Origin: an uncultured virus (IMG/VR IMGVR_UViG_2061766007_000832)
Lineage: Duplodnaviria; Heunggongvirae; Uroviricota; Caudoviricetes
Virus record (IMG/VR): IMGVR_UViG_2061766007_000832
DNA: 64,000 nt
Direction: 5' to 3' (one strand)
The notes under the pieces are model-generated. The model worked only from the letters and a program-made list of their open reading frames with translations. It was not told the DNA's origin and ran no database searches. Shown piece after piece: positions 1 through 64,000 of the stretch. Each line of letters opens with the position of its first letter. The stretch's first letter is position 1. The position numbers and the translations under genes were made by a program.

Positions 1-1074
1 CGTAGATTTTCATAATCATGGTAGCGTCAGCGTGTCCCATCCACTCAATCATAGTGTGAAGCTCTACACCGTTATCCCGTCCCCACGTACAAAAACTGTG
101 GCGCAGGTCATAAGGAACAACGGTAAATTCGACCCACGGTTTTAATTTCCCTTCTGCTGCCAGCTTTTTTTGTTCCTTCGTCTTGCCGTACCAGCGCTTG
201 GGGATGCCGTTGATCTCTTCTTCCATACAGGTTTTATATGATGTAAAAGCATTTCTCCAAGTTGTGGCTGTGATCTGTTTTCCTTTGGCGGTTGTGATGA
301 GCAGTCCTTTCCTATCTTTAAGAGCCTGTTGTACGGGAGGAAATAACGGAATGTCACGGTTAGCGTTTCTTGTTTTACCTTTGCTTGTAAATTCATACTG
401 ATTGTTGCCTTTCCGGTGTGCGGTCTGGGTGATGTGTAATACATCCCCGTCAACCGCCTTTTCTATGATCAATGCTTTTGCTTCCTGTGGCCTGATACCG
501 GCATAAAGCATTGTAATAACTGCCGGGTATGCCCTGTGGTCATGGCAATAGGTATTGATCCATTGTCTTTCCTGATCTGTGATCGCACGGTGTCCCCCTT
601 CCGTGCCTTTGTGCGGCTGGGCGGCCTTATTCGCTGCCGGGTTTGACCTGCACAGGCCATCAGCTACCGCACTATCGAATAATGCCGTAAAAAGCTGTTT
701 TGCGGCCTTCAAATAGCTGTTTGATGCGTTTTGATACTCTGTACTGTACACTTCCTTTATCATGGACGGTTTTACATCCCTGACGGGAACATGACCGATG
801 CGGTTTACAAGGTGCTGCAGGTGAATTGTCAGCCCTTGATATGTTGAATCCGCTACGTTGGGGTGTGAAATCTTAATCCACTTCAAGCCGTAATCAAAAA
901 CGGTGNNNNNNNNNNNNNNNNNNNNNNNNNNNNNNNNNNNNNNNNNNNNNNNNNNNNNNNNNNNNNNNNNNNNNNNNNNNNNNNNNNNNNNNNNNNNNNN
1001 NNNNNNNNNNNNNNNNNNNNNNNNNNNNNNNCATCCTTGCGCTGCTTCAGCTTTTGCTTTTTTTGGCGTGGCAT
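1..1074 (-). CDS. int: Tyrosine integrase (gapped; C-terminus runs off the window)
   Basis: Manual translation of the minus strand gives LYAGIRPQEA (catalytic Arg), YDLRHSF (HxLRH box) and WMGHADATMIMKIY. Start MPRQKKQK at 1074 with an AGGTGA RBS. Confidence 0.9.
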
Positions 1075-1230
1075 TATGGCTCACCTATAAAAAATAATAG
1101 CCCGTTTCCTGTTGAGCTGACATAGAAACACATTGAATTGAAAAACATAGGATCTGCGTTCTTTCCNNNNNNNNNNNNNNNNNNNNNNNNNNNNNNNNNN
1201 NNNNNNNNNNNNNNNNNNNNNNNNNNNNNN

Positions 1231-1480
1231 TGTATCTGTTGCGACTGTAAGGGCGGCGCAGACACAGGCCGGTAGGAAATCAGCGCTGTCAGGCGCAAGA
1301 ATAGTCGCACTGGATTGATCAAATGAAATGATCATATCGCCGCAAAGGAATGTGGCTTCATTGGTGATCATATCGCTGNNNNNNNNNNNNNNNNNNNNNN
1401 NNNNNNNNNNNNNNNNNNNNNNNNNNNNNNNNNNNNNNNNNCAGAAACAGAACAAGCAGCAGAGAAAACAGCTTTTTCAT
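1231..1480 (-). CDS. Secreted or membrane protein fragment (gapped)
   Basis: Starts MKKLFSLLLVLFL (signal-peptide-like) directly after the ImmA-like gene; interrupted by Ns. Confidence 0.5.
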
Positions 1481-1484
1481 AAAA

Positions 1485-2195
1485 TCACTCCCTGTATCCG
1501 TCCATGAATGATCCGAAATCTACAACGGGTGAGTTATCCTCTGCTTTTATAATATCATAATAATCTACGCAGTTACGTACATAATCGTCAAACTGTTCTT
1601 TGATCATGCGATTTATTTCCGGTGGAACAAAGGTTGCCGGGATCTTCTGCATGGCNNNNNNNNNNNNNNNNNNNNNNNNNNNNNNNNNNNNNNNNATAGG
1701 GCTTTCTTCCAGCGACTTTATCAAGGCACGGGGGCAAAGGAAATGCCGTGCGAAACAAAGCGCTTCGGCTTCCCTGACCTCTTCCGGGCGTGACCCGTCA
1801 TGCTTGAGGATGATATGCCCCAGCTCACGGGCAAGCGCCCTTTGCTGCAGGTGAAAGGCCAGACGCATATTGTAAGCAACAATGTACTTTCCATCTTTAT
1901 AGGATGTAAAAGCGTCACCTGCACCGAACATACCGATTACATCTTTTCTGTCATACCCGGTCACCCCTGACATTTCAGAGAAAGAAAGCACCAATNNNNN
2001 NNNNNNNNNNNNNNNNNNNNNNNNNNNNNNNNNNNNNNNNNNNNNNNNNNNNNNNNNNNNNNNNNNNNNNNNNNNNNNNNNNNNNNNNNNNNNNNNNNNN
2101 NNNNNNNNNNNNNNNNNNNNNNNNNNCTTTCTGGAAATAATCTGCATACTGTGAGAACATGGCCTTTACCACGTTCAAAGCCTGTTCCCGTTGCG
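1485..2195 (-). CDS. ImmA/IrrE-like metallopeptidase (anti-repressor), gapped
   Basis: ALARELGHIILKH (HExxH-like, first His replaced by Arg) and EAEALCFARHFLCP; lies directly downstream of the repressor. Start approximate. Confidence 0.75.
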
Positions 2196-2555
2196 CCTTT
2201 GGCAGTTTATCGATGCCGTTTGCAAGTATTTTCGCTTCATCTGTTCGTNNNNNNNNNNNNNNNNNNNNNNNNNNNNNNNNNNNNNNNNNNNNNNNNNNNN
2301 NNNAAGATCAATAACCGTTTTTCCCAATACAACCAATTCATCTACATCAAAATACCGTGCCAGCTTCCGCAATCGCTCACCGGATGGATCTTTCTTGCCG
2401 GATTCCCATTCGCTGACGGTTGGACGGGACACGCCAATTTCGATAGCAAGCTCTTTTTGCTGTATCCCTTTTTTCTTTCGNNNNNNNNNNNNNNNNNNNN
2501 NNNNNNNNNNNNNNNNNNNNNNNNNNNNNNNNNNNNNNNNNNNNNCTAACTGCAA
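2175..2555 (-). CDS. XRE-family HTH repressor (CI-like), gapped
   Basis: RKKKGIQQKELAIEIGVSRPTVSEWESGKKDPS; divergent from the Cro-like gene. Boundaries approximate. Confidence 0.85.
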   Translation of the reverse strand: MQLXXXXXXXXXXXXXXXXXXXXXXRKKKGIQQKELAIEIGVSRPTVSEWESGKKDPSGERLRKLARYFDVDELVVLGKTVIDLXXXXXXXXXXXXXXXXXXXEQMKRKYLQTASINCQRRNGNRL

Positions 2556-2588
2556 TAGTAGCTAATTCGCCCCTTGTAAAATTTCCTA

Positions 2589-2618
2589 TTGACAGTTAGC
2601 TAACAGTAGGTGTATGAT
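2589..2618 (+). promoter_or_regulatory. Early lytic promoter with palindromic operator
   Basis: TTGACA-18 bp-TATGAT; the spacer contains the palindrome GTTAGCTAAC. Confidence 0.7.
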
Positions 2619-2662
2619 GCTTTCGTAGGTAGCCGGATGTAAAGTTAATAGGAGGTGATACG

Positions 2663-2851
2663 GTGTTTCGGATCAAGGAACTGCGACAGGCGAAGGAAAT
2701 GAGCCAGAGTGAGCTTGCTCACAAGGCGAATATCTCCAAGCCTTTTCTTTGTGACCTTGAGAATAACCGCCGTGGGGCGAAACCGGAAACGCTCGGCAGG
2801 ATTGCCGATGTGCTGGGCGTTCCCGTTGACGATCTCAAAGAGGTCGGATGA
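2663..2851 (+). CDS. Cro-like XRE HTH protein
   Basis: IKELRQAKEMSQSELAHKANISKPFLCDLENNRR; GGAGGTG RBS. Confidence 0.9.
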   Translation: MFRIKELRQAKEMSQSELAHKANISKPFLCDLENNRRGAKPETLGRIADVLGVPVDDLKEVG

Positions 2852-3054
2852 TGGAAAGGCTGCTGAACGTAAAGGCCATTGCAGAGCGGTACGGCTGCAC
2901 AGCGCAAAGCGCACGAAACTACATCAGACGGATTGACGGACACCTTGAGAATCCTATCGGTGTTTATGAATCTGACCTGATGGCGTGGGAACAGTCCCGG
3001 AGAATCGGCGCTCCGGTAAGGCAAATGAGAGTACCAAGAAAAAGGGAGGGCTAA
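2848..3054 (+). CDS. Small HTH / excisionase-like protein
   Basis: LLNVKAIAERYGCTAQSARNYI; position after cro. Confidence 0.55.
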   Translation: MMERLLNVKAIAERYGCTAQSARNYIRRIDGHLENPIGVYESDLMAWEQSRRIGAPVRQMRVPRKREG

Positions 3055-3058
3055 TCAA

Positions 3059-3370
3059 ATGATCATCACAGGCTATCCGATGAATAATGCCGCTCTGGAT
3101 GCGGCCTATGAAGCAGAAAGCGCCCGGATGTTGGAAGAACAGCAGATCCAAGAGGAACCTGTACCGGAAATGCGCAAGCTGGACGAACAGGAAACCGTCA
3201 ATGCTTATGCAGGGTGCGCCCTTGCGGTGAGCTGCTTTGACCATACGCTGAACTGGATTGCGGAAACGATTGACCGGGCAAAGGGTACGGCTGAAGCTGN
3301 NNNNNNNNNNNNNNNNNNNNNNNNNNNNNNNNNNNNNNNNNATAAGATTAAGGAGGTGTGGGACAAGTGA
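3059..3370 (+). CDS. Hypothetical early protein (putative sRNA target)
   Basis: ORF with GGGAGGG RBS; gapped. Confidence 0.7.
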   Translation: MIITGYPMNNAALDAAYEAESARMLEEQQIQEEPVPEMRKLDEQETVNAYAGCALAVSCFDHTLNWIAETIDRAKGTAEAXXXXXXXXXXXXXXXKIKEVWDK

Positions 3371-3490
3371 TCAGCTATTACAGCCCTTACGGTATCAAGC
3401 CACGGGGTCAGCGCATTACCCTTGCTGATCGTATCAGGATGCGCAGGGCAAGAAAACGCAAGGAAAGGGAGTGGAAGCCGGTTTGGGGAT

Positions 3491-3563
3491 AAAAAAGCCC
3501 CGGCTCATAGAGCCGAGGGATGACCGAAGGTAAATGTAAGAGGGCTAATCAAACAAATCCTTC
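3491..3563 (-). ncRNA. Putative ~70-nt antisense sRNA
   Basis: Minus-strand promoter TTGCGG-17-TACAAT (3598-3570, extended TG) and terminator CCCTCGGCTC-TAT-GAGCCGGGG-C-T6 (3519-3491); carries 14 nt complementary to 3046-3059. Confidence 0.6.
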
Positions 3564-3618
3564 CTGTGTATTGTAGCACAGGGAGGGAACAACCGCAATA
3601 TGTAGGAGGTTCCACAGT

Positions 3619-4490
3619 ATGAACAAAACTGACAAAGTTGCACAGAGCGTTGAACAGAATACCGAGCTGATTGTAGTGACCCAGCTTCCCGTGATTAAAG
3701 ATCAGCTCATCGAAGTCAAAGGCCGCATTGAGGAACGGGCGAACAATGCGCTGTCCATTGTATGCACCGAAGAAACCTATAAGCAGGTCAAACAGGTTCG
3801 TTCTGAACTGAATAAGGAATTTACCGAGCTGGAAGATCGCCGGAAGGAAATCAAGGCGCAAATCCTCAAGCCGTACCAAGACTTTGAAGCGGTGTATAAG
3901 GACTGCGCCGGTGACCTGTACAAAGCGGCAGACATCAAGCTCCGTGACAAGATCGCAGAGGTTGAGAACGGGCTGAAAGAGCAGAAAGCAACTGACCTGC
4001 TGGCCTATTTCACCGACTACCGGGCAAGTCTTGGCATTGATGAAGATTATGTCAGCCTTGCGGATGCTGGTATTAAGATCGGCCTTTCTGACAGCCGGAA
4101 ATCCCTGCACGAACAGGCGGCGNNNNNNNNNNNNNNNNNNNNNNNNNNNNNNNNNNNNNNGTGATTGATACCCTCGCCCACGGTGACGAAGTGGGCGTTG
4201 AGTACAAGAAGAACGGTTTCAACCTGACCGGCGCAATGCTGATTGTTGAGAACCGGCACAGGGCAATGGAAGCGGAAAAAGCCCGGCGTGAACAGGCCAG
4301 AGCAGCGGAGGAAGCGGCAAAGATCGCTGTACAGAACGTACAGGCGGNNNNNNNNNNNNNNNNNNNNNNNNNNNNNNNNNNNNNNNNNNNNNNNNNNNNN
4401 NNNNNNNNNNNNNNNNNNNNNNNNNNNNNNNNNNAGCTGGTTGCCTTGCGTGATTTCCTTGTGGAAGGAGGGTATGAATATGTCTGCTAA
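3619..4490 (+). CDS. DUF1351-like coiled-coil protein (one gene split by gaps)
   Basis: LIVVTQLPVIKDQL...RSELNKEFTELEDRRKEIKAQILKPY; usual position upstream of recT. Confidence 0.7.
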
Positions 4491-5445
4491 TAATGCCCTG
4501 ACAGCGCAGAAACAAAAGTTTTCAGCGGCAATTTCCACAGAAACATACCGGAATCTGATCAATAACACCCTTGGTGACCCGGAGCGGAGCAGACGGTTTG
4601 TAGCGTCCATTACATCAGCGGTTGCCGTGAATCCGGCGCTGCAGGACTGCGCCCCGTCTACCATTCTTGCCGGTGCGCTGCTCGGTGAAAGCCTTAACCT
4701 GTCCCCTTCCCCCCAGCTCGGTCAGTATTACCTTGTCCCTTTTGAAAACAAGCTGAAGGACAAGGAAGGAAAGACCTTGTGGGTCATGGATGAAGAAGGA
4801 AAGCACGTACTGGACAAAAACGGCAAATGGCTTGCCATGACAGAGAAAAAAGCGCAGTTCGTGCTTGGTTTCAAGGGCTATATCCAGCTTGCTATCCGTT
4901 CCGGTCAGTACAAGGACATTGACGCTATTGAGATCAAGGAAGGTGAATACCTCGGAAAAGACCCGGACACCGGAAAGCCCCGTTTCAGCTTCATTGAGGA
5001 CGATGACGAACGGGATGCACGGCCTGTCATCGGCTACCTTGCCTACTTTGAGTATTTGAACGGGTTCAAGAAAAGCCTGTATTGGTCGAAAACCAAGATG
5101 ATGAACCATGCAGACGAATATTCACCGGCTTTCTCTGCACAGGNNNNNNNNNNNNNNNNNNNNNNNNNNNAGGAAGAACTCTGGAAATACTCTTCCTTCT
5201 GGTACAAGAATTTTGACGAAATGGCGAAAAAAACCATGCTGCGTCAGATCCTTTCCAAGTGGGGCATGATGAGTATTGAGCTGCAACAGGCATACGTGCA
5301 TGACTCGCAGTTTATCCAGATGAACGAAAGCGGTTCTTTCGTGGGTGACTATGAAGATCCAATTCCGGCAGAAACACCCACGGTAGAACAGAACAAGGAA
5401 GCGGAACAAGGCGAACCGCAAAAAGTCAGCCTTAATGACCTATGA
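4480..5445 (+). CDS. recT: RecT-family single-strand annealing protein
   Basis: LNLSPSPQLGQYYLVPF, AQFVLGFKGYIQLAIRSGQY, FDEMAKKTMLRQILSKWG; start MSANN. Confidence 0.92.
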   Translation: MSANNALTAQKQKFSAAISTETYRNLINNTLGDPERSRRFVASITSAVAVNPALQDCAPSTILAGALLGESLNLSPSPQLGQYYLVPFENKLKDKEGKTLWVMDEEGKHVLDKNGKWLAMTEKKAQFVLGFKGYIQLAIRSGQYKDIDAIEIKEGEYLGKDPDTGKPRFSFIEDDDERDARPVIGYLAYFEYLNGFKKSLYWSKTKMMNHADEYSPAFSAQXXXXXXXXXXEELWKYSSFWYKNFDEMAKKTMLRQILSKWGMMSIELQQAYVHDSQFIQMNESGSFVGDYEDPIPAETPTVEQNKEAEQGEPQKVSLNDL

Positions 5446-6075
5446 TCAACTACCAGATCATTTCAACCGGATCGAAGGGTAATGCGGTCATCGTTGGAAA
5501 GAACATACTGATTGACTGCGGCGTGTCCTATAAGGCGCTTGAGCCGTATATCAATCAGCTCCGGTTGGTGCTGTTAACGCACATCCACGGGGATCATTTC
5601 AACAAGTCCACCCTGCGGCGCTTGAGCAACGAAAAACCGCTCCTTCGGTTCGGTTGTGGTCGGTGGCTTGTCAGGCCGCTTGTGGAAGCCGNNNNNNNNN
5701 NNNNNNNNNNNNNNTTCCTACGATTACGGCATCTGCAAGATTGAACCGTTCCACCTGACACATGATGTGCCGAATTGTGGCTATAAGCTGCAGTTCGCCA
5801 ACGGAAAGGCCATGTACGCAACGGATACCCGGAACCTTAACGGGATCACAGCAAAGGACTATGACCTGTATTTGCTTGAGGGTAATTACGGCGAGGAAGA
5901 AATTGAAAGCCGGATAGCTGAAAAGCAGATGAACGGTCAATACGCCTACGAAATACGGGTAAAGGAAACGCACCTGTCACGGGAACAATGCGATGACTTT
6001 ATAGCCCGCAATGCCGGTTCCAACAGCGAATACGTGTATATGCACCAGCACGTAGATGAGGTTATGGAGGGGTAA
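5442..6075 (+). CDS. Metallo-beta-lactamase-fold hydrolase (split by gap)
   Basis: STGSKGN, IDCG, LTHIHGDH, HDV, YATDT, LEGNY, HLS motifs. Confidence 0.88.
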
Positions 6076-6077
6076 GC

Positions 6078-6573
6078 ATGATTGGATTTCTGACAGGCTT
6101 ACGGCGNNNNNNNNNNNNNNNNNNNNNNNNNNNNNNNNNNNNNNNNNNNNNNNNNNNNNNNNNNNNNNNNNNNNNNNNNNNNNNNNNNNNNNNNNNNNNN
6201 NNNNNNNNNNNNNNNNNNNNCAGCCAAACAGCAGGATCTTGAAAAAGACGGGGGCTGGACACCGGAAAAAGTGTACAAAAACGCAATCAAAGAGATCGGC
6301 GGCATCAGTGACCTTTACGGGGTGAAAGAAGAAGCGTTTGAGAGCTTCAAAGAGCTTTGGTGTAAAGGCCATATAGGGCGGCAGGTTGAGATTGTACCCG
6401 GAAGTCAGAAACCCGGCTGGATCAATGTAAGGGCGTGGAGAGGGTCAAGCGATTTCGACACACAGCAGATGAGCAGACTGATCAGCAATTTGATACAGGA
6501 TGCGGAAAGCCTTGGAATACCTACGATAACCGAAAAAAAGTATCAAAAGATGCTCGGAAGGTGGGCGGCATGA
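6078..6573 (+). CDS. NinB/YbcN-like recombination accessory protein (gapped)
   Basis: C-terminal GSSDFDTQQMSRLISNLIQDAESLGIPT. Confidence 0.65.
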
Positions 6574-6851
6574 AATCCATTATTCAGAAAGACGGTTCAA
6601 GGTGTTTCTTTTGCGGCGGTATGCAGGGACTTGAGGAACATCACATTTTCGGCGGCGCTGCAAACCGGAAGCTGTCAGAAAAGTACGGGCTGAAAATCAC
6701 CTGCTGTAAGAAACATCACACAGACCCCAAAGAAGGTGTTCAGTACAACAAGGAAATGAACCAGAGTACGAAACGCCTTGCGCAGATCGCCTTTGAAGGG
6801 CGCTGGACACATGATTTGTGGATGGAAACATTTAAGAAAAACTATCTATGA
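6570..6851 (+). CDS. Small HNH-like Zn-binding protein
   Basis: MKSIIQ...CFFCG...EEHHIFGG...CCKKHH. Confidence 0.75.
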   Translation: MKSIIQKDGSRCFFCGGMQGLEEHHIFGGAANRKLSEKYGLKITCCKKHHTDPKEGVQYNKEMNQSTKRLAQIAFEGRWTHDLWMETFKKNYL

Positions 6852-7120
6852 AAGGAGATACGGACATGATAAGCACTGAAGAAATGATCACCGTTGAGGA
6901 TAAGGCTACGCAGAGGAAAGACATTGACTTATACATGACGGTACACCCGGAAGGTATCACAACTTATGAAGCATTTATCAATCTGAATATCACCTGTTTA
7001 CCGAAGCGGATCTCTGAAATGATCGATCTGGGGTATCCGATCACGAAAACCCCGGAGTATAAGCGAGATTCCAACGGGAAGGTGCTTAAAAGGTACATGA
7101 GATATAAGAAGGTGGCCTGA
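6848..7120 (+). CDS. Winged-helix protein
   Basis: GITTYEAFINLNITCLPKRISEM. Confidence 0.65.
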   Translation: MKGDTDMISTEEMITVEDKATQRKDIDLYMTVHPEGITTYEAFINLNITCLPKRISEMIDLGYPITKTPEYKRDSNGKVLKRYMRYKKVA

Positions 7121-7121
7121 C

Positions 7122-7915
7122 ATGAATACAGGTTTCATCCTGTTATTTAGACAGATAACAGAGTGGGAATGGTATCAGAATCCGAATACGTTCCGGCTGT
7201 TTGTTCACTGTCTGTTGATGGCAAATTTCACGGATGGACGATTTGAGGGGGAAGAGATCAAAAGAGGGCAGTTTGTCACTTCCCTCCCCAGCCTGTCCAA
7301 ACAAACAAAGCTCTCAATTCAACAGGTACGTACAGCGCTTGACCATCTGAAATCAACAGGGGAAATAACAGACAGAATATACCCAAAATACCGTGTAATT
7401 ACAGTGGTTAAGTACAACGATTACCAACAGGATAACAGGCAAAATAACAGCCAATCAACAGCCAATCAACAGGCAAGTAACAGNNNNNNNNNNNNNNNNN
7501 NNNNNNNCAATATAACAATAACAATAAAAAAACAATGGAAAAAGGGAACAATCTTCTTCCTCTTATGGGCGATGACGATGCAAAGCAGATCCAGATTGAC
7601 CATGACAGGGTGTTGAACGCTGCTGAAGATGCCGGTTTCAAAATATCCAATGATGTCAGGGCAAATCTGATAAACCTGTATGCAGAACACGGGTTACAAA
7701 AGACGCTGGACGGGCTAAAGGCTTGCTCTGAACACGGGGCGTTGAATCTCGCCTATCTACGGGCGGTATTAAAAGGCGGCGCAAAGGTCACAAAAGGACG
7801 GGTTATTCCGGCGCAGGACTTCCAGCAAAGGGACTATTCCGGCGTTGAGGATGAAATGATGTCGAACCTTGCTGCTGAAATGGCGGCCTACAAGAAAGCA
7901 CAGGAGGGAGCATGA
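7122..7915 (+). CDS. Phage replication initiator (one gene, frame broken at gap)
   Basis: GFILLFRQITEWEWY, IKRGQFVTS, RVITVVKYNDYQ; C-terminal DnaD-like NLAYLRAVL; internal iterons. Confidence 0.8.
7426..7483. repeat. Iteron-like ~11-bp repeats (putative origin of replication)
   Basis: TAACAGGCAAA, TAACAGCCAAT, CAACAGCCAAT, CAACAGGCAAG inside the initiator gene, as in lambdoid-type origins. Confidence 0.65.
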
Positions 7916-8424
7916 CAGAAGCTATAAACATGGACTGCATGGAAGCGATGAAAAAGATGCCGGACAACGCTTTTGATCTTGCCATTGTAGATCCTGTCTA
8001 CGGGGATGTGACACAAGGCGGTTATATGACGCACAACCACGGACAGAGGATCGGAAAATGTAAAGCAAATGAGAAAGGTTATCACGCTGCCCTTTGGAGC
8101 CAAGCGAAAACCGGCGATGAATATTTTTCCGAACTGTTGCGAGTAAGCCGCAATCAAATTGTATGGGGGGGGCAATACTTTACAGATGACCTTCCAGAGT
8201 CCCAATGCTGGATTGTGTGGGACAAGCTACACCCGGAAGGAATAGGGTTCGCTGATTGTGAGCTTGCGTGGACATCATTTAATCAGGCGGCACGGGTTTT
8301 CAGATTTCGCTGGAACGGTATGATCCAGCAGGACATGAAAAACAAGGAAGAACGGATACACCCAACGCAAAAGCCCGTAGCGCTGTATAAGTGGTTGCTT
8401 CAGAAATACGCAGAGCCGGGTATG
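7912..8424 (+). CDS. N4/N6 DNA methyltransferase (C-terminus in gap)
   Basis: DLAIVDPVY (DPPY variant), WIVWDK, DCELAWTS, IHPTQKPVALY. Confidence 0.88.
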
Positions 8425-8684
8425 NNNNNNNNNNNNNNNNNNNNNNNNNNNNNNNNNNNNNNNNNNNNNNNNNNNNNNNNNNNNNNNNNNNNNNNNNNNN
8501 NNNNNNNNNNNNNNNNNNNNNNNNNNNNNNNNNNNNNNNNNNNNNNNNNNNNNNNNNNNNNNNNNNNNNNNNNNNNNNNNNNNNNNNNNNNNNNNNNNNN
8601 NNNNNNNNNNNNNNNNNNNNNNNNNNNNNNNNNNNNNNNNNNNNNNNNNNNNNNNNNNNNNNNNNNNNNNNNNNNNNNNNNNNN

Positions 8685-8883
8685 TTCGGTTTCAGTCCGT
8701 GCGTATCAGTCAAAAAACGGTGATCCTGCCGCTTCACTGGAACTGACCGCACAAGAAGTCGAGTTTCTTTCTACACCGGCAGAACGGGCTGAAAATGCTG
8801 TTAAAAACGATGAGAAAAAGGATCAGCAGACAGGCTTTTCTGATGTGACGGGCTATGTAGACAACGAACTCCCTTTTGATTGA
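8685..8883 (+). CDS. ssb: Single-stranded DNA-binding protein, C-terminal part
   Basis: SVSVRAYQSKNG...LELTAQEVEFL and acidic tail DNELPFD; fusion to the methylase in the ORF track is a gap artefact. Confidence 0.8.
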
Positions 8884-8919
8884 CGGGTTAGCCTTCCCGG
8901 ATCAAAAAGGCGTGACGAT

Positions 8920-9261
8920 ATGGAAGATTGGAAAGATATTCCCGGATACGAAGGACTTTATCAAGCGTCAACGCTTGGAAGAATAAGAACCTGTGAAGGG
9001 AAAGTAACAAAAAGCGCACGATCACAACATAGGGTTTGGAAACAGCGGATTATGAAACCAAAGTGTACGAAAAACAAGAAAGGAAGATGTGACTTTCGGA
9101 TTGAGTTATGGAAGGACGGGAATCATAGAACGTGGCTTGTTTCAAGACTNNNNNNNNNNAAGGAATGACCGTAAATCATAAAAACGGGAACCCTCTTGAT
9201 AATTCGATTGAAAATCTTGAGTGGCTATCGCATGGAGATAATATCCGTCATGGGTTCGCAA
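8920..9261 (+). CDS. NUMOD4-HNH homing endonuclease (gapped)
   Basis: EDWKDIPGYEGLYQASTLGRIR; TVNHKNGNPLDNSIENLEW...NIRH. Confidence 0.88.
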
Positions 9262-9554
9262 NNNNNNNNNNNNNNNNNNNNNNNNNNNNNNNNNNNNNNN
9301 NNNNNNNNNNNNNNNNNNNNNNNNNNNNNNNNNACGATGAGCTGCCCGTGTAAAGGATGCGATGATCGGAAGGTTGGCTGTCATGGCTCATGTGCGTCCT
9401 ATGCGCTATATAAAACGCAGATGGAGATTATAAAAGCGGAAAGGGTAAGAGATCAGACCTGTAAAGACCTGCCGAGTGCCTGTAAAAAGGCTTGGTGGAA
9501 GCGGTTAAAACAGGNNNNNNNNNNNNNNNNNNNNNNNNNNNNNNNNNNNNNNNN

Positions 9555-9942
9555 ACTTATAGAAGGTCTGGAAAGTATCAAGGTGTTGTTCGATACCAAA
9601 GCAAAGCAGAGCGAAAATGCCGGATACTGGAAAGATTTCGCCGGGATTATAGCGGATGCTATTTCAACCATTACCGAAAAGACCCAGCGAATCGAGAACA
9701 TGGAAACCATGATCGAGGACATGGAAGAACGGATTGCCATTATGAGCGAGGGAGGATGGCACAAGGCAACAGAGCTTCCGAAGGAAACCGACGACTATAT
9801 TGTAACGATTATCGAGATGGAGCGTTGGAAAAGCGTAACGACCCGCAATTATAGAATTTCTTTCGGTTGGGGATTGTTCAGCAATGAAAAGCTGGTCTGT
9901 TGGATGCCGTTTCCGAAACCGCCGAAAGAGGGTGAAGCGTGA
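9555..9942 (+). CDS. DUF551-like protein with ERIAIM coiled coil (start in gap)
   Basis: IEDMEERIAIMSEGGWHKATELP...CWMPFPKPP. Confidence 0.7.
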
Positions 9943-10268
9943 TGGCTGATATTGAGAAGGTAAAAGCAGGAATTTATGAAATGCTCATACGCTGTTCATG
10001 GGATGATATTGACAAAGAAAGGCACAGATTCCAGCCTGTGTTGAATGACACCCTTGAACTGCTGAAAAAGCAACAGCCAAGAAAACCGCATTACACAACA
10101 TTGAAATATATCGTTAAAGGGAAAGAGGTTTCTGTTAAGCATCCGGAATGTCCGAAGTGTGTTGAAAATAGGCTTTTCCTGTGGGATGCAGAGATCGAAA
10201 GAGGTCAAGCGTTTTGTAAACGTTGCGGACAGGCTATTGATTGGTCAAAGGAGGGTGAAGCGGAATGA
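9939..10268 (+). CDS. Zn-ribbon hypothetical protein
   Basis: CPKC...FCKRCGQAIDW. Confidence 0.7.
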   Translation: MMADIEKVKAGIYEMLIRCSWDDIDKERHRFQPVLNDTLELLKKQQPRKPHYTTLKYIVKGKEVSVKHPECPKCVENRLFLWDAEIERGQAFCKRCGQAIDWSKEGEAE

Positions 10269-10909
10269 ACAGAAACGAACCGCATGAACCGCAAAGGTTT
10301 AGGGCAATGGATCGTATTGGAATCGTTTATGAATGTCCTGCTTGTGGTTCATTGTTAAGCATAGGGCAGAAAAGATGCGATATGTGCGAACAGGTGATTG
10401 ATTGGTCGAAAGAAGCTACAAACAGAGAGAAGAACGAACCGTGATAATGACGNNNNNNNNNNCAAAAGCAATGGTAAAACAAAAAAGCGGTTCTCCTATG
10501 AGAAAAGCTGCCGGTCTGTTCAGCAGAAAAGGCGAAATCATATGTGACGGATATATACAAGCCTGCTTTGGCGGTAATTGGGAAAGAGCAATCAGAGAGG
10601 AAGGAACGTTTTCGTCTTTCATGCTTGGCTTTGAANNNNNNNNNNAGACGCAACATTTATGAAAAATGCCGATCAATTACAGGGAGTGAACCACTCTGCC
10701 GATTAAAAAACGGACATACCATATATGCGTTTGAAGCATATCAAGACTTCTATGCTCCGGGCGGAACAGATTGCTTTACGGTCTGGAATAAAGACCTTGT
10801 AAAAGCAATGGTAAAACAAAAAAGGGCATTCGGAATTAGGTGTGGTAACAGCCAAAAATGACCGAATTTGAGAAACGAGGACGAAATTGTGGCAAATAGC
10901 GATAAAAGC

Positions 10910-11504
10910 ATGAGAGTGTTGGTGGCTTGCGAGGAGTCACAGGAAGTGTGTAAAGCATTCCGTGAACGAGGACATGAAGCATACTCCTGTGACATTCAAG
11001 ATTGTTCCGGTGGGCATCCTGAATGGCATATAAAAGCTGATGCGTTGGAGATTCTCAAAATTAAGTGGGATTTGATAATTGCTCATCCACCATGCACATA
11101 CTTAACAAACGCCGGAGCAAGATGGTTGTACGCAGGAAAGAAGCTGAATGAAGAAAGATACAAACAAGGATTAGACGGCAAAGCGTTTTTCATGCAGTTT
11201 TTCAATGCAGATTGTGAACGGATTGCGATTGAGAATCCAATACCATCAAGTGTTTATCAGATGCCACAGTATACACAAGTGATTGAACCGTACTACTTTG
11301 GGGAACCGTGGAGCAAAAAGACCTGCCTTTGGCTGAAAGGGTTACCGCCNNNNNNNNNNATCAGGAAGCTACAGCAGGAGCCATGATCCAAAGTATAAGG
11401 GAGCGTCAAGGAAGGGCGGTGCTGCTAAAGTGAGGAGCAAGACCTTTCCTGGCATAGCAAAGGCTATGGCTGAACAGTGGGGCGATTTCCTTCGTTCGCT
11501 GTGA
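10910..11504 (+). CDS. Phage DNA cytosine methyltransferase-like protein (split by gap)
   Basis: MRVLVACEESQ, WDLIIAHPPCTYL, IAIENP, KKTCLWLKGLP, RSKTFPGIAKAMAEQWG. Confidence 0.8.
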
Positions 11505-12870
11505 AGTCATCCATAAAGAAAGCCACTNNNNNNNNNNNNNNNNNNNNNNNNNNNNNNNNNNNNNNNNNNNNNNNNNNNNNNNNNNNNNNNNNNNNNNNNN
11601 NNNNNNNNNNNNNNNGCAGACTTTTGATCTCATCAATGGTCTTGTTGAAGTCAGCAACCTTCTTGTCGAAAGAGTCAATGGTACCGCTATCCACGAAAAT
11701 GGCCTCCTTTTCATCAATGGGCTTGTCAAGGTTACGGTTAATGGACAAGATGCAGANNNNNNNNNNNNNNNNNNNNNNNNNNNNNNNNNNNNNNNNNNNN
11801 NNNNNNNNNNNNNNNNNNNNNNNNNNNNNNNNNNNNNNNNNNNNNNNNNNNNNNNNNNNNNNNNNNNNNNNNNNGTGGTTCTCATGGCTCTGAACCGCTC
11901 ATAGTCGGGGATATCCTTCAGCCATGCGTCAAAACGCTTCTCTGCTTCTTTGTAGTCGTTGCTGTTGTACACATCACGAAGGGTTTCCTTGACCATGTAT
12001 GCTTCGTAAAGCTCTGGGAACATGGAAAACCACTGGTTAATGATATCAAGGGCTTTATCGTTAAGGTTCTCCAAGTTAGCCATAAACAGCGTTCTGGAGT
12101 GCTTGAAAAGGCGTATATCAACACCCTGCTTCCGGTAGTAGTTCTGGATATCCTTCCGAACGTTGTCAACACACCGATTGACTTCCTGCACAACATGGAA
12201 GCGGTCAATTACAACCATAGTACCCGGAAGGACAGACTCAACAGCCTTTGCATACCCGATGGCAAAGTCCATTGTGGCAACCTTGCAGATGTTCTTGTCA
12301 AGGGTCTTCAGATAGGCTTTCAGTGTGGTCTGATGATTGTTCCTCTTCATGTCGATCAACCTTCTGTTTCCAACGTCAGTAAGGACAAGACGGTAATGAT
12401 CGTCAATGTGGGCTTCATCAATGCCAAGTACTCGTGGAGTATAGGTAATGAGTTCTTCCTCCAAGTGGTCAGCAGCGTATTCAGCAAAGGCAGTAGCTAC
12501 CGTCTTATCGTCAACACCGTAGTCTCTGGCAATGTACTTGAAGGTTTCACCACGCAGTCTGCGGTTCACAAACTCCTGCTTCAGACGGTCAGTGATGTGT
12601 GCTTTGGGGTTGAAAAAGTCGAAGTGTTCCGGGAAGACGTATCCACAATCAGGACAGCGGTAACGTTTGATAGCAAGGTCTATCAGAACAATCTTCCCTT
12701 CAGCACGAATATCCTTTAAGAGGTTGTGCTTCGTGTCATGTACATGGGGAATTATCTCATNNNNNNNNNNNNCGGGTAGCAGAAACCGCATCGTATTTGA
12801 TGAAACGGTGCGTAGTATCTTCGGAACGATTGGTACAAATGATTTCATCAATACCGATATCGTAAGGCAT
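11464..12870 (-). mobile_element. ISL3-family transposase gene (gapped; no terminal inverted repeats recognised)
   Basis: RYRCPDCG Zn finger, VLGIDE, ATMDF, VIDRFHVV; GGAGGTG RBS before 12870. Confidence 0.85.
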
Positions 12871-12892
12871 CAAGGTTCACCTCCATGCCTAT

Positions 12893-12921
12893 ATTATACC
12901 ACAGTTAATTCCGGATGTAAA
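12893..12921 (-). promoter_or_regulatory. Near-consensus sigma-A promoter of the transposase gene
   Basis: TTTACA-17-TATAAT with extended TG. Confidence 0.7.
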
Positions 12922-13020
12922 ACGAACAGGAGGTATCTATGAGTGAAAATTACACCACAGGTAATTCCGCAAGACCACAAAAAAGCGGTTCTCCTATGAG
13001 AAAANNNNNNNNNNGAATTT

Positions 13021-13302
13021 ATGGAAAAGACAAACGATATTATTTCAAAAATACCGAAGGAATTAACAAAAGCAGGAAAGATAAAAACAAGCAGTCATGG
13101 GGGAGTGGCAAACCTTTTGAAAGTGTTAACCAAGACCATGACAGAACAGGGAAGTTCCATTACTTCCATTGCAAAGGTTCAGTATGCAATATGCACACAG
13201 GCCGGGATATGGATTCCTGATGAATTTATTACAGATGTTCTTGTTGCGATGGATATTAACCCAAAGGTGATAGACGGTCAGTTAGACACAACAACGCCCT
13301 GA
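13021..13302 (+). CDS. Hypothetical protein
   Basis: ORF in the early operon; true start may lie across the gap. Confidence 0.6.
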   Translation: MEKTNDIISKIPKELTKAGKIKTSSHGGVANLLKVLTKTMTEQGSSITSIAKVQYAICTQAGIWIPDEFITDVLVAMDINPKVIDGQLDTTTP

Positions 13303-13328
13303 AAAGGCTGAGAAAGTGAGATCTAATT

Positions 13329-13733
13329 ATGAACGGTAAAACGATAGCGTTCAACCTTCGCAATGGCGTTGAATATGACGAAAACGGAATTACGATGGCA
13401 ACAAGAGAACTCATTGATTCCCTGGCAGACATTATTGAACAATTGAGTGTCGAGATCGAGGAAAAACAACAGCATCTTGATAAACTGCAAAAAGACAATA
13501 AGGATTTGGAAGAACGAGTTGCAATTATGTCGAATGGTGGCTGGCATGATGCGAAAAAAGATTCACCAAAGGAAACAGATTGCTATATTGTCCGCATTGA
13601 TTATGGAGTCGGTCAGATGACAACCATGCGTGAATATATCAATTCGGAAGGTAAATGGCTGAAGAGCATAGAGGAAAAGATTACACATTGGATGCAATTG
13701 CCAGAGCCGCCGGAAGAAGGTGGGCAGGAATGA
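13329..13733 (+). CDS. DUF551-like protein, paralogue of 9555-9942
   Basis: DLEERVAIMSNGGWH...ITHWMQLPEPP. Confidence 0.75.
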   Translation: MNGKTIAFNLRNGVEYDENGITMATRELIDSLADIIEQLSVEIEEKQQHLDKLQKDNKDLEERVAIMSNGGWHDAKKDSPKETDCYIVRIDYGVGQMTTMREYINSEGKWLKSIEEKITHWMQLPEPPEEGGQE

Positions 13734-14002
13734 AAGAGTTGAAACCGATTCCTTGTAAACATGGGAAGTCTATCCTATGGTGTCAAGATTGCGAAGAATA
13801 CAAATATGCAGGACTTGGTTATTGCAGATTGGATAATCCTGCAATATGGGACAAAGAAGAAAAGGATGATAAGCAGAAATGATTTTATGGTTATTGCTGA
13901 TTGTTTTTGAAATTATCTATGAAGCAATCGAAGATGGTAGAAGTTAGATACGCAAAATGCCGTGAATATGCATGAAATTACGGCCAACGGAGGAAGAAAA
14001 GA

Positions 14003-14239
14003 ATGGAGATTGTTTATAACAAAAAGCACAACACATCCATAAACTTAGCGGACATCAAATATGGAGAAGTGTTTATGTTTTGCAACAGTAACGATCAATT
14101 CTATATAAAGGCATGCGGGAATTACGCGGACAGTGAAATTGCTACTGTTAATCTTGCTACAGGAGCTTGGGCATTCGTTAATAAATCGCAGTCAGTAAAA
14201 AAAGTCAAATGCAAATTAGTCATAGAAAATAATGACTAA
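14003..14239 (+). CDS. Hypothetical protein, last gene of the rightward arm
   Basis: GGAGG RBS; followed by a terminator. Confidence 0.7.
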   Translation: MEIVYNKKHNTSINLADIKYGEVFMFCNSNDQFYIKACGNYADSEIATVNLATGAWAFVNKSQSVKKVKCKLVIENND

Positions 14240-14248
14240 ACACGTATT

Positions 14249-14286
14249 AAAACACCCCACTCCAATACGGAGTGGGGCTTTCTTTT
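14249..14286. terminator. Bidirectional intrinsic terminator between the convergent arms
   Basis: AAAA-CA-CCCCACTCC-AATAC-GGAGTGGGG-CTTTCTTTT. Confidence 0.8.
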
Positions 14287-14596
14287 AATACCTGTACGGG
14301 GGCATCCATTCCGGATAGTGTCCTGAGTATTCATATCCAGGATACATATCCCTGCTGGTATACCGTCCCATACTGTCACGGCCCCTGCGATATGAGCGTC
14401 CGGATGCGTCCTTATCTTCCCATCCTTCAGCGTCCTTCATCGCATGGTACGTCGCTGCGCTCTTAAGGGCATGGTAGAGCAGATCCGCTTTCTCTGCATC
14501 CTGAATAGTCATTTCTTCCGGATTGCCACCATACTTCTTGTCGAGCTTTTCCAGTTCAGAGCACATAGCTCCTTCAAGATTCTCGTACCGTTTCAT
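14285..14596 (-). CDS. Hypothetical protein with SYRRGRDSMGRYTSRD motif
   Basis: GGAGGTG RBS; last gene of the post-lysis module. Confidence 0.8.
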   Translation of the reverse strand: MKRYENLEGAMCSELEKLDKKYGGNPEEMTIQDAEKADLLYHALKSAATYHAMKDAEGWEDKDASGRSYRRGRDSMGRYTSRDMYPGYEYSGHYPEWMPPYRY

Positions 14597-14610
14597 GTGT
14601 TACACCTCCA

Positions 14611-15342
14611 TCACGCAGCGGGGGCGGTGGTGGAAGTAACAGGATAACGGTTGACAAAGAACTGGGTCTGTGCGGTCAGTGCGTTCTGAATATAGTTGTT
14701 GCTGTTCAGAGCGGTGATCTGCCGTTCAAGATCTGCAATGCGCTCATTCTTCGCATCGATCTTGTCGGCGCACATCTGGTCAAGGATCCTCTGGACACCA
14801 ATGTTCTGGTTGGTCAGGATGTCACGTACGCCATCGGACAGCACCTGCCGNNNNNNNNNNNNNNNNNNNNNNNNNNNNNNNNNNNNNNNNNNNNNNNNNN
14901 NNNNNNNNNNNNNCTGCATTCCGTTGAATCCCTGCATGGTTGCCATCTGCGCAGCGAAGTTCTGCTGCATTCCGGCAATCTCACGGGCATTGTCAGCGAT
15001 CTGGGCCTGTGCGAAACCGTTGGCAATGTTGCTGTTCACGCCGGCAAAACCGGAGCATAAGGAAGTCTGGAGATCGCCGAAACCGGAAGTAACGGCGTTC
15101 TGCACTCCGGTAATACCGGAGATCACAGCGGACTGGTCGAAGCCACGCTGTACGTCATTATTCACCATCATCGGTCCCATGCCGTTACCGCCACCGAAAC
15201 CGAATCCACCGCCCCAGCCACCGCCGAGACAGATCAGGAGGAGGATTAACCACCAACCGCTCTGGTCGCCGAAGCCAAATNNNNNNNNNNNNNNNNNNNN
15301 NNNNNNNNNNNNNNNNNNNNNGTTACCGTTTGTGTCAGTCAT
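14611..15342 (-). CDS. Gly-rich membrane-anchored coiled-coil protein of unknown function
   Basis: WWLILLLICL TM segment, GGGWGGGFGFGGG, then heptad-like repeats (DAKNERIADLERQITAL). Confidence 0.85.
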   Translation of the reverse strand: MTDTNGNXXXXXXXXXXXXXXFGFGDQSGWWLILLLICLGGGWGGGFGFGGGNGMGPMMVNNDVQRGFDQSAVISGITGVQNAVTSGFGDLQTSLCSGFAGVNSNIANGFAQAQIADNAREIAGMQQNFAAQMATMQGFNGMQXXXXXXXXXXXXXXXXXXXXXRQVLSDGVRDILTNQNIGVQRILDQMCADKIDAKNERIADLERQITALNSNNYIQNALTAQTQFFVNRYPVTSTTAPAA

Positions 15343-15409
15343 AGTTTTTTGATTCCTTTCGTTTATTTATCCCAATCGTCTATGCGCACTCGACGAAAAG
15401 AATCAATTA

Positions 15410-15453
15410 AGTATCAAGTTAGTATCAAGTTAGTATCAAGTTAGTATCAAGTT
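15410..15453. repeat. Perfect tandem repeat (AGTATCAAGTT)x4
   Basis: Read directly; intergenic. Confidence 0.95.
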
Positions 15454-15746
15454 CATTTGCCCGTCATTTGCCGGGCCATCTGCACCAGCTGTGGATTCAC
15501 CCGTCCTGTTTGCTGAAGCCAGCCGATCAGCTGCTCCGGATCACTACTTACACCTGCCGGCGCATCCGGAAAAAACTGCTGAACAAGTTGCTGTGGATTC
15601 CGGAAACTTTGAGCGAGTTGCATAGCACGTTGCAGGACATTCTGTGGAGCGCTCATTTCTGCCCCTGGCATCATCGGTGCGGAATTATTCATCCCGGAAG
15701 ACAAGGGTGTAGAAACGCCTGAAATCGCCTTAAAAAGTGGGTTCAT
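15453..15746 (-). CDS. Gln/Met-rich hypothetical protein
   Basis: MNPLFKA...NPQQLVQQ...LQQTGRVNPQLVQMARQM. Confidence 0.8.
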   Translation of the reverse strand: MNPLFKAISGVSTPLSSGMNNSAPMMPGAEMSAPQNVLQRAMQLAQSFRNPQQLVQQFFPDAPAGVSSDPEQLIGWLQQTGRVNPQLVQMARQMTGK

Positions 15747-15748
15747 AT

Positions 15749-16187
15749 TTATTCCCCTTTCTGTGCTGCTTTCCGTCCGGAGATACTCAATCCGTCAATC
15801 GTTTCCATAAGCTCACGTTTCATTGTGTCGAGATCTTCTTTCCGGACATATTCGCTCATGTCCGGTTCGGCGTGTCCACTTACTTTCTCACCGCTATTCA
15901 TGCCTTCGAGTTTATAACAAGCCTTCTGCAAAGGATTCGGCATGCCCATAGGGTTAATGCTCTTCAGGTAAATCACCGTATCATTCGTATCCCACAGGGC
16001 AATCGGCTGGTTTGCGGGCCAGTTCGGCGGCAGNNNNNNNNNNNNNNNNNNNNNNNNNNNCCCAGATCAGTCCTGGATTATTCTGTGTCTGCTGTGCCGG
16101 CATGTTCTGCTGGTACTGAGGATAAACCTGCTGGCTCATTCCTCCGTAGTTCCATGACGGCTGGTATGTTGCCGGAAGATAACTCAT
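15749..16187 (-). CDS. Hypothetical protein with Gln/Tyr-rich N-terminus (one gene split by gap)
   Basis: MSYLPATYQ...GLIW-gap-PIALWDTNDTVIYLKSINPMGMP. Confidence 0.75.
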
Positions 16188-16568
16188 AACTCATCCTTCT
16201 TTCTGAAATAAAATGATAATGTTTCGTTTCCACTGTCCCAGGAATCCAGATAATCGCCATTCAGAATACAAACGGCATGGCTTCCCGTTCCGACAATGTA
16301 CGTTCCTTCCGGATACATCTCGCAGAACTCTCTTACCGTCACACACTCCGGACACCGTTTCGGAAGCAGGAATGGCTCAAAGCCACGGTCGTACAGGTAC
16401 AGTCCCCATACGTGGTTCACGCTTGGCATACTGCACTCAGATCTGCCCACACGGCAAAGATCATCGTACACCTTGTACCAGTCCTTGCCTGTTGCGATGC
16501 AGATTGACCTGATCACACAGTCCGGTTCAGTCCTGCCGAGTGGATTCGGGTTTGCATAGATCCACATT
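16184..16568 (-). CDS. Putative papain-like Cys peptidase
   Basis: NPNP...DCVIRS (Cys), GSHAVC (His), DSWDSG. The 5' end is repeated at 16603-16712 across a 10-N gap. Confidence 0.6.
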
Positions 16569-16711
16569 ACGCACACTCCGGACTGATACCANNNNNNNNN
16601 NCAGATCGTCGTACACCTTGTACCAGTCTTTCCCGGTCGCAAGGCATATAGCCCTGATCACACAGTCCGGTTCAGTCCTGCCGAGCGGATTCGGGTTTGC
16701 ATAGATCCACA

Positions 16712-16891
16712 TTACGCACACTCCGGACTGATACCACAGTCTTCAAGAATCATGTCGACAATCGAATCATCGTCCGGTCGCAGATCCATCAGCGTGGCTG
16801 TGAGGAGCATCATGGCATATGCCGTCTCCGGACTGGTCCCTATTGCGGAGCATATCCTGTCAACATTCTTTTTATATCTGCGTGGGAACAT
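16712..16891 (-). CDS. Small hypothetical protein
   Basis: GGAAGGTG RBS, MFPRRYKK... Confidence 0.6.
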   Translation of the reverse strand: MFPRRYKKNVDRICSAIGTSPETAYAMMLLTATLMDLRPDDDSIVDMILEDCGISPECA

Positions 16892-16926
16892 CTGAAACAC
16901 CTTCCTTTCGCTTAAAATTGTGCATT

Positions 16927-16961
16927 AAAAAAGACCTACCCACAAGTTCGTGGATAGGTCT
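16927..16961 (-). terminator. Inverted repeat with U-tract after the sigma-r4-like gene
   Basis: AGACCTATCCAC-GAACTT-GTGGGTAGGTCT-TTTTT. Confidence 0.7.
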
Positions 16962-16973
16962 CTATTGGTTCAT

Positions 16974-17213
16974 TTATAGTTCATATTTGGGCAATTCCGC
17001 TTCCATCATCCGGAAGATCTTATGTCCGCCTTTGTGGACAATCCGTTTAATCTGTGACTCGGACAGGTGGAATTCCTGTTCCAGTTCGCTGATGCTCCGG
17101 TCATCCACATAGCATCTGATCAAAATCGCCCGGTCACGGTCACCCTGTATGAACTCTTCCACCAGGTCACGGAATCGGTGGTTGCTGAATGTCTCCGGGC
17201 GATACTTTTTCAT
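16974..17213 (-). CDS. Sigma-70 region-4-like HTH protein
   Basis: DRAILIRCYVDDRSISELEQEFHLSESQIKRIV. Confidence 0.75.
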   Translation of the reverse strand: MKKYRPETFSNHRFRDLVEEFIQGDRDRAILIRCYVDDRSISELEQEFHLSESQIKRIVHKGGHKIFRMMEAELPKYEL

Positions 17214-17496
17214 TCAGCACCTCCGTAGGCTGGTAGCCATTCTGCATCTGAAGCAGAGTGGACAGCCACTTATCCGTTCTCGATGTGTAGTTGTCAACGA
17301 ACACTTTCGACTGATCGATCATGGACTTTGACATGAACACCGCAGTGAAAGCCAGTGCGATAATCGCAAGGGCAAGCAGAACTGCAAGCACAATGGCGAC
17401 AGCTTTCATGTTGCTGTTTTGATGCACAAGGTGCATCTCGTGCATTTCAGCTTGGTGTTTTGAAATCATCGGGACATCGTGATTAACTTCACTCAT
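17167..17496 (-). CDS. Single-pass membrane protein
   Basis: AVAIVLAVLLALAIIALAFTAVFM. Confidence 0.7.
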   Translation of the reverse strand: MSEVNHDVPMISKHQAEMHEMHLVHQNSNMKAVAIVLAVLLALAIIALAFTAVFMSKSMIDQSKVFVDNYTSRTDKWLSTLLQMQNGYQPTEVLNEKVSPGDIQQPPIP

Positions 17497-17860
17497 CCGG
17501 AGTATCCTCCGCCTGTTTCTGTTCGATCAGTTTCGTAACCGCAGCGTCTTTCCGCTGTCCCTGTTCAATCCGCAGTTCCCGTACAGTAGCTTCAATCAGC
17601 GCATCTACGGCGGTTGTATCAACCGTATAGCCGTTTTCTTTGAGGAGATCCACCACATACTGCTTCTTCTCCTTCCACTGCTCGCTCGTAAAGATCTGTT
17701 CAGCAGCATATACGCCGACACGGACAAGCCCTTTGAACGCATCGTACTGATTGTTCGTAAGCTTGTCCTTCAGCCAGGGGATCAGATAACGGGTAATAAT
17801 ACCGCCGATCAGTGTGATAATTGCCAGGATAATCTGAGTCAGGTCAATGGTCATTTCCAA
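17489..17860 (-). CDS. Holin (LL-H-like family)
   Basis: IDLTQIILAIITLIGGIITRYLIPWLK, VYAAEQ, EKKQYV, IEATV. Confidence 0.85.
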   Translation of the reverse strand: MEMTIDLTQIILAIITLIGGIITRYLIPWLKDKLTNNQYDAFKGLVRVGVYAAEQIFTSEQWKEKKQYVVDLLKENGYTVDTTAVDALIEATVRELRIEQGQRKDAAVTKLIEQKQAEDTPDE

Positions 17861-18315
17861 TCATCCTCCTTGTAGGTTCCGTCGATAAGGTAGTTTTTCA
17901 TCGCCTTTGACGCATTTGATAATGCAGGGTTCATTTCCAACAGAGCGAGCATGCCGTGGCACAACGCCTTGTTGCCGCCTTCCAGCTGGCCCACTCTCTC
18001 CTCATGGTCGTTCAGCTGGGTCGTATGCATCGTCAATGTTTCCTTGTCAGATGCAAGACGTTTGTCTATCTCCGCAAACTTCTCGTCAAGCTTCGGTTGA
18101 AGCTTTTCCATCACTTTGTCAGCGATCTCGTCTGTGATGTCCTGCTTGCTCACTTTGCGGCGATCATGCATTTTCCGGAAGACATCAATCACCTTGTCTC
18201 CCAGGACAAAAACTGCCGCAAGACCGAGCAGGACGATAATAAAAGGCATGATCATATCGGGCGAGAACCCAACTGTTTTTTCAAATTGCTGTACTGTCTG
18301 TGTTGCCTGTTCCAT
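17851..18315 (-). CDS. Membrane-anchored coiled-coil lysis-cassette protein
   Basis: One TM helix followed by a coiled coil; lies between endolysin and holin. Confidence 0.7.
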   Translation of the reverse strand: MEQATQTVQQFEKTVGFSPDMIMPFIIVLLGLAAVFVLGDKVIDVFRKMHDRRKVSKQDITDEIADKVMEKLQPKLDEKFAEIDKRLASDKETLTMHTTQLNDHEERVGQLEGGNKALCHGMLALLEMNPALSNASKAMKNYLIDGTYKEDDWK

Positions 18316-18322
18316 TTTGTTC

Positions 18323-19039
18323 TCACCCCACAATCAAAAATTTGGTCATCATATACCAACCATGGCGCTTACCGTAGCTGATTTTTGTCCATTCGTATCC
18401 GAACTCCTCAATTTTTACCGTTGCTCCAATGGGTACTTCATCGTAAAGTCTGCACTTTGTGCTTGGTTCTCTCCGCATCTTTACCCATCTGCCGGAGTCT
18501 GCGTACACCGTAGCCGTATCCTTGTTCGGCACAGGTTCTGGAGTCGGATCCGGTAAAACGGTCTCGGAGCCATCGTCACGGACATACTCTTCTTTCCATG
18601 ACGCAACCCATTTCCAGTTACCTATGGATGTGTCTGTCTTCGCTGTCGGGGATGTCATGTGAATGATCCGCAGCGGGCTCACAGATTTAACTGTACCGAT
18701 ATGGCAGTAATCATTTAGGTCCCCGTTGTAAGCAGATCCGCCCGGGCGATACTTGGAAGGAAGGTTGTATCCTTTTTCATCAGGCCGTTTCATTTTGAAA
18801 ACGACATCGCCGAACCGTAGGTCTGATGCAGAATGGATTTCTCGTTTGTTTCTTACTTGGTTCCGGAATGACCAGTTTGTTCCGGTAGTGCTGAACGGTA
18901 CGCCGTTTATCCGGAAACTATACTTGTCCATTCCGATGCAGTCACATTCTTTCAGGTCGCTGGCTCCGAGTTCATACTTTGGTTTTGCTTTTACAATTCT
19001 TTCACAGCCGGAAACAAAGTGTTCTCTTGTTGTACTCAT
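18323..19039 (-). CDS. Endolysin: NlpC/P60-like Cys peptidase plus SH3b
   Basis: YELG...CDCIG, YCHIGTV, Pro-rich linker, C-terminal VKMRREPS...WTKISYG..GWYMMTKFL. Confidence 0.8.
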   Translation of the reverse strand: MSTTREHFVSGCERIVKAKPKYELGASDLKECDCIGMDKYSFRINGVPFSTTGTNWSFRNQVRNKREIHSASDLRFGDVVFKMKRPDEKGYNLPSKYRPGGSAYNGDLNDYCHIGTVKSVSPLRIIHMTSPTAKTDTSIGNWKWVASWKEEYVRDDGSETVLPDPTPEPVPNKDTATVYADSGRWVKMRREPSTKCRLYDEVPIGATVKIEEFGYEWTKISYGKRHGWYMMTKFLIVG

Positions 19040-19356
19040 CCATTACCACCGCCTTCCGTATCTGTCACTTCCTCATTTGCTTCACCGCCTTTTGCTCCAA
19101 TGCTTAATTCGAGTTTTGTCTTATCCAACAGAGTAAGCATAGCTTTCTCGTAAATGCTGTTCCTTGTATACGCCCAAACGTTCAGAACCATCATTGCGGT
19201 GGTGATCAGGGCCATGTAGACAATGTACTGAGCCGTCTGCGGTTGGATGATCAAGATCGCAGACATCCAGGACATATAGAAAAACCAGAAAACGGCAGTC
19301 CATGTGGCAAGCTTCTTGCTGAACTGCTTACTTGGATCCATTCTGTTATTGCCCAT
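19036..19356 (-). CDS. Two-TM membrane protein (holin-like), first gene of the lysis cassette
   Basis: QFSKK followed by two hydrophobic segments. Confidence 0.7.
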   Translation of the reverse strand: MGNNRMDPSKQFSKKLATWTAVFWFFYMSWMSAILIIQPQTAQYIVYMALITTAMMVLNVWAYTRNSIYEKAMLTLLDKTKLELSIGAKGGEANEEVTDTEGGGNG

Positions 19357-19370
19357 ATAATCACCACCTC

Positions 19371-19419
19371 AAAAGAAAAAGTCGCTGAACGAGTTCTGAG
19401 ACTCGCTGTTCAGCGACTT
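19371..19419 (-). terminator. Attenuator before the lysis cassette; contains conserved hairpin copy C (19402-19418)
   Basis: AAGTCGCTGAAC...GTTCAGCGACTT-TTTCTTTT; element AG-T-CGCT-GAAC-AGCG-AG. Confidence 0.8.
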
Positions 19420-19444
19420 GTAGTGGAACATATCCCACAAGCTT

Positions 19445-19473
19445 ATTATATGCAAGTAGTATGAAAATTGCAA
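19445..19473 (-). promoter_or_regulatory. Lysis-cassette promoter
   Basis: TTGCAA-17-TATAAT; ACTAC in the spacer and in the leader. Confidence 0.8.
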
Positions 19474-19851
19474 TAAGTATTATTCTTTTTCATCGTCATC
19501 AGGATAACTTTTCCCGGTCACAAAAAGGAATGCGATCACCCCAAAGAATGATCCTGCGATAAGACAAACCGGAACAAGCCACCATGGAACCATATTGGAT
19601 CACCTCACTTTGCCCCTTGTCGGGGCGATGCTACTGAGGAGAAACACAAGTAGTCTGCATGGCATCACCCCCCTTTGTTATAGTTAGTCATGTCAATAGC
19701 CGTGAATTGCGTCCTATTCATGGCTTCGTTTTGTTCTTTAACTTTGTGCAATCATCGTGTGCATCCCATCCGATAATAAAACCGATTACGAAAACAACGG
19801 CAATCAATGCACATATCCATCCGACCATGTTCTTTTTCCCACTCCTATTCA

Positions 19852-22076
19852 TTAGTTGTCATATAATATTTTCTCAAAGTTAAGCTGATCACTTGTAACG
19901 CCGCTGATATAATCATCAAGAGCAAGCATATCAGCTTCTGCATTGATAGTCCATGTTTCCAACGGCAAACCAAGAGTAACGCAAAGGTTTAACCATGTGG
20001 AATCAATCCCGCTTGATGACAGATTGATAAATACCTCGTTTCTTCCAGTCCTTAATTCTGTTGCTTTTGTGATTTCTGCCGTAATTGAATCACCGGAAGG
20101 GAGTCTGCCTACCCTTGCACATGGATCATACGCAACCACTTTCATCAAGTTGTTATGGTAGAATGAAATCCATGTTACCGCTCGTTGCATATTGTACTTT
20201 TTAACAATCTCAACAAGAGATAACACCTGTGCGGATGTAAAAGATCCACCACTTATTTCTATATAAGGGAAAAGTCCTTTGTTTCGGCAGAATACAATGA
20301 ACTGTTCAAACGTTGGTATCTTTGTTCCTGCGTATGTGGAACTTACTGCGATACCAAAGTCATATTCAAGCGCCTGTGCGTATGTTATTGATGCAATATT
20401 TACCGTTCCGGATATTTCCGTTCCATCAGAATTTCTTGCCGTTCTGTTGATTGATTCGTCATGGAGTAAAACAGGCACACCGTCAGAAGTGAACCGGACA
20501 TCAGTTTCCACAAACTTGAATCCTTCTTCAACTGACTTCTGATATGCAGGAATAGTGTTTTCCGGTGCTATGTAAAACCCTCTGTGATTGATTCCTTTTA
20601 CCCTGTGAGAATCGAAGTCATAGGTCACAGGATCATATACAACAACGTTTCCACTTACCGTTGCGAGAAAAGCAATATTGCTTGTTGTAATTGTCAATTC
20701 ATAATCATCGAACCCACGGAATGTAAAAGCAACCTGTTTTACATTGCTTCCCGGTGTGTATGTNNNNNNNNNNGTGTAAAACCCTCTGTGATTGATTCCT
20801 TTTACCCTGTGAGAGTCAAAGTCATAAGTCACAGGATCATATACAACAACGTTTCCGCTTACCGTTGCGAGAAAAGCAATATTGCTTGTTGTAATTGTCA
20901 GTTCATAATCATCGAATCCACGGAATGTAAAAGCAACCTGTTTTACATTGCTTCCCGGTGTGTATGTCAGGTTTAACAGCATAGCTGTTGCCGATGTAAG
21001 TGTCCTTCTGTAAAATGTTCCGTCATTTAACCACTCACAGGCANNNNNNNNNNCCCATCTGAAAGCGTGGTCGGTATGCTAACCATTCCATCCACATTGT
21101 TTTTCATGTCAGAGACAGTTTTTACTGTATTCGGTTCTCTATTGAAAATCAATGCGTTATATGCGTTTGCTTCATCCTCTGGTGTGAAAACTGCTTCAGC
21201 TTTTTTTGTTGTCCAGAAGAAATACTCTCCGTCAGCAGGACACGTATATTTTAAAGTTGTGCTTTCGATCGCATGAAGCACCGTCATATTATCGGTATAA
21301 TATCCACCGCCAAATTCAAATATCCACGTATTATCCCTATTTACTGTGTCACCTTTTTTCAAAGACAAGTATTGCCCACTTGCAAAGGACATACGTTTAT
21401 TATTTGAACCGGATGCTTCTGTTCCGTTGCTTACATAGCGGACCAATCCTGCTTTATATTTTGGAGGAACAATCGTTCCGTCATAATTCAGCAAACGATT
21501 TTCATAATGCCCAGATGCTTCTTCAACAGTATTTAGTTCGGCAACAACATCTGAAGATAGTTTCTGCTTCGTAACGCTTCCGTCCTCAATAGATGCTGTT
21601 GACGGACTTACCCATACAGGATGAAGATTGTTGTCTAATGACAAAACCTGACCTGATGTTCCAGCGGTTGACGGTGCATCCTGTTTGCCTTGAATAGCTG
21701 TCAATACATCAGTTACCTGTTCCCCTACAGTTAGCTGTGTCCAATGCGCTGCTGTCCAGCTTTCACTACTCTGAATGGCACTATTCGCAATGTAATACAG
21801 TCCTTCATGAANNNNNNNNNNAACATCAGTTACCTGCTCCCCTACAGTTAGCTGCGTCCAATGCGCTGCGGTCCAGTCTTCACTACTCTGAATGGCACTA
21901 TTCGCAATGTAATACAGTCCTTCATGAATACACGGCTGGCCCTGGGCAACAGGAAAAGTCAGATCCGCATAGTTAGGTGCAATGATGCCTACACTATTCT
22001 CCTGCCGTTCACGCAGATCGTTATAGAGTAATTGTACAACTTCATTTGAAGCAGCCTTTTTAATTATTTCACTCAT
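19852..22076 (-). CDS. Tail-associated protein with C-terminal glycerophosphodiester phosphodiesterase (GDPD); probably one gene, broken by gaps
   Basis: INHRG, APENTIPAY, VETDVRFTSDGVPVLLHD, KIPTFEQF, TWTIN, GVTSD; N-terminal fibre-like segments. Confidence 0.8.
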
Positions 22077-24909
22077 GCGCTCACCCCATATCCGTCAATA
22101 ATCGCCTGTGCGTCTGCCAGTGTCATGTATGTAACAGGTTCCAGCTTCGTACCGCCTGTACTGTCCGGATTGCATCCAACGTATACATCACCCATGAGAC
22201 GTTCATTGCCTTCCCAGTCGAGAACCCGGGCATTGGAACGAGCATCGTCTGCGGTTCCGTTACCGATGATCTCGACATAGTTCATCTTTCCGGCCTGATC
22301 AATCCAGTGCGATGCAGTCCAACCGGAGTCCGTGTTCTCTGTTTTACAGATATATCCTTCCACAACGGTCTGTTCGTCAACAAGCCTTGTGCGTTTCCGC
22401 TTNNNNNNNNNNTATCCTTCAGCGTGTGAGAAGCTCCCTGTCGCAATAGTTTGGAATCCTTCGCTGTGCGCTCCGTCACCGCTTGCAACTGTAATGTCAC
22501 CTTCACTGTGACTGAAATTGCCTAAAGAACCAGAAGTATAATTTGTCCCGTTTATTTGGAACGATCCTCCATAACCCTCTGCGTGTGATAACGCTCCGGA
22601 TGCAATCGTATTACGCCCTTCGGCGTGGGCGTTGGTACCGCTTGCAAGTGTGCCGTTCCCTTCTGCATGAGATTGCGGTGCTGAAGCGATGGTATAAGCG
22701 CCCTCAGAATGTGCCTGTTCTCCTGAAGCGAAGGTGTTCTGTCCTTCTGAGTGNNNNNNNNNNCATGCCAACAGTGCATGTTTCACCAGGGGTCCACTCT
22801 GTCCAGTTGTCGTAGCTGTCAGCGATATTATACTTACCGGACGCATGGCTGAATGCACCCGCAGCAATGGTTGATGCGCCTTCAGCATGGCTTTGCGGAC
22901 CGGAAGCGATAGTCCCGCCACCTTCAGCATGTGCGTCTGTTCCGGTAGCTTGTGTTCCGCTACCTTCAGCATGTGCGTCTGATCCGGTAGCTTGTGTCCC
23001 GCCACCTTCAGAATGAGAACCAATACCAGATGCGGTTGTGCCTGAACCTTCTGCATGCGCATATGAACTTGATGCGGTTGAATTATACCCTTCCGCATGT
23101 GCTCCGACAGCAGACGTATTTGTGTTATATCCTTCAGTGTGTGAGAAGGCTCCTTCCGCAAGAGTTTGGAATCCTTCGCTGTGAGATCCGTCACCGCTTG
23201 CAACTGTAACGTCACCTTCACTGTGACTGTAATCGCCCAAAGAACCAGAAGTATAATTTGTTCCGTTCCTTTGNNNNNNNNNNGTTGGTACCGCTTGCAA
23301 GTGTTCCGTTCCCTTCTGCATGAGATTGCGGTGCTGAAGCAATAGTATAAGCACCTTCAGAATGTGCCTGTTCTCCTGAAGCGAAGGTGTTCTGTCCTTC
23401 TGAGTGCGCTCCTGTACCTGAAGCAACGGTTTTATCGCCTTCGCTGTGGGAGCTTGTTCCGGACGCTCTTGACGTATATTCAGTTGAGTTATACGTAAAG
23501 ATTCCGCCAGTTCCTTCAGCATGAGAGTTGGTTCCGCTTGCTAAAGTTGACTGACCTTCCGCATGGGCAGCCTGTCCGCTCGATTTTGTTTCACGGCCCT
23601 CGGCATGAGAAGAATTCCCTGTTGTTTCGGTATAATATCCTTCAGCGTGAGAATAGTCTTCTTTTGCATTGGAATGATATCCCTCAACATGGGCATAATC
23701 TTCAGTTGCTTCTGTAAGATTGCCTTCAGCATGCGCTCCGTTACCGCTTGCAAGCGTATGGTATCCTTCAGCATGTGCATATAGGCTCGTTGCGCTTGTA
23801 TATTCGCCTTCTGCATGTGCAGCTTCTGCTGTTGCCCCTGTCTGGTGTCCTTCGGCATGAGCGCCTACCCCTTGTGCGGTAGTAAAAGAACCTTCCGCAA
23901 AAGCTCCATTTCCTCTCGCCGTCGTGTACCGTCCGAAAGCATCTGAGGCAAGACCTGACGCTTCGTTTTCTTCACCAAACGCAATGGATGCTGCACCAAC
24001 ATTGCTACCTGCAGCTCTTCCACGGCTCAGTGTGGTTTCGAGAACAGTGTCCCGCTTGTCCGCTTTCCGTGTCTCAAGGTCACCGCTTGTGATATCAATG
24101 TACTGTGTTCCCGTCCATCTGTACTGGTGGTTGTTTGAAAGACTGATGTAGATTTTTCCGCTTTCACCGGGCATTGGGAACATGCTCAGTGATGCAAACT
24201 CGAGAACATCGTCAACATAGCTCGGCAGCTGTTCAGACGGCACTCGACCGGAAGCATCGAGTCCTGCCACGCCGTTTGCAGAGCCGATCTGTGCAGTGTC
24301 TATTTTCCCGCTCAGTTCCTGCTTTGTGGCAAAGTTGTTTAGTCCGAGCTGCTGATTGAAGTCCGTAGGATCAGGGTTCTGCAGGTCGCCGTTGTTCGTC
24401 CAGGTCATTACACCGTCCGTAATGTGCGGAGTAAATACTGCACCAGGGTCGCCTTTGATCTTACCTTCTTCAATCGCCTTCTCGATCTCGGCAATGACCA
24501 TGTCCGGAATCTCTTGCACGACTTCCATGGCATCATTGATAACACCAAGCGCCTGTTCGATAAAGCTTTGCTCTTCCGGAGTCGGCTCTGTGGTCGGTAC
24601 ACTTGCCCTGGCACGTACGGGAACATGGTTGCCATAGATCGTAACGGACTTGTTCTCGCCCGTCACGTACAGCCAGAAGTACACAGGCTTTCCTGTCTTC
24701 GTAACATTGTACGGGATCACAACTCCGGACGCATCGCCAAGTTGTTTCTCGGCAGGGCCAATGCTCTTGTTTGCGAAATGCACCTCATAGGAAAAAGGCA
24801 GATCGATGTTCTTAAACTGAATCTTCTGCCCAAAGTCATACTGCCATATGAAGTTTTCTTCCCCTACGGGTCTGTCTATGAGATCGTACTCAATCACATT
24901 TGCCGGCAT
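22073..24909 (-). CDS. Baseplate/tail-fibre protein with BppU-like N-terminus and 14-aa SHAEG (YadA-head-like) repeats; gapped
   Basis: IWQYDFGQ, YEVHFAN, LPSYVDDVLE, many (S/A)HAEGxxTxASG repeats, IIGNGTADDARSNA. Confidence 0.85.
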
Positions 24910-24944
24910 GCGATCACCTCTTGCTTCAGGTCGATCTGGAAATT

Positions 24945-24983
24945 AAAAAGCACCAAACAATGATTTCTCACCGTTTGGTGCCT
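24945..24983 (-). terminator. Attenuator before the fibre gene; contains conserved hairpin copy E (24967-24983)
   Basis: 14-bp stem GCACCAAACGGTGA-GAAA-TCATTGTTTGGTGC-TTTTT; element AG-G-CACC-AAAC-GGTG-AG. Confidence 0.8.
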
Positions 24984-25005
24984 CAACATATTCTTTTACG
25001 AATAT

Positions 25006-25034
25006 ATTGTACACGAAACTTACTTGTTTTGCAA
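25006..25034 (-). promoter_or_regulatory. Promoter for the fibre genes
   Basis: TTGCAA-17-TACAAT. Confidence 0.7.
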
Positions 25035-25041
25035 CGATAAT

Positions 25042-25977
25042 TTAACTGATTCGCCGGATCCAATCGTAAAAGTTCTCGCTCATATCCATTTCAATGCCCG
25101 TAAAAGCCTTCGCTGCGGACCTGAGTATTTCCGTCATGATAAGCCTGTCAACCTTCTCGAAATCTTTCAGATGCTTCCTGGACATCTCAATAAACCTCTG
25201 TTCTTCCTCTGGAAACTTATAGTTCTTCTGATGGAATGCCCAGTATGCATCCGCAAACAGCCGACCCACCATGTTTACATGATCGATTCCTCTGCGCTTG
25301 AACTCAGCTACAACATACTCGTTGCGGTCTATGAATCCCGTAATGTTCTTTGCCTTGTTCAACGGATCCACTGACACGCTGTCCGCCCTGTACGTCCACA
25401 CATACAGCGGGAATGCTGTCTTAATTTCCCCTCGTCTGTTTGGCCGTGCAATCTCGTTCACCAAGGCACAGAAGGCACTGTCTTCACTGTAGTGTATGCC
25501 TTCCGGGAAGAACAGTTCGTTGTCGATCAGCCACTGCCGGCGGAAGAACTTGCCGTGTACCCATACAACGTTCTGTTCTTTCTCACGGAAGTATAAGCCG
25601 TTCTTGCCCATGCACTCGATAAAGAACATTGTCCACATGTAGTCAACGTCCCTGTCAAAGTGCTGCATGATCTGGTACAGTGCGTAGCATGTCGTAAACA
25701 TATCGTCAAAGTCACAAAATGCCACCCATTTAGCGTCCGACATGCGCAAGCCGTAATTCCGTGCAGCTGACACGCCACCGTGCTGTATGGGACATTGTAC
25801 GACCTCGTATGGGTATCCGGTGAAGTATGCATTCGGGAACGTATCGGTTCCGTCATGCACCAGAATCACCCTGAAGTCATTGAAATTAACGCCACGCTGA
25901 CAGGCGAGCATATCAAAGAACGGTTTCCCGAGCGTCCATGGCTCCTTGTAATGCGGTACGATCAGGTCAAGTATCAC
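25042..25977 (-). CDS. GT2-family glycosyltransferase inside the tail module
   Basis: LDLIVPHYKE, VILVHDG, GGVSAARNYGL, VAFCDFDD, VHGKFFRR, YSEDS. Confidence 0.92.
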   Translation of the reverse strand: MILDLIVPHYKEPWTLGKPFFDMLACQRGVNFNDFRVILVHDGTDTFPNAYFTGYPYEVVQCPIQHGGVSAARNYGLRMSDAKWVAFCDFDDMFTTCYALYQIMQHFDRDVDYMWTMFFIECMGKNGLYFREKEQNVVWVHGKFFRRQWLIDNELFFPEGIHYSEDSAFCALVNEIARPNRRGEIKTAFPLYVWTYRADSVSVDPLNKAKNITGFIDRNEYVVAEFKRRGIDHVNMVGRLFADAYWAFHQKNYKFPEEEQRFIEMSRKHLKDFEKVDRLIMTEILRSAAKAFTGIEMDMSENFYDWIRRIS

Positions 25978-26231
25978 TGGCGCAACACCACCGATACAAC
26001 ATTCACACCCTGACTGAGTCCGATGATGTGAATATAACCCGTGTAGACGTTCGTATCGTCACCGTACTCATAGGTGATCTCGGACAGCCTTTCGGGAGTT
26101 AAAAGGTTCACAAGCTGAACAATATCCATACCGTTTCCGATATACAGAAACAGATTGTTTATGTTCACGGCAGGATAGCTATTCTCGAGGATCGTTCCGT
26201 CACTTAGCTTCAGCGTTCCCATCCTGTACAC
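25974..26231 (-). CDS. Hypothetical tail-module protein
   Basis: ORF coupled to its neighbours. Confidence 0.65.
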   Translation of the reverse strand: MYRMGTLKLSDGTILENSYPAVNINNLFLYIGNGMDIVQLVNLLTPERLSEITYEYGDDTNVYTGYIHIIGLSQGVNVVSVVLRQ

Positions 26232-26529
26232 CCTCCTCGTAACGCTTCACTTCGGCAATTGCTTCAGCGCTTACAACAGGTTCCGATGCTTCCTGTGCCT
26301 TTTTCGCTTCAGCTTCTTCTGCTGCTTTGCGATCCGCTTCACACATCGCAACGAAAGCTGTAAACAGATTCTTACGAACAGTACTGATTGTAATTCCGAA
26401 CTTTACCACCTCCTCGTTATTGTAGGTAAGTGTGTCAAGCCGTCTGATGCTGTCATCAATTACGTCAAGCACAGTTACTGTCTGTTCCTCCTGAGGTGCT
26501 TCCGGTACGAGTTCGAGTTTGTTTTCCAT
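26200..26529 (-). CDS. Hypothetical acidic protein after the tail-tip gene (variant copy at 26814-27085)
   Basis: MENKLELVPE with AGGAGG RBS. Confidence 0.7.
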   Translation of the reverse strand: MENKLELVPEAPQEEQTVTVLDVIDDSIRRLDTLTYNNEEVVKFGITISTVRKNLFTAFVAMCEADRKAAEEAEAKKAQEASEPVVSAEAIAEVKRYEEGVQDGNAEAK

Positions 26530-27104
26530 TGTGTTTTCCTCCTTTTTGTTATGTAGCGCGAACATAATAATATTTCACGGCACCGCCACATGAAACCCTA
26601 ATCCCCCAGTAGTTTCTTCCTCCTGCTGCAGTGAATGTTCCGAGGTCTGTCAGCGCACTTGATCCTGAAGCACCAAGGTTGTTTGCCAAAGAAGCAAGAT
26701 CGCTTGCAACCGCATGAGACTGGCTGATAGAATGAGATGTGGACGGAATAGTATACGAATAACTCAATTCTCCGACTTGGTCCCAAGAATAACTTGACGG
26801 TGGNNNNNNNNNNGGCTTCTGCGCTTACAACAGGTTCCGTTGCTTCCTGTGCCTTTTTCGCTTCAGCTTCTTCTGATGCTTTGCGTTCTGAAATAATCAT
26901 TGCATTGGCACAAGCAAACAGATTGTCACGAACAGTTCCGATCACGATTCCAAACTNNNNNNNNNNNAGGTAAGTGTGTCGAGCCGACCTATGCAGTCGT
27001 TGATAACGTCCAACACAGTTACGGTCTGCTCTTCCTGTGCCATTCCCTGCGGTACTTCCTGTACCAGTTCGAGTTTGTTTTCCATTGTGTTTTCCTCCTT
27101 TTTG

Positions 27105-30100
27105 TTAAGTCGTGTGAACATAATAGTATTTCACAGCACCGCCACATGAAACCTTAATTCCCCAATAGTTTCTTCCGCCANNNNNNNNNNNNNNNNNNNN
27201 NNNNNNNNNAAGCACCAAGATTGTTCGCCAAAGTTGCAAGGTTATCTGCGTATGCGTGAGATTGACTAATAGAATGAGATGTGGACGGAATTGTGTACGA
27301 ATAACTCAATTCTCCGACTTGGTCCCAAGAATAACTTGACGGTGGAATCTTATCGTATGCGCTTTTCTTTGGCGTATATACGTTATACTTCCCATTTTCG
27401 ACACCAGCCCACCAATAAGAAGTTGCTCCTGTAAGAGCAGCTTGCCATCCAGCTTTAAAGGCATCCTTCCATATTCGTGTTGGAGTTGCCCCCCAATAGT
27501 CATCCTTTGACGCAATTACTGTACCACCGCCATTTTTTACTTTTACTCTAAACGGATGCTTTAAGTTCGAATTATAATACGATCCTGAAATAACCTGATA
27601 GTGTTTATATGCATCCCCGCTTTCCGTATAAGATTCTTCGGTTGTTATTGTAAGTCCGCCTATTGACGTATTCAGTCCTTCAGCATATGCATCTCGCCAT
27701 ATCTGTGTTGGGATCCCTTGCCAATAGTCATTCTTTGTTTTATCTGACATGCCTGTTGACTTTACTCTTGTTGTAAAAGCGAACTTCACGGTTTTATTCG
27801 CACCTGAACCGGATACAGTTTCATATGAGTCAGCAGCGCCACATGTATTTTCAATAGAAACGTTTGCCCATACATCACTTTTACCGTTTCCGTAAGCGTT
27901 GTTCGTTCCCCTTGCAACTGCTGTTCCGGCTGTACTTCCTTTGCGAAGGTATGTATAAGAGTTGTCACTTGTCACATAATACTTTGTTTCATCTGCGCTC
28001 CCACCAACCGTACTTGGCGGTGTTTTAACTGTCATATAGTTTATTGAAGTGTTCGCTGAACTCGGAAGGGATACTTTACCGTAAGCTGCCGTCCATCCGC
28101 TGTTGTATTTGTTGTGCGCAAACTGTGCATACGTTACATTGCTGTACCTCAAATAAACCGTATTATCATCCTTATTCTGAAGCACATAGTTCCTCTGCAC
28201 ACTGTCCCAGGAAGAGTCCGGTGTGTATCCGGGCCAGTACACACTCATCGTAGACGTGGTTCCTGATGACGGGAAGTGCATCGTGTTATAATACGCACGC
28301 CATCCAGCTGTATAACCGTTTGAATATTTGTTGTGTGTCAGCTGAGCCTTTACATCATTGCCAACCTTAATATACGCAACGTTATTGTCAGATGAAAGCG
28401 TATACGTTGTGGAGGTTGCATTCCCGTCAACTGTACTCGGTGGTGTCTTTACAACCATCGTCGTACCAGTTCCGTTTGCGGGAAGCGTGACCTTGTTGTA
28501 GGCAGCCGTCCATCCGTTTGCGTAGTCTGAGATGACGTTTGACAGCAGCGTCGTTCCGTTGGCATTTACAGCTACCGTCCTGTTTCCGGAGCTGTTCACG
28601 CTGCCGGTGCTTAATGAGATCTGCACCTCTGTGATGGCGTTGCTGCTCTGGTTCCGCGTGATCTTCGCATTGTTTGAGTTAATGCTCAGACCCACCGCAT
28701 TTTTACCGGCTGTCACACCTGCGTTGTACCCTGTCGTGTACTTGTTGTGCGTCACCTGGGCGATGATGCTTCCGCCTGTATTCCCATACCGGATATATGC
28801 CTTGTCGTTGTCGCTTGTTACGTAATAATTGTATGATGTGGCTGTTCCACCAACAGTACTGCTTGGGCGTTTGACTTCAATGTACTGCAACCTGTCAGCT
28901 TCTGGAACGGCAGCCGCAGGGAATGTTCCAGTGCTATCTCTTGCAGCAGACCATCCAGCTGAATAGTCTGTGATTGTAACGGTTGCCGTCGTGTTGCTTC
29001 CGCCGGCAGTCACGGTCAGTGTCCGGCTTCCGTTGCTTAAGCTGCCAGAGTTAATGCCCAGCGCAATGGAAGGAACAGTTTGTCCTGATCCTGCGCTGAT
29101 CGTAACATTGCTTCCACTTGCAACAAGGGAATAATTAACAGAACTGTTTGGAATCGGATTGCCGGAAACCGTATCGACAGCCTCGATATAATACTGACCG
29201 CTTGTTGCCCCAAAGTGTGCCCTTGCATTTGTGGTTGGCACATTAACTGTGACACTGCTCAGTCCGATATATCCGGACCCGGGTGTTACTGTTCCGTTTG
29301 ATGTCACGGTCTTGCTCTGCAACTTGCCAGAAACATCTGTTGTAACATTACCAACATCAACGGTTGTTTCTCCGTCGTCATATGTGGCTTTCAGCGCAAG
29401 TATTGCAGTTGTGCCGTTCCATGTTACATTCGCATTCGGAACAGCCGAAACAATGGTAGTATATCTGCTTACTCCCTGCGGATTTGCTGTTGCAACAAGC
29501 TTCCTGCTGCCGTCCCACTGAATTCCAACTGATGTGGGTTCAGCAGTACTTTGCGGAACGTCAATCTCAATATCGCCAAAGCCAACATATCCACTTCCGG
29601 CAGAATACAGTCCGTTTGATGTGATTTTCGCAGTGCCTGTTTTGCCCTGTAGGAAGTTGGCAATATCCATCGTTACATTGCCAACCTCCACGGCTGTTTC
29701 TCCTTCATCTATGGTTGCTTTTAAAGCAATCGTAGCGATTGTTCCGTCCCATGTCACATTTGCATTTGGAATGGCAGACATCAACGTAGTATAACGTGAT
29801 ACATTCTGTGGGGTTGCGCCAACAGTGAATTTTCTACTGCCATCCCATCCGGCGCTCAATGTGGTGGCTCGACTAAAAGAATCTACATTTTGCCAGTCTG
29901 AGTCATTGAAATCCTTTTTCTGTAATGTATAAGTATTTCCCGATTGCGTGATTCGTAGCTCAGTAATTGCATTATGTAGGTACTTATTATTTTGAGCACC
30001 GGATCCATTTACTCCAAGAACAAAATCATCAGCATAGACATATCCGCTGGTACTTATTGTTCCGCTTGAATATATACTCCTTGCATTTACAACAGGAATA

Positions 30101-31293
30101 CTTGCAATTGCTGACGAGATATAGTCTGCATCAATCGTGTCAGCAATTGTCTGACCAAGCAAATAAATCTTATTTGCATTGATCTTTACACTGCTTCCGG
30201 CATTATTTACAGCCAGCGCAATGCTCGCTGCGGTAACATTGCCGTTTGCGTCCACAACACCCTCAACCCTGGTTTCCCAGCTGGAGGCAGTCTGTTCCGT
30301 ATAAGACCGTACGCTGTTTACTTCATCAATGAACTCGTTCCGCAGATGCGTAGCAGTGATTTCAAACTCACTGCGTAAGCTGTTCGCTCCGTCTATAAAT
30401 TCATTCCGCAGATGAGTGGCTGTAATCTCGAACTCACTGCGCATACTCGTCATCTCATCAACGAACTCATTGCGCAGATGAGTGGCTGTAATCTCAAATT
30501 CGCCACGAACGCTGTTCACTTCATCAATGAACTCATTTCGCAGATGAGTGGCTGTAATCTCAAATTCGCTACGAACACTGTTCACCCCATCAGTGAATTC
30601 AGTCCGCATATGCGATACAGTGACTTCAAAATCTCCACGCAGACTGTTTACATTGTCTACGAACTCCGTCCGCATATGCGAAACAGTTACTTCAAAATCT
30701 CCACGNNNNNNNNNNNNNNNNNNNNNNNNNNNNNNNNNTTCAAATTCACCATGAAGACTGTTCACTTCGTCCGTGAACTCTGTCCGCAGATGTGACGCGG
30801 TCACTTCAAAATCTCCACGAAGACTGTGAACCTCGTCAATAAACTCGGTCCGCAGATGAGAGGAGGTCATGTCAAAATAACTGCGCAGGCTGCCAGCTTC
30901 ATTATGGAACTCTGTCCGCAGATAGCTTTCCGTAATCGCCAGGGAACTGTGCAGTATCCCGTCTTCACTTGTAAAATTCCGGAAGATCCCTTCCTGACTC
31001 CGTATACCAGCTGATCCCCTGCCGTACTTTTTCCGGCTTACCTTTGCAATCGGTTCACGCTCTTTATTGCCCGTTGAAATGATCTGTACGGTCGGTGCGT
31101 TTCCTTTCCACACCATACGGGTTACGTTCGCAGGGCTTGTATATGTATCACCGCCACGGCTAACAGTAATCATATCGCCGGCTTCCGTAGACCAGTCTGA
31201 AAAAGCATCCGCTTCAAACGGATGGTATGCCGGCGCATTATTAAGTCTCTGAAGGATCGGTTGCAGTGACGCTCCGGTTATCTGTGCTGCCAC
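27105..31293 (-). CDS. Large tail-tip / host-specificity protein with several internal repeat families
   Basis: About 1400 aa; 22-aa repeats FEITATHLRNEFIDEVNSVRxE, VKINANKIYLLG, Ser/Thr/Gly-rich beta repeats. End adjusted across the gap. Confidence 0.85.
30300..30940. repeat. 66-bp imperfect tandem repeats encoding the 22-aa repeat
   Basis: Recurrent CGCAGATGAGTGGCTGTAATCTC-like units. Confidence 0.9.
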
Positions 31294-31294
31294 A

Positions 31295-32437
31295 TTACTG
31301 CACCCCCTTTAACAGCGGATTGTCCTGAATCAGATATGAATCATTCGTGTCAACACCATACGTGTTCTCATATGATCCGTCCGATGCACGGTTTACAAGT
31401 TTTGTTATGGTAGTTGTTTCGTACCAGTACGGGTTAAACTCCCTGTATCCGTTTTCATCTATGGAGTAATCAGTATCCCGAAGCCAATCAAACACGAGCT
31501 GTCCGTCACGGTTAAATCGGGCGTTGCTCGCAGCAAGCTCCGCAATCCATCCGAGGACTTCCCGCATGGTCACGTTGGAAAACTCTTCCGGTTCCTCCGA
31601 GATTATTGCATTACTGTTTATGAATGAGTTCGTAACGTAATCAACGCCTACATACTGGCACATTTTCAGGAACAACGTTCCCACCGTAGCAGGATATGTC
31701 ATCCCAAGCTCTTCAGCGCTCGGCATATCCACTTCAAACTTCTGCATGAAGTCATAGCAGGTGAAGTGGATCTCAATCACGCTCGGCACGTTCGGTCTCT
31801 CAGCCGTAAAATATCCGAGCGGGACGAACTCATATGTTTTCAGTATGCCGTTCTGCCAGATCTTAAGGATTCTGTTTGCGTAGCAGATTCCTTTCCCTTT
31901 CCAGCCTGTAAGCTGATTCACCATAAACTCGTTCACGCTGATACTACTCTGATATGTGCCCGTGCTGTCCTTGTAGCACTTGGTGCTTCCGTTCGACAGC
32001 AGACAGTACACGATATCGTTGTAGATCAGTATGCACACAACCGGGGCCGTCGGCTGACTTGCCACTGCCGTGCCGTCCCGCTTCAGGTACGGGGACGAAC
32101 TGTATGCTACCCATGTATGGCTTCCGCTGTTCACCTGCACAGTGCCGGCAGGAGTATAGGCTTCGGTTCCGATCTGTGCGCCGATGGTCGCCAGGAAGTC
32201 ACCGAACTCGTAATTATTCAGGTAGCCATAGTCATTGAACAGGTTGAATATAAGCTCATTGGACAGTGCCTGACCGATACTGATATCCGTCTCAGTATTG
32301 AAGTAGTCATTGAACTCAATCCCGTAGGACACGTTTATGTCCCGTGTGCTGAACACAGCGTCCTGAAATATGAGCAGAGGAATCTGATGCGCTCCTGCAG
32401 CTACCGCATTATGAAACGCCTCACTTGCCTGGTACAT
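31295..32437 (-). CDS. Baseplate hub / tail-tip protein
   Basis: EFVPLGYFTAERP, CYDFMQKF, TMREVLGWIAE; position after the distal tail gene. Confidence 0.75.
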   Translation of the reverse strand: MYQASEAFHNAVAAGAHQIPLLIFQDAVFSTRDINVSYGIEFNDYFNTETDISIGQALSNELIFNLFNDYGYLNNYEFGDFLATIGAQIGTEAYTPAGTVQVNSGSHTWVAYSSSPYLKRDGTAVASQPTAPVVCILIYNDIVYCLLSNGSTKCYKDSTGTYQSSISVNEFMVNQLTGWKGKGICYANRILKIWQNGILKTYEFVPLGYFTAERPNVPSVIEIHFTCYDFMQKFEVDMPSAEELGMTYPATVGTLFLKMCQYVGVDYVTNSFINSNAIISEEPEEFSNVTMREVLGWIAELAASNARFNRDGQLVFDWLRDTDYSIDENGYREFNPYWYETTTITKLVNRASDGSYENTYGVDTNDSYLIQDNPLLKGVQ

Positions 32438-32471
32438 ACGACTCCTCCTTCTTGTATTCGCTTATGTAGTA

Positions 32472-32500
32472 ATAATACCACATATAGTATTAATATTCAA
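32472..32500 (-). promoter_or_regulatory. Internal tail promoter
   Basis: TTGAAT-17-TATTAT with extended TG, followed by ACTAC. Confidence 0.6.
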
Positions 32501-32888
32501 TAAACTTAAGCTTAAGGCTGAAATTTGCCCGTTCGTCACGGGTTGTGGAGTAATACTTTGCTTCACCGGTCCGGTCGCCAACGTAATACCGTCCGGTGTA
32601 GCTTGAGTTGAATGTGCGTGGATCCGGTGCAGTCATCATGAACTCTTCTGCGTTGATGAGGGAGAGGATCTGCTGGAGCATTTCCCATTCGATACTCTCC
32701 CAGCTGAACTCGTAATTGATCTTCGTCGCCACACGGGCTCGGTGAAGGGTTCCGGTTGCGTCACGGTTGCCGGATGTGTCGAGATCGCCTACCTGGTATG
32801 TCCACTTGGAAGGATCAGGAATGTTCGGAGTCTGGCTGTTGCCAATTGTGATCCCGAGCTCGTAGTTGTAATGCCTCACGATAATCAT
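32490..32888 (-). CDS. Distal tail protein (variant copy at 32956-33341)
   Basis: IPDPS, SGNRDATGTLHR, YYVGDR, LKFIEY; directly after the tape measure gene. Confidence 0.75.
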   Translation of the reverse strand: MIIVRHYNYELGITIGNSQTPNIPDPSKWTYQVGDLDTSGNRDATGTLHRARVATKINYEFSWESIEWEMLQQILSLINAEEFMMTAPDPRTFNSSYTGRYYVGDRTGEAKYYSTTRDERANFSLKLKFIEY

Positions 32889-33347
32889 TCCTCCTTCTTA
32901 CACTTCAGCACCCGTCACAGCGGCTACCGCTGCGCCNNNNNNNNNNCATATAGTATCAATATTCAATAAACTTAAGTTTAAGGCTGAAGTTTGCACGCTC
33001 GTCACGAGTGGTAGTGTAATACTTTGCTTCACCCGTACGGTCGCCGACATAATACTTCCCGGTGTACATCGTATTGAATGTGCGTGGATCCGGAGCAGTC
33101 ANNNNNNNNNNNNNNNNNNNNNNNNNNNNNNNNNNNNNNNNNNNNNNCTTTCCCAAGTGAACTCGTAGTTCACCTTCGTCGCAACGTACGCACGATGCAG
33201 TGTGCCGTTTGCGTCCCGGTAACCTCCGGTGTCCAAGTCGCCAACCTGGTACGTCCATTTTGATGGATCCGGAATGTTAGGAATGTTTCCGTTCCCTATG
33301 GTTATCCCAAGCTCGTAGTTATAATGTCTCACGATAATCATTCCTCC

Positions 33348-36300
33348 NNNNNNNNNNNNNNNNNNNNNNNNNNNNNNNNNNNNNNNNNNNNNNNNNNNNN
33401 NNNNNNNNNNNNNNNNNNNNNNNNCTGTTGCTGGCCCGTGTCACATCGATCAGGTCACGCATCAGTCCGACAAGATCGCTGTTACCTTTCCGTACACCTG
33501 TCTCCACGTTCGCTGCGTCCTGGGTAGGGTCGGCTGGTTCTGTCTTCACGGTTTCAGTGCCGTTCAGGAACGGGCCGGTGGTGGGCGGAGCAGGAGTAGG
33601 GATCGGTGCTGTAACAGGAGGACGTGTCGGATTTGCAGTAGGAGTAACATTCAATTCATTAAGAGTATCTAAATACTTCTGCAATGAAAGCCGATTGAGC
33701 TCCATGTTCGCTGCGTCAACAGCTTGCTTTGTCGCATCTACAAGATCATTCATGTTTACTTTGTATTCAGTAATATCAATTTCCGGATGATCAAGATCAA
33801 TCCATGATTCTTCCTCGTCAGGATAGATATCCTTGAATCCCCAAATGTTGTCCATGAATGTTCTCCATGCGGAGTACATCTTTGTCGATCCGTTTTCCGC
33901 AAGGAACTGCTCTGCAATATTGTCGATAACGGATCTCGGAATAAGATCCGCATAACTCATTGCTCCGTTATTGATAAGCTTTTTGATTGTTCCGTAGTTA
34001 TCTTCACCGAGTGCGCTTCTTAAAATGTCATCAAGCAGTGCGTTAAATTCCTCGCTTGCATCTTCACGCATACTGCCGTCAGCACTGAACATACTTCTAA
34101 AGAAGTTAGGCCAATCTTCCTTAAAGTCGATACCAGCGCCATAGAATGCCCCGGAAAGGTCCTGGTCGGAAATTTCAAAATTAAGCATGCTCATGATTGC
34201 CTTTTTGAAAATTTCTTTCCCGGGTTCAGACATGTTTTCTACGCCACTACGGAGACGATCATCCCATGTTGCGATAAGATTGCTAATCTTATCGTCATAT
34301 GATTTTGCAATTTCCTCGTCGCCTTCATTGCCCCTTGCTCGATAGAATGCTGCCAGCTGAGAATAGCTTGTAAGCTCTTCTTGCAAGGTTAACTGATACT
34401 TCTCTTTCAGCGTCTTCTTATATTCGTCCCAAATATCGGTTGCTTTATCAAAGTTCTTCTGAGTTAATCCAGAAAGAGAACCCATCAATCCGCCAACACC
34501 TTCGGACGAAGCCTGTGCCTGGGTAATGGCTTTCTGTACATTTGTGATTTTTTCAGTCAGTTCAAGGATTAATTCATCATCAAATGTCTGGATACCGTCA
34601 ATAGTTTTACCCTTGAGTGCATCTGCAAGCCTTGTACCAAGCCGTCCCATTTCTTCTTCGACTTCACTCCATCCGGTAATGCCGGACTTCATGTATTCCG
34701 CTGAAAGGCTGTCATTCGTTTCGCCATTTCCATTTGTCATAGGAATAAGCGTGAAGCTTGTTTTAATCAATTGCTTATTGTCTTCCGCATACTTGTTAAT
34801 CTTTCCGATAATTCCGCTTGCTCCATCTTCACCGAACAAATCATTTTTCAGCTGTGTATAAGTGTCTTCCGTTGCAAGACCATACTTGATTGTCTGAATT
34901 GTCGGAACAAGCGCTTCAATATCAGCCTGAAGCTGTTGACGTTCCTCAGGAAGAATTTCAACCGTATGGGAAATGACAGTAAGAGTTGCGTTAATGTTGG
35001 CAGTGAATCCTTTTTCTTCGATGAAATCACGAATCTGCTTTTCTGTAGCCTCGTAATCTCCCCACTTGATGGACTGGTTCTTTGTTGTAAGCAATGCGCC
35101 AATACCAATCGCTGCTGTAATTGTAGCGACTGTAAGCCCTGCTGTAACTGCCCCAAGGCCAAGCGATCCAACCAAGCTTGCCCCGGCAAGTTTCGCCATA
35201 AAGCCAGTTCCAAGCCCTATTGCAAGTGAGGAAATTGCTGCGCCCTTGATTGTATCTTCCGTCACACCGCTATTGACAGCTTCTACAATCGTTTTAATTC
35301 CAACAACAGCGCCAAATGTAGTTACAGCAAGAGCTGCACCACCAGCAAGCGACGTTTTGAGCGAATTTCCGGCAAACGTGTATGCAAGATAAGCAGCTGC
35401 CGCACCTGATTTCAATCCGGTTACAGCGCTAAGCGCAAGGCTTTCTTTTGAAATAGCAGACGTATCGTTGTCACCAACGAGGGTAATAATGTCTGCAACA
35501 ACGCTGACACCAAGTGAAAGCGGAAGGGCAAGTTTAGCATATTTTCCTTTAAGGATTTTGCTGAGAATCTTCCCGACAAAGAAGCTACCGATAAGCGGAG
35601 TAAGAACGCTCCCAATAAGCCATCCACTTTCGCCTGTTTTAAGGTACTGTTTATCAAGCAGAGTGGTAACATCAAACACAAGCGAAATGGTGGATACTGT
35701 TCCGATCAGTCCCCCAAGTGTGCCGATAAAGCCCTTAAATGCATTCGCAACCTTCCATCCGAGAATCGCAGTGCCAATCTTTTTCGCAAGGTTCCACACA
35801 CTGCCGAACTGATCGTTAATTGCTTCCACAAAGTATTTGATCTTCTGGTCAAACTTGCTGACTTCCTCGAACATGTTCTTATATTCTTCAGCAGTTTTAC
35901 CACTACCACTTCCACCACTGTTTGATGTACTTTGAATAATGTTTAGTTCATCCCAGTCTGCAAGCAGGTCTTTAACAGCCTTGCTGGCCCCGTTCGCTGC
36001 CTTCTTTGACTTTTCAAAAGCTTCAGCAGGTTCAGCAAGAGCTCTTGTCCATGTCTTTTGTCCGGCAAGAATTGCGAAGAACTGATTCGCTACGTTAATT
36101 CCAGAGATAAACCAGTTAACAACAGAATTAAGAATAGGAATCAATGCCTGAAGAGCAGGAGCAAGCGCAGCGCCAATACTATTCTTCATCTGCTGTATTG
36201 CTGTTGCAGCGGAATCCATTGCCGGCGCAAAGGACGTTCCTACAGCCTTACTGTACTGATATACATTCTGAACACCCTCGGAGAATCCAGAAGTAATATG

Positions 36301-38046
36301 CTTAATCACCGTCCGCAGGAAACGATATCTTGCAATCACGCCCAGACGCTTGGTCATCTGCGAAATGGTCGGGAACATTTTCTTTATTCCATCTTTCAAT
36401 CCGCCCATCACGCCACCAAACGAAATAGTAGCCCCGGACGCATCTTCTTGCGCAGCCTTAAGCTCTTCAATCTTACTAATAAGACTCTGGATTGCCATAG
36501 TCCTTTCAGCAATCTGCTGTTGGTCAAGCTTTCCTGCTTCAATGTCACGCATAAGTGCATCCTGCATACCGTTCATTTTCATGGTAAGCAGATCAGTCTG
36601 ACTCATGTCAATGTATTTACTGATATCAATGGTGTTCATATTTTCTGTAACACCATTCCATTCATCAATCTGTCTCTTCACTTCTTCGTTGGACATTCCA
36701 AGCTGTTTTGCCGCCTGATCTATTGCGGAAGCTTGCTCGAACTCAGTGCCATTGCCATGGAGCCAGTCAGACATGAGCGAATGCTTGCCCATAGCCTGTT
36801 CACGAGTTCCGTTATAAAGATCTTCAAGAGACAAGCCTTTATAGTAATTATAGACTTTCCCGACTGCCTGGTTATAATCATTTGCTGCATGTGCCATGGT
36901 TTGCATGGCCTGTGCGCCTTGCTGAACTTCTTCTACAACCTCCTTCGTTTCAGAAAGCTGTGAGCCGAAGCTCATTAACGGCATTTTTTCAAATACTTCT
37001 GCGGATCGTTTTGCGTCAAGAAACTCTTTTTTGACTCCTGCAATCTGATTAACAAGCTGATTGAATTCCTTGTACTTGATCGGAGTATTCAGTCTGTCCA
37101 TCAGCATCTCAATATTCTTTGATGCAATTGTAGCTTCAGCGCTGGTTGCGTTAATTTTCGGAAGCGTAGCGTCAAACACATCACGGAAATTACCAGCAGC
37201 AGATCCTGCATTCTGGAATCTATCACGAAGAGATGATATCGGGTCTACAAGATACTGATCAAGATTCGTATCCTTCACGATATTGGCAGTATCCTGAATC
37301 TGTATATTGAAATCCCTTGCCTCATCAATCGCAGTATGAATTGTAGATGTATATCTCTCGAATCCTTCAACAGCATTCTTAATGTTATCGCTTACATTAT
37401 TTACTGCGCTTTCATTTTCTCCCTTACCGCCGAAGAACTGCAAACCAAATGACCGTCCTCCAACAGACGTCTTGCCCATAGAGTCATTCAGTGCGCTTGC
37501 AGGTCCGGAGCCCACCACGCTCTTGATCCGCTCGGATGCATCAGCATATTCCTGCAAGGCGGCAGCAACTTTGGAGATACCGTCTGCTTTTTTCTCGAGA
37601 CCTGACGGAATAGACTTTGCGCCCTCGCCGATAGCAGCAAGCGCCTGTCCAGCCTTGTATGCGTTATCTGTATTCCACTCTCCCGTGAGAGCTTCCCTTA
37701 TATTCTTAATCTGTGTGCCGGCCTGACCAAGGCGGATGCCGTCTCCAATGGCATCCTTCAGATCCCTGATAGGTTGTGCATTGAACCGCACCTTGTCGGC
37801 CTCGTCGAACGCCTTCTTGTACGTTGACATGGCATTCAGGAACGAGCCGACATTCGCAAAGGTCTTGCTGTTTTCCTTGACAGCATTTGCGAATGTGTTC
37901 AGCGGTTTGGAAACACCGGACAGTTTCAGTCCCTGTCCGAGTGCGTTCTGTAAACCAACGAGTGCGCCAGTCAGTTCGGAAAGACCTCCGGCTGCCTCCG
38001 TAGAATTATCTTGAATTGTTAAATTCAGTACACCCACTTCAGGCAT
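33348..38046 (-). CDS. Tail tape measure protein (C-terminus in gap)
   Basis: About 1550 aa, Ala/Gly-rich helical, central hydrophobic segments, LADWDELNII; follows the chaperone genes. Confidence 0.9.
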
Positions 38047-38080
38047 AGTCTATTCCTCCCCTTCTGACGCACCCATATTC

Positions 38081-38563
38081 TTACTGCCCAGATCCTTCAC
38101 GCTCTTGCTTTTCCTTTTCGAGCCGTTTCTCTATGTTCTTATTGAACTTCGATATCGCTGCCTGGAACATAGCCATTGCGATATTGGACTGGTCTTCTTC
38201 GTATTTCTGACGATCTTCTTCCTTTTTCCTGGCTTCTGCCGTTTCAAGGAACGGTTTTCCAGGATACTCAGGAAGCGTAATTCCTTTGGTGTTTAATCCG
38301 CCCACAAACAGCGGGACAGCTTGCAACGCTGCGATAATGTACTGGCCCATATACCAGTTGTTTACATCCGCCATGCGCCGCTCGTTTTCGAGCCTGATCC
38401 GGTAAGACTTCAGAAACGCTCTTCGTGTTCCATATTCGCCGTCCCAGAACAGGTCATACGGCATTCCCATTGCGAGGTAATAAGGAAGCTGATCGTCAAA
38501 TATATCGCCACATGGGGTGCTACTCGTCTTCTGGGGTTCTTCCCCTATCAGACGGTTTCCCAC
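38081..38563 (-). CDS. Tail assembly chaperone, second ORF (gpT-like)
   Basis: LPYYLAMGMPYDLFWDG; overlaps the upstream chaperone in the -1 frame. Confidence 0.75.
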   Translation of the reverse strand: MGNRLIGEEPQKTSSTPCGDIFDDQLPYYLAMGMPYDLFWDGEYGTRRAFLKSYRIRLENERRMADVNNWYMGQYIIAALQAVPLFVGGLNTKGITLPEYPGKPFLETAEARKKEEDRQKYEEDQSNIAMAMFQAAISKFNKNIEKRLEKEKQEREGSGQ

Positions 38564-38952
38564 GTAGGGTCTGCGTCCTTATCCGCCCCTTCGGGTTCCG
38601 CCATGAACTCGTTCACGGGATTCATGTACAGCTGCACGAGCTTCACGACCAGGTCCTGTTTCTTGGTCTGCCGTTTCCAGATCTTTACGATCTGTTCCGG
38701 TGTCACCTTTCCGCCATAGTTTGCCTGGAAAGCGCCGGTGAACAGGTCTTCAGCGCAGGAATAGGGATAATCGAAGTCGATCTTGAATCCCCTGCGCTCC
38801 ATCGCCTTTACAACCCGGGGTGTAAACTCCAGGCGGTAACGGTTGCCGTATTCGTCCGGCAGAAGCAGTGCATGGATTTCCTCTTTCTTTCCTTCAGGTA
38901 CATTCAGTACCGGCACCTCATTGGATTTGACTTCCTTAACGTTCGCAGCCAT
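38548..38952 (-). CDS. Tail assembly chaperone (gpG-like)
   Basis: YRLEFT, VKAMERRGF, LFTGAFQAN; lies between the major tail and tape measure genes. Confidence 0.8.
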   Translation of the reverse strand: MAANVKEVKSNEVPVLNVPEGKKEEIHALLLPDEYGNRYRLEFTPRVVKAMERRGFKIDFDYPYSCAEDLFTGAFQANYGGKVTPEQIVKIWKRQTKKQDLVVKLVQLYMNPVNEFMAEPEGADKDADPTWETV

Positions 38953-39067
38953 TGGCTTGCCTTCCTTTCTCGCCTGGTAGATCAGGCACATTCATAATTT
39001 GTAGTGGTTTCATATGGAAAGGGCCAGGGAGAGAGGAGAAACCTCTCCCCCTTCCCTTTGTCCATCA

Positions 39068-39511
39068 TCAGGTGGAACTGAACACAACAACCGTACTGGG
39101 CGTTGCGTTGATGGTCATGCCAACCGCTTCGTTGACACCGCCGCCGGAAACACCGGCAGAGATTTCACCGGACCAGTCGAACTTTCCGTTGTGACCGTCG
39201 GGGATTTCGTTGCCGGCAGTACCGGAAGCGCCAAACCATACGGCGTAATCGTAGATGTGACCTTCGAGGGCTACGACCTTGGAGTAGTTTTCTGCGGTGT
39301 AGTTTGCTCCGAAACTAAACTCGGAAGTATCGCCGACACCGCTGATGTAGGTCCTCATGTAGTCCGACAGGGAGGTAATGTCGATACGCTCCTTCGGGGG
39401 GATCAGGTCCGGGAAGCTGGTTATATCAATCAGCTTCGCAAACGTGCCGGTCGTGGTCGTACGGTACATCAGGTATGTCTGATACGTGGAAATACCTTTC
39501 TGTGCAGGCAT
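39068..39511 (-). CDS. Major tail (tube) protein
   Basis: KLIDITSFPDL, IDITSLSD, FSFGANYT, GGGVNE; AAAGGAG RBS before MPAQKG. Confidence 0.88.
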   Translation of the reverse strand: MPAQKGISTYQTYLMYRTTTTGTFAKLIDITSFPDLIPPKERIDITSLSDYMRTYISGVGDTSEFSFGANYTAENYSKVVALEGHIYDYAVWFGASGTAGNEIPDGHNGKFDWSGEISAGVSGGGVNEAVGMTINATPSTVVVFSST

Positions 39512-39542
39512 AGTCTTCGCTCCTTTCAGAAGTTTTTGAATG

Positions 39543-39591
39543 AAAAAACGCATGATGCGTGGGTTGAACCCAGACTCGCAATCATGCGCCT
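39543..39591 (-). terminator. Attenuator before the major tail gene; contains conserved hairpin copy B (39575-39591)
   Basis: GCGCATGATTGCG...CGCATCATGCGT-TTTTT; element AG-G-CGCA-TGAT-TGCG-AG. Confidence 0.8.
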
Positions 39592-39617
39592 TCAATGGTA
39601 TTCAATTCATTGCCTGA

Positions 39618-40010
39618 TCATGGGCGGTACAGGTTACCTTCCGTATCCACAACCGCCTCATATCTGGCAACGTACCGGACAAGGTTCGTGTTGTCCAGTG
39701 TTGGAAGAAACTGACCGCTGATCCTGTTGAAGTTCATGGCGATCATCTCAGCGTCTGCTGCCGAATAGACCTTCTTTGCCGTTTTTTTCGTCCCTGCGTA
39801 GACTTCCAGCTGATAAGTGATCAGGGCATAATTTTCCACCGGAGTGGAGCTCTGCCTCTTGCTCACCGTCCTGTTGTCCATCTCGTAGAGTACGCCGGCA
39901 GGAAGCTTTGCAAAAGTATTCACCTGTGTGCTTACGAACATGTTCTCAGCGCATAGAGAAGCAGCAGCGTCATAAACTCTTGTGAAGACTTTCGTCTCAT
40001 AATCGATCAT
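39618..40010 (-). CDS. Tail terminator / completion protein
   Basis: ITYQLEVYA, RYVARYEAVV; position. Confidence 0.7.
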   Translation of the reverse strand: MIDYETKVFTRVYDAAASLCAENMFVSTQVNTFAKLPAGVLYEMDNRTVSKRQSSTPVENYALITYQLEVYAGTKKTAKKVYSAADAEMIAMNFNRISGQFLPTLDNTNLVRYVARYEAVVDTEGNLYRP

Positions 40011-40023
40011 GTCTGCTCACTCC

Positions 40024-40649
40024 TTACGGGATATACTCTGCAATCACCTGTCCGCCAATCCGTTCCGCTTCTTCCTCGAGATCACGCAGGGTGTTGTACA
40101 TGAATGGCCTTGCAGCCATACCTGCCGTCCAGTGGAACTGTCCGTCACTGCCTCTGTATACCCATCCATCGAGTCCGTGACCGTTCTTGTCATAGACATA
40201 ACCGTTAGGTTCCGGATGTGACTGAATGGCTCCGACAGCGCCGGTTCCGTATTCCACAAACAGTGCGTACGCTACGTCTGTCGTAACCACGCCTTCATGT
40301 TCACTGAGCATTTCTGCCCGGATGCTTTGAGAAAGCGCTCCTGTGTCATACGCAGGATTCCAGAAGAAGATCAGTTCGGCNNNNNNNNNNTAATGCCCGT
40401 TGTGATAATGCCTTCCTTGTCATTCAGCATTGCTGCCTGAAGGCTTTCTGAAAGCGCTCCTGTGTCATACGCAGGATTCCAGAAGAAGATCAGTTCGGCC
40501 CTGGCGATCTCCACACCCTTTTCAGTCAGCGTTTCGATAAGGTGAACCATGGCAGCCTGTAGATGATTCCGGAAGTCTTTAATCGCTTCGATTGCCCGTG
40601 CAACGGAAGCCGGGTCGAGAGTCATCGTGATGTTCTTCAGAACGATCAT
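40024..40649 (-). CDS. HK97 gp10-like tail completion protein (partly duplicated across a gap)
   Basis: DTGALSES, YALFVEYGTG, GMAARPFMY. Confidence 0.8.
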
Positions 40650-41059
40650 TCATCCTCACCGTCCGTGTCTTCTTCATCGTCTGTTTCCGGTTCTTCTTCC
40701 TCTTCGGGAATCGGAATCTCGTCCACAGTCATCTTGCGCAGCGCAATGCTCAGCACGTTCAGGCTCGGAGCAACAGTACGGATCTCGTACCTGTCGCCTT
40801 TCCACAGGATATAGCCGTCTTCCTTGATATCGGCTTTCGTGTTACACATGACCAGCACATGCGTGTACTGGATGTCCCGCCCATAGAATGTCGGTTTTGT
40901 CTGACCGCTCGGAGTGGAGAACGTTCCACGGTACGTAACGGGCTCTCCGTACACGGGCTGCGGGTCACCTGTGTGATCGCCGTCCTTGTTAAGATCGCTT
41001 TTCAGACCAGTGTTCGGATAATACTGAAACCGCTTTGTGTTCCGTCTCAGGTTTCGCAT
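40646..41059 (-). CDS. Head-closure protein
   Basis: MRNLRRN...YEIRTVAPSLN; position. Confidence 0.7.
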   Translation of the reverse strand: MRNLRRNTKRFQYYPNTGLKSDLNKDGDHTGDPQPVYGEPVTYRGTFSTPSGQTKPTFYGRDIQYTHVLVMCNTKADIKEDGYILWKGDRYEIRTVAPSLNVLSIALRKMTVDEIPIPEEEEEPETDDEEDTDGEDE

Positions 41060-41071
41060 GCGATCACCGCC

Positions 41072-41410
41072 TTACACAATGACCTTGCAGTAAGGGGTGA
41101 TCTCTTTGAGCATGGTTTCAGGATAGTCAGATGACCCCCAGTTACGGTGGATCCCGTTTTCTATGTGCTGAACCTGCCCTTCAGCCCCAATTTTGTTGAG
41201 GCTGAAAATCGCCATGCGGATCTGAAGACCTTCGTACCGTCTCGGCACTTCCTTGCCTTCGCCCTGCCCGTTGAACTGATACAGCTGGTTGAGTATTACG
41301 TCACCTGCGAGATCGAGATGTTCCTCCAGAATAGCTTCGTCGATAACATCGTCAGGATCTTCACTCAGCATGTGGTTCCGAAGCCTGTCGATCTTTTCAT
41401 CTCTCCGCAT
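41072..41410 (-). CDS. Head-tail connector protein
   Basis: VPRRYEGLQIRMA, NKIGAEGQVQHIENGIHR. Confidence 0.8.
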   Translation of the reverse strand: MRRDEKIDRLRNHMLSEDPDDVIDEAILEEHLDLAGDVILNQLYQFNGQGEGKEVPRRYEGLQIRMAIFSLNKIGAEGQVQHIENGIHRNWGSSDYPETMLKEITPYCKVIV

Positions 41411-41425
41411 TCTGGCTCACTCCTT

Positions 41426-41673
41426 TCACTCGCTGATCTTTTTCCGTCTGCTTGAAGCCGTTTTCGGCTTTTCCTGGGCTTCCTTTGTGTCCGGTTCCTT
41501 CTCCGCTTCAGCAGGCTTTTCTTCCTTCACCGGAGCCGGCTGGGTGGCGGGTTTNNNNNNNNNNNNNNNNNNNNNNNNAGGGAAGCCAGGTCAGCCTCAT
41601 TCACGTCGAAAGTCATTCCGGTTGTTGCCCAGTCCAAACCATACTTGATGTTGGTTTTCGCTCTGACTTTCAT
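41426..41673 (-). CDS. Small Lys/Glu/Pro-rich protein after the capsid gene (gapped)
   Basis: MKVRAKTNIKY...KPKTASSRRKKISE; GGAGGTG RBS. Confidence 0.6.
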
Positions 41674-41691
41674 CGTGACACCTCCGGTTAA

Positions 41692-42762
41692 TTAATACAC
41701 CTTCAGCACAGCGACCTGATCCATCTGCTCATAGCTGGGCAGGATGATTTCAGACACGATGGTGTTGATGTTTACGGGATGCGGCTCAACGATCTGAGTC
41801 ACCGCAACACCGCTGTCCACGATGGCGACATCCGCCATGTTGGAGCTCAGCAGGTCTGCTTCTTCAGGCGTAGTGCCCAGGTAGGTAGTACCCAGAGTAC
41901 CGTCGGGAACGATAGCAACATAGCCGTCCGGGCAGAACTTGAAGGTGTTCTTGTTCTCGTTCTGGTACTTCTTGTCGTAGATGACGATATCCAGTTCGGT
42001 GGTATCACGCAGAACCTTGGTGATATCGCCGTCTCCGGGAGTCGCCACAGCGATGCCGGAAGTAGTGATGAACTTGTTCAGGACAGCCTTGTTGCCGCGC
42101 AGGTTACGGAAGGTAGCGCTGTTCATGATCATCATGGCAGCCTTTCCGCCCTTGTCGCTGATTGCATCCTTACCGGTCTGAATGTCTGCGAAAGGATCGG
42201 AATGATCCTTGTCAGTCCACACGCCCTGGCCGGTCAGTGCGAAGTAGTTGGAAGCTCTCCAGGAACCGTTGATGTCGTAGTTGTAGGTGTAGTCCACACC
42301 GTTCGCCACGATGGAGATGCCCAGGTTACCGTTCTTGGGGAACAGGAGCTGCATACGCTCACGTTCGCCGACAACCCGTGCGCCCTCCAGCAGTTCATTG
42401 GCATCGTCGAAGATTTTGCCGATGATCTCACGGACATAGGGGTTGCTGGTATCCATGGCATTCAGGATATTCTGACGATCCTTTTCCTTGATCTTGAAAC
42501 CCTCCCGGAAGAAAGGCATTTCAGACTCCAGCTTGTTAACGCCGGGGCGATCACGGTAGGTGGCTTTTGCGTCAAACGCAGAAGGCATCAGGGAAACAGG
42601 AAGTCCCTTGGAGCCTTTGAACCAGCTCAGTTCCAGACCGGCTTTCTGCTGACGGGGGAACAGCACTTCGCCCAGATAGGGATCTGCGAGTGTCTGTGCC
42701 TCAGTCCAACTCATGCCGATGGCAGCAGGGGATACAATCTTCCGAAGAGCATTGAAATCCAT
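41692..42762 (-). CDS. Major capsid protein (capsid E family)
   Basis: YLGEVLFP, MPFFRE, GTTYLGTTPEE, PVNINTIVSEIILPS. Confidence 0.92.
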   Translation of the reverse strand: MDFNALRKIVSPAAIGMSWTEAQTLADPYLGEVLFPRQQKAGLELSWFKGSKGLPVSLMPSAFDAKATYRDRPGVNKLESEMPFFREGFKIKEKDRQNILNAMDTSNPYVREIIGKIFDDANELLEGARVVGERERMQLLFPKNGNLGISIVANGVDYTYNYDINGSWRASNYFALTGQGVWTDKDHSDPFADIQTGKDAISDKGGKAAMMIMNSATFRNLRGNKAVLNKFITTSGIAVATPGDGDITKVLRDTTELDIVIYDKKYQNENKNTFKFCPDGYVAIVPDGTLGTTYLGTTPEEADLLSSNMADVAIVDSGVAVTQIVEPHPVNINTIVSEIILPSYEQMDQVAVLKVY

Positions 42763-42791
42763 AGTTGTTGTCTCCTTTCATTGATTATTTG

Positions 42792-43436
42792 TTATTCAGG
42801 CCATTGTACGTGCCGTAGCAGGTGTCCGCATCCGACACGGGCATCCGCATAAATCGGAATCCCGTTGCTCCTGCACTGTACGCAAAAGTACAGGTCTTCA
42901 CTCAGCATGCCCTTGTTTGCGTCCCCGTAGTTGACCCAGTCATACCACGGGTAGCTGATCTTACTGAACACGTCAGTCCTGATCAGGGCACATCCCATAC
43001 CGCCTCCGTGAATCTCGAATGCCTTTATGCCGGCATCCTTCATCACTTTCAGTTCATCGGCGGTATATTCCGATTCAAGCGGATAGTGGTAATACTCCTT
43101 GCCGTCCTTATCCGTCAGTCTGCACACGCAGGTCCTGCCGTGATACAGGTTGTCTTCTCCACGGTGGGCATAATACCCGACGCAGACTTCCTTCCCGTTC
43201 TCGAGCAGGTTCTTCAGCGCATCCTTCGCGAGTGTAACGTCGTTATCCACGGACAGCACGTAGTCTGTCTCAAGATCCATCGCTAACCGGGCAATCCTGT
43301 TCCGTGCCGTGGCTACGTCATATCCACGCACACTGTCAAACAGCACTTCATGCCCGTCCTTGTCCAGATCCCATATCGACTTATACGTGTCCGGATAAAT
43401 CGTCTCGTACGTTGGTACGGCTATGAGTATTTTCAT
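42792..43436 (-). CDS. GT-A fold (GT2-like) glycosyltransferase inside the head module
   Basis: KILIAVPT, VATARNRI, YVLSVDND, GGMGCALI, SEDLYFC, GCGH. Confidence 0.88.
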   Translation of the reverse strand: MKILIAVPTYETIYPDTYKSIWDLDKDGHEVLFDSVRGYDVATARNRIARLAMDLETDYVLSVDNDVTLAKDALKNLLENGKEVCVGYYAHRGEDNLYHGRTCVCRLTDKDGKEYYHYPLESEYTADELKVMKDAGIKAFEIHGGGMGCALIRTDVFSKISYPWYDWVNYGDANKGMLSEDLYFCVQCRSNGIPIYADARVGCGHLLRHVQWPE

Positions 43437-43450
43437 CGGTCATCCTCCGA

Positions 43451-43807
43451 TCAGGTCTCGCCGGTAGCGCCTTCCTGTGCGCAGATGTTGGTGCGGAACA
43501 CGATACCAGGCAGTGCTTCGTACAGGGCGGATACATAGCTCACACCGCTGTGCGCCTGGGCCTTGGTGGAGTCGATGACTCCCTGTACCAGCGCAGCGCC
43601 GTTGGGGTTCACATCGGTGTCCACGTCATACAGCAGGATGCCCGCTGCGCCGGCACCGGTGGTGCTTTCGCCCGCAGCGGTCAGGGGAGTGCCAGCCTTG
43701 ACAATCGTGCCTTCGCCGGGAGCAGCAACCTTGATCGGGATGCTCACAGGATTGGTGCAAGCCAGGATTTCAACACTGCCGCCGATTGTGGTCTTCGCAA
43801 ATTTCAT
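43451..43807 (-). CDS. Head decoration protein
   Basis: IVKAGTPL, GILLYDVD, GAALVQGVID. Confidence 0.8.
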   Translation of the reverse strand: MKFAKTTIGGSVEILACTNPVSIPIKVAAPGEGTIVKAGTPLTAAGESTTGAGAAGILLYDVDTDVNPNGAALVQGVIDSTKAQAHSGVSYVSALYEALPGIVFRTNICAQEGATGET

Positions 43808-43850
43808 TGAACATTTCTCCTTTCGTCAGGTTTAAATATTGGTATCATCC

Positions 43851-44519
43851 TTACCGGATGAGTCCCTGCAGCCGGTCACGAACAGACTGCTTTGTGCCGG
43901 CCCTCTGCTGTCCGAATTCCTTTGCGAAACGCATGGCTTCCTGCGTCTCACGATCCTCGGAACCTCCGCCGGACCCGGGTGCGGGAATCTTTCCGAACTC
44001 GATCCGAAGCGCCTTTTCCTTTGCGTCCCATGCCTGTTTGATCAGTAGGAGTGCGTTATCCACGTTCTCACATCCGATCAGACTTTCGGCAATATTTCCG
44101 GCAACGGCTTTATCCACGCCGAGATTGCTCATAACGGCATTGGTCGCATCGATCATCGCAACCTTTTTCTCGAGCTCCGCAACGTGCGCTGCGGCTTTCT
44201 CCTGCTCTTCCTTCTTGTTCGCTGCGTCAATCTCTTCCTGAGTCATCTTCGCTTTGAGAGCTTTCTTGGCAGCGCTGGCTTCGGACATCGCCTTATCCTT
44301 CGCTTCCTTTTCCTTCGCATTCTTCAGCTCAAGCTGTGCGATCTTCGCCTTCAGCGCTTCTGTAGACTCGTCTTCCTGTCCGTTTCCGGCAGGTTCGGGA
44401 TTCGTTTCAGCAGGAACAGTCTCTGTTCCGGATTCTCCTGCGGGGGCAGGTTCTCCGCCTTCTCCGCCTTCAGCAAAAAACTGAAGATTCAGCGGAAGCA
44501 GTCCATTCTTGATTTCCAT
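43851..44519 (-). CDS. Capsid scaffolding protein
   Basis: LPLNLQFFAE N-terminal motif, coiled coil, position after portal. Confidence 0.88.
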   Translation of the reverse strand: MEIKNGLLPLNLQFFAEGGEGGEPAPAGESGTETVPAETNPEPAGNGQEDESTEALKAKIAQLELKNAKEKEAKDKAMSEASAAKKALKAKMTQEEIDAANKKEEQEKAAAHVAELEKKVAMIDATNAVMSNLGVDKAVAGNIAESLIGCENVDNALLLIKQAWDAKEKALRIEFGKIPAPGSGGGSEDRETQEAMRFAKEFGQQRAGTKQSVRDRLQGLIR

Positions 44520-44532
44520 ATTCACTTTCTCC

Positions 44533-44625
44533 TTTGCGCTTTTTATAGTGCATCTCCGCACTGTCAATTTTGCGTTTACAGTTCTCTCTGTTTTGCGTTT
44601 TATTAACGTCTGTTCTCTCAGACGT
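44533..44625 (-). promoter_or_regulatory. Three repeated hairpins in the scaffold 5' leader
   Basis: ACGTCTG-AGAGAA-CAGACGT, ACAG-AGAGAA-CTGT, AGTGC-GGAGAT-GCACT, each followed by AA(A/G)CGCAAA. Confidence 0.75.
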
Positions 44626-44649
44626 ATGAAAACAGACTACAGTCTGTTA

Positions 44650-46413
44650 TCAACTCCTCCAGGTGACTCCGCTGTTCTTCCGTGCCCTGTTTGCACAGCT
44701 TCTGGAGTCATAGATCTGATTCGCTTCTTTTTTCACGAAGCGCTTACCGCACACAGGGCAAATCCCATACTTGCCCTCATTGTCACCAGAACTCTGCGTA
44801 CCGCCCTCAGACTCTGCCTGGGCCGTAATGCCCTCTGCACTCGTCGGGTTGGTGGTATCGTTCTCGTTCAGCGGGATACCGTCTGCCTGTGCGTTCAGTT
44901 CCTTAAGCTCCTGCGCAAGACGCTGCTGGTACTCGTCATACACAATGGCATCCGCCTCAGGATCTTTACTCAGATGGCTGAACTTAAACGCCTGGATGGC
45001 CGGCATACCCGCCTGACGCAGGGTTGAGAAGCTCTGCGTCTTTACGAGCAGATCCTCGTAGCTCTGCCTCCAGAATCTGGGCTCGAGGTCGCTGATCTTC
45101 AGTCCTTCGAGCTTTCCGGTCTGTGCGCAAATCTTAAGAATAACCTTCAGAAACTCAGTCTCAGCCTTGCGCCACATCGCCTGGGTCTGAAGCGCCCGGG
45201 CTTCAGCATGCCACCAGCCGTTCCGCAGAATAACCGCACCATTGTTGCTGCTGTCGCCTGTGTTTGCACTGCCCTGGCTCGGCATGCCGACAATCTCGTA
45301 CACAATCTGCTTCATTGCGCTTACGAGACTGTTCGTCTGGCTCTGATCCAGCTGTTCGTTCAGGTAGTACAGCTTCTTTCCGCCATTTGAATTCGGTGTC
45401 GCAGGAAGCTGAATCGCTCCCAGGTCCTTCAGCTTCAGCAGCTGTTCCCTGTCAATGTCCACACCGTCGAACACCATCAGCGCCTGGATAAACTGCTCCA
45501 CGCCGTCAAGCTGGTTCGAGAAAGTGATATTGATCGCATCGAGCAGGGTCAGGACATACTCAAATGCCCCGATACGATCAGGATTGCACGGGTACTCGAT
45601 CAGACTGATGCGCCCAAAGTTATGTACCCGCTCGTCAGTTATTGTCAGTCCCTCGCCGTTCTCCGTTCCCTCAATCGTGTAGGTCACGTTCGGCGTGTAG
45701 ACGGTATATTCCACGTTGCTTGCCGGCGGGTCCCTGTACACATAGGTCACACCCATAGCCGGCTTTTTCTTTGCGTTGTTGTATTTTACGATGAACGTGT
45801 TTTCCACGTCCGGATTGCTTATCTCAAACGGAGCTTCATCGAGGAAGTCATCCGCCTCATACTCGTCCTTATCGGAGTATGTCAGTCTGTAGGTCGTGCC
45901 ACAGGTGAACATGTCGTGGGCCATCTCCAGGTCAATCGCCTGTTTGCCCTCAGAGAGCATCATATCGTTTACTGTGGCGACCTTTTCGGTGATATCCTTG
46001 GCGAGCTCGGCTGCTTCCTCACTGAGCTCTTCCTCTTCCTCACCAAGAGCTTTCCGCATGTCCTTGTTGCCACGGCGACTCACGTATTGAATCGGTTCCC
46101 CAGCAAACTCGGCCTCCTTAAAGGTCGTGATGGAGCTCGCAATGTTCACAACGACCTTGTTATTGATCTCGTTGTTGTACTGCTTGCTACGATTCAGAAT
46201 CGGCTGAATACCCTTCTCGTAGTTCTTGAGGAAGATGATCTCAGCACGATTCTTCCGGTGTACAGTCATGGCTTTTTGAAGGACATCAATCACGTTCTCC
46301 CGTGTGATCTTCTTCTCGCCTGTATAGATAATCCGCCGTCCGTGCAGTCCACGGGAGAAATCGATAGTGCAGTCCAAGATCGAAGCATCCGCAACGGCCT
46401 GTCTTTCGGTCAT
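44650..46413 (-). CDS. Portal protein (SPP1 gp6-like) with C-terminal Cys motif
   Basis: INNKVVVN, FAGEPIQY, LIEYPCN, LLDAIN, IVGMP, DSSNNGAV; start MTERQ after GGAGG. Confidence 0.92.
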   Translation of the reverse strand: MTERQAVADASILDCTIDFSRGLHGRRIIYTGEKKITRENVIDVLQKAMTVHRKNRAEIIFLKNYEKGIQPILNRSKQYNNEINNKVVVNIASSITTFKEAEFAGEPIQYVSRRGNKDMRKALGEEEEELSEEAAELAKDITEKVATVNDMMLSEGKQAIDLEMAHDMFTCGTTYRLTYSDKDEYEADDFLDEAPFEISNPDVENTFIVKYNNAKKKPAMGVTYVYRDPPASNVEYTVYTPNVTYTIEGTENGEGLTITDERVHNFGRISLIEYPCNPDRIGAFEYVLTLLDAINITFSNQLDGVEQFIQALMVFDGVDIDREQLLKLKDLGAIQLPATPNSNGGKKLYYLNEQLDQSQTNSLVSAMKQIVYEIVGMPSQGSANTGDSSNNGAVILRNGWWHAEARALQTQAMWRKAETEFLKVILKICAQTGKLEGLKISDLEPRFWRQSYEDLLVKTQSFSTLRQAGMPAIQAFKFSHLSKDPEADAIVYDEYQQRLAQELKELNAQADGIPLNENDTTNPTSAEGITAQAESEGGTQSSGDNEGKYGICPVCGKRFVKKEANQIYDSRSCANRARKNSGVTWRS

Positions 46414-46438
46414 ATCGATCCTCCTTCCACAGCGTACA

Positions 46439-46486
46439 TAAGAAAAAGACGCAGAACCAACGATTCCTCGCTGTCCAGCGTCTTTT
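46439..46486 (-). terminator. Attenuator before portal; contains conserved hairpin copy D (46467-46483)
   Basis: AAAAGACGC...GCGTCTTTT-TCTT; element AG-A-CGCT-GGAC-AGCG-AG. Confidence 0.8.
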
Positions 46487-46560
46487 CGCAAAATTTACCG
46501 AGCGTGACAGATCCGTACAATTGGATGTGAAGCGAACCGTTTGCACGGTCTGTCAACTGC

Positions 46561-46589
46561 ATTATAACTACATTTTGTAGTGGTGTCAA
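46561..46589 (-). promoter_or_regulatory. Consensus sigma-A promoter of the head operon
   Basis: TTGACA-17-TATAAT; the spacer holds ACTAC-N5-GTAGT. Confidence 0.9.
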
Positions 46590-46634
46590 TACTATAAGCA
46601 CAATAAAAAAACAAAAACACGAACGTTCGGGTTT

Positions 46635-48278
46635 TTAAAATGGCCTCTCAATCGACTGAGCCTTTGGCATACTAATCCGTCTCGACATCTCTGAAAGCAT
46701 TGCCGTCCCATCGCAAGCATCGTCGTGGCTGACCTTGCCTGTACGGACATAAGCGCACAGTTCCTTAATGTACGCCCAATATTCACTCCCTGGCTTATAC
46801 TTCGATTTGTCAAGGAAGTAGAAGTGCTTCAGGATCCTGTCCGACTCTGCTTCAATCCGTGCTGACTTATTTGATATCGTTCGTTTAATCGTTATGCTGG
46901 TCTTCCCGCCCTGCGCCTTCATCAAATCTTCAACGTCTTTGGCATAGTATTCGCCGGCATTATTCGACTCGAACTGCGCCTTCTGTACAAAATGCTTCAC
47001 AAGCTTTGTGGCACACTCCGGTTTGGTATATTCCGGAGTGCCGTTATTAAACACGACATCTGGCACAAACACATCCTCACCATATACGTATCCTATAGGC
47101 ATACTCACGCTGTCTGAACCCTTATCCGCTGTGTCACACGCTGCAAGAATAGCGTCAGGGCGTTCAAGAGGAAGTTCAAAGAACCGATTCAGGCTGTCCT
47201 CTGGAAACAGCTGTCCTTTTGCTTCGTACGGTCTCTGCTGGAACTGGCTTTCCCACTGCATTGACGTAACGAGCAGACGCTCATGTCGGTAATATTCAGT
47301 TGTGAACATCTTCCTTCCGTGAAGCGTTATCTCAAAGTTACTTTCATCGTTATCGTTCAGGGCCGGAATCTCAAGGATCTTAAATCTCCATCCCATTTCC
47401 GGAGCAATGTCCTGAAGCTTTCCAAGAGGATCCCTCAGACTATACCGTGTGCCCTGTCCAATAATCGGACATCCTTCCAGCCGTCTGCCAAGAACGTCGC
47501 CACGAATCTTGTCCCATAGAAACTCAAGCCGGTCCGCATTAACGGCCTCTTCTTCATTCTTTACGCAGTCATCGAGGTAAATTACACCGTCCGGCGTTGC
47601 TTCTGTGCTACCTGTAATTTGACCGTCAATAGGACGGCAGGTGACCGTGGCAAACCTCGTCTTGTCCTTGAGGTTAAAGGTTTTATCGTCCGCTTTTGTT
47701 TCGACAAGCTTCGCATCCGGAAAGATCTCATAGAACGAATACTTATCAGTTTGCTGTAGTATTTCGAGCATGCCTTTGTAAAAACTGCCGACGAGCATAT
47801 CGCCAGAACCGACACACAAGCTTCTGCCGTTCGGGCTTTGTCCTGCTTTAAACAAAACAAACCAGTTTCCGACGGTGGTTTTTCCCGTTCTCTTCGGCTG
47901 TGATACAGACAGAAAATCAAGCTTTCCGTCCTGCACTTCCTGGAATGCGCTCACAATCGGGGCCAGCACCTTCCGTCTCGGTACATAGAATTTCTCGTCC
48001 GGCTTGCGGTTCTTTTCGAGATACAGCATAAAACTGTCAAAGTCCACCGGAGCGTCCACCAGCATGCTTTTCCAGTAGATATCATTCAGTGTGTCAATGT
48101 CGCCAATCCCACGTCTCATCGCCTGTCCGATGAGCTTACGCATATCCTTATTCTCCGCATGCAGCTCGACGTGCCCGTGCTGGATCTCGTCGTAGAATAT
48201 TGCCAGTGCGTCCCTGTAAACCCGGGGATCATCCGGATACTTCTCTATGCTCCGCCTGATCAGTTCAAGTTCTGTCAT
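46635..48278 (-). CDS. terL: Terminase large subunit
   Basis: VSQPKRTGKTT (Walker A), IYLDD, QGTRY, ACDTADKGSD, FESNNAG, HDDACD. Confidence 0.95.
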   Translation of the reverse strand: MTELELIRRSIEKYPDDPRVYRDALAIFYDEIQHGHVELHAENKDMRKLIGQAMRRGIGDIDTLNDIYWKSMLVDAPVDFDSFMLYLEKNRKPDEKFYVPRRKVLAPIVSAFQEVQDGKLDFLSVSQPKRTGKTTVGNWFVLFKAGQSPNGRSLCVGSGDMLVGSFYKGMLEILQQTDKYSFYEIFPDAKLVETKADDKTFNLKDKTRFATVTCRPIDGQITGSTEATPDGVIYLDDCVKNEEEAVNADRLEFLWDKIRGDVLGRRLEGCPIIGQGTRYSLRDPLGKLQDIAPEMGWRFKILEIPALNDNDESNFEITLHGRKMFTTEYYRHERLLVTSMQWESQFQQRPYEAKGQLFPEDSLNRFFELPLERPDAILAACDTADKGSDSVSMPIGYVYGEDVFVPDVVFNNGTPEYTKPECATKLVKHFVQKAQFESNNAGEYYAKDVEDLMKAQGGKTSITIKRTISNKSARIEAESDRILKHFYFLDKSKYKPGSEYWAYIKELCAYVRTGKVSHDDACDGTAMLSEMSRRISMPKAQSIERPF

Positions 48279-48292
48279 GTTATCACTCCTAT

Positions 48293-48339
48293 AAAAAACG
48301 GGAACAAGCGTTTCCGCTCATTCCCGTAGTCATACGGCT
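48293..48339 (-). terminator. Attenuator before terL; overlapped by conserved hairpin copy F (48323-48339)
   Basis: ACGGGAATGAGCG-GAAA-CGCTTGTTCCCGT-TTTTT; element AG-C-CGTA-TGAC-TACG-GG. Confidence 0.8.
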
Positions 48340-48342
48340 TAA

Positions 48343-49235
48343 TTAAATCCCATATACCTTTGGCAACCTGTCGTAAATATCCTGTGGATTGTCTCCCGGC
48401 TTAATAAACACATTGTGCCATCCGTTCCATTTAACAAACCACTTCAATTCTACAATACAATTTTCGGTTGATGCAATCTGTGCGCATCGATCAACTTCAC
48501 CGATAAGAGGTCTGTCATCTGCCATGAACGTTTTTATCTCCTTCAATGCTAATCTCCCTCCAGTGCCTGTCTTTGCATCTCGTCATAGTACATACTGTAA
48601 TATTCACAACCCAGCTGGTCTTCCTGATCAAGCGGGTATCCGTACCCTTCGCAGTACTCCAGGAATTCGCAGTCTCTGCAAGCGTCGCTCACTTCCGCTT
48701 GTCACCACCTTCGGACCAGTAGTCAATCCAGTTCCCTATCGCTTTTCCGCCACTTCGCCACCCGCTGCAGAACAGGCAAAGCAAAACTATGACAAGCAGC
48801 CCAATCAGAGCTACTCCGACACTGTCCCCGTATTTCGTCCCGAGGTAGTAAATTCCGCCGAGAATCAGTATTAACTCAAGCACTTCCATTCACCTCTGGC
48901 TTCCATAACCTCTCGCCTCAGTTTCACCCCGAGGGCTACTGCTTCCTCGTGAGTCCCAAACGTACAGTCTTCCATCAGTTCGTCATCGTTCTCGTCAACG
49001 ACCGAAACCCTATACATCCGCTCAATCTTCACCTTCAGCTTCGGCTTCTTCACTGTATCGTCCCCTCTACTCGTCCGATCATGATCTGTTCCGACAGGTT
49101 CGCAATGCCACGCTCCGCTGCGTTACGGCAGATCCCCAGAATCACTTCATACTCATCCTCGTTAAGCAAATCGTTTTCCACGGCATTCTTGACACTATCA
49201 ATAAACGTATCCCTGAATTCCTTATCCAATTCCAT
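48343..49235 (-). CDS. Run of about five small hypothetical genes (48343-48546, Cys-rich ~48548-48692, membrane 48689-48889, 48871-49053, 49050-49235)
   Basis: Coupled short ORFs with RBSs, upstream of terL. Confidence 0.65.
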
Positions 49236-49241
49236 TCCCCC

Positions 49242-49520
49242 TCAGATATCATCGTCCAGGTACGCTTCGGGCCGCTCCACTTCGAGCTTCCACATGACGT
49301 TCCCAGTCTCCCGATCCGCAATAACTACGTCGTAGTCGAGTGCGTCGAGAATCTTCGAGAACATTTCCAGACTCATCCGAGGTCTGTTCATGCTCTGGGA
49401 CAGGGCGTTCTGGCTCACTCCGATCCGTCCGGCAAGCATCGTCTGCGTTACGTTCCGTCCCTTCTGCGCTTTCTTCAATATCTCTTTGTCCTGTAGCTCC
49501 CTGATTTGAATATTCGCCAT
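49242..49520 (-). CDS. XRE-family HTH regulator
   Basis: VTQTMLAGRIGVSQNALSQSMNR...FSKILDALDYDVVI. Confidence 0.85.
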   Translation of the reverse strand: MANIQIRELQDKEILKKAQKGRNVTQTMLAGRIGVSQNALSQSMNRPRMSLEMFSKILDALDYDVVIADRETGNVMWKLEVERPEAYLDDDI

Positions 49521-49552
49521 ATTTGCAATATCCTCCTTTCTATTTCATACAC

Positions 49553-49581
49553 ATTCTATCATGATACAAGGATAATGTAAA
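49553..49581 (-). promoter_or_regulatory. Promoter of the HTH-terL operon
   Basis: TTTACA-17-TAGAAT overlapping the palindrome TATCATGATA. Confidence 0.7.
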
Positions 49582-49755
49582 GCCTTTTTTATTTTTTTTG
49601 ATTTTTTCAGGTCCACTGCAAAGGGGGCTTTTTTGTTTTTTTCGGTGCTGGGAGGGGTCACGAGCCAGGGTGCCGGCTCTCCGGATATTCCCCTACGGGT
49701 AGGATATCCAGAAGGAAAACAACAACAAACAACCTACCTGTGTCAAGCAAAATTG

Positions 49756-49784
49756 TTGCATATATCCGGATATCATGATATACT
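49756..49784 (+). promoter_or_regulatory. Promoter of the plus-strand island
   Basis: TTGCAT-17-TATACT with extended TG, overlapping the palindrome TATCATGATA. Confidence 0.75.
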
Positions 49785-49790
49785 TACATT

Positions 49791-50088
49791 GTCAAAAGGA
49801 GCTAAAAGCTCCAGGGCGGGAAGTCCGCCGTGTATCGTAGCGAAAACCGTGTGACAGGCGGTTAGCTTTTGGGATGTGCTATAACCCTGTGAACCTTGAA
49901 AATTTTACAGCTGGAAACACTGAGAAGTACTGGCACATAAAAGCATGGTGTGACGAACACAAGCGAGCTTGTGCATAATAAGACTTTTCAGTGTAAGTAA
50001 GCAACATTGTACATATTCCGGATAGTTTGAGATATCCGGTCAGTATGTACAAACCGCAAGCCCTACAAAATGAAAGGGGAATGAAAAA
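49791..50088 (+). ncRNA. Structured ~300-nt leader or ncRNA candidate
   Basis: No ORF; stems AAAAGCT/AGCTTTT, CCGCC/GGCGG, ACACTGAGAAGT/ACTTTTCAGTGT enclosing CACAAG/CTTGTG, and TTGTACATA...TATGTACAA. Confidence 0.45.
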
Positions 50089-50406
50089 ATGACTATAGAA
50101 ACAATTAACCTACTTTCTAAAGAAGAAGTGAAAAACATTGAAAATGTTACATGGAATAAGAACACAGCAAGTCATGTAAACAAGTTAATTCGCATTGCAA
50201 CAGGGTTAAACGCTGAAATAGAACGTTATAAAACGCTCGCTAAATTAATCCCTGCTGAAGTTCTCGCAAAGCTTACAACGGTTGACGTTGAAACAAGAGA
50301 ACGCCCGCAATTCTCTAAAGACGATTTTATCGCCGTATATGGTGAGGAAGAATACAAGCGTTTTTTGCGGAACGTTCCCGCAAAGTATGTATCATTCAAC
50401 GGATAA
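50089..50406 (+). CDS. Hypothetical protein flanked by 24-nt inverted repeats
   Basis: AAAGGGG RBS. Confidence 0.8.
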   Translation: MTIETINLLSKEEVKNIENVTWNKNTASHVNKLIRIATGLNAEIERYKTLAKLIPAEVLAKLTTVDVETRERPQFSKDDFIAVYGEEEYKRFLRNVPAKYVSFNG

Positions 50407-50468
50407 ATAAAGACAGGGCTTGCGGTTTGTGCATACTGCACAAAACAAAATTATGGAGGAATGAAACA

Positions 50469-51164
50469 ATGAAAACCTACTTTGCAAAAGCCCTGGAATC
50501 TTTCAAAATCAACCTTTCCATTATTTCCGAATGTATCCGAACAGGTAAAAACCTTGCGGAAATGGTAAGCATTTCGGAAGGAAACACAAAAACGGGAAAA
50601 ATCCCGTCCGTTTCTCTTCTGCCCCGTTTTTCCTGCCCTTGGAACCGTTGTAAGGATACATGCGGGAAACGGTGCTATGCTATCAAGCTTTGCACACTGC
50701 GCAACACCGTTATGAATGCATACGCTAAAAATTCCGCCGTTTTCAAGCTGTCGCCTACTGCATATTTCAATGCGGTTGACAGTGTTATGAAACGGTCACA
50801 GTTCTTCCGGTACCATATCGGCGGAGATATCCCGAACCGGAAATATTTCCGAATGATGATTAAAACCGCAAAAAACAACCCGCACTGCACTGTACTGTTC
50901 TTCACAAAACAGTATGAAATTGTTAACGAATGGATAGCAAAAAACGGACAGCTACCTGCTAACATGCGGTGCATGTTTTCCGGCTGGACAAACCTTAAGC
51001 CCGTCAACCCGTACAACCTGCCGGAAACGACAGTGTACGCAAAAGATGAGGATTTCAATCCTGCATGGACTGCATGCGGGGGGATTTGCCTTGACTGCGC
51101 ACTGCACTGTGGCGGATGCTGGGAAGCTAAAAACGGCGAGACAGTCGCCTTCAAAATCCACTGA
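50469..51164 (+). CDS. GP88-like Cys-rich protein
   Basis: ISEGNTKTG, SCP...C...CYA, FRYHIGGD, FFTK, C..C..C...C.CW, VAFKIH. Confidence 0.75.
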   Translation: MKTYFAKALESFKINLSIISECIRTGKNLAEMVSISEGNTKTGKIPSVSLLPRFSCPWNRCKDTCGKRCYAIKLCTLRNTVMNAYAKNSAVFKLSPTAYFNAVDSVMKRSQFFRYHIGGDIPNRKYFRMMIKTAKNNPHCTVLFFTKQYEIVNEWIAKNGQLPANMRCMFSGWTNLKPVNPYNLPETTVYAKDEDFNPAWTACGGICLDCALHCGGCWEAKNGETVAFKIH

Positions 51165-51220
51165 CCAACAACAACGGGCGGGGCGGAAACGCTCCGCCCT
51201 ATATGAAAGGGGAATGAAAA

Positions 51221-53182
51221 ATGTTTCCGGTATACATTGACGGTTTTGAAGACTATGCGAGCGAATCCGAACGGATCCGGCTGGAAAGAGACAACTACAG
51301 ACAGTACGAGCTGTCTATCTTTGAAAGCTTTGAAGAATACATGCAGGATAGAGAAGAAGACGAACGTTGACGGACAGGGGCGGAAGTATTGAGACTGTTC
51401 AAACGACTGACGAAAGTATGTTGAAAGGAGAATGAACCGTGTACATTTTAACGGACAAAGACTACGACGAAATTGTACGACTGAACAAGCGCAATGGCTG
51501 GGGGTTCAGCATTGCAATGCTCATGAGAGCATGCAGGGAACACAAAAAGGCATATGAAACCGGAGATGAACGCCGCATGGCAATGATTGAAGAGCGACTG
51601 ACGGACGCTAATTATCATTCGGAATGCTCGTTTCTGTCTGAGCATGACTATGACGGATACAAGAAATTCATAAAGGAGGAATGGAAAGATGCGAAAGATT
51701 AAACATTGGGCCGGATACGGCACTGTACAGGCAGGAGTCATCAAAGACGGATCCTGCACACTGCACGTCATGGTGACCGGAATGCACGAGTGCGGACTCA
51801 GGCGGGATGACCTGTCAGACCTGTATAAATGGCTCGTCAAGCGGTTCGACAAATCCGTTCCGGACGAGTTGACATGGCTCCGGAGCTATCCTGTAGTCGA
51901 TATACGGGAAGACTGGAACATGAACAATGACGTATGCCACTACTACTTCACATACTGATACGGACAGCCGGCAGCTCGAACACCGAGCTGTCGTAGCCCG
52001 TACCAATACGGGAGAAAGAGAGGAAAAGGAAATGTATTGGAACGTCTACGACGTGCGGGAGAACAAGCGCACAAACAACTTTTTCGGTCATGAAATTGTG
52101 ATTGACGGGGAAAGGGGCATCGACACGTACCCCGGAAAGTGGGACTACAGCGAAGCAAAACGGCACTATATGGACGGTGTGCCGTGGGACGTACCGCTGA
52201 AGAACGTTCACACCTGCACTGTCACAATTGACGGTCAGTGCTACGCTCTGGGACATGACACCTTCATGACAACGATATACGCGCTCGGCCCAGACAGACT
52301 GCACGAAGGAAAACCGAACGCAATATACTACATCGGGCACGGCATGGAAGCTCGAAACGAAGCAATAAAGGCTGTATGCCTTCCGCATGATGCAAAGACA
52401 GCAAGCGACATCGCCAAGAACTACGGCATATACGGCGGTGTACTGTACGAAAAGTAAGGAGGAAAAGCATTATGTGGTACGTATACGTCCGTTACCTGGC
52501 GTCCGGTCGAGAAGATTGCGTTAATACAACATTTGACTCAGCACAAGCAGCAATCAAACACATCGCCAAGTGCTATGCAATAGATAAAGACCTTGGACAG
52601 CTTGGCGAATACTACTACTTTATGAAAAAGCATTAAGGAGGTAAAGACAATGCCTATTCAAATTATATTTAAATGGGAATACGGATCCCGAAACAATAAC
52701 GGCATAAAGCTTCTCCGTGAAAGACTCATCGGATATCAGTATTTCAACGAGCAACTCTACGCTCGCTACGGCGAGTGGTACGTTCCCGTAACATACAAGA
52801 AGAAAAACGACGACCCGAACGACAACACATGGGTTATGGAAATTCATGTCGAAGCAGTGACAGCAGACATTTTCCCACGATATATCAAGTACGAAGGAAA
52901 GAAGGCGATCAAACCATGATCCTGATCACGTCTAAACGGCTCCGTTCCATCCTGTCCGAGTGCCGGACAGAAGCCGACCTGCAAGCAACCCTCCGCCATC
53001 ATCGAATCAAATTCAAGTACGACACAACGCCTGGTTACCTGTCGCTGGTCATTCCTACGGCAACCGGCGCAGTGAGGGTAACCAAGACAGCATCAAAAAC
53101 AGCCCCGTTTACAATCGGATGCACAGCCCCGGAACCATACGAGCGCCCGAAGCATCTGAAATACCACTACGAAACCTGTTGA
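51221..53182 (+). CDS. Run of small hypothetical genes (51221-51370, 51439-51702, 51689-51958, 52032-52457, 52472-52636, 52650-52919, 52916-53182)
   Basis: Co-oriented short ORFs, most with strong RBSs. Confidence 0.7.
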
Positions 53183-53215
53183 CATCCACTCTTTTCTGTA
53201 GTAAGATATTACTAC
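53179..53215 (+). promoter_or_regulatory. Island promoter, copy 1
   Basis: TTGACA-17-TAAGAT inside the palindrome GTAGTAA-GATA-TTACTAC. Confidence 0.8.
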
Positions 53216-53252
53216 AAAGAGCAGTACTGATAACCGAAAGGAGAGAAGAACC

Positions 53253-53573
53253 ATGACAATCGAGAGAAACAACGGACAGTACGTCATCAACAGTGATGAC
53301 GGAACAAAGGTCAGCATCACCTGCAATGAAGCGAGCTTACTGATCAACTACTGCGGAAAAGAAGGACTCCGGTCACAGATCAATGACCGACTCGATGAAG
53401 CCATCGAAAACGGAGATTGCGACCTGTCGAAGTACGAATACGGCGACCGTGAGGACTTCGTGCAGGAAGTATTCGAGAAGTTCGAGGCCGAGATCGACTA
53501 CGGCAACAGCGTAGACGATGAGGACATCGATGCAGAGATCTACGATCTCATCAGCTACTACGGGCTGGACTGA
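53253..53573 (+). CDS. Highly acidic small protein
   Basis: Asp/Glu-rich C-terminal half; first gene after the promoter. Confidence 0.75.
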   Translation: MTIERNNGQYVINSDDGTKVSITCNEASLLINYCGKEGLRSQINDRLDEAIENGDCDLSKYEYGDREDFVQEVFEKFEAEIDYGNSVDDEDIDAEIYDLISYYGLD

Positions 53574-53650
53574 CATTGACAGACAGGGGATGGACTCCAT
53601 CCCTTGTAGTCAGTGCCAAGGCACTGAAGAAAGAAAGGAGACATGAAACC

Positions 53651-54169
53651 ATGAGTCAGACCTACACAAGTGCAGGTACATCCATTAACCGGACCAAGCT
53701 TCCGGCGGTGTACAACAAAGCGATCTTTTCCGCCCCGTTCGTATTCGACTACGGATGCGGTAAGTACACGGATCACATCAGACAGCACCTCAACGGACAG
53801 GGACGGGAGCTCTTCCCGTACGATCCGTACAATCAGCCGAAGGAAATCAATGACGAATCCTTACAGCGCATGAATCTCTGCTCCTTGACAAACATCCCCG
53901 TCGATGTTGTCTGCTCGAACGTGCTCAATGTCATCGACTCCGAGTACGAGATCGAAACCATCGCACAGAACATCATGAACATCGTAACAGCAACAAACGG
54001 ATTCGGATTCATCACAGTATATGAAGGCGACAAGTCCGGCATCGGAAAACAGACAGGCAAGGATCAGTACCAACGGAACGAACCGCTCAAGAACTACCTC
54101 AAGTACTTCAGAGGTCACATAAAAGTAAGAGCTTCCATCCGGAACGGCATGATATTCCTGTTCAAATAA
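53651..54169 (+). CDS. Class I SAM-dependent methyltransferase
   Basis: VFDYGCGK, PYDPYN, VVCSNVLNVI, ITVYEGD. Confidence 0.8.
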   Translation: MSQTYTSAGTSINRTKLPAVYNKAIFSAPFVFDYGCGKYTDHIRQHLNGQGRELFPYDPYNQPKEINDESLQRMNLCSLTNIPVDVVCSNVLNVIDSEYEIETIAQNIMNIVTATNGFGFITVYEGDKSGIGKQTGKDQYQRNEPLKNYLKYFRGHIKVRASIRNGMIFLFK

Positions 54170-54176
54170 GGAGGAA

Positions 54177-56103
54177 ATGAACATGATCAGATTCCATGAT
54201 GTACCATTCACAGGAGATGCAATCGCCCTAAAAGACGGGCGATTCATCTGGCACAATCTCCATAGCGGAGACTGTCCGCCGGATATCGAGATGCTGTACG
54301 TCAAGTACATGTACGACTACGACGGCGTGATCGTCTTCGTGCTGACTGACAAGGAGGATTGACCATGCTGAAAACATACACGCCCAAAGAGATGGAAGAG
54401 ATCAAAGAGTTCGCCTATGACCTGTGGAACAGGGGCGACTACGATACAGTAACAGTCGATGCGAACGGCATCGACATAGTAAACCCGTGGGTAAACTGTG
54501 ACGGAAGAGAAGAATTCAGTACCAACAAAGAAGCCATCGCCTATTGGGGTGAAGACATCTTCTACGGATTCTGCGAAAAAGCTTTCGTCTACATGTATCA
54601 ACATCGGATTACAGTAACACCCTGGGAGGTGACCAAACCATGACCATTCGAGAGTATGCCAAAGCCCACCATCATGAGGTGGTGGGCAAGCTCCGGAGGA
54701 TGCCGGAGCATGACGGGAAAGATCCGGACGGGAAACCGTACAAGTTCTACATCGACTCCATGGGCAATGAGTACACCATCAATAGCAACGGCGTATGCAT
54801 CACAACCTTTGATGACTGCGTAATTTGAAAGGGGAATAAACATGGGCATGATTCTGAAGAACGTCACCAACGACGTATACACCTTTGAGAATGAATACGG
54901 CAAGACCTTTGAATTCACATGGGAAGAGGTGCGGTCAATTGCGACCGCCCTCATGATCGAATACCTCAAGCAGGATGTCAGCGAGACCGTTGACAACCTG
55001 ATTGAGGATGAAGAGATCAATCCTGCCAAGCTTAACGGACTGACCGTTGATCAGTTCAAGGAAAAGGTTATTGACGTACTGTCCTACGGAACCATACAAG
55101 AGCTTTCCGAACCGAACATGGATCTCATATGGAACACGTGCATGGATGAAGCAAGAGAACTTGCTCAAAAGGAGGGATAATCCATGAAGTACCTGCCGAA
55201 ATATTCTGTTGAACTCCTCCGCCCGACCGGAAACTGGAATGCAAAGTTCCCCGGACCATACGAAGCGACTGAGGAGCAGTTACGAAACACCCTGTACATT
55301 ACTGAATCCTGGACGGATCCTGCAACAGGAAAACATTACAGGTGGACAGACAAAAAGTGTGTTGTCGTTACCTTCGATGAGATCAAAGCGATCTATGACA
55401 GCTGGGATCAGTCCGAACTCGACGAGGACGAACGTTACCACAGTGTATATGACTGGCTTCGTGATGCTTTCATGGATAAGGGAGGAGCCTTCCAGCCCTG
55501 CCGACTGACTGCCGGCACTCGTTTCTCCTGCATGGATTACTACGGTACAGGTGGTGGATGTGTCCAGCTGGTGTTCAAGTTCAATGACGAAGCATGGTTT
55601 GCCACTGACTTCGACATTATCGAATGCTTTGACATGCCGTACATGGACATTGAGGATGAGTATGATGACCACAGAAAAACGCCATCCATTCCCTGTCCTA
55701 CATGGCAGGAGGTTCTCGACTACGCCAAGGAAAACATGAAGGATGATTGGGACGAGATTGAGCATGGTATCACAAGCTACCTGCTCTACGTCAACGGCAA
55801 ATGGGATGATCAAATCATATTGGAGGAGGAATAACCATGGCAAGTAACCTCAACACCATTGACGAAGTCAATAAATTCTACGATCAATGCATTTCATTCT
55901 GGATTCGACAGGGCGCCCCTGAAGAGGTCGCCTGTGCCAAGGCTTTCTGGTGGGATATTGTTGAAATCTCAAATCAGTTCGATTCCTGGTCACCTGCAAA
56001 GGAACAATTCGCAGCTGACACTGTCGGCTATCATCCCGGAGAACCTGAACCTTCTGAAGAAGACGTAAAAACAGGCCGTTGCAATTATCCTGCTTGGCCT
56101 TGA
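54177..56103 (+). CDS. Run of hypothetical genes (54177-54362, 54359-54643, 54640-54828, 54842-55180, 55184-55834, 55837-56103)
   Basis: Coupled co-oriented ORFs, mostly acidic. Confidence 0.7.
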
Positions 56104-56136
56104 CAACCACTCGTTTAAGTAGTAAGATATTACTAC
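56100..56136 (+). promoter_or_regulatory. Island promoter, copy 2
   Basis: TTGACA-17-TAAGAT; GTAGTAAGATATTACTACAAAGAGCAGTA identical to copy 1. Confidence 0.8.
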
Positions 56137-56179
56137 AAAGAGCAGTAGCTGAACTGCTGAAAAGAAAGGGGAATACACC

Positions 56180-56503
56180 ATGAAAATGAAGACTGTACGC
56201 ACCACAAGACTGAAGTACGCCAAGCGTGTACGCATTATGACCTCCAAATATACGGACGGATCCCTGTATGTAGGGATCCTCACGATGAGCGGAGAGGACT
56301 ACTGTGACATCACGACCAACCTTGTTGGATTCTATTATCCTCATCAAGCCTACGTGCAGTGCGGTTCCGAAGCTGAAGCTTTCCTGTGTGAGCAGGAGAT
56401 CGCAACGCCTTGCGCCCTCACCATTCAGTCCGGCTTCAACACCTACCGCCTGTATGACTTCACTCCCCTGCTAAATGATCCCGCCATGAAAGAGGTGAGC
56501 TAA
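56180..56503 (+). CDS. DUF4313-like hypothetical protein
   Basis: SKYTDGSLYVGI, GEDYCDITTNL, QSGFNTYRLYDF. Confidence 0.55.
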   Translation: MKMKTVRTTRLKYAKRVRIMTSKYTDGSLYVGILTMSGEDYCDITTNLVGFYYPHQAYVQCGSEAEAFLCEQEIATPCALTIQSGFNTYRLYDFTPLLNDPAMKEVS

Positions 56504-56504
56504 C

Positions 56505-57248
56505 ATGATCCCGACCGCATACAAGTCTCCGGCGGGGACGGTGTACTCACCGTTCCTCCGCCTGGCTGACAGACCTCACCTGCTGATCGCAGGATGCACA
56601 GGATCCGGTAAGTCCGTGGCCCTCAATGGAATCGTAGCGTCCCTGATGATCGCCCGTTCCCCGTTCACCACTCAGTTCGTGCTGATCGATCCAAAGCGAG
56701 TCGAGCTCTCGCAGTACCGGGATCTTCCTCACACTGTGAAATACGCAGCTGACCATCCGGATATCGTCCGAGCTCTACAGTGGGTACTCGAGGAAACTGA
56801 CAGGCGGTTCAAGTACATGTCCTCCGCCGGCGTGAAAGAGTATGAGGGCTCTCACCTGTACGTCATCATCGACGAACTCGCCGACCTCATGGTATCGATC
56901 AAGGAAGAGACGCTCCCGTTGCTACAGCGTCTCGCTCAGATCGGACGGGCAGCCCGGGTCCATGTCATCGCATGCTCGCAGAACATCATGGCACAGACCA
57001 TTCCTACCGTTCTCCGATGCAATTTCAGCACGATCCTGGGACTGCGCACCGCAAACAAACAGCAGTCCAGGTTCCTGATCAATGCCACAGGATGTGAACA
57101 GCTTCCGAACCCGAAGGTAGAAGGGAAAGGCTACGGCTTCCTGCGTGACGGAGCCGACCTCGAGAAGCTCTTCATCTACAAGTATCCCGATGAAACCATA
57201 ACCGACCTGATCAGGTGGTGGACGTCCTCCGCCTGTATCGCTGGATGA
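56505..57248 (+). CDS. Stand-alone FtsK/SpoIIIE-family ATPase domain
   Basis: PHLLIAGCTGSGKS, LIDPKRVEL, VIIDELADL, AQIGRAARVH. Confidence 0.9.
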   Translation: MIPTAYKSPAGTVYSPFLRLADRPHLLIAGCTGSGKSVALNGIVASLMIARSPFTTQFVLIDPKRVELSQYRDLPHTVKYAADHPDIVRALQWVLEETDRRFKYMSSAGVKEYEGSHLYVIIDELADLMVSIKEETLPLLQRLAQIGRAARVHVIACSQNIMAQTIPTVLRCNFSTILGLRTANKQQSRFLINATGCEQLPNPKVEGKGYGFLRDGADLEKLFIYKYPDETITDLIRWWTSSACIAG

Positions 57249-57261
57249 AAGGAGAACCGCC

Positions 57262-58366
57262 ATGAAAAACCGTATCATACTGACTTTCCTTGACGTTCCG
57301 AATGGCAAGGAAGTCCTCGTCAAAGTTCCGGAAGAACTCGACCGTGATGCTTTCGCAACATTCATCATGACAGAACTCGGGAACAATCCAACCTACGTCA
57401 TGATAAACGTGACCATGTTTTAAGGAGGCTTATATGAAAGCAGAATTCTACCGTGACTTCTCCGGCTGCACCGCTTCCATCCGGAAGTGGGGTAAGCAGT
57501 TCTGGCTCCGGATCAAGTCTCCGAACGGGACCATGACGGTCCAGTCCAAGCGGTACAACACCTACCGTGGTGCGAAGATTGCCATGGGCATTGCAGGTCA
57601 GAGCTGGACTCTGACCGGAAAGGGGTAAGCTATGAAAACATTTACCAAGTCTGACCTGCGTACCGGCATGTACGTCACGCTCCGCAACGGCGAATCCTAT
57701 TACGTCATGCTCAACACCGGTCTTAAACAGGGCGACATTATGATTCAAAAGTGCGGTCAGCAAATGGACTGGATGCCGCTGAAAAATTACGACGACCAGC
57801 TTTGCTACCATGACGATCCTGATGATGTCCTGACCGATATCTTCGGACCGGATACGCCCGAAAACCAAGCCAAATGGGACATCATGAAGGTCCAGGCTCC
57901 TCCGAACGTGCTGTACATCTGCACCGGAATCGACTACAATACCATCTGGGAAAGGAGCGAGTCCAAATGAAAAAGCAGCTCCGACTTATCCGGCAGGAAG
58001 CATTCGAGTCCATCATGAACTGTGCTTCGGACCTGACCGGATTCGCCAACGATCTTGAAGCCCTGAACAAACACTTCGAGTCGGACCGCTACCGTTCCCT
58101 TGCCAATTACCTCGAAGAGTTCATTCATCGTGAAAGGAGACTGACCAATGCCTAACATGACCCGTGAAGACTTCGGCAGCAACGTCCCGACCAACGCCGA
58201 TGACATCATCCAGCACGTAAACAACCTCATCCTGTACCATGAGGAGTGCGTATTCTGGGACGGTAACCACGCCGGAACCGACCAGTGGGAGAAGGAGCTC
58301 ATCTACTGCTGCGTACGTGGTGACCGGACCGACCCGTTACAGAACGTTCCGTCCCCTACCTACTGA
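57262..58366 (+). CDS. Run of small hypothetical genes (57262-57423, 57434-57628, 57632-57970, 57967-58155, 58148-58366)
   Basis: Coupled ORFs with RBSs. Confidence 0.7.
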
Positions 58367-58859
58367 CATTTCCCGTTCCCCTTTCTTTCTGCCCGTCCTG
58401 GCTTCGGCTGGGGCGGGCTTTTTTTATTTTATACCAACGCCCACTCTGACCATAATTGATCTTTGGGTTAACACCATTCTTCTCGCACCACTCTTTGAAT
58501 ATAAACATTTCTTTGATATGCTGACCCGTTCCAAGCTCCTGCTTCGCCTGGGTTTCCGTTATCTGTCTGTTAATATACCGAGTGAATACACTGTCTGCAA
58601 GCTGTGGATCATACACCTTTCTCTTCCGACCACCGTTGTTCGGTCTCTTACGTTTTCGTCCATACGTTATAATCGAATGACAATCCTCACAAACAGGGAC
58701 TAAGTTGCTGATAATATCTTTGCCACCACACTCAAGCGGAACGATATGGTGGTACTCGATCTTTGAACCAACATCCATTCCGCAGTTACAACAGACCGTG
58801 CCAAGCAACTTGTCACGTTTTGCCTTATGTGCTACTTTTCTGCTCTGATATGTACTCAT
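58356..58859 (-). CDS. HNH endonuclease
   Basis: CCNCG...YHHIVPLECGG...NLVPVCEDCH. Confidence 0.88.
   Translation of the reverse strand: MSTYQSRKVAHKAKRDKLLGTVCCNCGMDVGSKIEYHHIVPLECGGKDIISNLVPVCEDCHSIITYGRKRKRPNNGGRKRKVYDPQLADSVFTRYINRQITETQAKQELGTGQHIKEMFIFKEWCEKNGVNPKINYGQSGRWYKIKKARPSRSQDGQKERGTGNVSR
58391..58430 (+). terminator. Intrinsic terminator ending the island
   Basis: GCCCGTCCTGGC-TTCG-GCTGGGGCGGGC-T-rich tail. Confidence 0.9.
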
Positions 58860-58947
58860 GACTGCACCTTCCCTATCGTTTATTTCTCGCAGTCATGCGC
58901 CTACTACTTTTCGCATTTAGTATACTACATATAGTGCGAAAAGTCAA
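58855..58947 (-). promoter_or_regulatory. HNH promoter and start-codon-occluding hairpin; conserved hairpin copy A (58886-58902)
   Basis: TTGACT-17-TATACT; CATGACTGC pairs with GCAGTCATG, which includes the ATG; element AG-G-CGCA-TGAC-TGCG-AG. Confidence 0.75.
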
Positions 58948-59097
58948 TGCCATTAACGCTCGTATATGGCACGATTATTTCAATGAGCAGTATCAGTACT
59001 CAATCCACCTGTATTCCGTGCCTATTCTCATGCCATTTTCTACTTGCCAATAACCTCCGTTTGTGTTATTATTTACTACAGAAGGAGGTGCATATAC

Positions 59098-59652
59098 TTG
59101 AAAATCGGGTACGCACGAGTGTCTACACAGGATCAGAACCTCGACAGGCAGATTGATAACCTCAAGGCAGCAGGATGTGAGCGAATCTTTAATGAGAAGA
59201 TGACGGGAACAAAGTCGGACCGTCCGGAACTCAAAACGATGATGTTTACCCTACGTTCCGGAGACATCCTGGTCATTGATTCGTTCTCCAGACTGAGCCG
59301 ATCCACCAAAGATTTGCTCGAACTCGTGGAAAAGCTAACCGCCATGGACGTTCACCTTGTGTCGCTAAAGGAAAACCTCGACACGACAACAGCAACCGGC
59401 AAACTAATGCTAACCATGCTGTCTGCCCTGTCTCAATTTGAACGTGACCTGATCGCAGAAAGAACCATTGACGGACTGAAAGCAGCTCGTGCGAGAGGTC
59501 GGTGTGGTGGCAGACCAAAGCTTGGTACAGACAAGGACAGAAAGCAAGCAATCGCAATGTATAATGCGAACGTCATGTCAAACAAAGAGATTGCAACCAA
59601 GTTTGGAATCTCGCTACGAACACTAAGCCGATGGATAAAAGAAGGGCAGTGA
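59098..59652 (+). CDS. Small serine recombinase (resolvase/invertase)
   Basis: IGYARVSTQDQNL, RLSRS, FERDLIAERT, GGRPK, C-terminal HTH; TTG start after GGAGGTG; promoter TTGCCA-17-TATTAT at 59044-59072. Confidence 0.95.
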   Translation: MKIGYARVSTQDQNLDRQIDNLKAAGCERIFNEKMTGTKSDRPELKTMMFTLRSGDILVIDSFSRLSRSTKDLLELVEKLTAMDVHLVSLKENLDTTTATGKLMLTMLSALSQFERDLIAERTIDGLKAARARGRCGGRPKLGTDKDRKQAIAMYNANVMSNKEIATKFGISLRTLSRWIKEGQ

Positions 59653-59810
59653 TAAACTCACTGCTCTTTTAAGTGGCCCTGTCAATTTCCCACACAAGAA
59701 AGCAACCCGTCACGTCATAGATATATTATTTCTATAAAAAATAATAATAATAGGACAGGTATACTCTCAATCTATACCTGCCCCGTTATGTTATATGCTG
59801 TTTCTATATG

Positions 59811-60365
59811 TCATTCGTCTTCTGGTATTCCATCGAGCAGTCGTTTCCGTGCGTCATCAGCGTTCAGATCCTGCATCGGGTTGTTCGGAGTGACAACCAC
59901 GTCCGTCTGATCCTTGTACTGATGGTTGTTCTTCAGCAGGAATATCGCTGGTATCGGATTGATCTTTCCGTCAGCCATAACTTGAACCAATAACTGATTG
60001 GTCAAGGTATAGGCTCTTTTAATAGCGTTACGGCTGGCTTCAGGCAAGCTCGAATCCACACCTTCCTTCCACCGCCATAGCGTAGTGCGATTTGTACCGA
60101 ACGCAAGGGCAACAGACTCTATTGTTGGCTTCATATCGTGTTCAATCATATACATAAAAGCTTCATCGACACGACGTTCAACAGCGTCCGGATCATGCAT
60201 GTCTACCTTACCCATCTTTGACAGGTTCAGCGCATTAAGAATCATACCGGACATTTCGCCTGGTTCGCAGTGTACAGACAATGCTTCAGTGCGATCTGGA
60301 CGTTTCCGTTTTTGTTTTGTGACAATATCAACAACGTTATCATTCGACACGTCTTTACCTGCCAT
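59811..60365 (-). CDS. terS: Terminase small subunit (P22 gp3-like)
   Basis: KPTIESVALAFGTNRTTLWRW, GKINPIPAIFLLKNNHQYKD. Confidence 0.75.
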   Translation of the reverse strand: MAGKDVSNDNVVDIVTKQKRKRPDRTEALSVHCEPGEMSGMILNALNLSKMGKVDMHDPDAVERRVDEAFMYMIEHDMKPTIESVALAFGTNRTTLWRWKEGVDSSLPEASRNAIKRAYTLTNQLLVQVMADGKINPIPAIFLLKNNHQYKDQTDVVVTPNNPMQDLNADDARKRLLDGIPEDE

Positions 60366-60477
60366 TCTATTTCACCTCATTTAAAGCCATTTTTAAGCGA
60401 TTCTACCCGTGTCTTGTTTCGGATGACCGTGAACTGCTCGTAGTCTTGTGAAGCGCATTCTACGTCATCCTGTGCTC

Positions 60478-60506
60478 ATTCTACTACATTCAGTAGTAAA
60501 AGTAAA
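60478..60506 (-). promoter_or_regulatory. terS promoter
   Basis: TTTACT-17-TAGAAT with TACTAC-N5-GTAGTA. Confidence 0.65.
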
Positions 60507-61931
60507 TCAGAATGCGTTCGGCAGATCCTTCCATTGCAGTGATGCGTATGGTTCCGAAGCCTTTGCAAACTGTGGTTTTGCTTTTGCGAGGTAGTGGGTG
60601 ATGATTGGGTGCTCGCATGGCTCAGACACGTATGAGTCTGAGTAGCGAGACGGAAGCTTTAAGATTTGGAGGAAGCAATTGAAGTTGAGTGCGTCCTGCT
60701 CGAGATGTTCGTAGTGCGTGGTGTTAATGTCCGTGATAATTCGGTCATCCATTTTGTCTGAACGGAACTTTGCGAGGTTCATGAGCATAACTCCTGCGTT
60801 GAAGTAAGGAAGCTGTGTATGGTTGTGATTACGTACTTCCTCTACGGCAGCGAAGTAGCGGTTCTCAAGATCGTAGTTCCACAAGTCAGATATGTCATCT
60901 GAAACGATAGTGTCGGGATCGAGCCAAAGCACACGGTCAACGTCAGCCGGAAGGACTTTGGTAAGTGCCGCCCGAAGCGTTGTCATATAGCCATACCACC
61001 TCATGATATTGGGACAGGTTGGAGGGAATATTGTTTGGGATGACACATTGATAGGCTGGAAGATTGGAGGCAGATCTTTTCCGATATCGTCGTTGTCAAC
61101 CAGGAGGAAGATCTTATCGACCTTGGAGTGGAAGAGGAGGGACTTGGCTGATGCAAGCATCATGTCCTGCACCCGGCTGTCTGAAGCGTAAACAACATAG
61201 CGAGGTTGAGGAGACGTGTGAGTAAGCCAGTACTGAACGATCTCGAACTGAGACCAGTCTTCTGCATTGAAACCTGCGAAGTGCCGGACGATTGTGTGCT
61301 TTGCGTGTCCGGTGATATCGAAGCCTGGGACAGTAACATTGTAGTCTGGAGGAAGCGGGTCGAAACGGTTACCGCAGATCTTGTTGAAAGCGTCCTGCTC
61401 GGGGTAACGATGGAAGGTAGTGTTAAGCTCCTGAATGATCAGGTCATCTTTACCGGAAGAACGAAGCTTGTCGAGATTCAGAAGGACTAAGCCGAAGTTG
61501 GCATAAGGTACGCCACGAAGCTGTGATCCTCTCGGCTCGATGACAGCAGCGTAGTAAGCATGCGATAGGTCATAGTCCCATAGGGCTGAGATTGAACCAC
61601 AGGTCACAGTGTCAACGTCAAGGATGACAGCTCGTGATGCGTCGGGAAAGATCTTGGTAAGCGTGGTCTTCATCAGTACCATGTAGGTGTATCTTGTGCG
61701 GAAGCAAGGTGAATTTTGAGGGAAAAAGGTCTGCTGTGATACATTTACACAGGTAACATTAGCAGGAGTTTTGTAAGGGAGATTGTCATCCTCGATGAAG
61801 AGGTAGACATGCACGTCAGGATTGTGAGCGAGCAGAGAGTTATACGCAGCGGGAAGGTATGGATATAGGTGGTGAGTAGAAAACATTGCGACAATATGCT
61901 CACCTGGCTTTGTGTGGATAACAGGATTCAT
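60507..61931 (-). CDS. Tandem double-domain GT8 glycosyltransferase
   Basis: Two repeats: ILDVDT/NFGLVLLNL/EQDAFN/HFAG and WLDPDT/FNAGVMLMNL/EQDALN/HYLA. Confidence 0.92.
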   Translation of the reverse strand: MNPVIHTKPGEHIVAMFSTHHLYPYLPAAYNSLLAHNPDVHVYLFIEDDNLPYKTPANVTCVNVSQQTFFPQNSPCFRTRYTYMVLMKTTLTKIFPDASRAVILDVDTVTCGSISALWDYDLSHAYYAAVIEPRGSQLRGVPYANFGLVLLNLDKLRSSGKDDLIIQELNTTFHRYPEQDAFNKICGNRFDPLPPDYNVTVPGFDITGHAKHTIVRHFAGFNAEDWSQFEIVQYWLTHTSPQPRYVVYASDSRVQDMMLASAKSLLFHSKVDKIFLLVDNDDIGKDLPPIFQPINVSSQTIFPPTCPNIMRWYGYMTTLRAALTKVLPADVDRVLWLDPDTIVSDDISDLWNYDLENRYFAAVEEVRNHNHTQLPYFNAGVMLMNLAKFRSDKMDDRIITDINTTHYEHLEQDALNFNCFLQILKLPSRYSDSYVSEPCEHPIITHYLAKAKPQFAKASEPYASLQWKDLPNAF

Positions 61932-62918
61932 TTAGTCATCTCCTTTCATGGAATCGATCAGGGAAATGATTCGCTCACAGGAATGTCCGTCACATGCGCC
62001 GGCAACAACATCACGTATGATTTCCTCCTGCTCTGATAACCAACAGTGCTGTGCCCTGTACCGCATCATATCTACCAGCTGTGCTTCATTCCTTGCAGTA
62101 AGTGAGCAGTACTCATGCGGATACTCATAGTACATGCCACGGGTTTCAGTGTAGCCACGCTCTTTCTCAAACAGTACTACAGGTTTGTCGAGAAGGTAAG
62201 CATCGAACATGATTGAGGAGTAGTCTGTGATAACAACGTCTGCATCGTAGAGGTATGGGGTGGTAGGTTCTGTGGCTGAGATAACTGCAATGTGCTTGTA
62301 AGGCATAGTGTACAGATTCATAAAACTGTTTAAGTCACCATGATCTGCTTCCCACGGGTGAACCTTGACTGCCAGGACCTCATTATCAGTGAGGTTGTCA
62401 TCGATCAGCTTCCAGTTAATATTAGGATACGGTGTTTCTCCACTATCCCTGAATGTCGGAACAAATAGGTACGCAACTTTGTTTGCAAGCGTTGTGTTTC
62501 CGTCGCCTTTCTTTTTCCCAATGTACTGATCAGTGCGGGGAAATCCGAGGGAAAGAATGTTATCAAGCGATACGCCTGTGCATCTGTTCCACAGCATTTC
62601 TGCACCGACACCTGCGGAAATAATATACGTCATTCTCGATGCGAATGTCGGGTGATAGTATGGATGATTTGGCTGGTCGAGACAGATCTTCTTCCCACCC
62701 TGTATCCCATGCCAGATCATGATGCACTTGCCTGGGGTGATTGAAGGGATGTCATCAGTCACCATGATGTCATACTTGTCCTGCTCTATGTCAGTGTATA
62801 GCTTGTCATCTGTTGACAGCATGTGTACCTTCGGACCCGGGTATGCATCATATATAGCCTTGAGATTTTCTGCTCTCTCAAGAGGACGGAAGCTTACGAA
62901 CAGTACAGGCTTAGTCAT
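61932..62918 (-). CDS. CDP-glycerol glycerophosphotransferase family protein (TagB/TagF-like)
   Basis: MIWHG, LGFPRTD, FVPTFRD, VKVHP, VITDYSSIMFDAYLLDKPV, CDGHSCERI. Confidence 0.92.
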   Translation of the reverse strand: MTKPVLFVSFRPLERAENLKAIYDAYPGPKVHMLSTDDKLYTDIEQDKYDIMVTDDIPSITPGKCIMIWHGIQGGKKICLDQPNHPYYHPTFASRMTYIISAGVGAEMLWNRCTGVSLDNILSLGFPRTDQYIGKKKGDGNTTLANKVAYLFVPTFRDSGETPYPNINWKLIDDNLTDNEVLAVKVHPWEADHGDLNSFMNLYTMPYKHIAVISATEPTTPYLYDADVVITDYSSIMFDAYLLDKPVVLFEKERGYTETRGMYYEYPHEYCSLTARNEAQLVDMMRYRAQHCWLSEQEEIIRDVVAGACDGHSCERIISLIDSMKGDD

Positions 62919-63270
62919 CAGCTTCCACTTCCTTCTTTTCGAGCAGTCCGTACTCTTCCATGACAATTCTGTTGGCCCTGCGGATTACGATCCATATGAC
63001 GTTGGTCGGGATGTTCTTCTTCAGGGAGTAGTCTTCCACTGCGTACTGATCGTCACCCCAACGGGTATTGAAGTACATCCTCAGGATATCCTGATCATTC
63101 TGAATGAACCTGTGGGTGAATATGTGGTTACAGATCGCATAGTTGTTTCTCTTTACAACAGAAAGCTTTTCCCATTCATAGCCAGGTTTGTCCACACCTT
63201 CCCGAATCAGTGCGAAGTACGTACGCCATAGGTGATTGGCTGCACTCCTCCACCATTCGACTGTTTTCAT
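62911..63270 (-). CDS. Hypothetical protein, possible late transcriptional regulator
   Basis: QDILRMYF...YSLKKNIPTNVIWIVIRRA...EYGLL resembles ArpU/RinA-type C-termini; lies upstream of terS. Confidence 0.45.
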   Translation of the reverse strand: MKTVEWWRSAANHLWRTYFALIREGVDKPGYEWEKLSVVKRNNYAICNHIFTHRFIQNDQDILRMYFNTRWGDDQYAVEDYSLKKNIPTNVIWIVIRRANRIVMEEYGLLEKKEVEADD

Positions 63271-63446
63271 TCGCTTTCACCACCTTCCATCATGATCGCA
63301 ATCCGTTCATCAAATTCCTCGAGCCTGTCCGCAGCCTGGCGTACTGCTTCGATTCTGTCCTTTGTCAGCATCCCGCCGGCGGAAGCCATCAGACGCAGAC
63401 GGCGGATTAACTCGTTTGTATTGATTTGTGGTTTTACTTTGCTCAA
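63267..63446 (-). CDS. Small protein with ERIAIM motif
   Basis: AADRLEEFDERIAIMMEGG. Confidence 0.65.
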   Translation of the reverse strand: MSKVKPQINTNELIRRLRLMASAGGMLTKDRIEAVRQAADRLEEFDERIAIMMEGGESE

Positions 63447-63450
63447 TGTT

Positions 63451-64000
63451 TCATTCCACCTTTCTGATGTTTGTTTTATCGAACACAGCTGTACCGATGT
63501 GTCCAAGGTATATTGACGGGTCGCACAGAATCTTCTTGCCAAGTTGTTTTACCCTGTAGCAGAATGACATATCCTCGCTGGCCCACGGATATGGGCTGAA
63601 TGCAGGTCCGAACTTATCCCACACCTCCTTGAGCAGAGGCACTGATGTGAGTACGCATCCGAATCCGCAGCCTTCCACGTCGAATAAGGTGTCTGGTATA
63701 TCTGTCGTGGTTTGGATCTTCTTCTGCACCTGCCCGTCTTTCAGTTCCGGTTCCGAAATCGTTTTGTACAGCACAGGTGTGTGCGGTTCTTTGCGCATGT
63801 AGTAGACTCCGGTGAGCATGTCGTATGCTTGTGCTTCTGTGCAGAACTTTCCCTTCACAGTATGAAGCGATGATCTGAGAGTGTTCAGCATACTTGCGAG
63901 CGTGTCAGGGTTGAACACCATGTCACTGTCCAGCCACAGGACGTAATCGAAGTCCTGCTCGATTGCTGTCAGTGACAGTAAGTTACGAGCGTCATAGATC
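63451..64000 (-). CDS. GT-A fold (GT2-like) glycosyltransferase, 5' end outside the window
   Basis: IYDARNLL, YVLWLDSD, GCGFGCVL, SEDMSFC, LGHIG; paralogue of 42792-43436. Confidence 0.88.
   Translation of the reverse strand, partial: IYDARNLLSLTAIEQDFDYVLWLDSDMVFNPDTLASMLNTLRSSLHTVKGKFCTEAQAYDMLTGVYYMRKEPHTPVLYKTISEPELKDGQVQKKIQTTTDIPDTLFDVEGCGFGCVLTSVPLLKEVWDKFGPAFSPYPWASEDMSFCYRVKQLGKKILCDPSIYLGHIGTAVFDKTNIRKVE

Follow-up and report, generated by a model that had tools for sequence, protein, structure and literature searches.

The stretch of DNA analysed here (the window) comprises 64,000 nucleotides of an uncultured virus of the Caudoviricetes (IMG/VR IMGVR_UViG_2061766007_000832). Its setting is that of a prophage from the rumen, with a predicted minus-strand small RNA (sRNA) gene inside a rightward early operon. 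The operon that starts at promoter 2589-2618 contains both the gene proposed to be regulated, ORF 3059, and the DNA that would serve as antisense template for the sRNA. The relevant features are as follows.

2589-2618, plus strand: early promoter TTGACA-18-TATGAT, in front of a Cro-like gene (2663-2851)
3044-3062, plus strand: proposed trans target, the region from Shine-Dalgarno (SD) sequence to start of ORF 3059, with 14 Watson-Crick pairs at 3046-3059
3059-3370, plus strand: ORF 3059, 103 aa, partly N-masked, the proposed regulated gene
3358-3492, plus strand: small basic ORF, 44 aa, convergent with the sRNA
3491-3518, minus strand: predicted intrinsic terminator, stem-loop 3518-3498 (9 pairs, 7 of them G-C) and T6 at 3496-3491
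3491-3563, minus strand: predicted sRNA, about 72 nt, 5' end placed at 3563 ± 2, 3' end in the T-run
3540-3553, minus strand: seed, the complement of GAGGGCTAATCAAA, a C-rich anti-SD sequence in the loop of hairpin 1 (from sequence and fold)
3559-3586: inverted repeat bracketing the -10 box, arms 3559-3568 and 3577-3586
3570-3578, minus strand: extended -10 element, TG (3578-3577), one base, TACAAT (3575-3570)
3593-3598, minus strand: -35 element TTGCGG of the sRNA promoter, from sequence
3619-4164, plus strand: DUF1351 gene (PF07083, 5e-17), first of the recombination module, with the sRNA unit directly upstream
4468-5445, plus strand: RecT gene (PF03837, 7e-36)

The protein encoded by ORF 3059 has no match in Pfam or among the PHROGs, and its N-terminus is similar to that of a 105-aa ORF in a related locus (L034), the start region being common to both. 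The minus-strand unit (3598-3491) is composed of TTGCGG-17-TACAAT with a TGn extension, some 72 nt of RNA, and a hairpin followed by six T residues. The original prediction had put a minus-strand promoter at 3598-3570 and a U-tailed terminator at 3519-3491, and both elements are present at these places. The promoter escaped a generic promoter scanner because its -35 element matches the consensus at only three of six positions; a TG is found one base upstream of the -10 box. The terminator is the top-scoring terminator-like site within positions 2000-5000 and overlaps the TAA stop codon (3490-3492) of ORF 3358-3492. It includes a U-G pair that is valid on the minus strand only, where the plus strand would have a C-A mismatch. 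The predicted sRNA folds into hairpin 1 plus the terminator at about -24.8 kcal/mol (z = -2.3), and for the unit in the window the minus-strand RNA is more stable than the plus-strand RNA (-24.9 vs -21.7). From these elements we infer that the unit is transcribed.

The word GAGGGCTAATCAAA occurs at 3046-3059 and at 3540-3553, and these are its sole matches on either strand of the window with up to two mismatches. The first copy extends from the SD sequence (GGGAGGG, 3044-3050) to the A of the ATG (3059-3061) of ORF 3059, in agreement with the earlier proposal of a repeat running from the ribosome-binding site through the A of the start codon. The proposed complementarity of 14 nt was also found, but its extension to 16 nt with G-U pairs proved too short: the predicted duplex between sRNA and start region has 19 contiguous pairs over 3044-3062, with an energy of -29.5 kcal/mol, and is the best site in the first 12 kb. 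Among the 304 ORF starts in the window, that of ORF 3059 ranks first (-29.9 vs a mean of -13.8, sd 3.8), and the gain on cofolding amounts to -19.4 kcal/mol; four other early start regions gave -3.2 to -8.2.

A repeat of this length may have a trivial origin, namely a leftover duplicated gene start that by chance lies beside a fortuitous terminator. At least two matches to the GAGGGCTAATCAAA word were obtained in 4 of 100 shuffles. Since a pair of identical 14-mers within 600 nt was present in 12 of 100 first-order random windows (mean 0.22 pairs), the 14-mer repeat on its own is suggestive only, and it derives its significance from the relatives. There, the unit, the seed and the matching start regions recur in independent loci, which are not near-identical copies of one element, the flanking DUF1351 proteins of the unit-bearing loci compared being 56-70% identical to that of the window. 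Chance or a neutral remnant is thus an extremely improbable explanation; an unconserved remnant of a duplicated gene start had been named beforehand as the outcome that would speak against an sRNA, and what was found instead is conservation of unit and seed. Among the sequencing runs on record, a search found no RNA run that contains positions 3343-4100, and the four runs compared with the window consist of DNA contigs. DNA contigs from other samples have kept 3540-3553 and 3024-3058 while flanks or the intervening ORF were replaced. In diverged contigs no change in the seed is found among the differences listed, whereas the flanks do differ.

The promoter-hairpin-terminator unit is present in 15 other loci, in the slot in front of the recombination module; in one of these (L007) it is weaker. 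When 477,402 bases were scanned for the composite of TTGNNN-17-TANNAT, followed after 35-90 nt by a hairpin plus T-run, 16 matches were obtained, of which 15 lie in this slot, i.e. the window and 14 loci. Type A consists of the window and four loci (L034, L029, L030 and L004) and type B of eight loci. Both types have the features by which we propose to define the family: TTGNNN-17-TANNAT, a hairpin 1 with C-rich loop, a terminator, antisense orientation, and a position directly upstream of the recombination module. The genes downstream of these units are DUF1351-RecT, a Mu Gam-like gene plus ERF, or ERF. All five type-A units have TTGCGG or TTGCGT/TTGTGT as the -35 element, a spacing of exactly 17 nt, and TGn plus TACAAT/TAAAAT. 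All five share the 14-nt seed without any change, with variation in flanks, stems and terminators, and in four of the five RNAs part of the seed lies within a short inner stem, leaving a loop of 7 nt. Changes on both sides of a pair were found for 4 of 21 pairs in type A and 5 of 18 in type B. The type-A covariation score is modest (equalled by 24 of 500 shuffles), and independent events are few because the loci belong to few lineages.

The window sRNA scores 59.9 bits against the type-A model R1, for which it is one of the five sequences used to build it. R1 does not detect type B, except for one locus (L015, 18.6 bits), so that types A and B share an architecture without sharing a model. The MAFFT alignment was left out because the seed types were misaligned in it. 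In G001, R1 gave five weak matches. Its sole match (L075, 32 bits) across 151 genomes of the class of G001 was rejected as an ordinary gene-end terminator. Eight further candidates (L031-L033, L035, L037, L039, L041 and L042) match the pattern and lack the unit; in another (L068) the 17-nt word is part of a 362-aa coding frame of the opposite strand, and a unit is again lacking. The exact 25-nt seed pattern had no match in the viral contigs, and a blastn search with positions 2600-4100 gave none in 50,697 phage records. Faecalibacterium phage Roos, the closest cultured phage (42.7% identity of the DUF1351 protein), lacks the unit because there is no gap upstream of its DUF1351 gene. With respect to known RNA families, Rfam gave no match at the gathering score in the whole window. 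Judged from sequence, the unit is very likely a real and hitherto uncatalogued family of phage sRNAs, which occurs in phages of rumen and gut Clostridia, where the immunity/early-regulator genes adjoin the recombination module.

In an explanation without any sRNA, the conserved intergenic block would be an element of the plus-strand mRNA that precedes the recombination genes, namely a set of processing or stabilising hairpins with a decoy or stand-by SD-like site, and the minus-strand promoter and terminator would be look-alikes. The plus-strand intergenic RNA of the window indeed folds well (-43.8 kcal/mol, z = -4.4). Moreover, the inverted repeat at 3559-3586, which has counterparts at the -10 box of all five type-A units with different arm sequences, forms a 10-bp hairpin on the plus-strand mRNA with a G-U pair there, and extends beyond the predicted minus-strand start into the DNA upstream of it. 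Such an element would fail to explain that the minus-strand RNA has the more stable fold in all 13 distinct units, or that the T-run adjoins the GC hairpin solely in the minus-strand sense in every unit. The same applies to the conservation of -35 and -10 elements, with an exact spacing of 17 nt and at a fixed distance, across the wholly different sequences of types A, B and C. Furthermore, the type-A sense copy has no start codon at a working distance. We regard a plus-strand element as quite improbable. A short plus-strand ORF beginning at the sense seed copy, inspected by eye for type B, was also considered and discarded; in type A there is no start codon there.

Co-variation of seed and ribosome-binding site in related prophages had been set beforehand as a test, and it was observed: GAGGGCTAATCAA start regions accompany type-A seeds, GAGGGTATCAA start regions accompany type-B seeds, and there are no cross-matches. 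The A-core word is absent from the type-B loci, the B-core word from the type-A loci, and 18 relatives that lack the unit have neither. The start-region match in type A is 14 nt in the window and in L034, 13 nt in L029 and 9 nt in L030 (12 of 13 when counted by eye in context), and L004 has no match within its 732 nt of upstream DNA. Type-B loci have one to three matching start regions each. The matched genes differ by locus: they are ORF 3059-like in the window and L034, a homologue of the small basic ORF 3358-3492 in L029, and three genes in type B, which include an early gene with an HTH_3 domain, a 101-aa ORF and the DUF1351 gene itself. The match of each locus to its own start regions was compared with 500 SD-preserving shuffles per locus for 10 non-redundant loci. 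In eight of these it was reached by at most 5 of the 500 shuffles; L004 and L030 failed, the match of L030 being equalled by 77 of 500. The start-region word GGAGGGCTAATCAA[AT]TG alone is ordinary; it stands at the start of genes from about 10 unrelated families in 22 further viral contigs, and a unit is absent from the 2.5 kb around it.

With moderate confidence, we consider that the sRNA probably represses the translation of early genes. Transcription from a minus-strand promoter of sigma-A type (TTGCGG-17-TGnTACAAT) would proceed as far as the intrinsic terminator and give an RNA of about 72 nt, and hairpin 1 of this RNA would expose the C-rich anti-SD loop. Loop and flanks could then pair with the SD-to-AUG region of the ORF 3059 message (19 bp), which would bar the 30S subunit from this message and lead to less translation and probably also to reduced mRNA stability. 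Since the sRNA gene lies antisense inside the same operon, the sRNA would also match the intergenic part of the early mRNA with perfect complementarity, and this part should bind the sRNA, titrate it or be cleaved with it. The original prediction went further and suggested that the sRNA adds a second layer of silencing, for a toxic or lysis-promoting gene in the lysogen; both this role and such a nature of ORF 3059 are hypothetical. Pairing in vivo, repression, and the timing of the sRNA in the life cycle are what we infer from the sequences.

The complementarity to the early mRNA, which by position makes the intergenic stretch of the operon mRNA a cis target and which the original prediction did not mention, might be all that matters. 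The sRNA would then act as antisense in cis only, as OOP does, by pairing with the intergenic early mRNA (RNase III cleavage or interference of converging polymerases). The effect would be an uncoupled or damped recombination module, and the start-region match would be a by-product of copying a start region. Besides the weak or absent matches in L004 and L030, this possibility is favoured by three units with other first hairpins in the same slot (L003, L020 and L007), in which hairpin 1 gave nothing beyond the cis site when compared with the start regions of its own locus, so that the common feature of the slot may be a cis function. In minimum-energy folds of the plus strand, moreover, the sense seed copy next to the inverted-repeat hairpin is left unpaired in the window, L029 and L030, which suits fast cis pairing; it lies in a hairpin of its own in L034 and in long-range pairs in L004. 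Action in cis only fails to explain, however, why the loop is invariant while the remainder drifts, why matching start regions recur, from locus to locus, on different genes, and why eight of 10 loci perform better than SD-preserving shuffles. It is an unlikely explanation, but one with an appreciable chance of being correct.

The orientation of the small ORF 3358-3492, which is convergent with the RNA and ends where the RNA ends, as well as the seed-matching start region of its homologue in L029, could also point to a type I toxin-antitoxin pair in which the RNA is the antitoxin and this ORF or ORF 3059 encodes the toxin. Type I toxins are small hydrophobic membrane peptides. In contrast, the 44-aa product is strongly basic and hydrophilic without a hydrophobic stretch, and the product of ORF 3059 is acidic and soluble-looking (both translations judged by eye). 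The targets vary by locus and include a DNA-binding regulator and DUF1351, and no Rfam antitoxin family matches. An antitoxin function is therefore very improbable.

The translational repressor proposed here can be compared with known antisense RNAs of temperate phages. By analogy, the family appears to join two textbook designs, an OOP-like anatomy and a c4-like seed logic. Like lambda OOP, the predicted window RNA is short, has a promoter and an intrinsic terminator of its own, and would be transcribed counter to a rightward early operon in a temperate phage. It lies between regulatory and replication/recombination genes and has full complementarity to the operon mRNA; in terms of sequence features only, it is of the OOP type (60-80 nt, antisense inside an early operon). 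Unlike OOP, it touches the upstream ORF 3358-3492 only at the stop codon, by its T-run, and its loop matches a start region about 500 nt away. Furthermore, it has no sequence homology to OOP (blastn, Rfam) and the hosts are Clostridia. The P1 c4 and P4 CI RNAs, which the original prediction gave as analogues, are cut from same-strand transcripts; c4 lies upstream of its target and has two seeds. The analogy holds for the logic, since here too a short seed is the complement of the region where ribosomes would bind on a gene that belongs to the same operon, with seed and target copies as direct repeats on one DNA strand, a resemblance of mechanism and not of membership. It does not hold for the anatomy, which with an antisense promoter of its own is closer to lambda OOP: promoter and terminator are on the strand opposite to the operon, there is one seed, and c4 (RF01695) is not among the eight weak Rfam matches (E up to 10) in 3440-3640.

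P22 sar is likewise small and antisense-oriented, and it is encoded in a gap between genes of a regulatory operon. It prevents the initiation of translation of a phage gene, and it is transcribed across the ant ribosome site. The window RNA, in contrast, starts at about 3563, some 56 nt upstream of the ATG at 3619, and runs leftwards, away from this neighbouring start codon, so that any pairing with a start region must use the copied seed. In Firmicutes, the chromosomal regulators RsaE/RoxS and RNAIII, which act on host regulons, have hairpins with C-rich loops that pair with G-rich SD sequences, with no obvious need for a long single-stranded seed. The C-rich loop of the window RNA may be comparable to these, with the difference that it is phage-borne and that, in specific phage genes, its match covers the spacer as far as the start codon. 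The sizes given for the phage RNAs are 77 nt for lambda OOP, whose target in cis is the 3' end of cII, 77 nt for P1/P7 c4 (Rfam RF01695) and 68/69 nt for P22 sar (PMC12197685). The phage sRNAs in Table 1 of that review are almost all from Proteobacteria phages, and this table includes none of temperate gut or rumen Clostridia phages (PMC12197685). Neither in this table nor in the full-text literature searched was a description of such an RNA found.

More tentatively, and with a rather low probability, the unit may be a self-titrating threshold switch, of a kind that arises by copying a start region. In this picture, the early mRNA would carry, in the stretch that is antisense template for the sRNA, an unpaired decoy of the silenced start region, held open by the covarying hairpin; leaky early transcripts in the lysogen would be mopped up by the sRNA; and an induction burst would soak up the sRNA via the decoy, by which the true start regions would be freed all at once. 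If this is correct, types A and B illustrate that phages repeatedly make riboregulators by placing a duplicate of a start region beside an outward-facing promoter and terminator. The presence of two seed types with matching start regions on different genes is a natural experiment that makes the pairing hypothesis directly testable. A confirmed repressor would provide a handle on how abundant uncultured prophages keep early genes quiet or timed, the genes concerned being a second HTH regulator, DUF1351 and unknown ORFs, and would also supply a repressor module, compact and programmable, for use in Firmicutes.

That the inverted repeat around the -10 box of the sRNA is a shared repressor operator was also considered. 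This is not supported, the repeat being, by eye, unlike the TAGCTAA-type palindromes of the main switch region.

The repeat, the promoter and the terminator on which the original prediction was built are all present in the window sequence, where they form a compact unit reading against a rightward early operon:

3598-3593, minus strand: -35 element TTGCGG
3575-3570, minus strand: -10 element TACAAT, 17 nt from the -35 element
3563 to 3491, minus strand: RNA of about 72 nt, predicted from sequence features
3518-3498, minus strand: terminator stem-loop of 9 pairs, 7 of them G-C, about 50 nt past the -10 element
3496-3491, minus strand: T-run (T6) adjoining the terminator stem-loop

The -10 element is of the extended type, with TG one base upstream, and because the -35 element matches at only three of six positions the promoter is missing from a generic promoter scan. 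The predicted RNA folds into a first hairpin, which bears the seed, and the terminator hairpin (-24.8 kcal/mol, z = -2.3). A T-run after the terminator hairpin is present in the minus sense only, and a U-G pair of the terminator becomes a C-A mismatch if read as the plus strand. Around the unit, two minus-strand genes oppose the rightward operon, to which the plus-strand features belong:

1485-2147, minus strand: Peptidase_M78 (ImmA/IrrE-like) gene
2175-2555, minus strand: HTH_3 repressor
2589-2618, plus strand: early promoter TTGACA-18-TATGAT, start of the operon
2663-2851, plus strand: Cro-like HTH gene
2848-3054, plus strand: 68-aa ORF
3059-3370, plus strand: ORF 3059, no family
3358-3492, plus strand: 44-aa basic ORF
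3619-4164, plus strand: DUF1351 gene, after the antisense unit
4468-5445, plus strand: RecT gene

A metallo-beta-lactamase-fold gene is listed after RecT in the same operon. According to PMC8093625, single-strand-annealing genes of Firmicutes phages usually have DUF1351 as a neighbour. In the window 1990 bases are N, in many short blocks, and since such blocks fall inside both ORF 3059 (3301-3342) and part of the DUF1351 gene, the products of these two genes are only partly readable. Between the divergent repressor and Cro-like gene (2556-2662), TAGCTAA-centred palindromes overlap the early promoter and are likely operators.

The sequence GAGGGCTAATCAAA occurs at 3046-3059 and 3540-3553, with no third copy on either strand of the whole window at up to two mismatches. 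The first copy extends from the Shine-Dalgarno sequence into the ATG of ORF 3059 (3059-3061), of which it includes the A, and with G-U pairs the duplex of seed and start region extends over 19 contiguous pairs (3044-3062, -29.5 kcal/mol). By itself the repeat is weak evidence: some identical 14-mer pair within 600 nt was found in 12 of 100 random windows, a count that speaks for coincidence, and two matches to GAGGGCTAATCAAA were reached in 4 of 100 shuffles. Of the 304 candidate start sites in the window, counted over both strands, ORF 3059 ranked first (-29.9 kcal/mol; mean -13.8, sd 3.8); its co-folding gain was -19.4 kcal/mol, compared with gains of -3.2 to -8.2 at the starts of four further early genes. 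We find it hardly credible that the whole arrangement arose by chance.

The distribution of the unit was examined in 28 loci around relatives of the DUF1351 protein (2 from viral contigs, 1 from genomes and 25 from metagenomes). A minus-strand unit occupies the same slot in nine of them (L003, L004, L007, L010, L011, L013, L015, L020 and L024) and is absent in 18, where a small zinc-ribbon ORF usually abuts the gene; the remaining locus, L019, is too short for a call. Searching viral contigs with two patterns yielded six more units, three bearing the seed of the window (L029, L030, L034) and three a second seed (L036, L038, L040), the other 8 matches showing no unit, which brings the unit-bearing loci apart from the window to 15. 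These loci represent few lineages, and the independent events may number five or six. In place of DUF1351, the loci L029, L030 and L034 have downstream either a Mu Gam-like gene together with ERF or just ERF, and their upstream genes are homologous to those of the window; the unit therefore marks the point where the block of early regulators gives way to a recombination module, of whatever kind. Faecalibacterium phage Roos, the closest cultured phage by DUF1351 protein, has no gap upstream of that gene and so no unit.

A composite scan of 477,402 bases on both strands (TTGNNN-17-TANNAT, 35-90 nt, a hairpin of at least 6 pairs, T-run) gave 16 matches, 15 of which lie in the sRNA slot (the window and 14 loci); L007, with a weaker -10 element, was missed. 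The minus-strand RNA is more stable than its complement in all 13 distinct units, including those of L003, L020 and L007, and a plus-strand element with no sRNA is an improbable reading of the site. Taken together, the anatomy and recurrence of the unit suggest that it is probably a real minus-strand sRNA gene.

Two seed types can be distinguished. In type A (window, L004, L029, L030, L034) the complement of GAGGGCTAATCAA occupies a 7-nt loop and its surroundings, and in type B (L010, L011, L013, L015, L024, L036, L038, L040) that of GAGGGTATCAA lies around a 5-nt loop. Among the five type-A RNAs the 14-nt seed is invariant and the flanking stem and terminator are variable, and all five promoters have TGn ahead of the -10 element. 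In the type-A helices 86.5% of cells are paired, against 32-57% with slid partners; both-sided changes occur in 4 of 21 pairs, with a covariation score reached by 24 of 500 shuffles, and in type B in 5 of 18 pairs, mostly owing to L015. These pair counts support the predicted two-helix structure only modestly. DNA contigs of four runs, compared with window 2860-3700, tentatively suggest the same constancy of the seed: none of the differences listed, which are all but 23, is inside 3540-3553 or 3046-3059, and many affect the terminator (3504-3531) or positions bordering the seed (3538, 3539, 3555). Several contigs match from 3540 on only, or over 3025-3058 only, with unlike adjoining sequence. 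In one, 3024-3058 and 3463-3553 are separated by 439 unrelated letters where the window has 404, so that start region and seed are kept around a different intervening ORF. The contigs with a matching stretch derive from metagenomes of manure, of food production and of the gut (bovine, goat and others).

Matching start regions were sought in each locus, outside the unit, as stretches of 9 nt or more identical to hairpin 1 in its sense version. In type A, 14-nt matches were found at ORF 3059 in the window and at a 105-aa ORF with a similar N-terminus in L034, and a 13-nt match at a 64-aa homologue of the small basic ORF in L029. Type-B loci have one to three matches of 10-12 nt each, all at starts of ORFs of at least 35 aa except for two 9-nt ones (L024, L036). 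The genes concerned are DUF1351, a 101-104-aa ORF and the second early gene, which encodes an HTH_3 protein of 151-159 aa. As read from the sequences, the type-B sense copy resembles the start region of the DUF1351 gene itself minus two or three spacer bases, and it covers the start codon and next bases (TTGGA in L010, L013 and L036, ATGGA in L015); L024 is an exception, its DUF1351 gene having ATG and its sense copy TTGG. Type-B loci are free of the A-core word and type-A loci of the B-core word, and the 18 relatives lacking a unit have neither; the truncated L019, which belongs to the type-B lineage, contains the B-core. When GAGGG was kept and the rest of the seed permuted (500 shuffles per locus), the own match was never reached in the window, L029 and L024, once in L034 and L036, twice in L010 and five times in L013 and L015. 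Seed types track the matching start regions, so that the co-variation of seed and ribosome site which the original prediction had proposed to look for in relatives was indeed found, and its core claim, an antisense-oriented small RNA with a seed matching an early-gene ribosome site, is supported by comparative evidence.

The start region as such is not special. The pattern GGAGGGCTAATCAA[AT]TG is present in 22 other viral contigs (L043-L065), where it stands at the start of genes from some ten families unrelated to one another; a 23rd match is the contig of L034 itself, and none of the 22 has a match to R1, the RNA model built from the type-A sequences, or a second copy within 2.5 kb. Judged from this survey, GGAGGGCTAATCAA[AT]TG is commonplace as a start region, and what is unusual is solely its combination with a matching predicted unit. 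Seven contigs, for example, have it in front of a 136-aa protein that begins MAELIGG, and three in front of a 130-aa protein that begins MTLIDV.

In the proposed mechanism, the minus-strand promoter, constitutive or separately regulated, would give an RNA of about 72 nt whose C-rich loop would nucleate a duplex on ORF 3059 from the SD to the AUG, or in type B on the start regions of DUF1351, the HTH gene and the 101-aa ORF, and thereby block initiation. We lean towards such repression in trans, although some loci argue against it: L004 has no match in 732 nt of upstream DNA, where three genes have other start regions, and its own best match was reached by 318 of 500 shuffles; L030 has only a 9-nt match (12/13 by eye) at a 96-aa ORF 2 kb downstream, reached by 77 of 500; and the units of L003, L020 and L007, with other first hairpins, have no start-region match in their loci. 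The RNA would additionally pair with its own template region in early mRNA. As its gene is antisense in the operon, every early transcript reaching 3563 carries a perfect 72-nt complement of the RNA, sense copy of the seed included. We regard action in cis only as rather unlikely. As to function, the RNA might filter leaky transcription in the lysogen or time early-gene shut-off in lytic growth; the sequence fits either. The further proposal of the original prediction, that a toxic or lysis gene would be silenced in the lysogen, stays a hypothesis.

An inverted repeat flanks the sRNA -10 element in all five type-A units (3559-3586 in the window, the same place in L004, L029, L030 and L034), with arm sequences that differ between loci. 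One arm doubles as the 5' arm of hairpin 1, and on the plus-strand mRNA the repeat folds as a hairpin. In minimum-energy plus-strand folds the sense copy of the seed is then unpaired in the window, L029 and L030, in its own hairpin in L034 and in long-range pairs in L004. Such folding would suit rapid pairing in cis, with titration or with cleavage by RNase III. Alternatively, the repeat could be an operator; by eye it is unlike the TAGCTAA-type palindromes of the main switch. In type B, the spacer between -35 and -10 holds a perfect palindrome, TAACCGG-N4-CCGGTTA, in L010, L011, L036, L038 and L040 and a co-varied version in L015, which looks like a candidate binding site for a dimeric regulator.

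In anatomy the unit resembles lambda OOP, with its own promoter and terminator antisense in a rightward operon, and in logic P1/P7 c4, whose seed copies a ribosome site in the same operon. The c4 and P4 CI RNAs are cut from same-strand transcripts. P22 sar differs from the unit in that its transcription crosses its target site. What OOP, c4 and sar do, and how long they are, is taken from PMC12197685. The unit lacks defining features of each known family that could be tested, and a type I antitoxin is a very improbable identity for the RNA. No Rfam family reached threshold anywhere in the window, the best sub-threshold match within 3440-3640 being to unrelated terminator-bearing sRNAs (20.9 bits versus a gathering score of 49.5); R1 found no member among the 151 genomes sampled from the class to which G001 belongs; and a full-text literature search returned no description of such an RNA. 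On these comparisons, the unit is a new, uncatalogued family of predicted sRNAs.

The single off-slot match of the composite scan is in the window itself, at 24945-25034 on the minus strand (TTGCAA-17-TACAAT, about 45 nt, a 10-bp hairpin, T5). It is followed by the RBS and ATG of a 563-aa ORF (23218-24909, minus strand) that has HAEG repeats and the look of a tail fibre, and on the upstream side there is a 311-aa ORF. The site may represent either a second small RNA or a leader in which transcription terminates until antitermination sets in. The window also holds an 11-nt direct repeat in three units (15410-15440) and longer direct repeats at 16464-16723, 20571-20953, 21706-21915, 26267-27332, 30320-30910, 32492-33334 and 40331-40486, with periods of about 145, 204, 117, 555, 66, 466 and 119 nt, and these may be repeated protein domains or iterons.

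Follow-up and report, generated by a model that had tools for sequence, protein, structure and literature searches.

A 17-nt hairpin recurs in front of the late transcription units of an uncultured phage, and we favour, at a probability of roughly 55%, the reading that it serves as a lineage-specific RNA operator, which would block termination, or free a start codon, when a trans-acting factor stabilises the hairpin. The window analysed here is the whole 64,000-nt stretch of IMGVR_UViG_2061766007_000832, and the lineage to which the operator is specific is, in our best reading, one of temperate cattle-gut Clostridia-type siphophages. The element consists of a perfect 4-bp stem and a loop of 4 nt (rarely 5), with AG as its 5′ flank and RG as its 3′ flank. 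A first-pass annotation of the window had listed six copies on the minus strand (A, F, D, B, E and C), and the coordinates and sequences of all six were verified. Five of them (F, D, B, E and C) lie directly upstream of terL, the portal gene, the major tail gene, a fibre-like gene and the lysis cassette, respectively, as had been described.

The copies are far more numerous than chance would provide. We scanned both strands of the window with a strict pattern (AG-N, four Watson–Crick pairs around NRAY, then RG) and obtained 7 matches, compared with a mean of 0.20 and a maximum of 2 in 300 dinucleotide-preserving shuffles. These were the six copies and one plus-strand site (53639–53655; stem CAUG/CAUG, loop AAAC), a possible seventh copy, which spans the region between the ribosome-binding site and the AUG of a small gene that, as judged by eye, resembles a SAM methyltransferase. 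This site may be a chance match, because a covariance model built from the six copies did not report it at E ≤ 10 despite its fit to the strict pattern. In a pairing-free test that demanded only the flanks and the closing pair (AG-N-C-N10-G-R-G), all three inner pairs were Watson–Crick at 7 of 47 sites in the window (0.73 expected) and at 37 of 247 sites in the window and five complete relatives together (3.9 expected). The covariance model matched the window six times, always on the minus (coding) strand, and in ten related loci all 14 of its matches with E < 1 also fell on the coding strand.

Homologous leaders in cattle-gut relatives keep the hairpin, with compensatory changes at three of the four pairs and two G–U pairs. 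Copies were found at the terL, portal, major tail, fibre and lysis leaders of relatives with 62–75% TerL identity, and ten whole viral records carried 1–5 matches each. Within the close group, the hairpin was present in all 13 portal leaders examined (one with a 5-nt loop and one with a G–U pair); it was absent from the homologous major-tail leader of one relative (L003). Across 38 distinct copies, pair 2 occurs as GC, AU or CG, pair 3 as CG, UA or GC and pair 4 as AU, UA, CG or UG, giving a covariation score of 0.66 versus 0.17 in shuffles, with none of 500 shuffles reaching 0.66; in a register control, covariation collapsed once the pairing partner was slid. Since the relatives' copies used here were chosen by a pattern or model requiring pairing, the figure of 100% paired is by construction. 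Taken together, pattern counts, strand bias and pair changes establish the element as a real, strand-specific, covarying hairpin.

Conservation is concentrated at the base of the element. The flanks are conserved as proposed, with AG and RG kept in relatives along with the closing C–G pair, and over 48 copies A1, G2, C4, G15 and G17 never change, in contrast to a variable stem interior and loop. The accompanying claim of a conserved loop did not hold, as NRAY describes the six window copies only and the loops of relatives include ATTT, GTAT, TTAT, GAAG, GAGC and AATT, among others. Two ideas based on loop sequence were dropped: a leader peptide, because the AUG present in the loops of A, F and B is not kept in the terL leaders of relatives, and a CsrA-type GGA loop, GGA being present only in D.

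We also looked for the element beyond its phage context. A 4.3-Mb metagenome bin that includes a related phage contained 6 matches, of which the 2 on the phage contig were the only ones linked to terminators; use of the motif by the host was rejected, none of the 4 matches off the phage contig having a terminator. Scanning IMG/VR with a fibre-type 17-mer returned 27 stretches, and contexts were inspected for 17, the other 10 being on contigs of the already-known lineage. Three of these contexts (L139, L141 and L144) were promoter-linked copies, and the other 14 had no nearby promoter or terminator-like run and were mostly coding-looking, the rough chance estimate being ~20 matches. Thus, among the 17 contexts inspected of 27 stretches, no copy was found outside the lineage.

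At the five late-unit leaders, hairpin and terminator are mutually exclusive, as the first reading of the sequence had claimed: each of the five window copies shares bases with a strong terminator. The mini-hairpin alone has a folding energy of −2.1 to −4.8 kcal/mol, and the five leader terminators fold at −21 to −24.5 kcal/mol (−23 to −34 for longer segments). Considering window and relatives together, stem bases are re-used by the terminator in 40/40 terminator-linked copies, with 3–8 of the 8 bases re-paired. The overlap is smallest in the terL type, where just 3 of 8 stem bases are common to both structures and mini-hairpin formation leaves a 10-bp upper stem in place. In the window, this leader (48292–48339, minus strand) comprises copy F (48339–48323) and a terminator (48327–48298) followed by a T run, and the 3′ arm of the hairpin forms the bottom three pairs of the terminator. 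Copy F has the stem CGUA/UACG where relatives have CGCA/UGCG, and the altered base falls outside the terminator.

The remaining leaders are all on the minus strand. Sigma-70-type promoters scoring 9–12 out of 12 sit 20–80 nt upstream of D, E and C and their terminators, again in line with the first-pass annotation. The portal leader (46443–46589) holds a promoter at 46589–46561 (12/12), a long-range helix between GACAGACCGU and ACGGAUCUGUC, copy D (46483–46467) and a terminator ending in a T run (46446–46443); portal leaders are ~90 nt long and structured, and the extra long-range helix is conserved there. The fibre-unit leader (24947–25034) has a TG-extended promoter (25034–25006), a small 5′ hairpin, copy E (24983–24967, stem CACC/GGUG) and a terminator (24984–24947), and the lysis-unit leader (19376–19473) has a promoter (19473–19445), copy C (19418–19402) and a terminator running to 19381 with its T run at 19380–19376. 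Copy B (39591–39575) and its terminator (together 39543–39591) precede the major tail gene, which starts at 39510, and no promoter was recognised upstream of this copy; likewise, none lies between copy F and the promoter of an XRE operon at 49581–49553. Neither of the operon-end terminators at 14278–14254 and, on the plus strand, 58391–58418 carries a copy.

The proposal that the element sits on terminators stands for these five copies and fails for copy A and several copies in relatives, which occupy translation start regions. Copy A (58902–58886, minus strand; stem CGCA/UGCG, loop UGAC, flanks AG and AG) also follows a sigma-70-type promoter (58947–58919), lying ~10 nt past the likely transcript start, and has no terminator. 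Its competitor is a helix that buries the start codon of an HNH endonuclease gene (58859–58356): the segment GCAGUCAUG (58865–58857, minus strand), which holds the AUG (58859–58857), pairs with GCAUGACUGC of copy A at −15.2 kcal/mol, and in computed folding the formation of the mini-hairpin frees the AUG.

Because the hairpin and the terminator cannot form together, the late genes are probably switched on by a factor that stabilises the hairpin. By itself the mini-hairpin would be too weak to persist, so that the leader would fold into the intrinsic terminator, and transcription arriving from strong, constitutive-looking promoters and from upstream genes would halt before the terL, portal, major tail, fibre and lysis genes. 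A trans factor gripping the base of the hairpin would withhold bases that the terminator needs, and RNA polymerase would read on; at copy A, the same stabilisation would make the HNH start codon accessible. From comparison of the leaders we infer that the element acts as an antiterminator in RNA, that it would need such a factor and that the factor is most likely a phage protein. A broader and more tentative version, to which we give somewhat less than even odds, is that the whole late programme (packaging, head, tail, fibre and lysis and, in relatives, a primase-to-terS operon) may be run via this one 17-nt operator, read by a protein of an undescribed family that would be an antiterminator at terminators and a translational switch at start regions.

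We searched for such a factor by domain, by conservation and by structure. The earlier observation that no recognisable reader is encoded was borne out by Pfam, which found no known RNA-binding antiterminator domain (CAT, ANTAR, HutP or N-type) in 136 window-ORF submissions (some repeated) and 60 ORFs of one complete relative (G002), a search with small ORFs and the host genome outside its range. Pfam and PHROGs assigned window ORFs to HTH-type, structural, replication and glycosyltransferase proteins only, with no RNA-binding regulator. The non-structural proteins common to the window and five complete relatives were P0001, an FtsK-like ATPase, a terS-like protein, a glycosyltransferase (GT8), P0002 and P0003, and only a profile recovered an XRE-like family, encoded upstream of terL, among the six genomes. 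These core proteins are shared by descent, so finding them alongside the motif adds no independent support.

Of three candidates, the XRE-type HTH protein (49242–49520, minus strand) opens a small operon running into the terminator of copy F, and in 26 loci (some being the same record twice) a member of its family precedes the terL leader; we regard it as a candidate only. A weak candidate is P0001 (14285–14596, minus strand; 103 amino acids), the last late-strand gene, which has a conserved Arg/Gly/Tyr-rich tail and 61–83% identity across the five complete relatives. A protein atlas placed it in unnamed viral clusters only, a profile search of the PDB gave no match and, at the motif-positive locus L139, a tail-less protein stands in its place, the Arg-rich tail missing.

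The third candidate bears on an alternative that we consider unlikely, in which processive antitermination, either of the nut/boxB–N kind or as a Q-type gate, is loaded at the hairpin, whose overlap with the terminator is secondary. A factor would bind the emerging hairpin or near the promoter, and RNA polymerase would then resist this terminator and later ones. The obvious factor would be P0002 (62911–63270, minus strand; 119 amino acids), which occurs in all six genomes compared, is encoded upstream of the terS-like gene, belongs to no Pfam family and has 162 homologues, all without names; a scan of viral contigs with P0002 gave no match. Its AlphaFold model (pLDDT 89) has five helices, with a C-terminal part resembling sigma region 4, and aligns with sigma region 4 chains at Z of 5–6.4, values within the chance range that the tool states for helical models. 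A Q21 chain (6jnx_P) ties with these, also within the chance range (Z 6.3, rmsd 3.8 over 96 residues). Foldseek returned nothing at E ≤ 0.001 and a profile search of PDB sequences nothing relevant; the fold may at best be called sigma region 4-like, and P0002 is a candidate regulator only. Leader architecture fits a processive gate in part, as four copies lie behind consensus promoters that would give short terminated leaders comparable to lambdoid PR′/tR′, and in fibre- and lysis-type leaders of most relatives the hairpin begins at a fixed 20–23 nt past the −10 element. However, F and B have no nearby promoter, and a processive system would have no use for the separate copy that is seen at each internal terminator.

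Similarly doubtful is a scheme that dispenses with the factor, the self-folding 5′ arm being a built-in leak that fixes terminator efficiency and the ratios between successive late units. It would accommodate the outcome of the Pfam search of window and G002 ORFs, in which no binding protein appeared, and the observation that more distant relatives keep a self-complementary 5′ arm and lose the AG flanks, so that a sequence-specific reader is not required everywhere. RNA contigs from two cattle-gut libraries (39592–39409 and 39601–39397) run through copy B and on past its terminator into the tail gene, a weak hint of read-through given possible DNA carry-over. Nevertheless, a 4-bp hairpin worth −2 to −5 kcal/mol should give way immediately to a helix worth −21 to −24.5 kcal/mol, and such a leak explains neither the five invariant positions amid a variable stem interior and loop nor the copies on translation starts.

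We judge it improbable that the element is instead a site recognised or processed by an RNase or RNA chaperone, shaping the ends and stability of late mRNAs and not termination. Copies do fall at intercistronic boundaries, and RNA contigs from three libraries cover the scaffold-to-tail genes and not portal or terL, which would suit differing message levels, although assembled contigs cannot rank genes and the gap over portal and terL does not count as evidence; the systematic base sharing with terminators and the promoter-proximal copies would both go unexplained. Least credible of all is a double-stranded DNA operator through which a phage HTH repressor would keep strong late promoters shut in the prophage. 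In its favour, the core CGC-N6-GCG forms an inverted repeat, strong promoters lie 10–70 bp upstream of four copies and at least two XRE-type HTH proteins are encoded by the phage. Against it, stems vary (CGCA, CGCU, CACC, CGUA, CCGC, CGUC) with complementarity kept in 38/38 distinct copies, the element always points in the direction of transcription, F and B are remote from promoters, and the U–G pairs in two copies (mismatches in DNA), together with asymmetric, non-palindromic flanks, favour RNA.

An RNA operator on individual terminators resembles several characterised systems, and, as first suggested, its stem and loop geometry is unlike that of RAT, ANTAR targets and boxB; a scan of the whole window against Rfam gave no match at the gathering score and none at E ≤ 1. 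It shares with lambda N/nut boxB and lambdoid Q PR′/tR′ the placement of late or delayed phage genes behind terminators with a small nascent-RNA hairpin as signal, and the Q-type arrangement of a strong constitutive promoter with a short terminated leader is found at D, E and C. N and Q are processive and work from just one or two sites lying clear of the terminators; the N system also includes boxA and an arginine-rich N protein, and boxB has a 5-bp stem and a pentaloop. Here, in contrast, each internal terminator shares bases with its own copy. Copy A and the start-region copies of relatives recall Mu Com on mom mRNA and the MS2 coat-protein operator, in which a small phage RNA hairpin lies at a translation start and protein binding to it determines access to the start codon; those are single-site translational systems, while the present motif is on terminators too.

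The closest likeness is to BglG, SacY and LicT, in which a small hairpin also overlaps the 5′ side of a terminator and prevents termination once a protein stabilises it. In the account given in a 2025 review (PMC12591593), BglG binds the RAT, a palindromic stem-loop of ~30 nt that partially overlaps the terminator. The present element differs in its 17-nt length, perfect 4-bp stem and conserved single-stranded flanks, in the lack of a CAT or PRD protein by Pfam among window and G002 ORFs, and in its 5–6 copies in each phage genome, which sit on structural and lysis operons in place of a sugar operon. ANTAR proteins (EutV, AmiR, NasR) and HutP likewise relieve termination one terminator at a time, through protein recognition of short RNA motifs, and the present flanks resemble NAG. 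According to the same account, ANTAR targets are dual hairpins and HutP binds as a hexamer to two clusters of three NAG motifs (PMC12591593). In contrast, each site here has a single hairpin with one AG per side, and neither an ANTAR nor a HutP domain was found by Pfam in window or G002 ORFs.

To our knowledge, all textbook phage antitermination systems are processive (N, Q, put RNA and Xp10 p7). Our literature search found no phage case of control by an RNA-binding antiterminator, and the word 'phage' is absent from the main text of the 2025 review of RNA-binding antiterminators (PMC12591593). A multi-copy switch between hairpin and terminator on each late unit would, if true, be a design unlike processive systems and the first terminator-by-terminator (RAT-like, non-processive) antitermination regulon in a phage. 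The motif offers a handle for fishing out the proposed regulator, and 17 nt plus one protein would make a compact, portable on/off part. For the phage itself, such a switch would account for the silence of strong host-type promoters inside the prophage.

The six 17-nt minus-strand elements AG-N-[4-bp stem]-[4-nt loop]-[stem]-RG (A, 58902-58886; F, 48339-48323; D, 46483-46467; B, 39591-39575; E, 24983-24967; C, 19418-19402) have the sequences described in the first-pass annotation (6/6). Across both strands of the window the strict pattern occurs seven times; 300 shuffles that preserve dinucleotide composition gave 0.20 on average and never more than 2. In a second chance test, only the flanks and closing pair were fixed, leaving inner pairing as an outcome rather than a premise: all three inner pairs were Watson-Crick at 7 of 47 such sites in the window (0.73 expected), and 37 of 247 sites were fully paired in the window plus five complete relatives (3.9 expected). 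When the six copies were used to train a covariance model, its only matches in the window at E <= 10 were those same six, all on the minus strand. The seventh pattern match (53639-53655, plus strand) spans the ribosome-binding site-to-AUG stretch of a small methyltransferase-like gene and may be real or due to chance.

Covariation was assessed on 48 copies, 38 of them distinct. Relatives' copies were selected by a pattern or model demanding pairing and are '100% paired' by construction; the informative measures are therefore pair-type variety, position-based counts and the flank/closing-pair test. The closing pair is C-G in all 48 copies and the three other pairs appear as GC/AU/CG, CG/UA/GC and AU/UA/CG/UG, with two-sided changes in 37 cells. 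The covariation score was 0.66 versus 0.17 in shuffles (reached by 0/500), and the signal was gone when the partner was slid by one to three columns as a register control. The earlier reading of a covarying RNA structure is borne out by this variation of pairs 2-4 with pairing kept; the loop, which had been called conserved, varies among the 48 copies, and the invariant positions are A1, G2, C4, G15 and G17. A DNA operator is the less fitting alternative, because two U-G pairs, asymmetric flanks and a fixed orientation in the sequences speak for an RNA element.

Copies F (terL), D (portal), B (major tail), E (fibre-like) and C (lysis cassette) each have bases in common with a strong intrinsic terminator directly upstream of the gene start. 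For B, C, D and E, the hairpin 5' arm and loop form the lower 5' arm of the terminator and the hairpin 3' arm is re-used higher up, with 7 or 8 of 8 stem bases re-paired. At F, the hairpin 3' arm alone is shared, as the bottom three terminator pairs beside the U run, and the 10-bp upper terminator stem persists when the mini-hairpin forms. These common stem bases uphold, at all five leaders, the previously proposed mutual exclusion of hairpin and terminator. At -2.1 to -4.8 kcal/mol, the mini-hairpins are far weaker than the terminator hairpins (-21 to -24.5 kcal/mol; longer folded segments, -23 to -34), which makes 'stop' the default fold. Copy A is without a terminator; there, GCAUGACUGC pairs with GCAGUCAUG, which includes the HNH gene AUG (-15.2 kcal/mol), and folding predicts that mini-hairpin formation releases this start codon. 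Sigma-70-type promoters precede A (10/12), D (12/12), C (10/12) and E (9/12 by scan, with a TG ahead of the -10 read from the sequence), and none was recognised in front of F or B. Neither of the operon-ending terminators at 14278-14254 and 58391-58418 (plus strand) carries a hairpin copy.

The window represents most of the genome of a temperate siphophage of ~64 kb or more (G+C 46%). Near-identical DNA is present in bovine gut metagenome runs, and the bin that includes one complete relative bears the title 'uncultured Clostridiales bacterium'. Late genes all lie on the minus strand: terL (48278-46635), portal (ending at 44650), scaffold, major head (42762-41692), major tail (39510-39068), tape measure (38046-33319) followed by tail proteins, a glycosyltransferase and then fibre-like genes (24909-19852), and the lysis cassette from 19356, with a holin at 17860-17489. 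A post-lysis block (14285-16900, minus strand), present in 10/10 loci fetched with P0001, encodes a 62-aa protein, a Cys-rich 152-aa protein (phrog_3754), Gln-rich small proteins, a Gly-rich membrane protein and P0001 (14596-14285), the final gene of the late strand, which ends at the bidirectional terminator 14278-14254. Masked stretches (1990 N) break several ORF translations in the window, for example within 14611-15342 and 16184-16642. At 1-14 kb the plus strand encodes a module for recombination and replication (RecT and others), into which an ISL3-family transposase is inserted (11406-12851, minus strand); an ImmA/XRE pair is at 2555-1485. A second plus-strand operon (GP88, DUF4313, FtsK-like ATPase; 49633-58418) ends at the strong terminator 58391-58418. 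Beyond 58.9 kb, the HNH gene and a serine recombinase are joined by glycosyltransferases, P0003, P0002 and a terS-like gene, which cluster on the minus strand. The small serine recombinase/invertase (59044-59652, plus strand) stands at the module junction, and in both the window and the complete relative G002 ~10 kb of opposite-strand genes part terS-like (60365-59811 in the window, minus strand) from terL.

No DNA match to the window was found in a phage collection, where the best TerL match was 50% identical. Scanning IMG/VR and metagenomes yielded ~90 related loci (TerL identity 45-75%). Covariance-model matches in them always lie on the coding strand and occur only where TerL identity is at least 62%. 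No match was found at E <= 10 in loci L045-L108 (TerL 45-59%, and partial ones), except in L066, whose partial TerL is 68% identical. Ten whole viral records, five of them complete by CheckV and four of these five with terminal repeats, have 1-5 matches each at E <= 1. Copy placement follows that of the window: ahead of terL or a small ORF that precedes it, and ahead of the portal, major-tail, fibre-type and lysis-type units. The hairpin is present in 13/13 portal leaders taken by position in the close group (one with a 5-nt loop, one with a G-U pair) and in every terL leader seen; the major-tail leader of L003 is without it. In a 4.3-Mb bin holding one related phage, copies with terminators occur on the phage contig only, and the four matches elsewhere lack a T run and appear to be in coding sequence. 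In L006, L007, L008, L034 and L043, an extra Cys-rich or HNH-like gene lies between terL and the portal leader, and the promoter-hairpin-terminator unit comes after the insert.

Portal leaders are larger structured RNAs of ~90 nt with a consensus promoter at the front (window 46447-46554, minus strand) and no Rfam family match. In them, a long-range helix joins transcript positions ~+5 to +20 to the bases immediately 5' of the hairpin; it covaries among relatives and recurs in L001, L002, L003, L010, L031, L035 and L040 and in the portal leaders of genomes G001, G002, G006, G007 and G010. Relatives' copies without a terminator lie on translation start regions. One, with stems CGUC/GACG, CAUC/GAUG or UGCC/GGCA, covers the Shine-Dalgarno and AUG of an 82-aa gene heading the primase-to-terS operon; another is in front of an RtcB-like gene. 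In G006 (16341 region) and G007 (13200 region; L120, L124), a 9-codon upstream ORF starting in the hairpin overlaps the 82-aa gene start (ATGA overlap).

Non-structural proteins found in all six genomes (the window and the five complete relatives) are P0001, the FtsK-like ATPase, the terS-like protein, a GT8 glycosyltransferase, P0002 and P0003; the relatives share further genes outside the window's span (82-aa, 98-aa, CHC2 zinc-finger and DUF927). P0001 has a conserved Arg/Gly/Tyr-rich tail, and its position in one motif-positive relative is taken by a tail-less protein. The P0002 model (five helices, pLDDT 89) aligns with chains of sigma region 4 at Z 5-6.4 and with Q21 at Z 6.3, values that the tool describes as common among helical models; as a candidate factor, P0002 is a lead, not a finding. 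A small minus-strand operon (promoter 49581-49553) of an XRE-type HTH gene and five ORFs of 47-67 aa runs into the terL leader; profile search placed this XRE-type family directly upstream of that leader in 26 loci, some of which contain the same record twice and some of which are from more distant relatives. HutP is a regulator encoded upstream of its own target terminator, and by analogy the XRE-type operon ahead of terminator F is a candidate source of the factor. Throughout the wider group the XRE-type gene (window 49242-49520, minus strand) lies on the terL-leader strand and points away from the plus-strand operon, an arrangement resembling a second genetic switch; it is often followed by a ~60-aa protein (ICRxACDRRI-like) and a membrane protein.

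Three cattle-gut metatranscriptome runs contain parts of close relatives as assembled contigs. In two, contigs (39592-39409; 39601-39397) run through copy B and on past its terminator into the tail gene, compatible with read-through transcripts, although contigs show no ends and DNA carry-over is possible. Over window 38500-49700, contigs from RNA runs X18-X20 cover 39.2-44.6 kb (scaffold, head and major tail genes) and leave portal and terL uncovered, whereas those of run X3 (kind unrecorded, probably DNA) cover 38.5-48.3 kb; this suggests, from contigs only, that head and tail message is higher or more stable.

The hairpin is conserved and covarying, and its formation excludes that of the terminator or, at A, of the start-codon helix. 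Because the hairpin is so weak, we infer a stabilising agent, which would act within a fraction of a second, before the terminator 3' arm is made; what it would read appears to be the conserved stem base together with the single-stranded flanks, AG and RG. We put factor-dependent, terminator-by-terminator antitermination at slightly better than even odds (about 0.55). The logic is like that of LicT/RAT, ANTAR and HutP antitermination, but the RNA meets none of their definitions in the consulted parts of PMC12591593, and no protein domains of these types were found in the ORFs scanned in the window and G002. The portion of the literature searched yielded no hairpin-versus-terminator regulator in a phage, and 'phage' is absent from the main text, as retrieved, of the same 2025 antiterminator review.

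Distant relatives keep a leader terminator with a self-foldable 5' arm and differ in the flanks. In L038, L039, L072, L073, L074 and L078, portal is preceded by a consensus promoter and a long, structured leader that ends in a terminator, with different motifs, including a GGG-AGUAG-CUA-CCC hairpin immediately after the portal promoter in L038, L039 and L072. By sequence, the element is a real, conserved, lineage-specific putative RNA switch on late-gene terminators, with a proposed function like that of a RAT-type antiterminator and a form that appears to lie outside every described family. Because a consensus promoter and a structured leader with a terminator stand in front of portal in many relatives of the wider group, gating of late genes by termination seems general in these phages, and the 17-mer would be one lineage's version of it.
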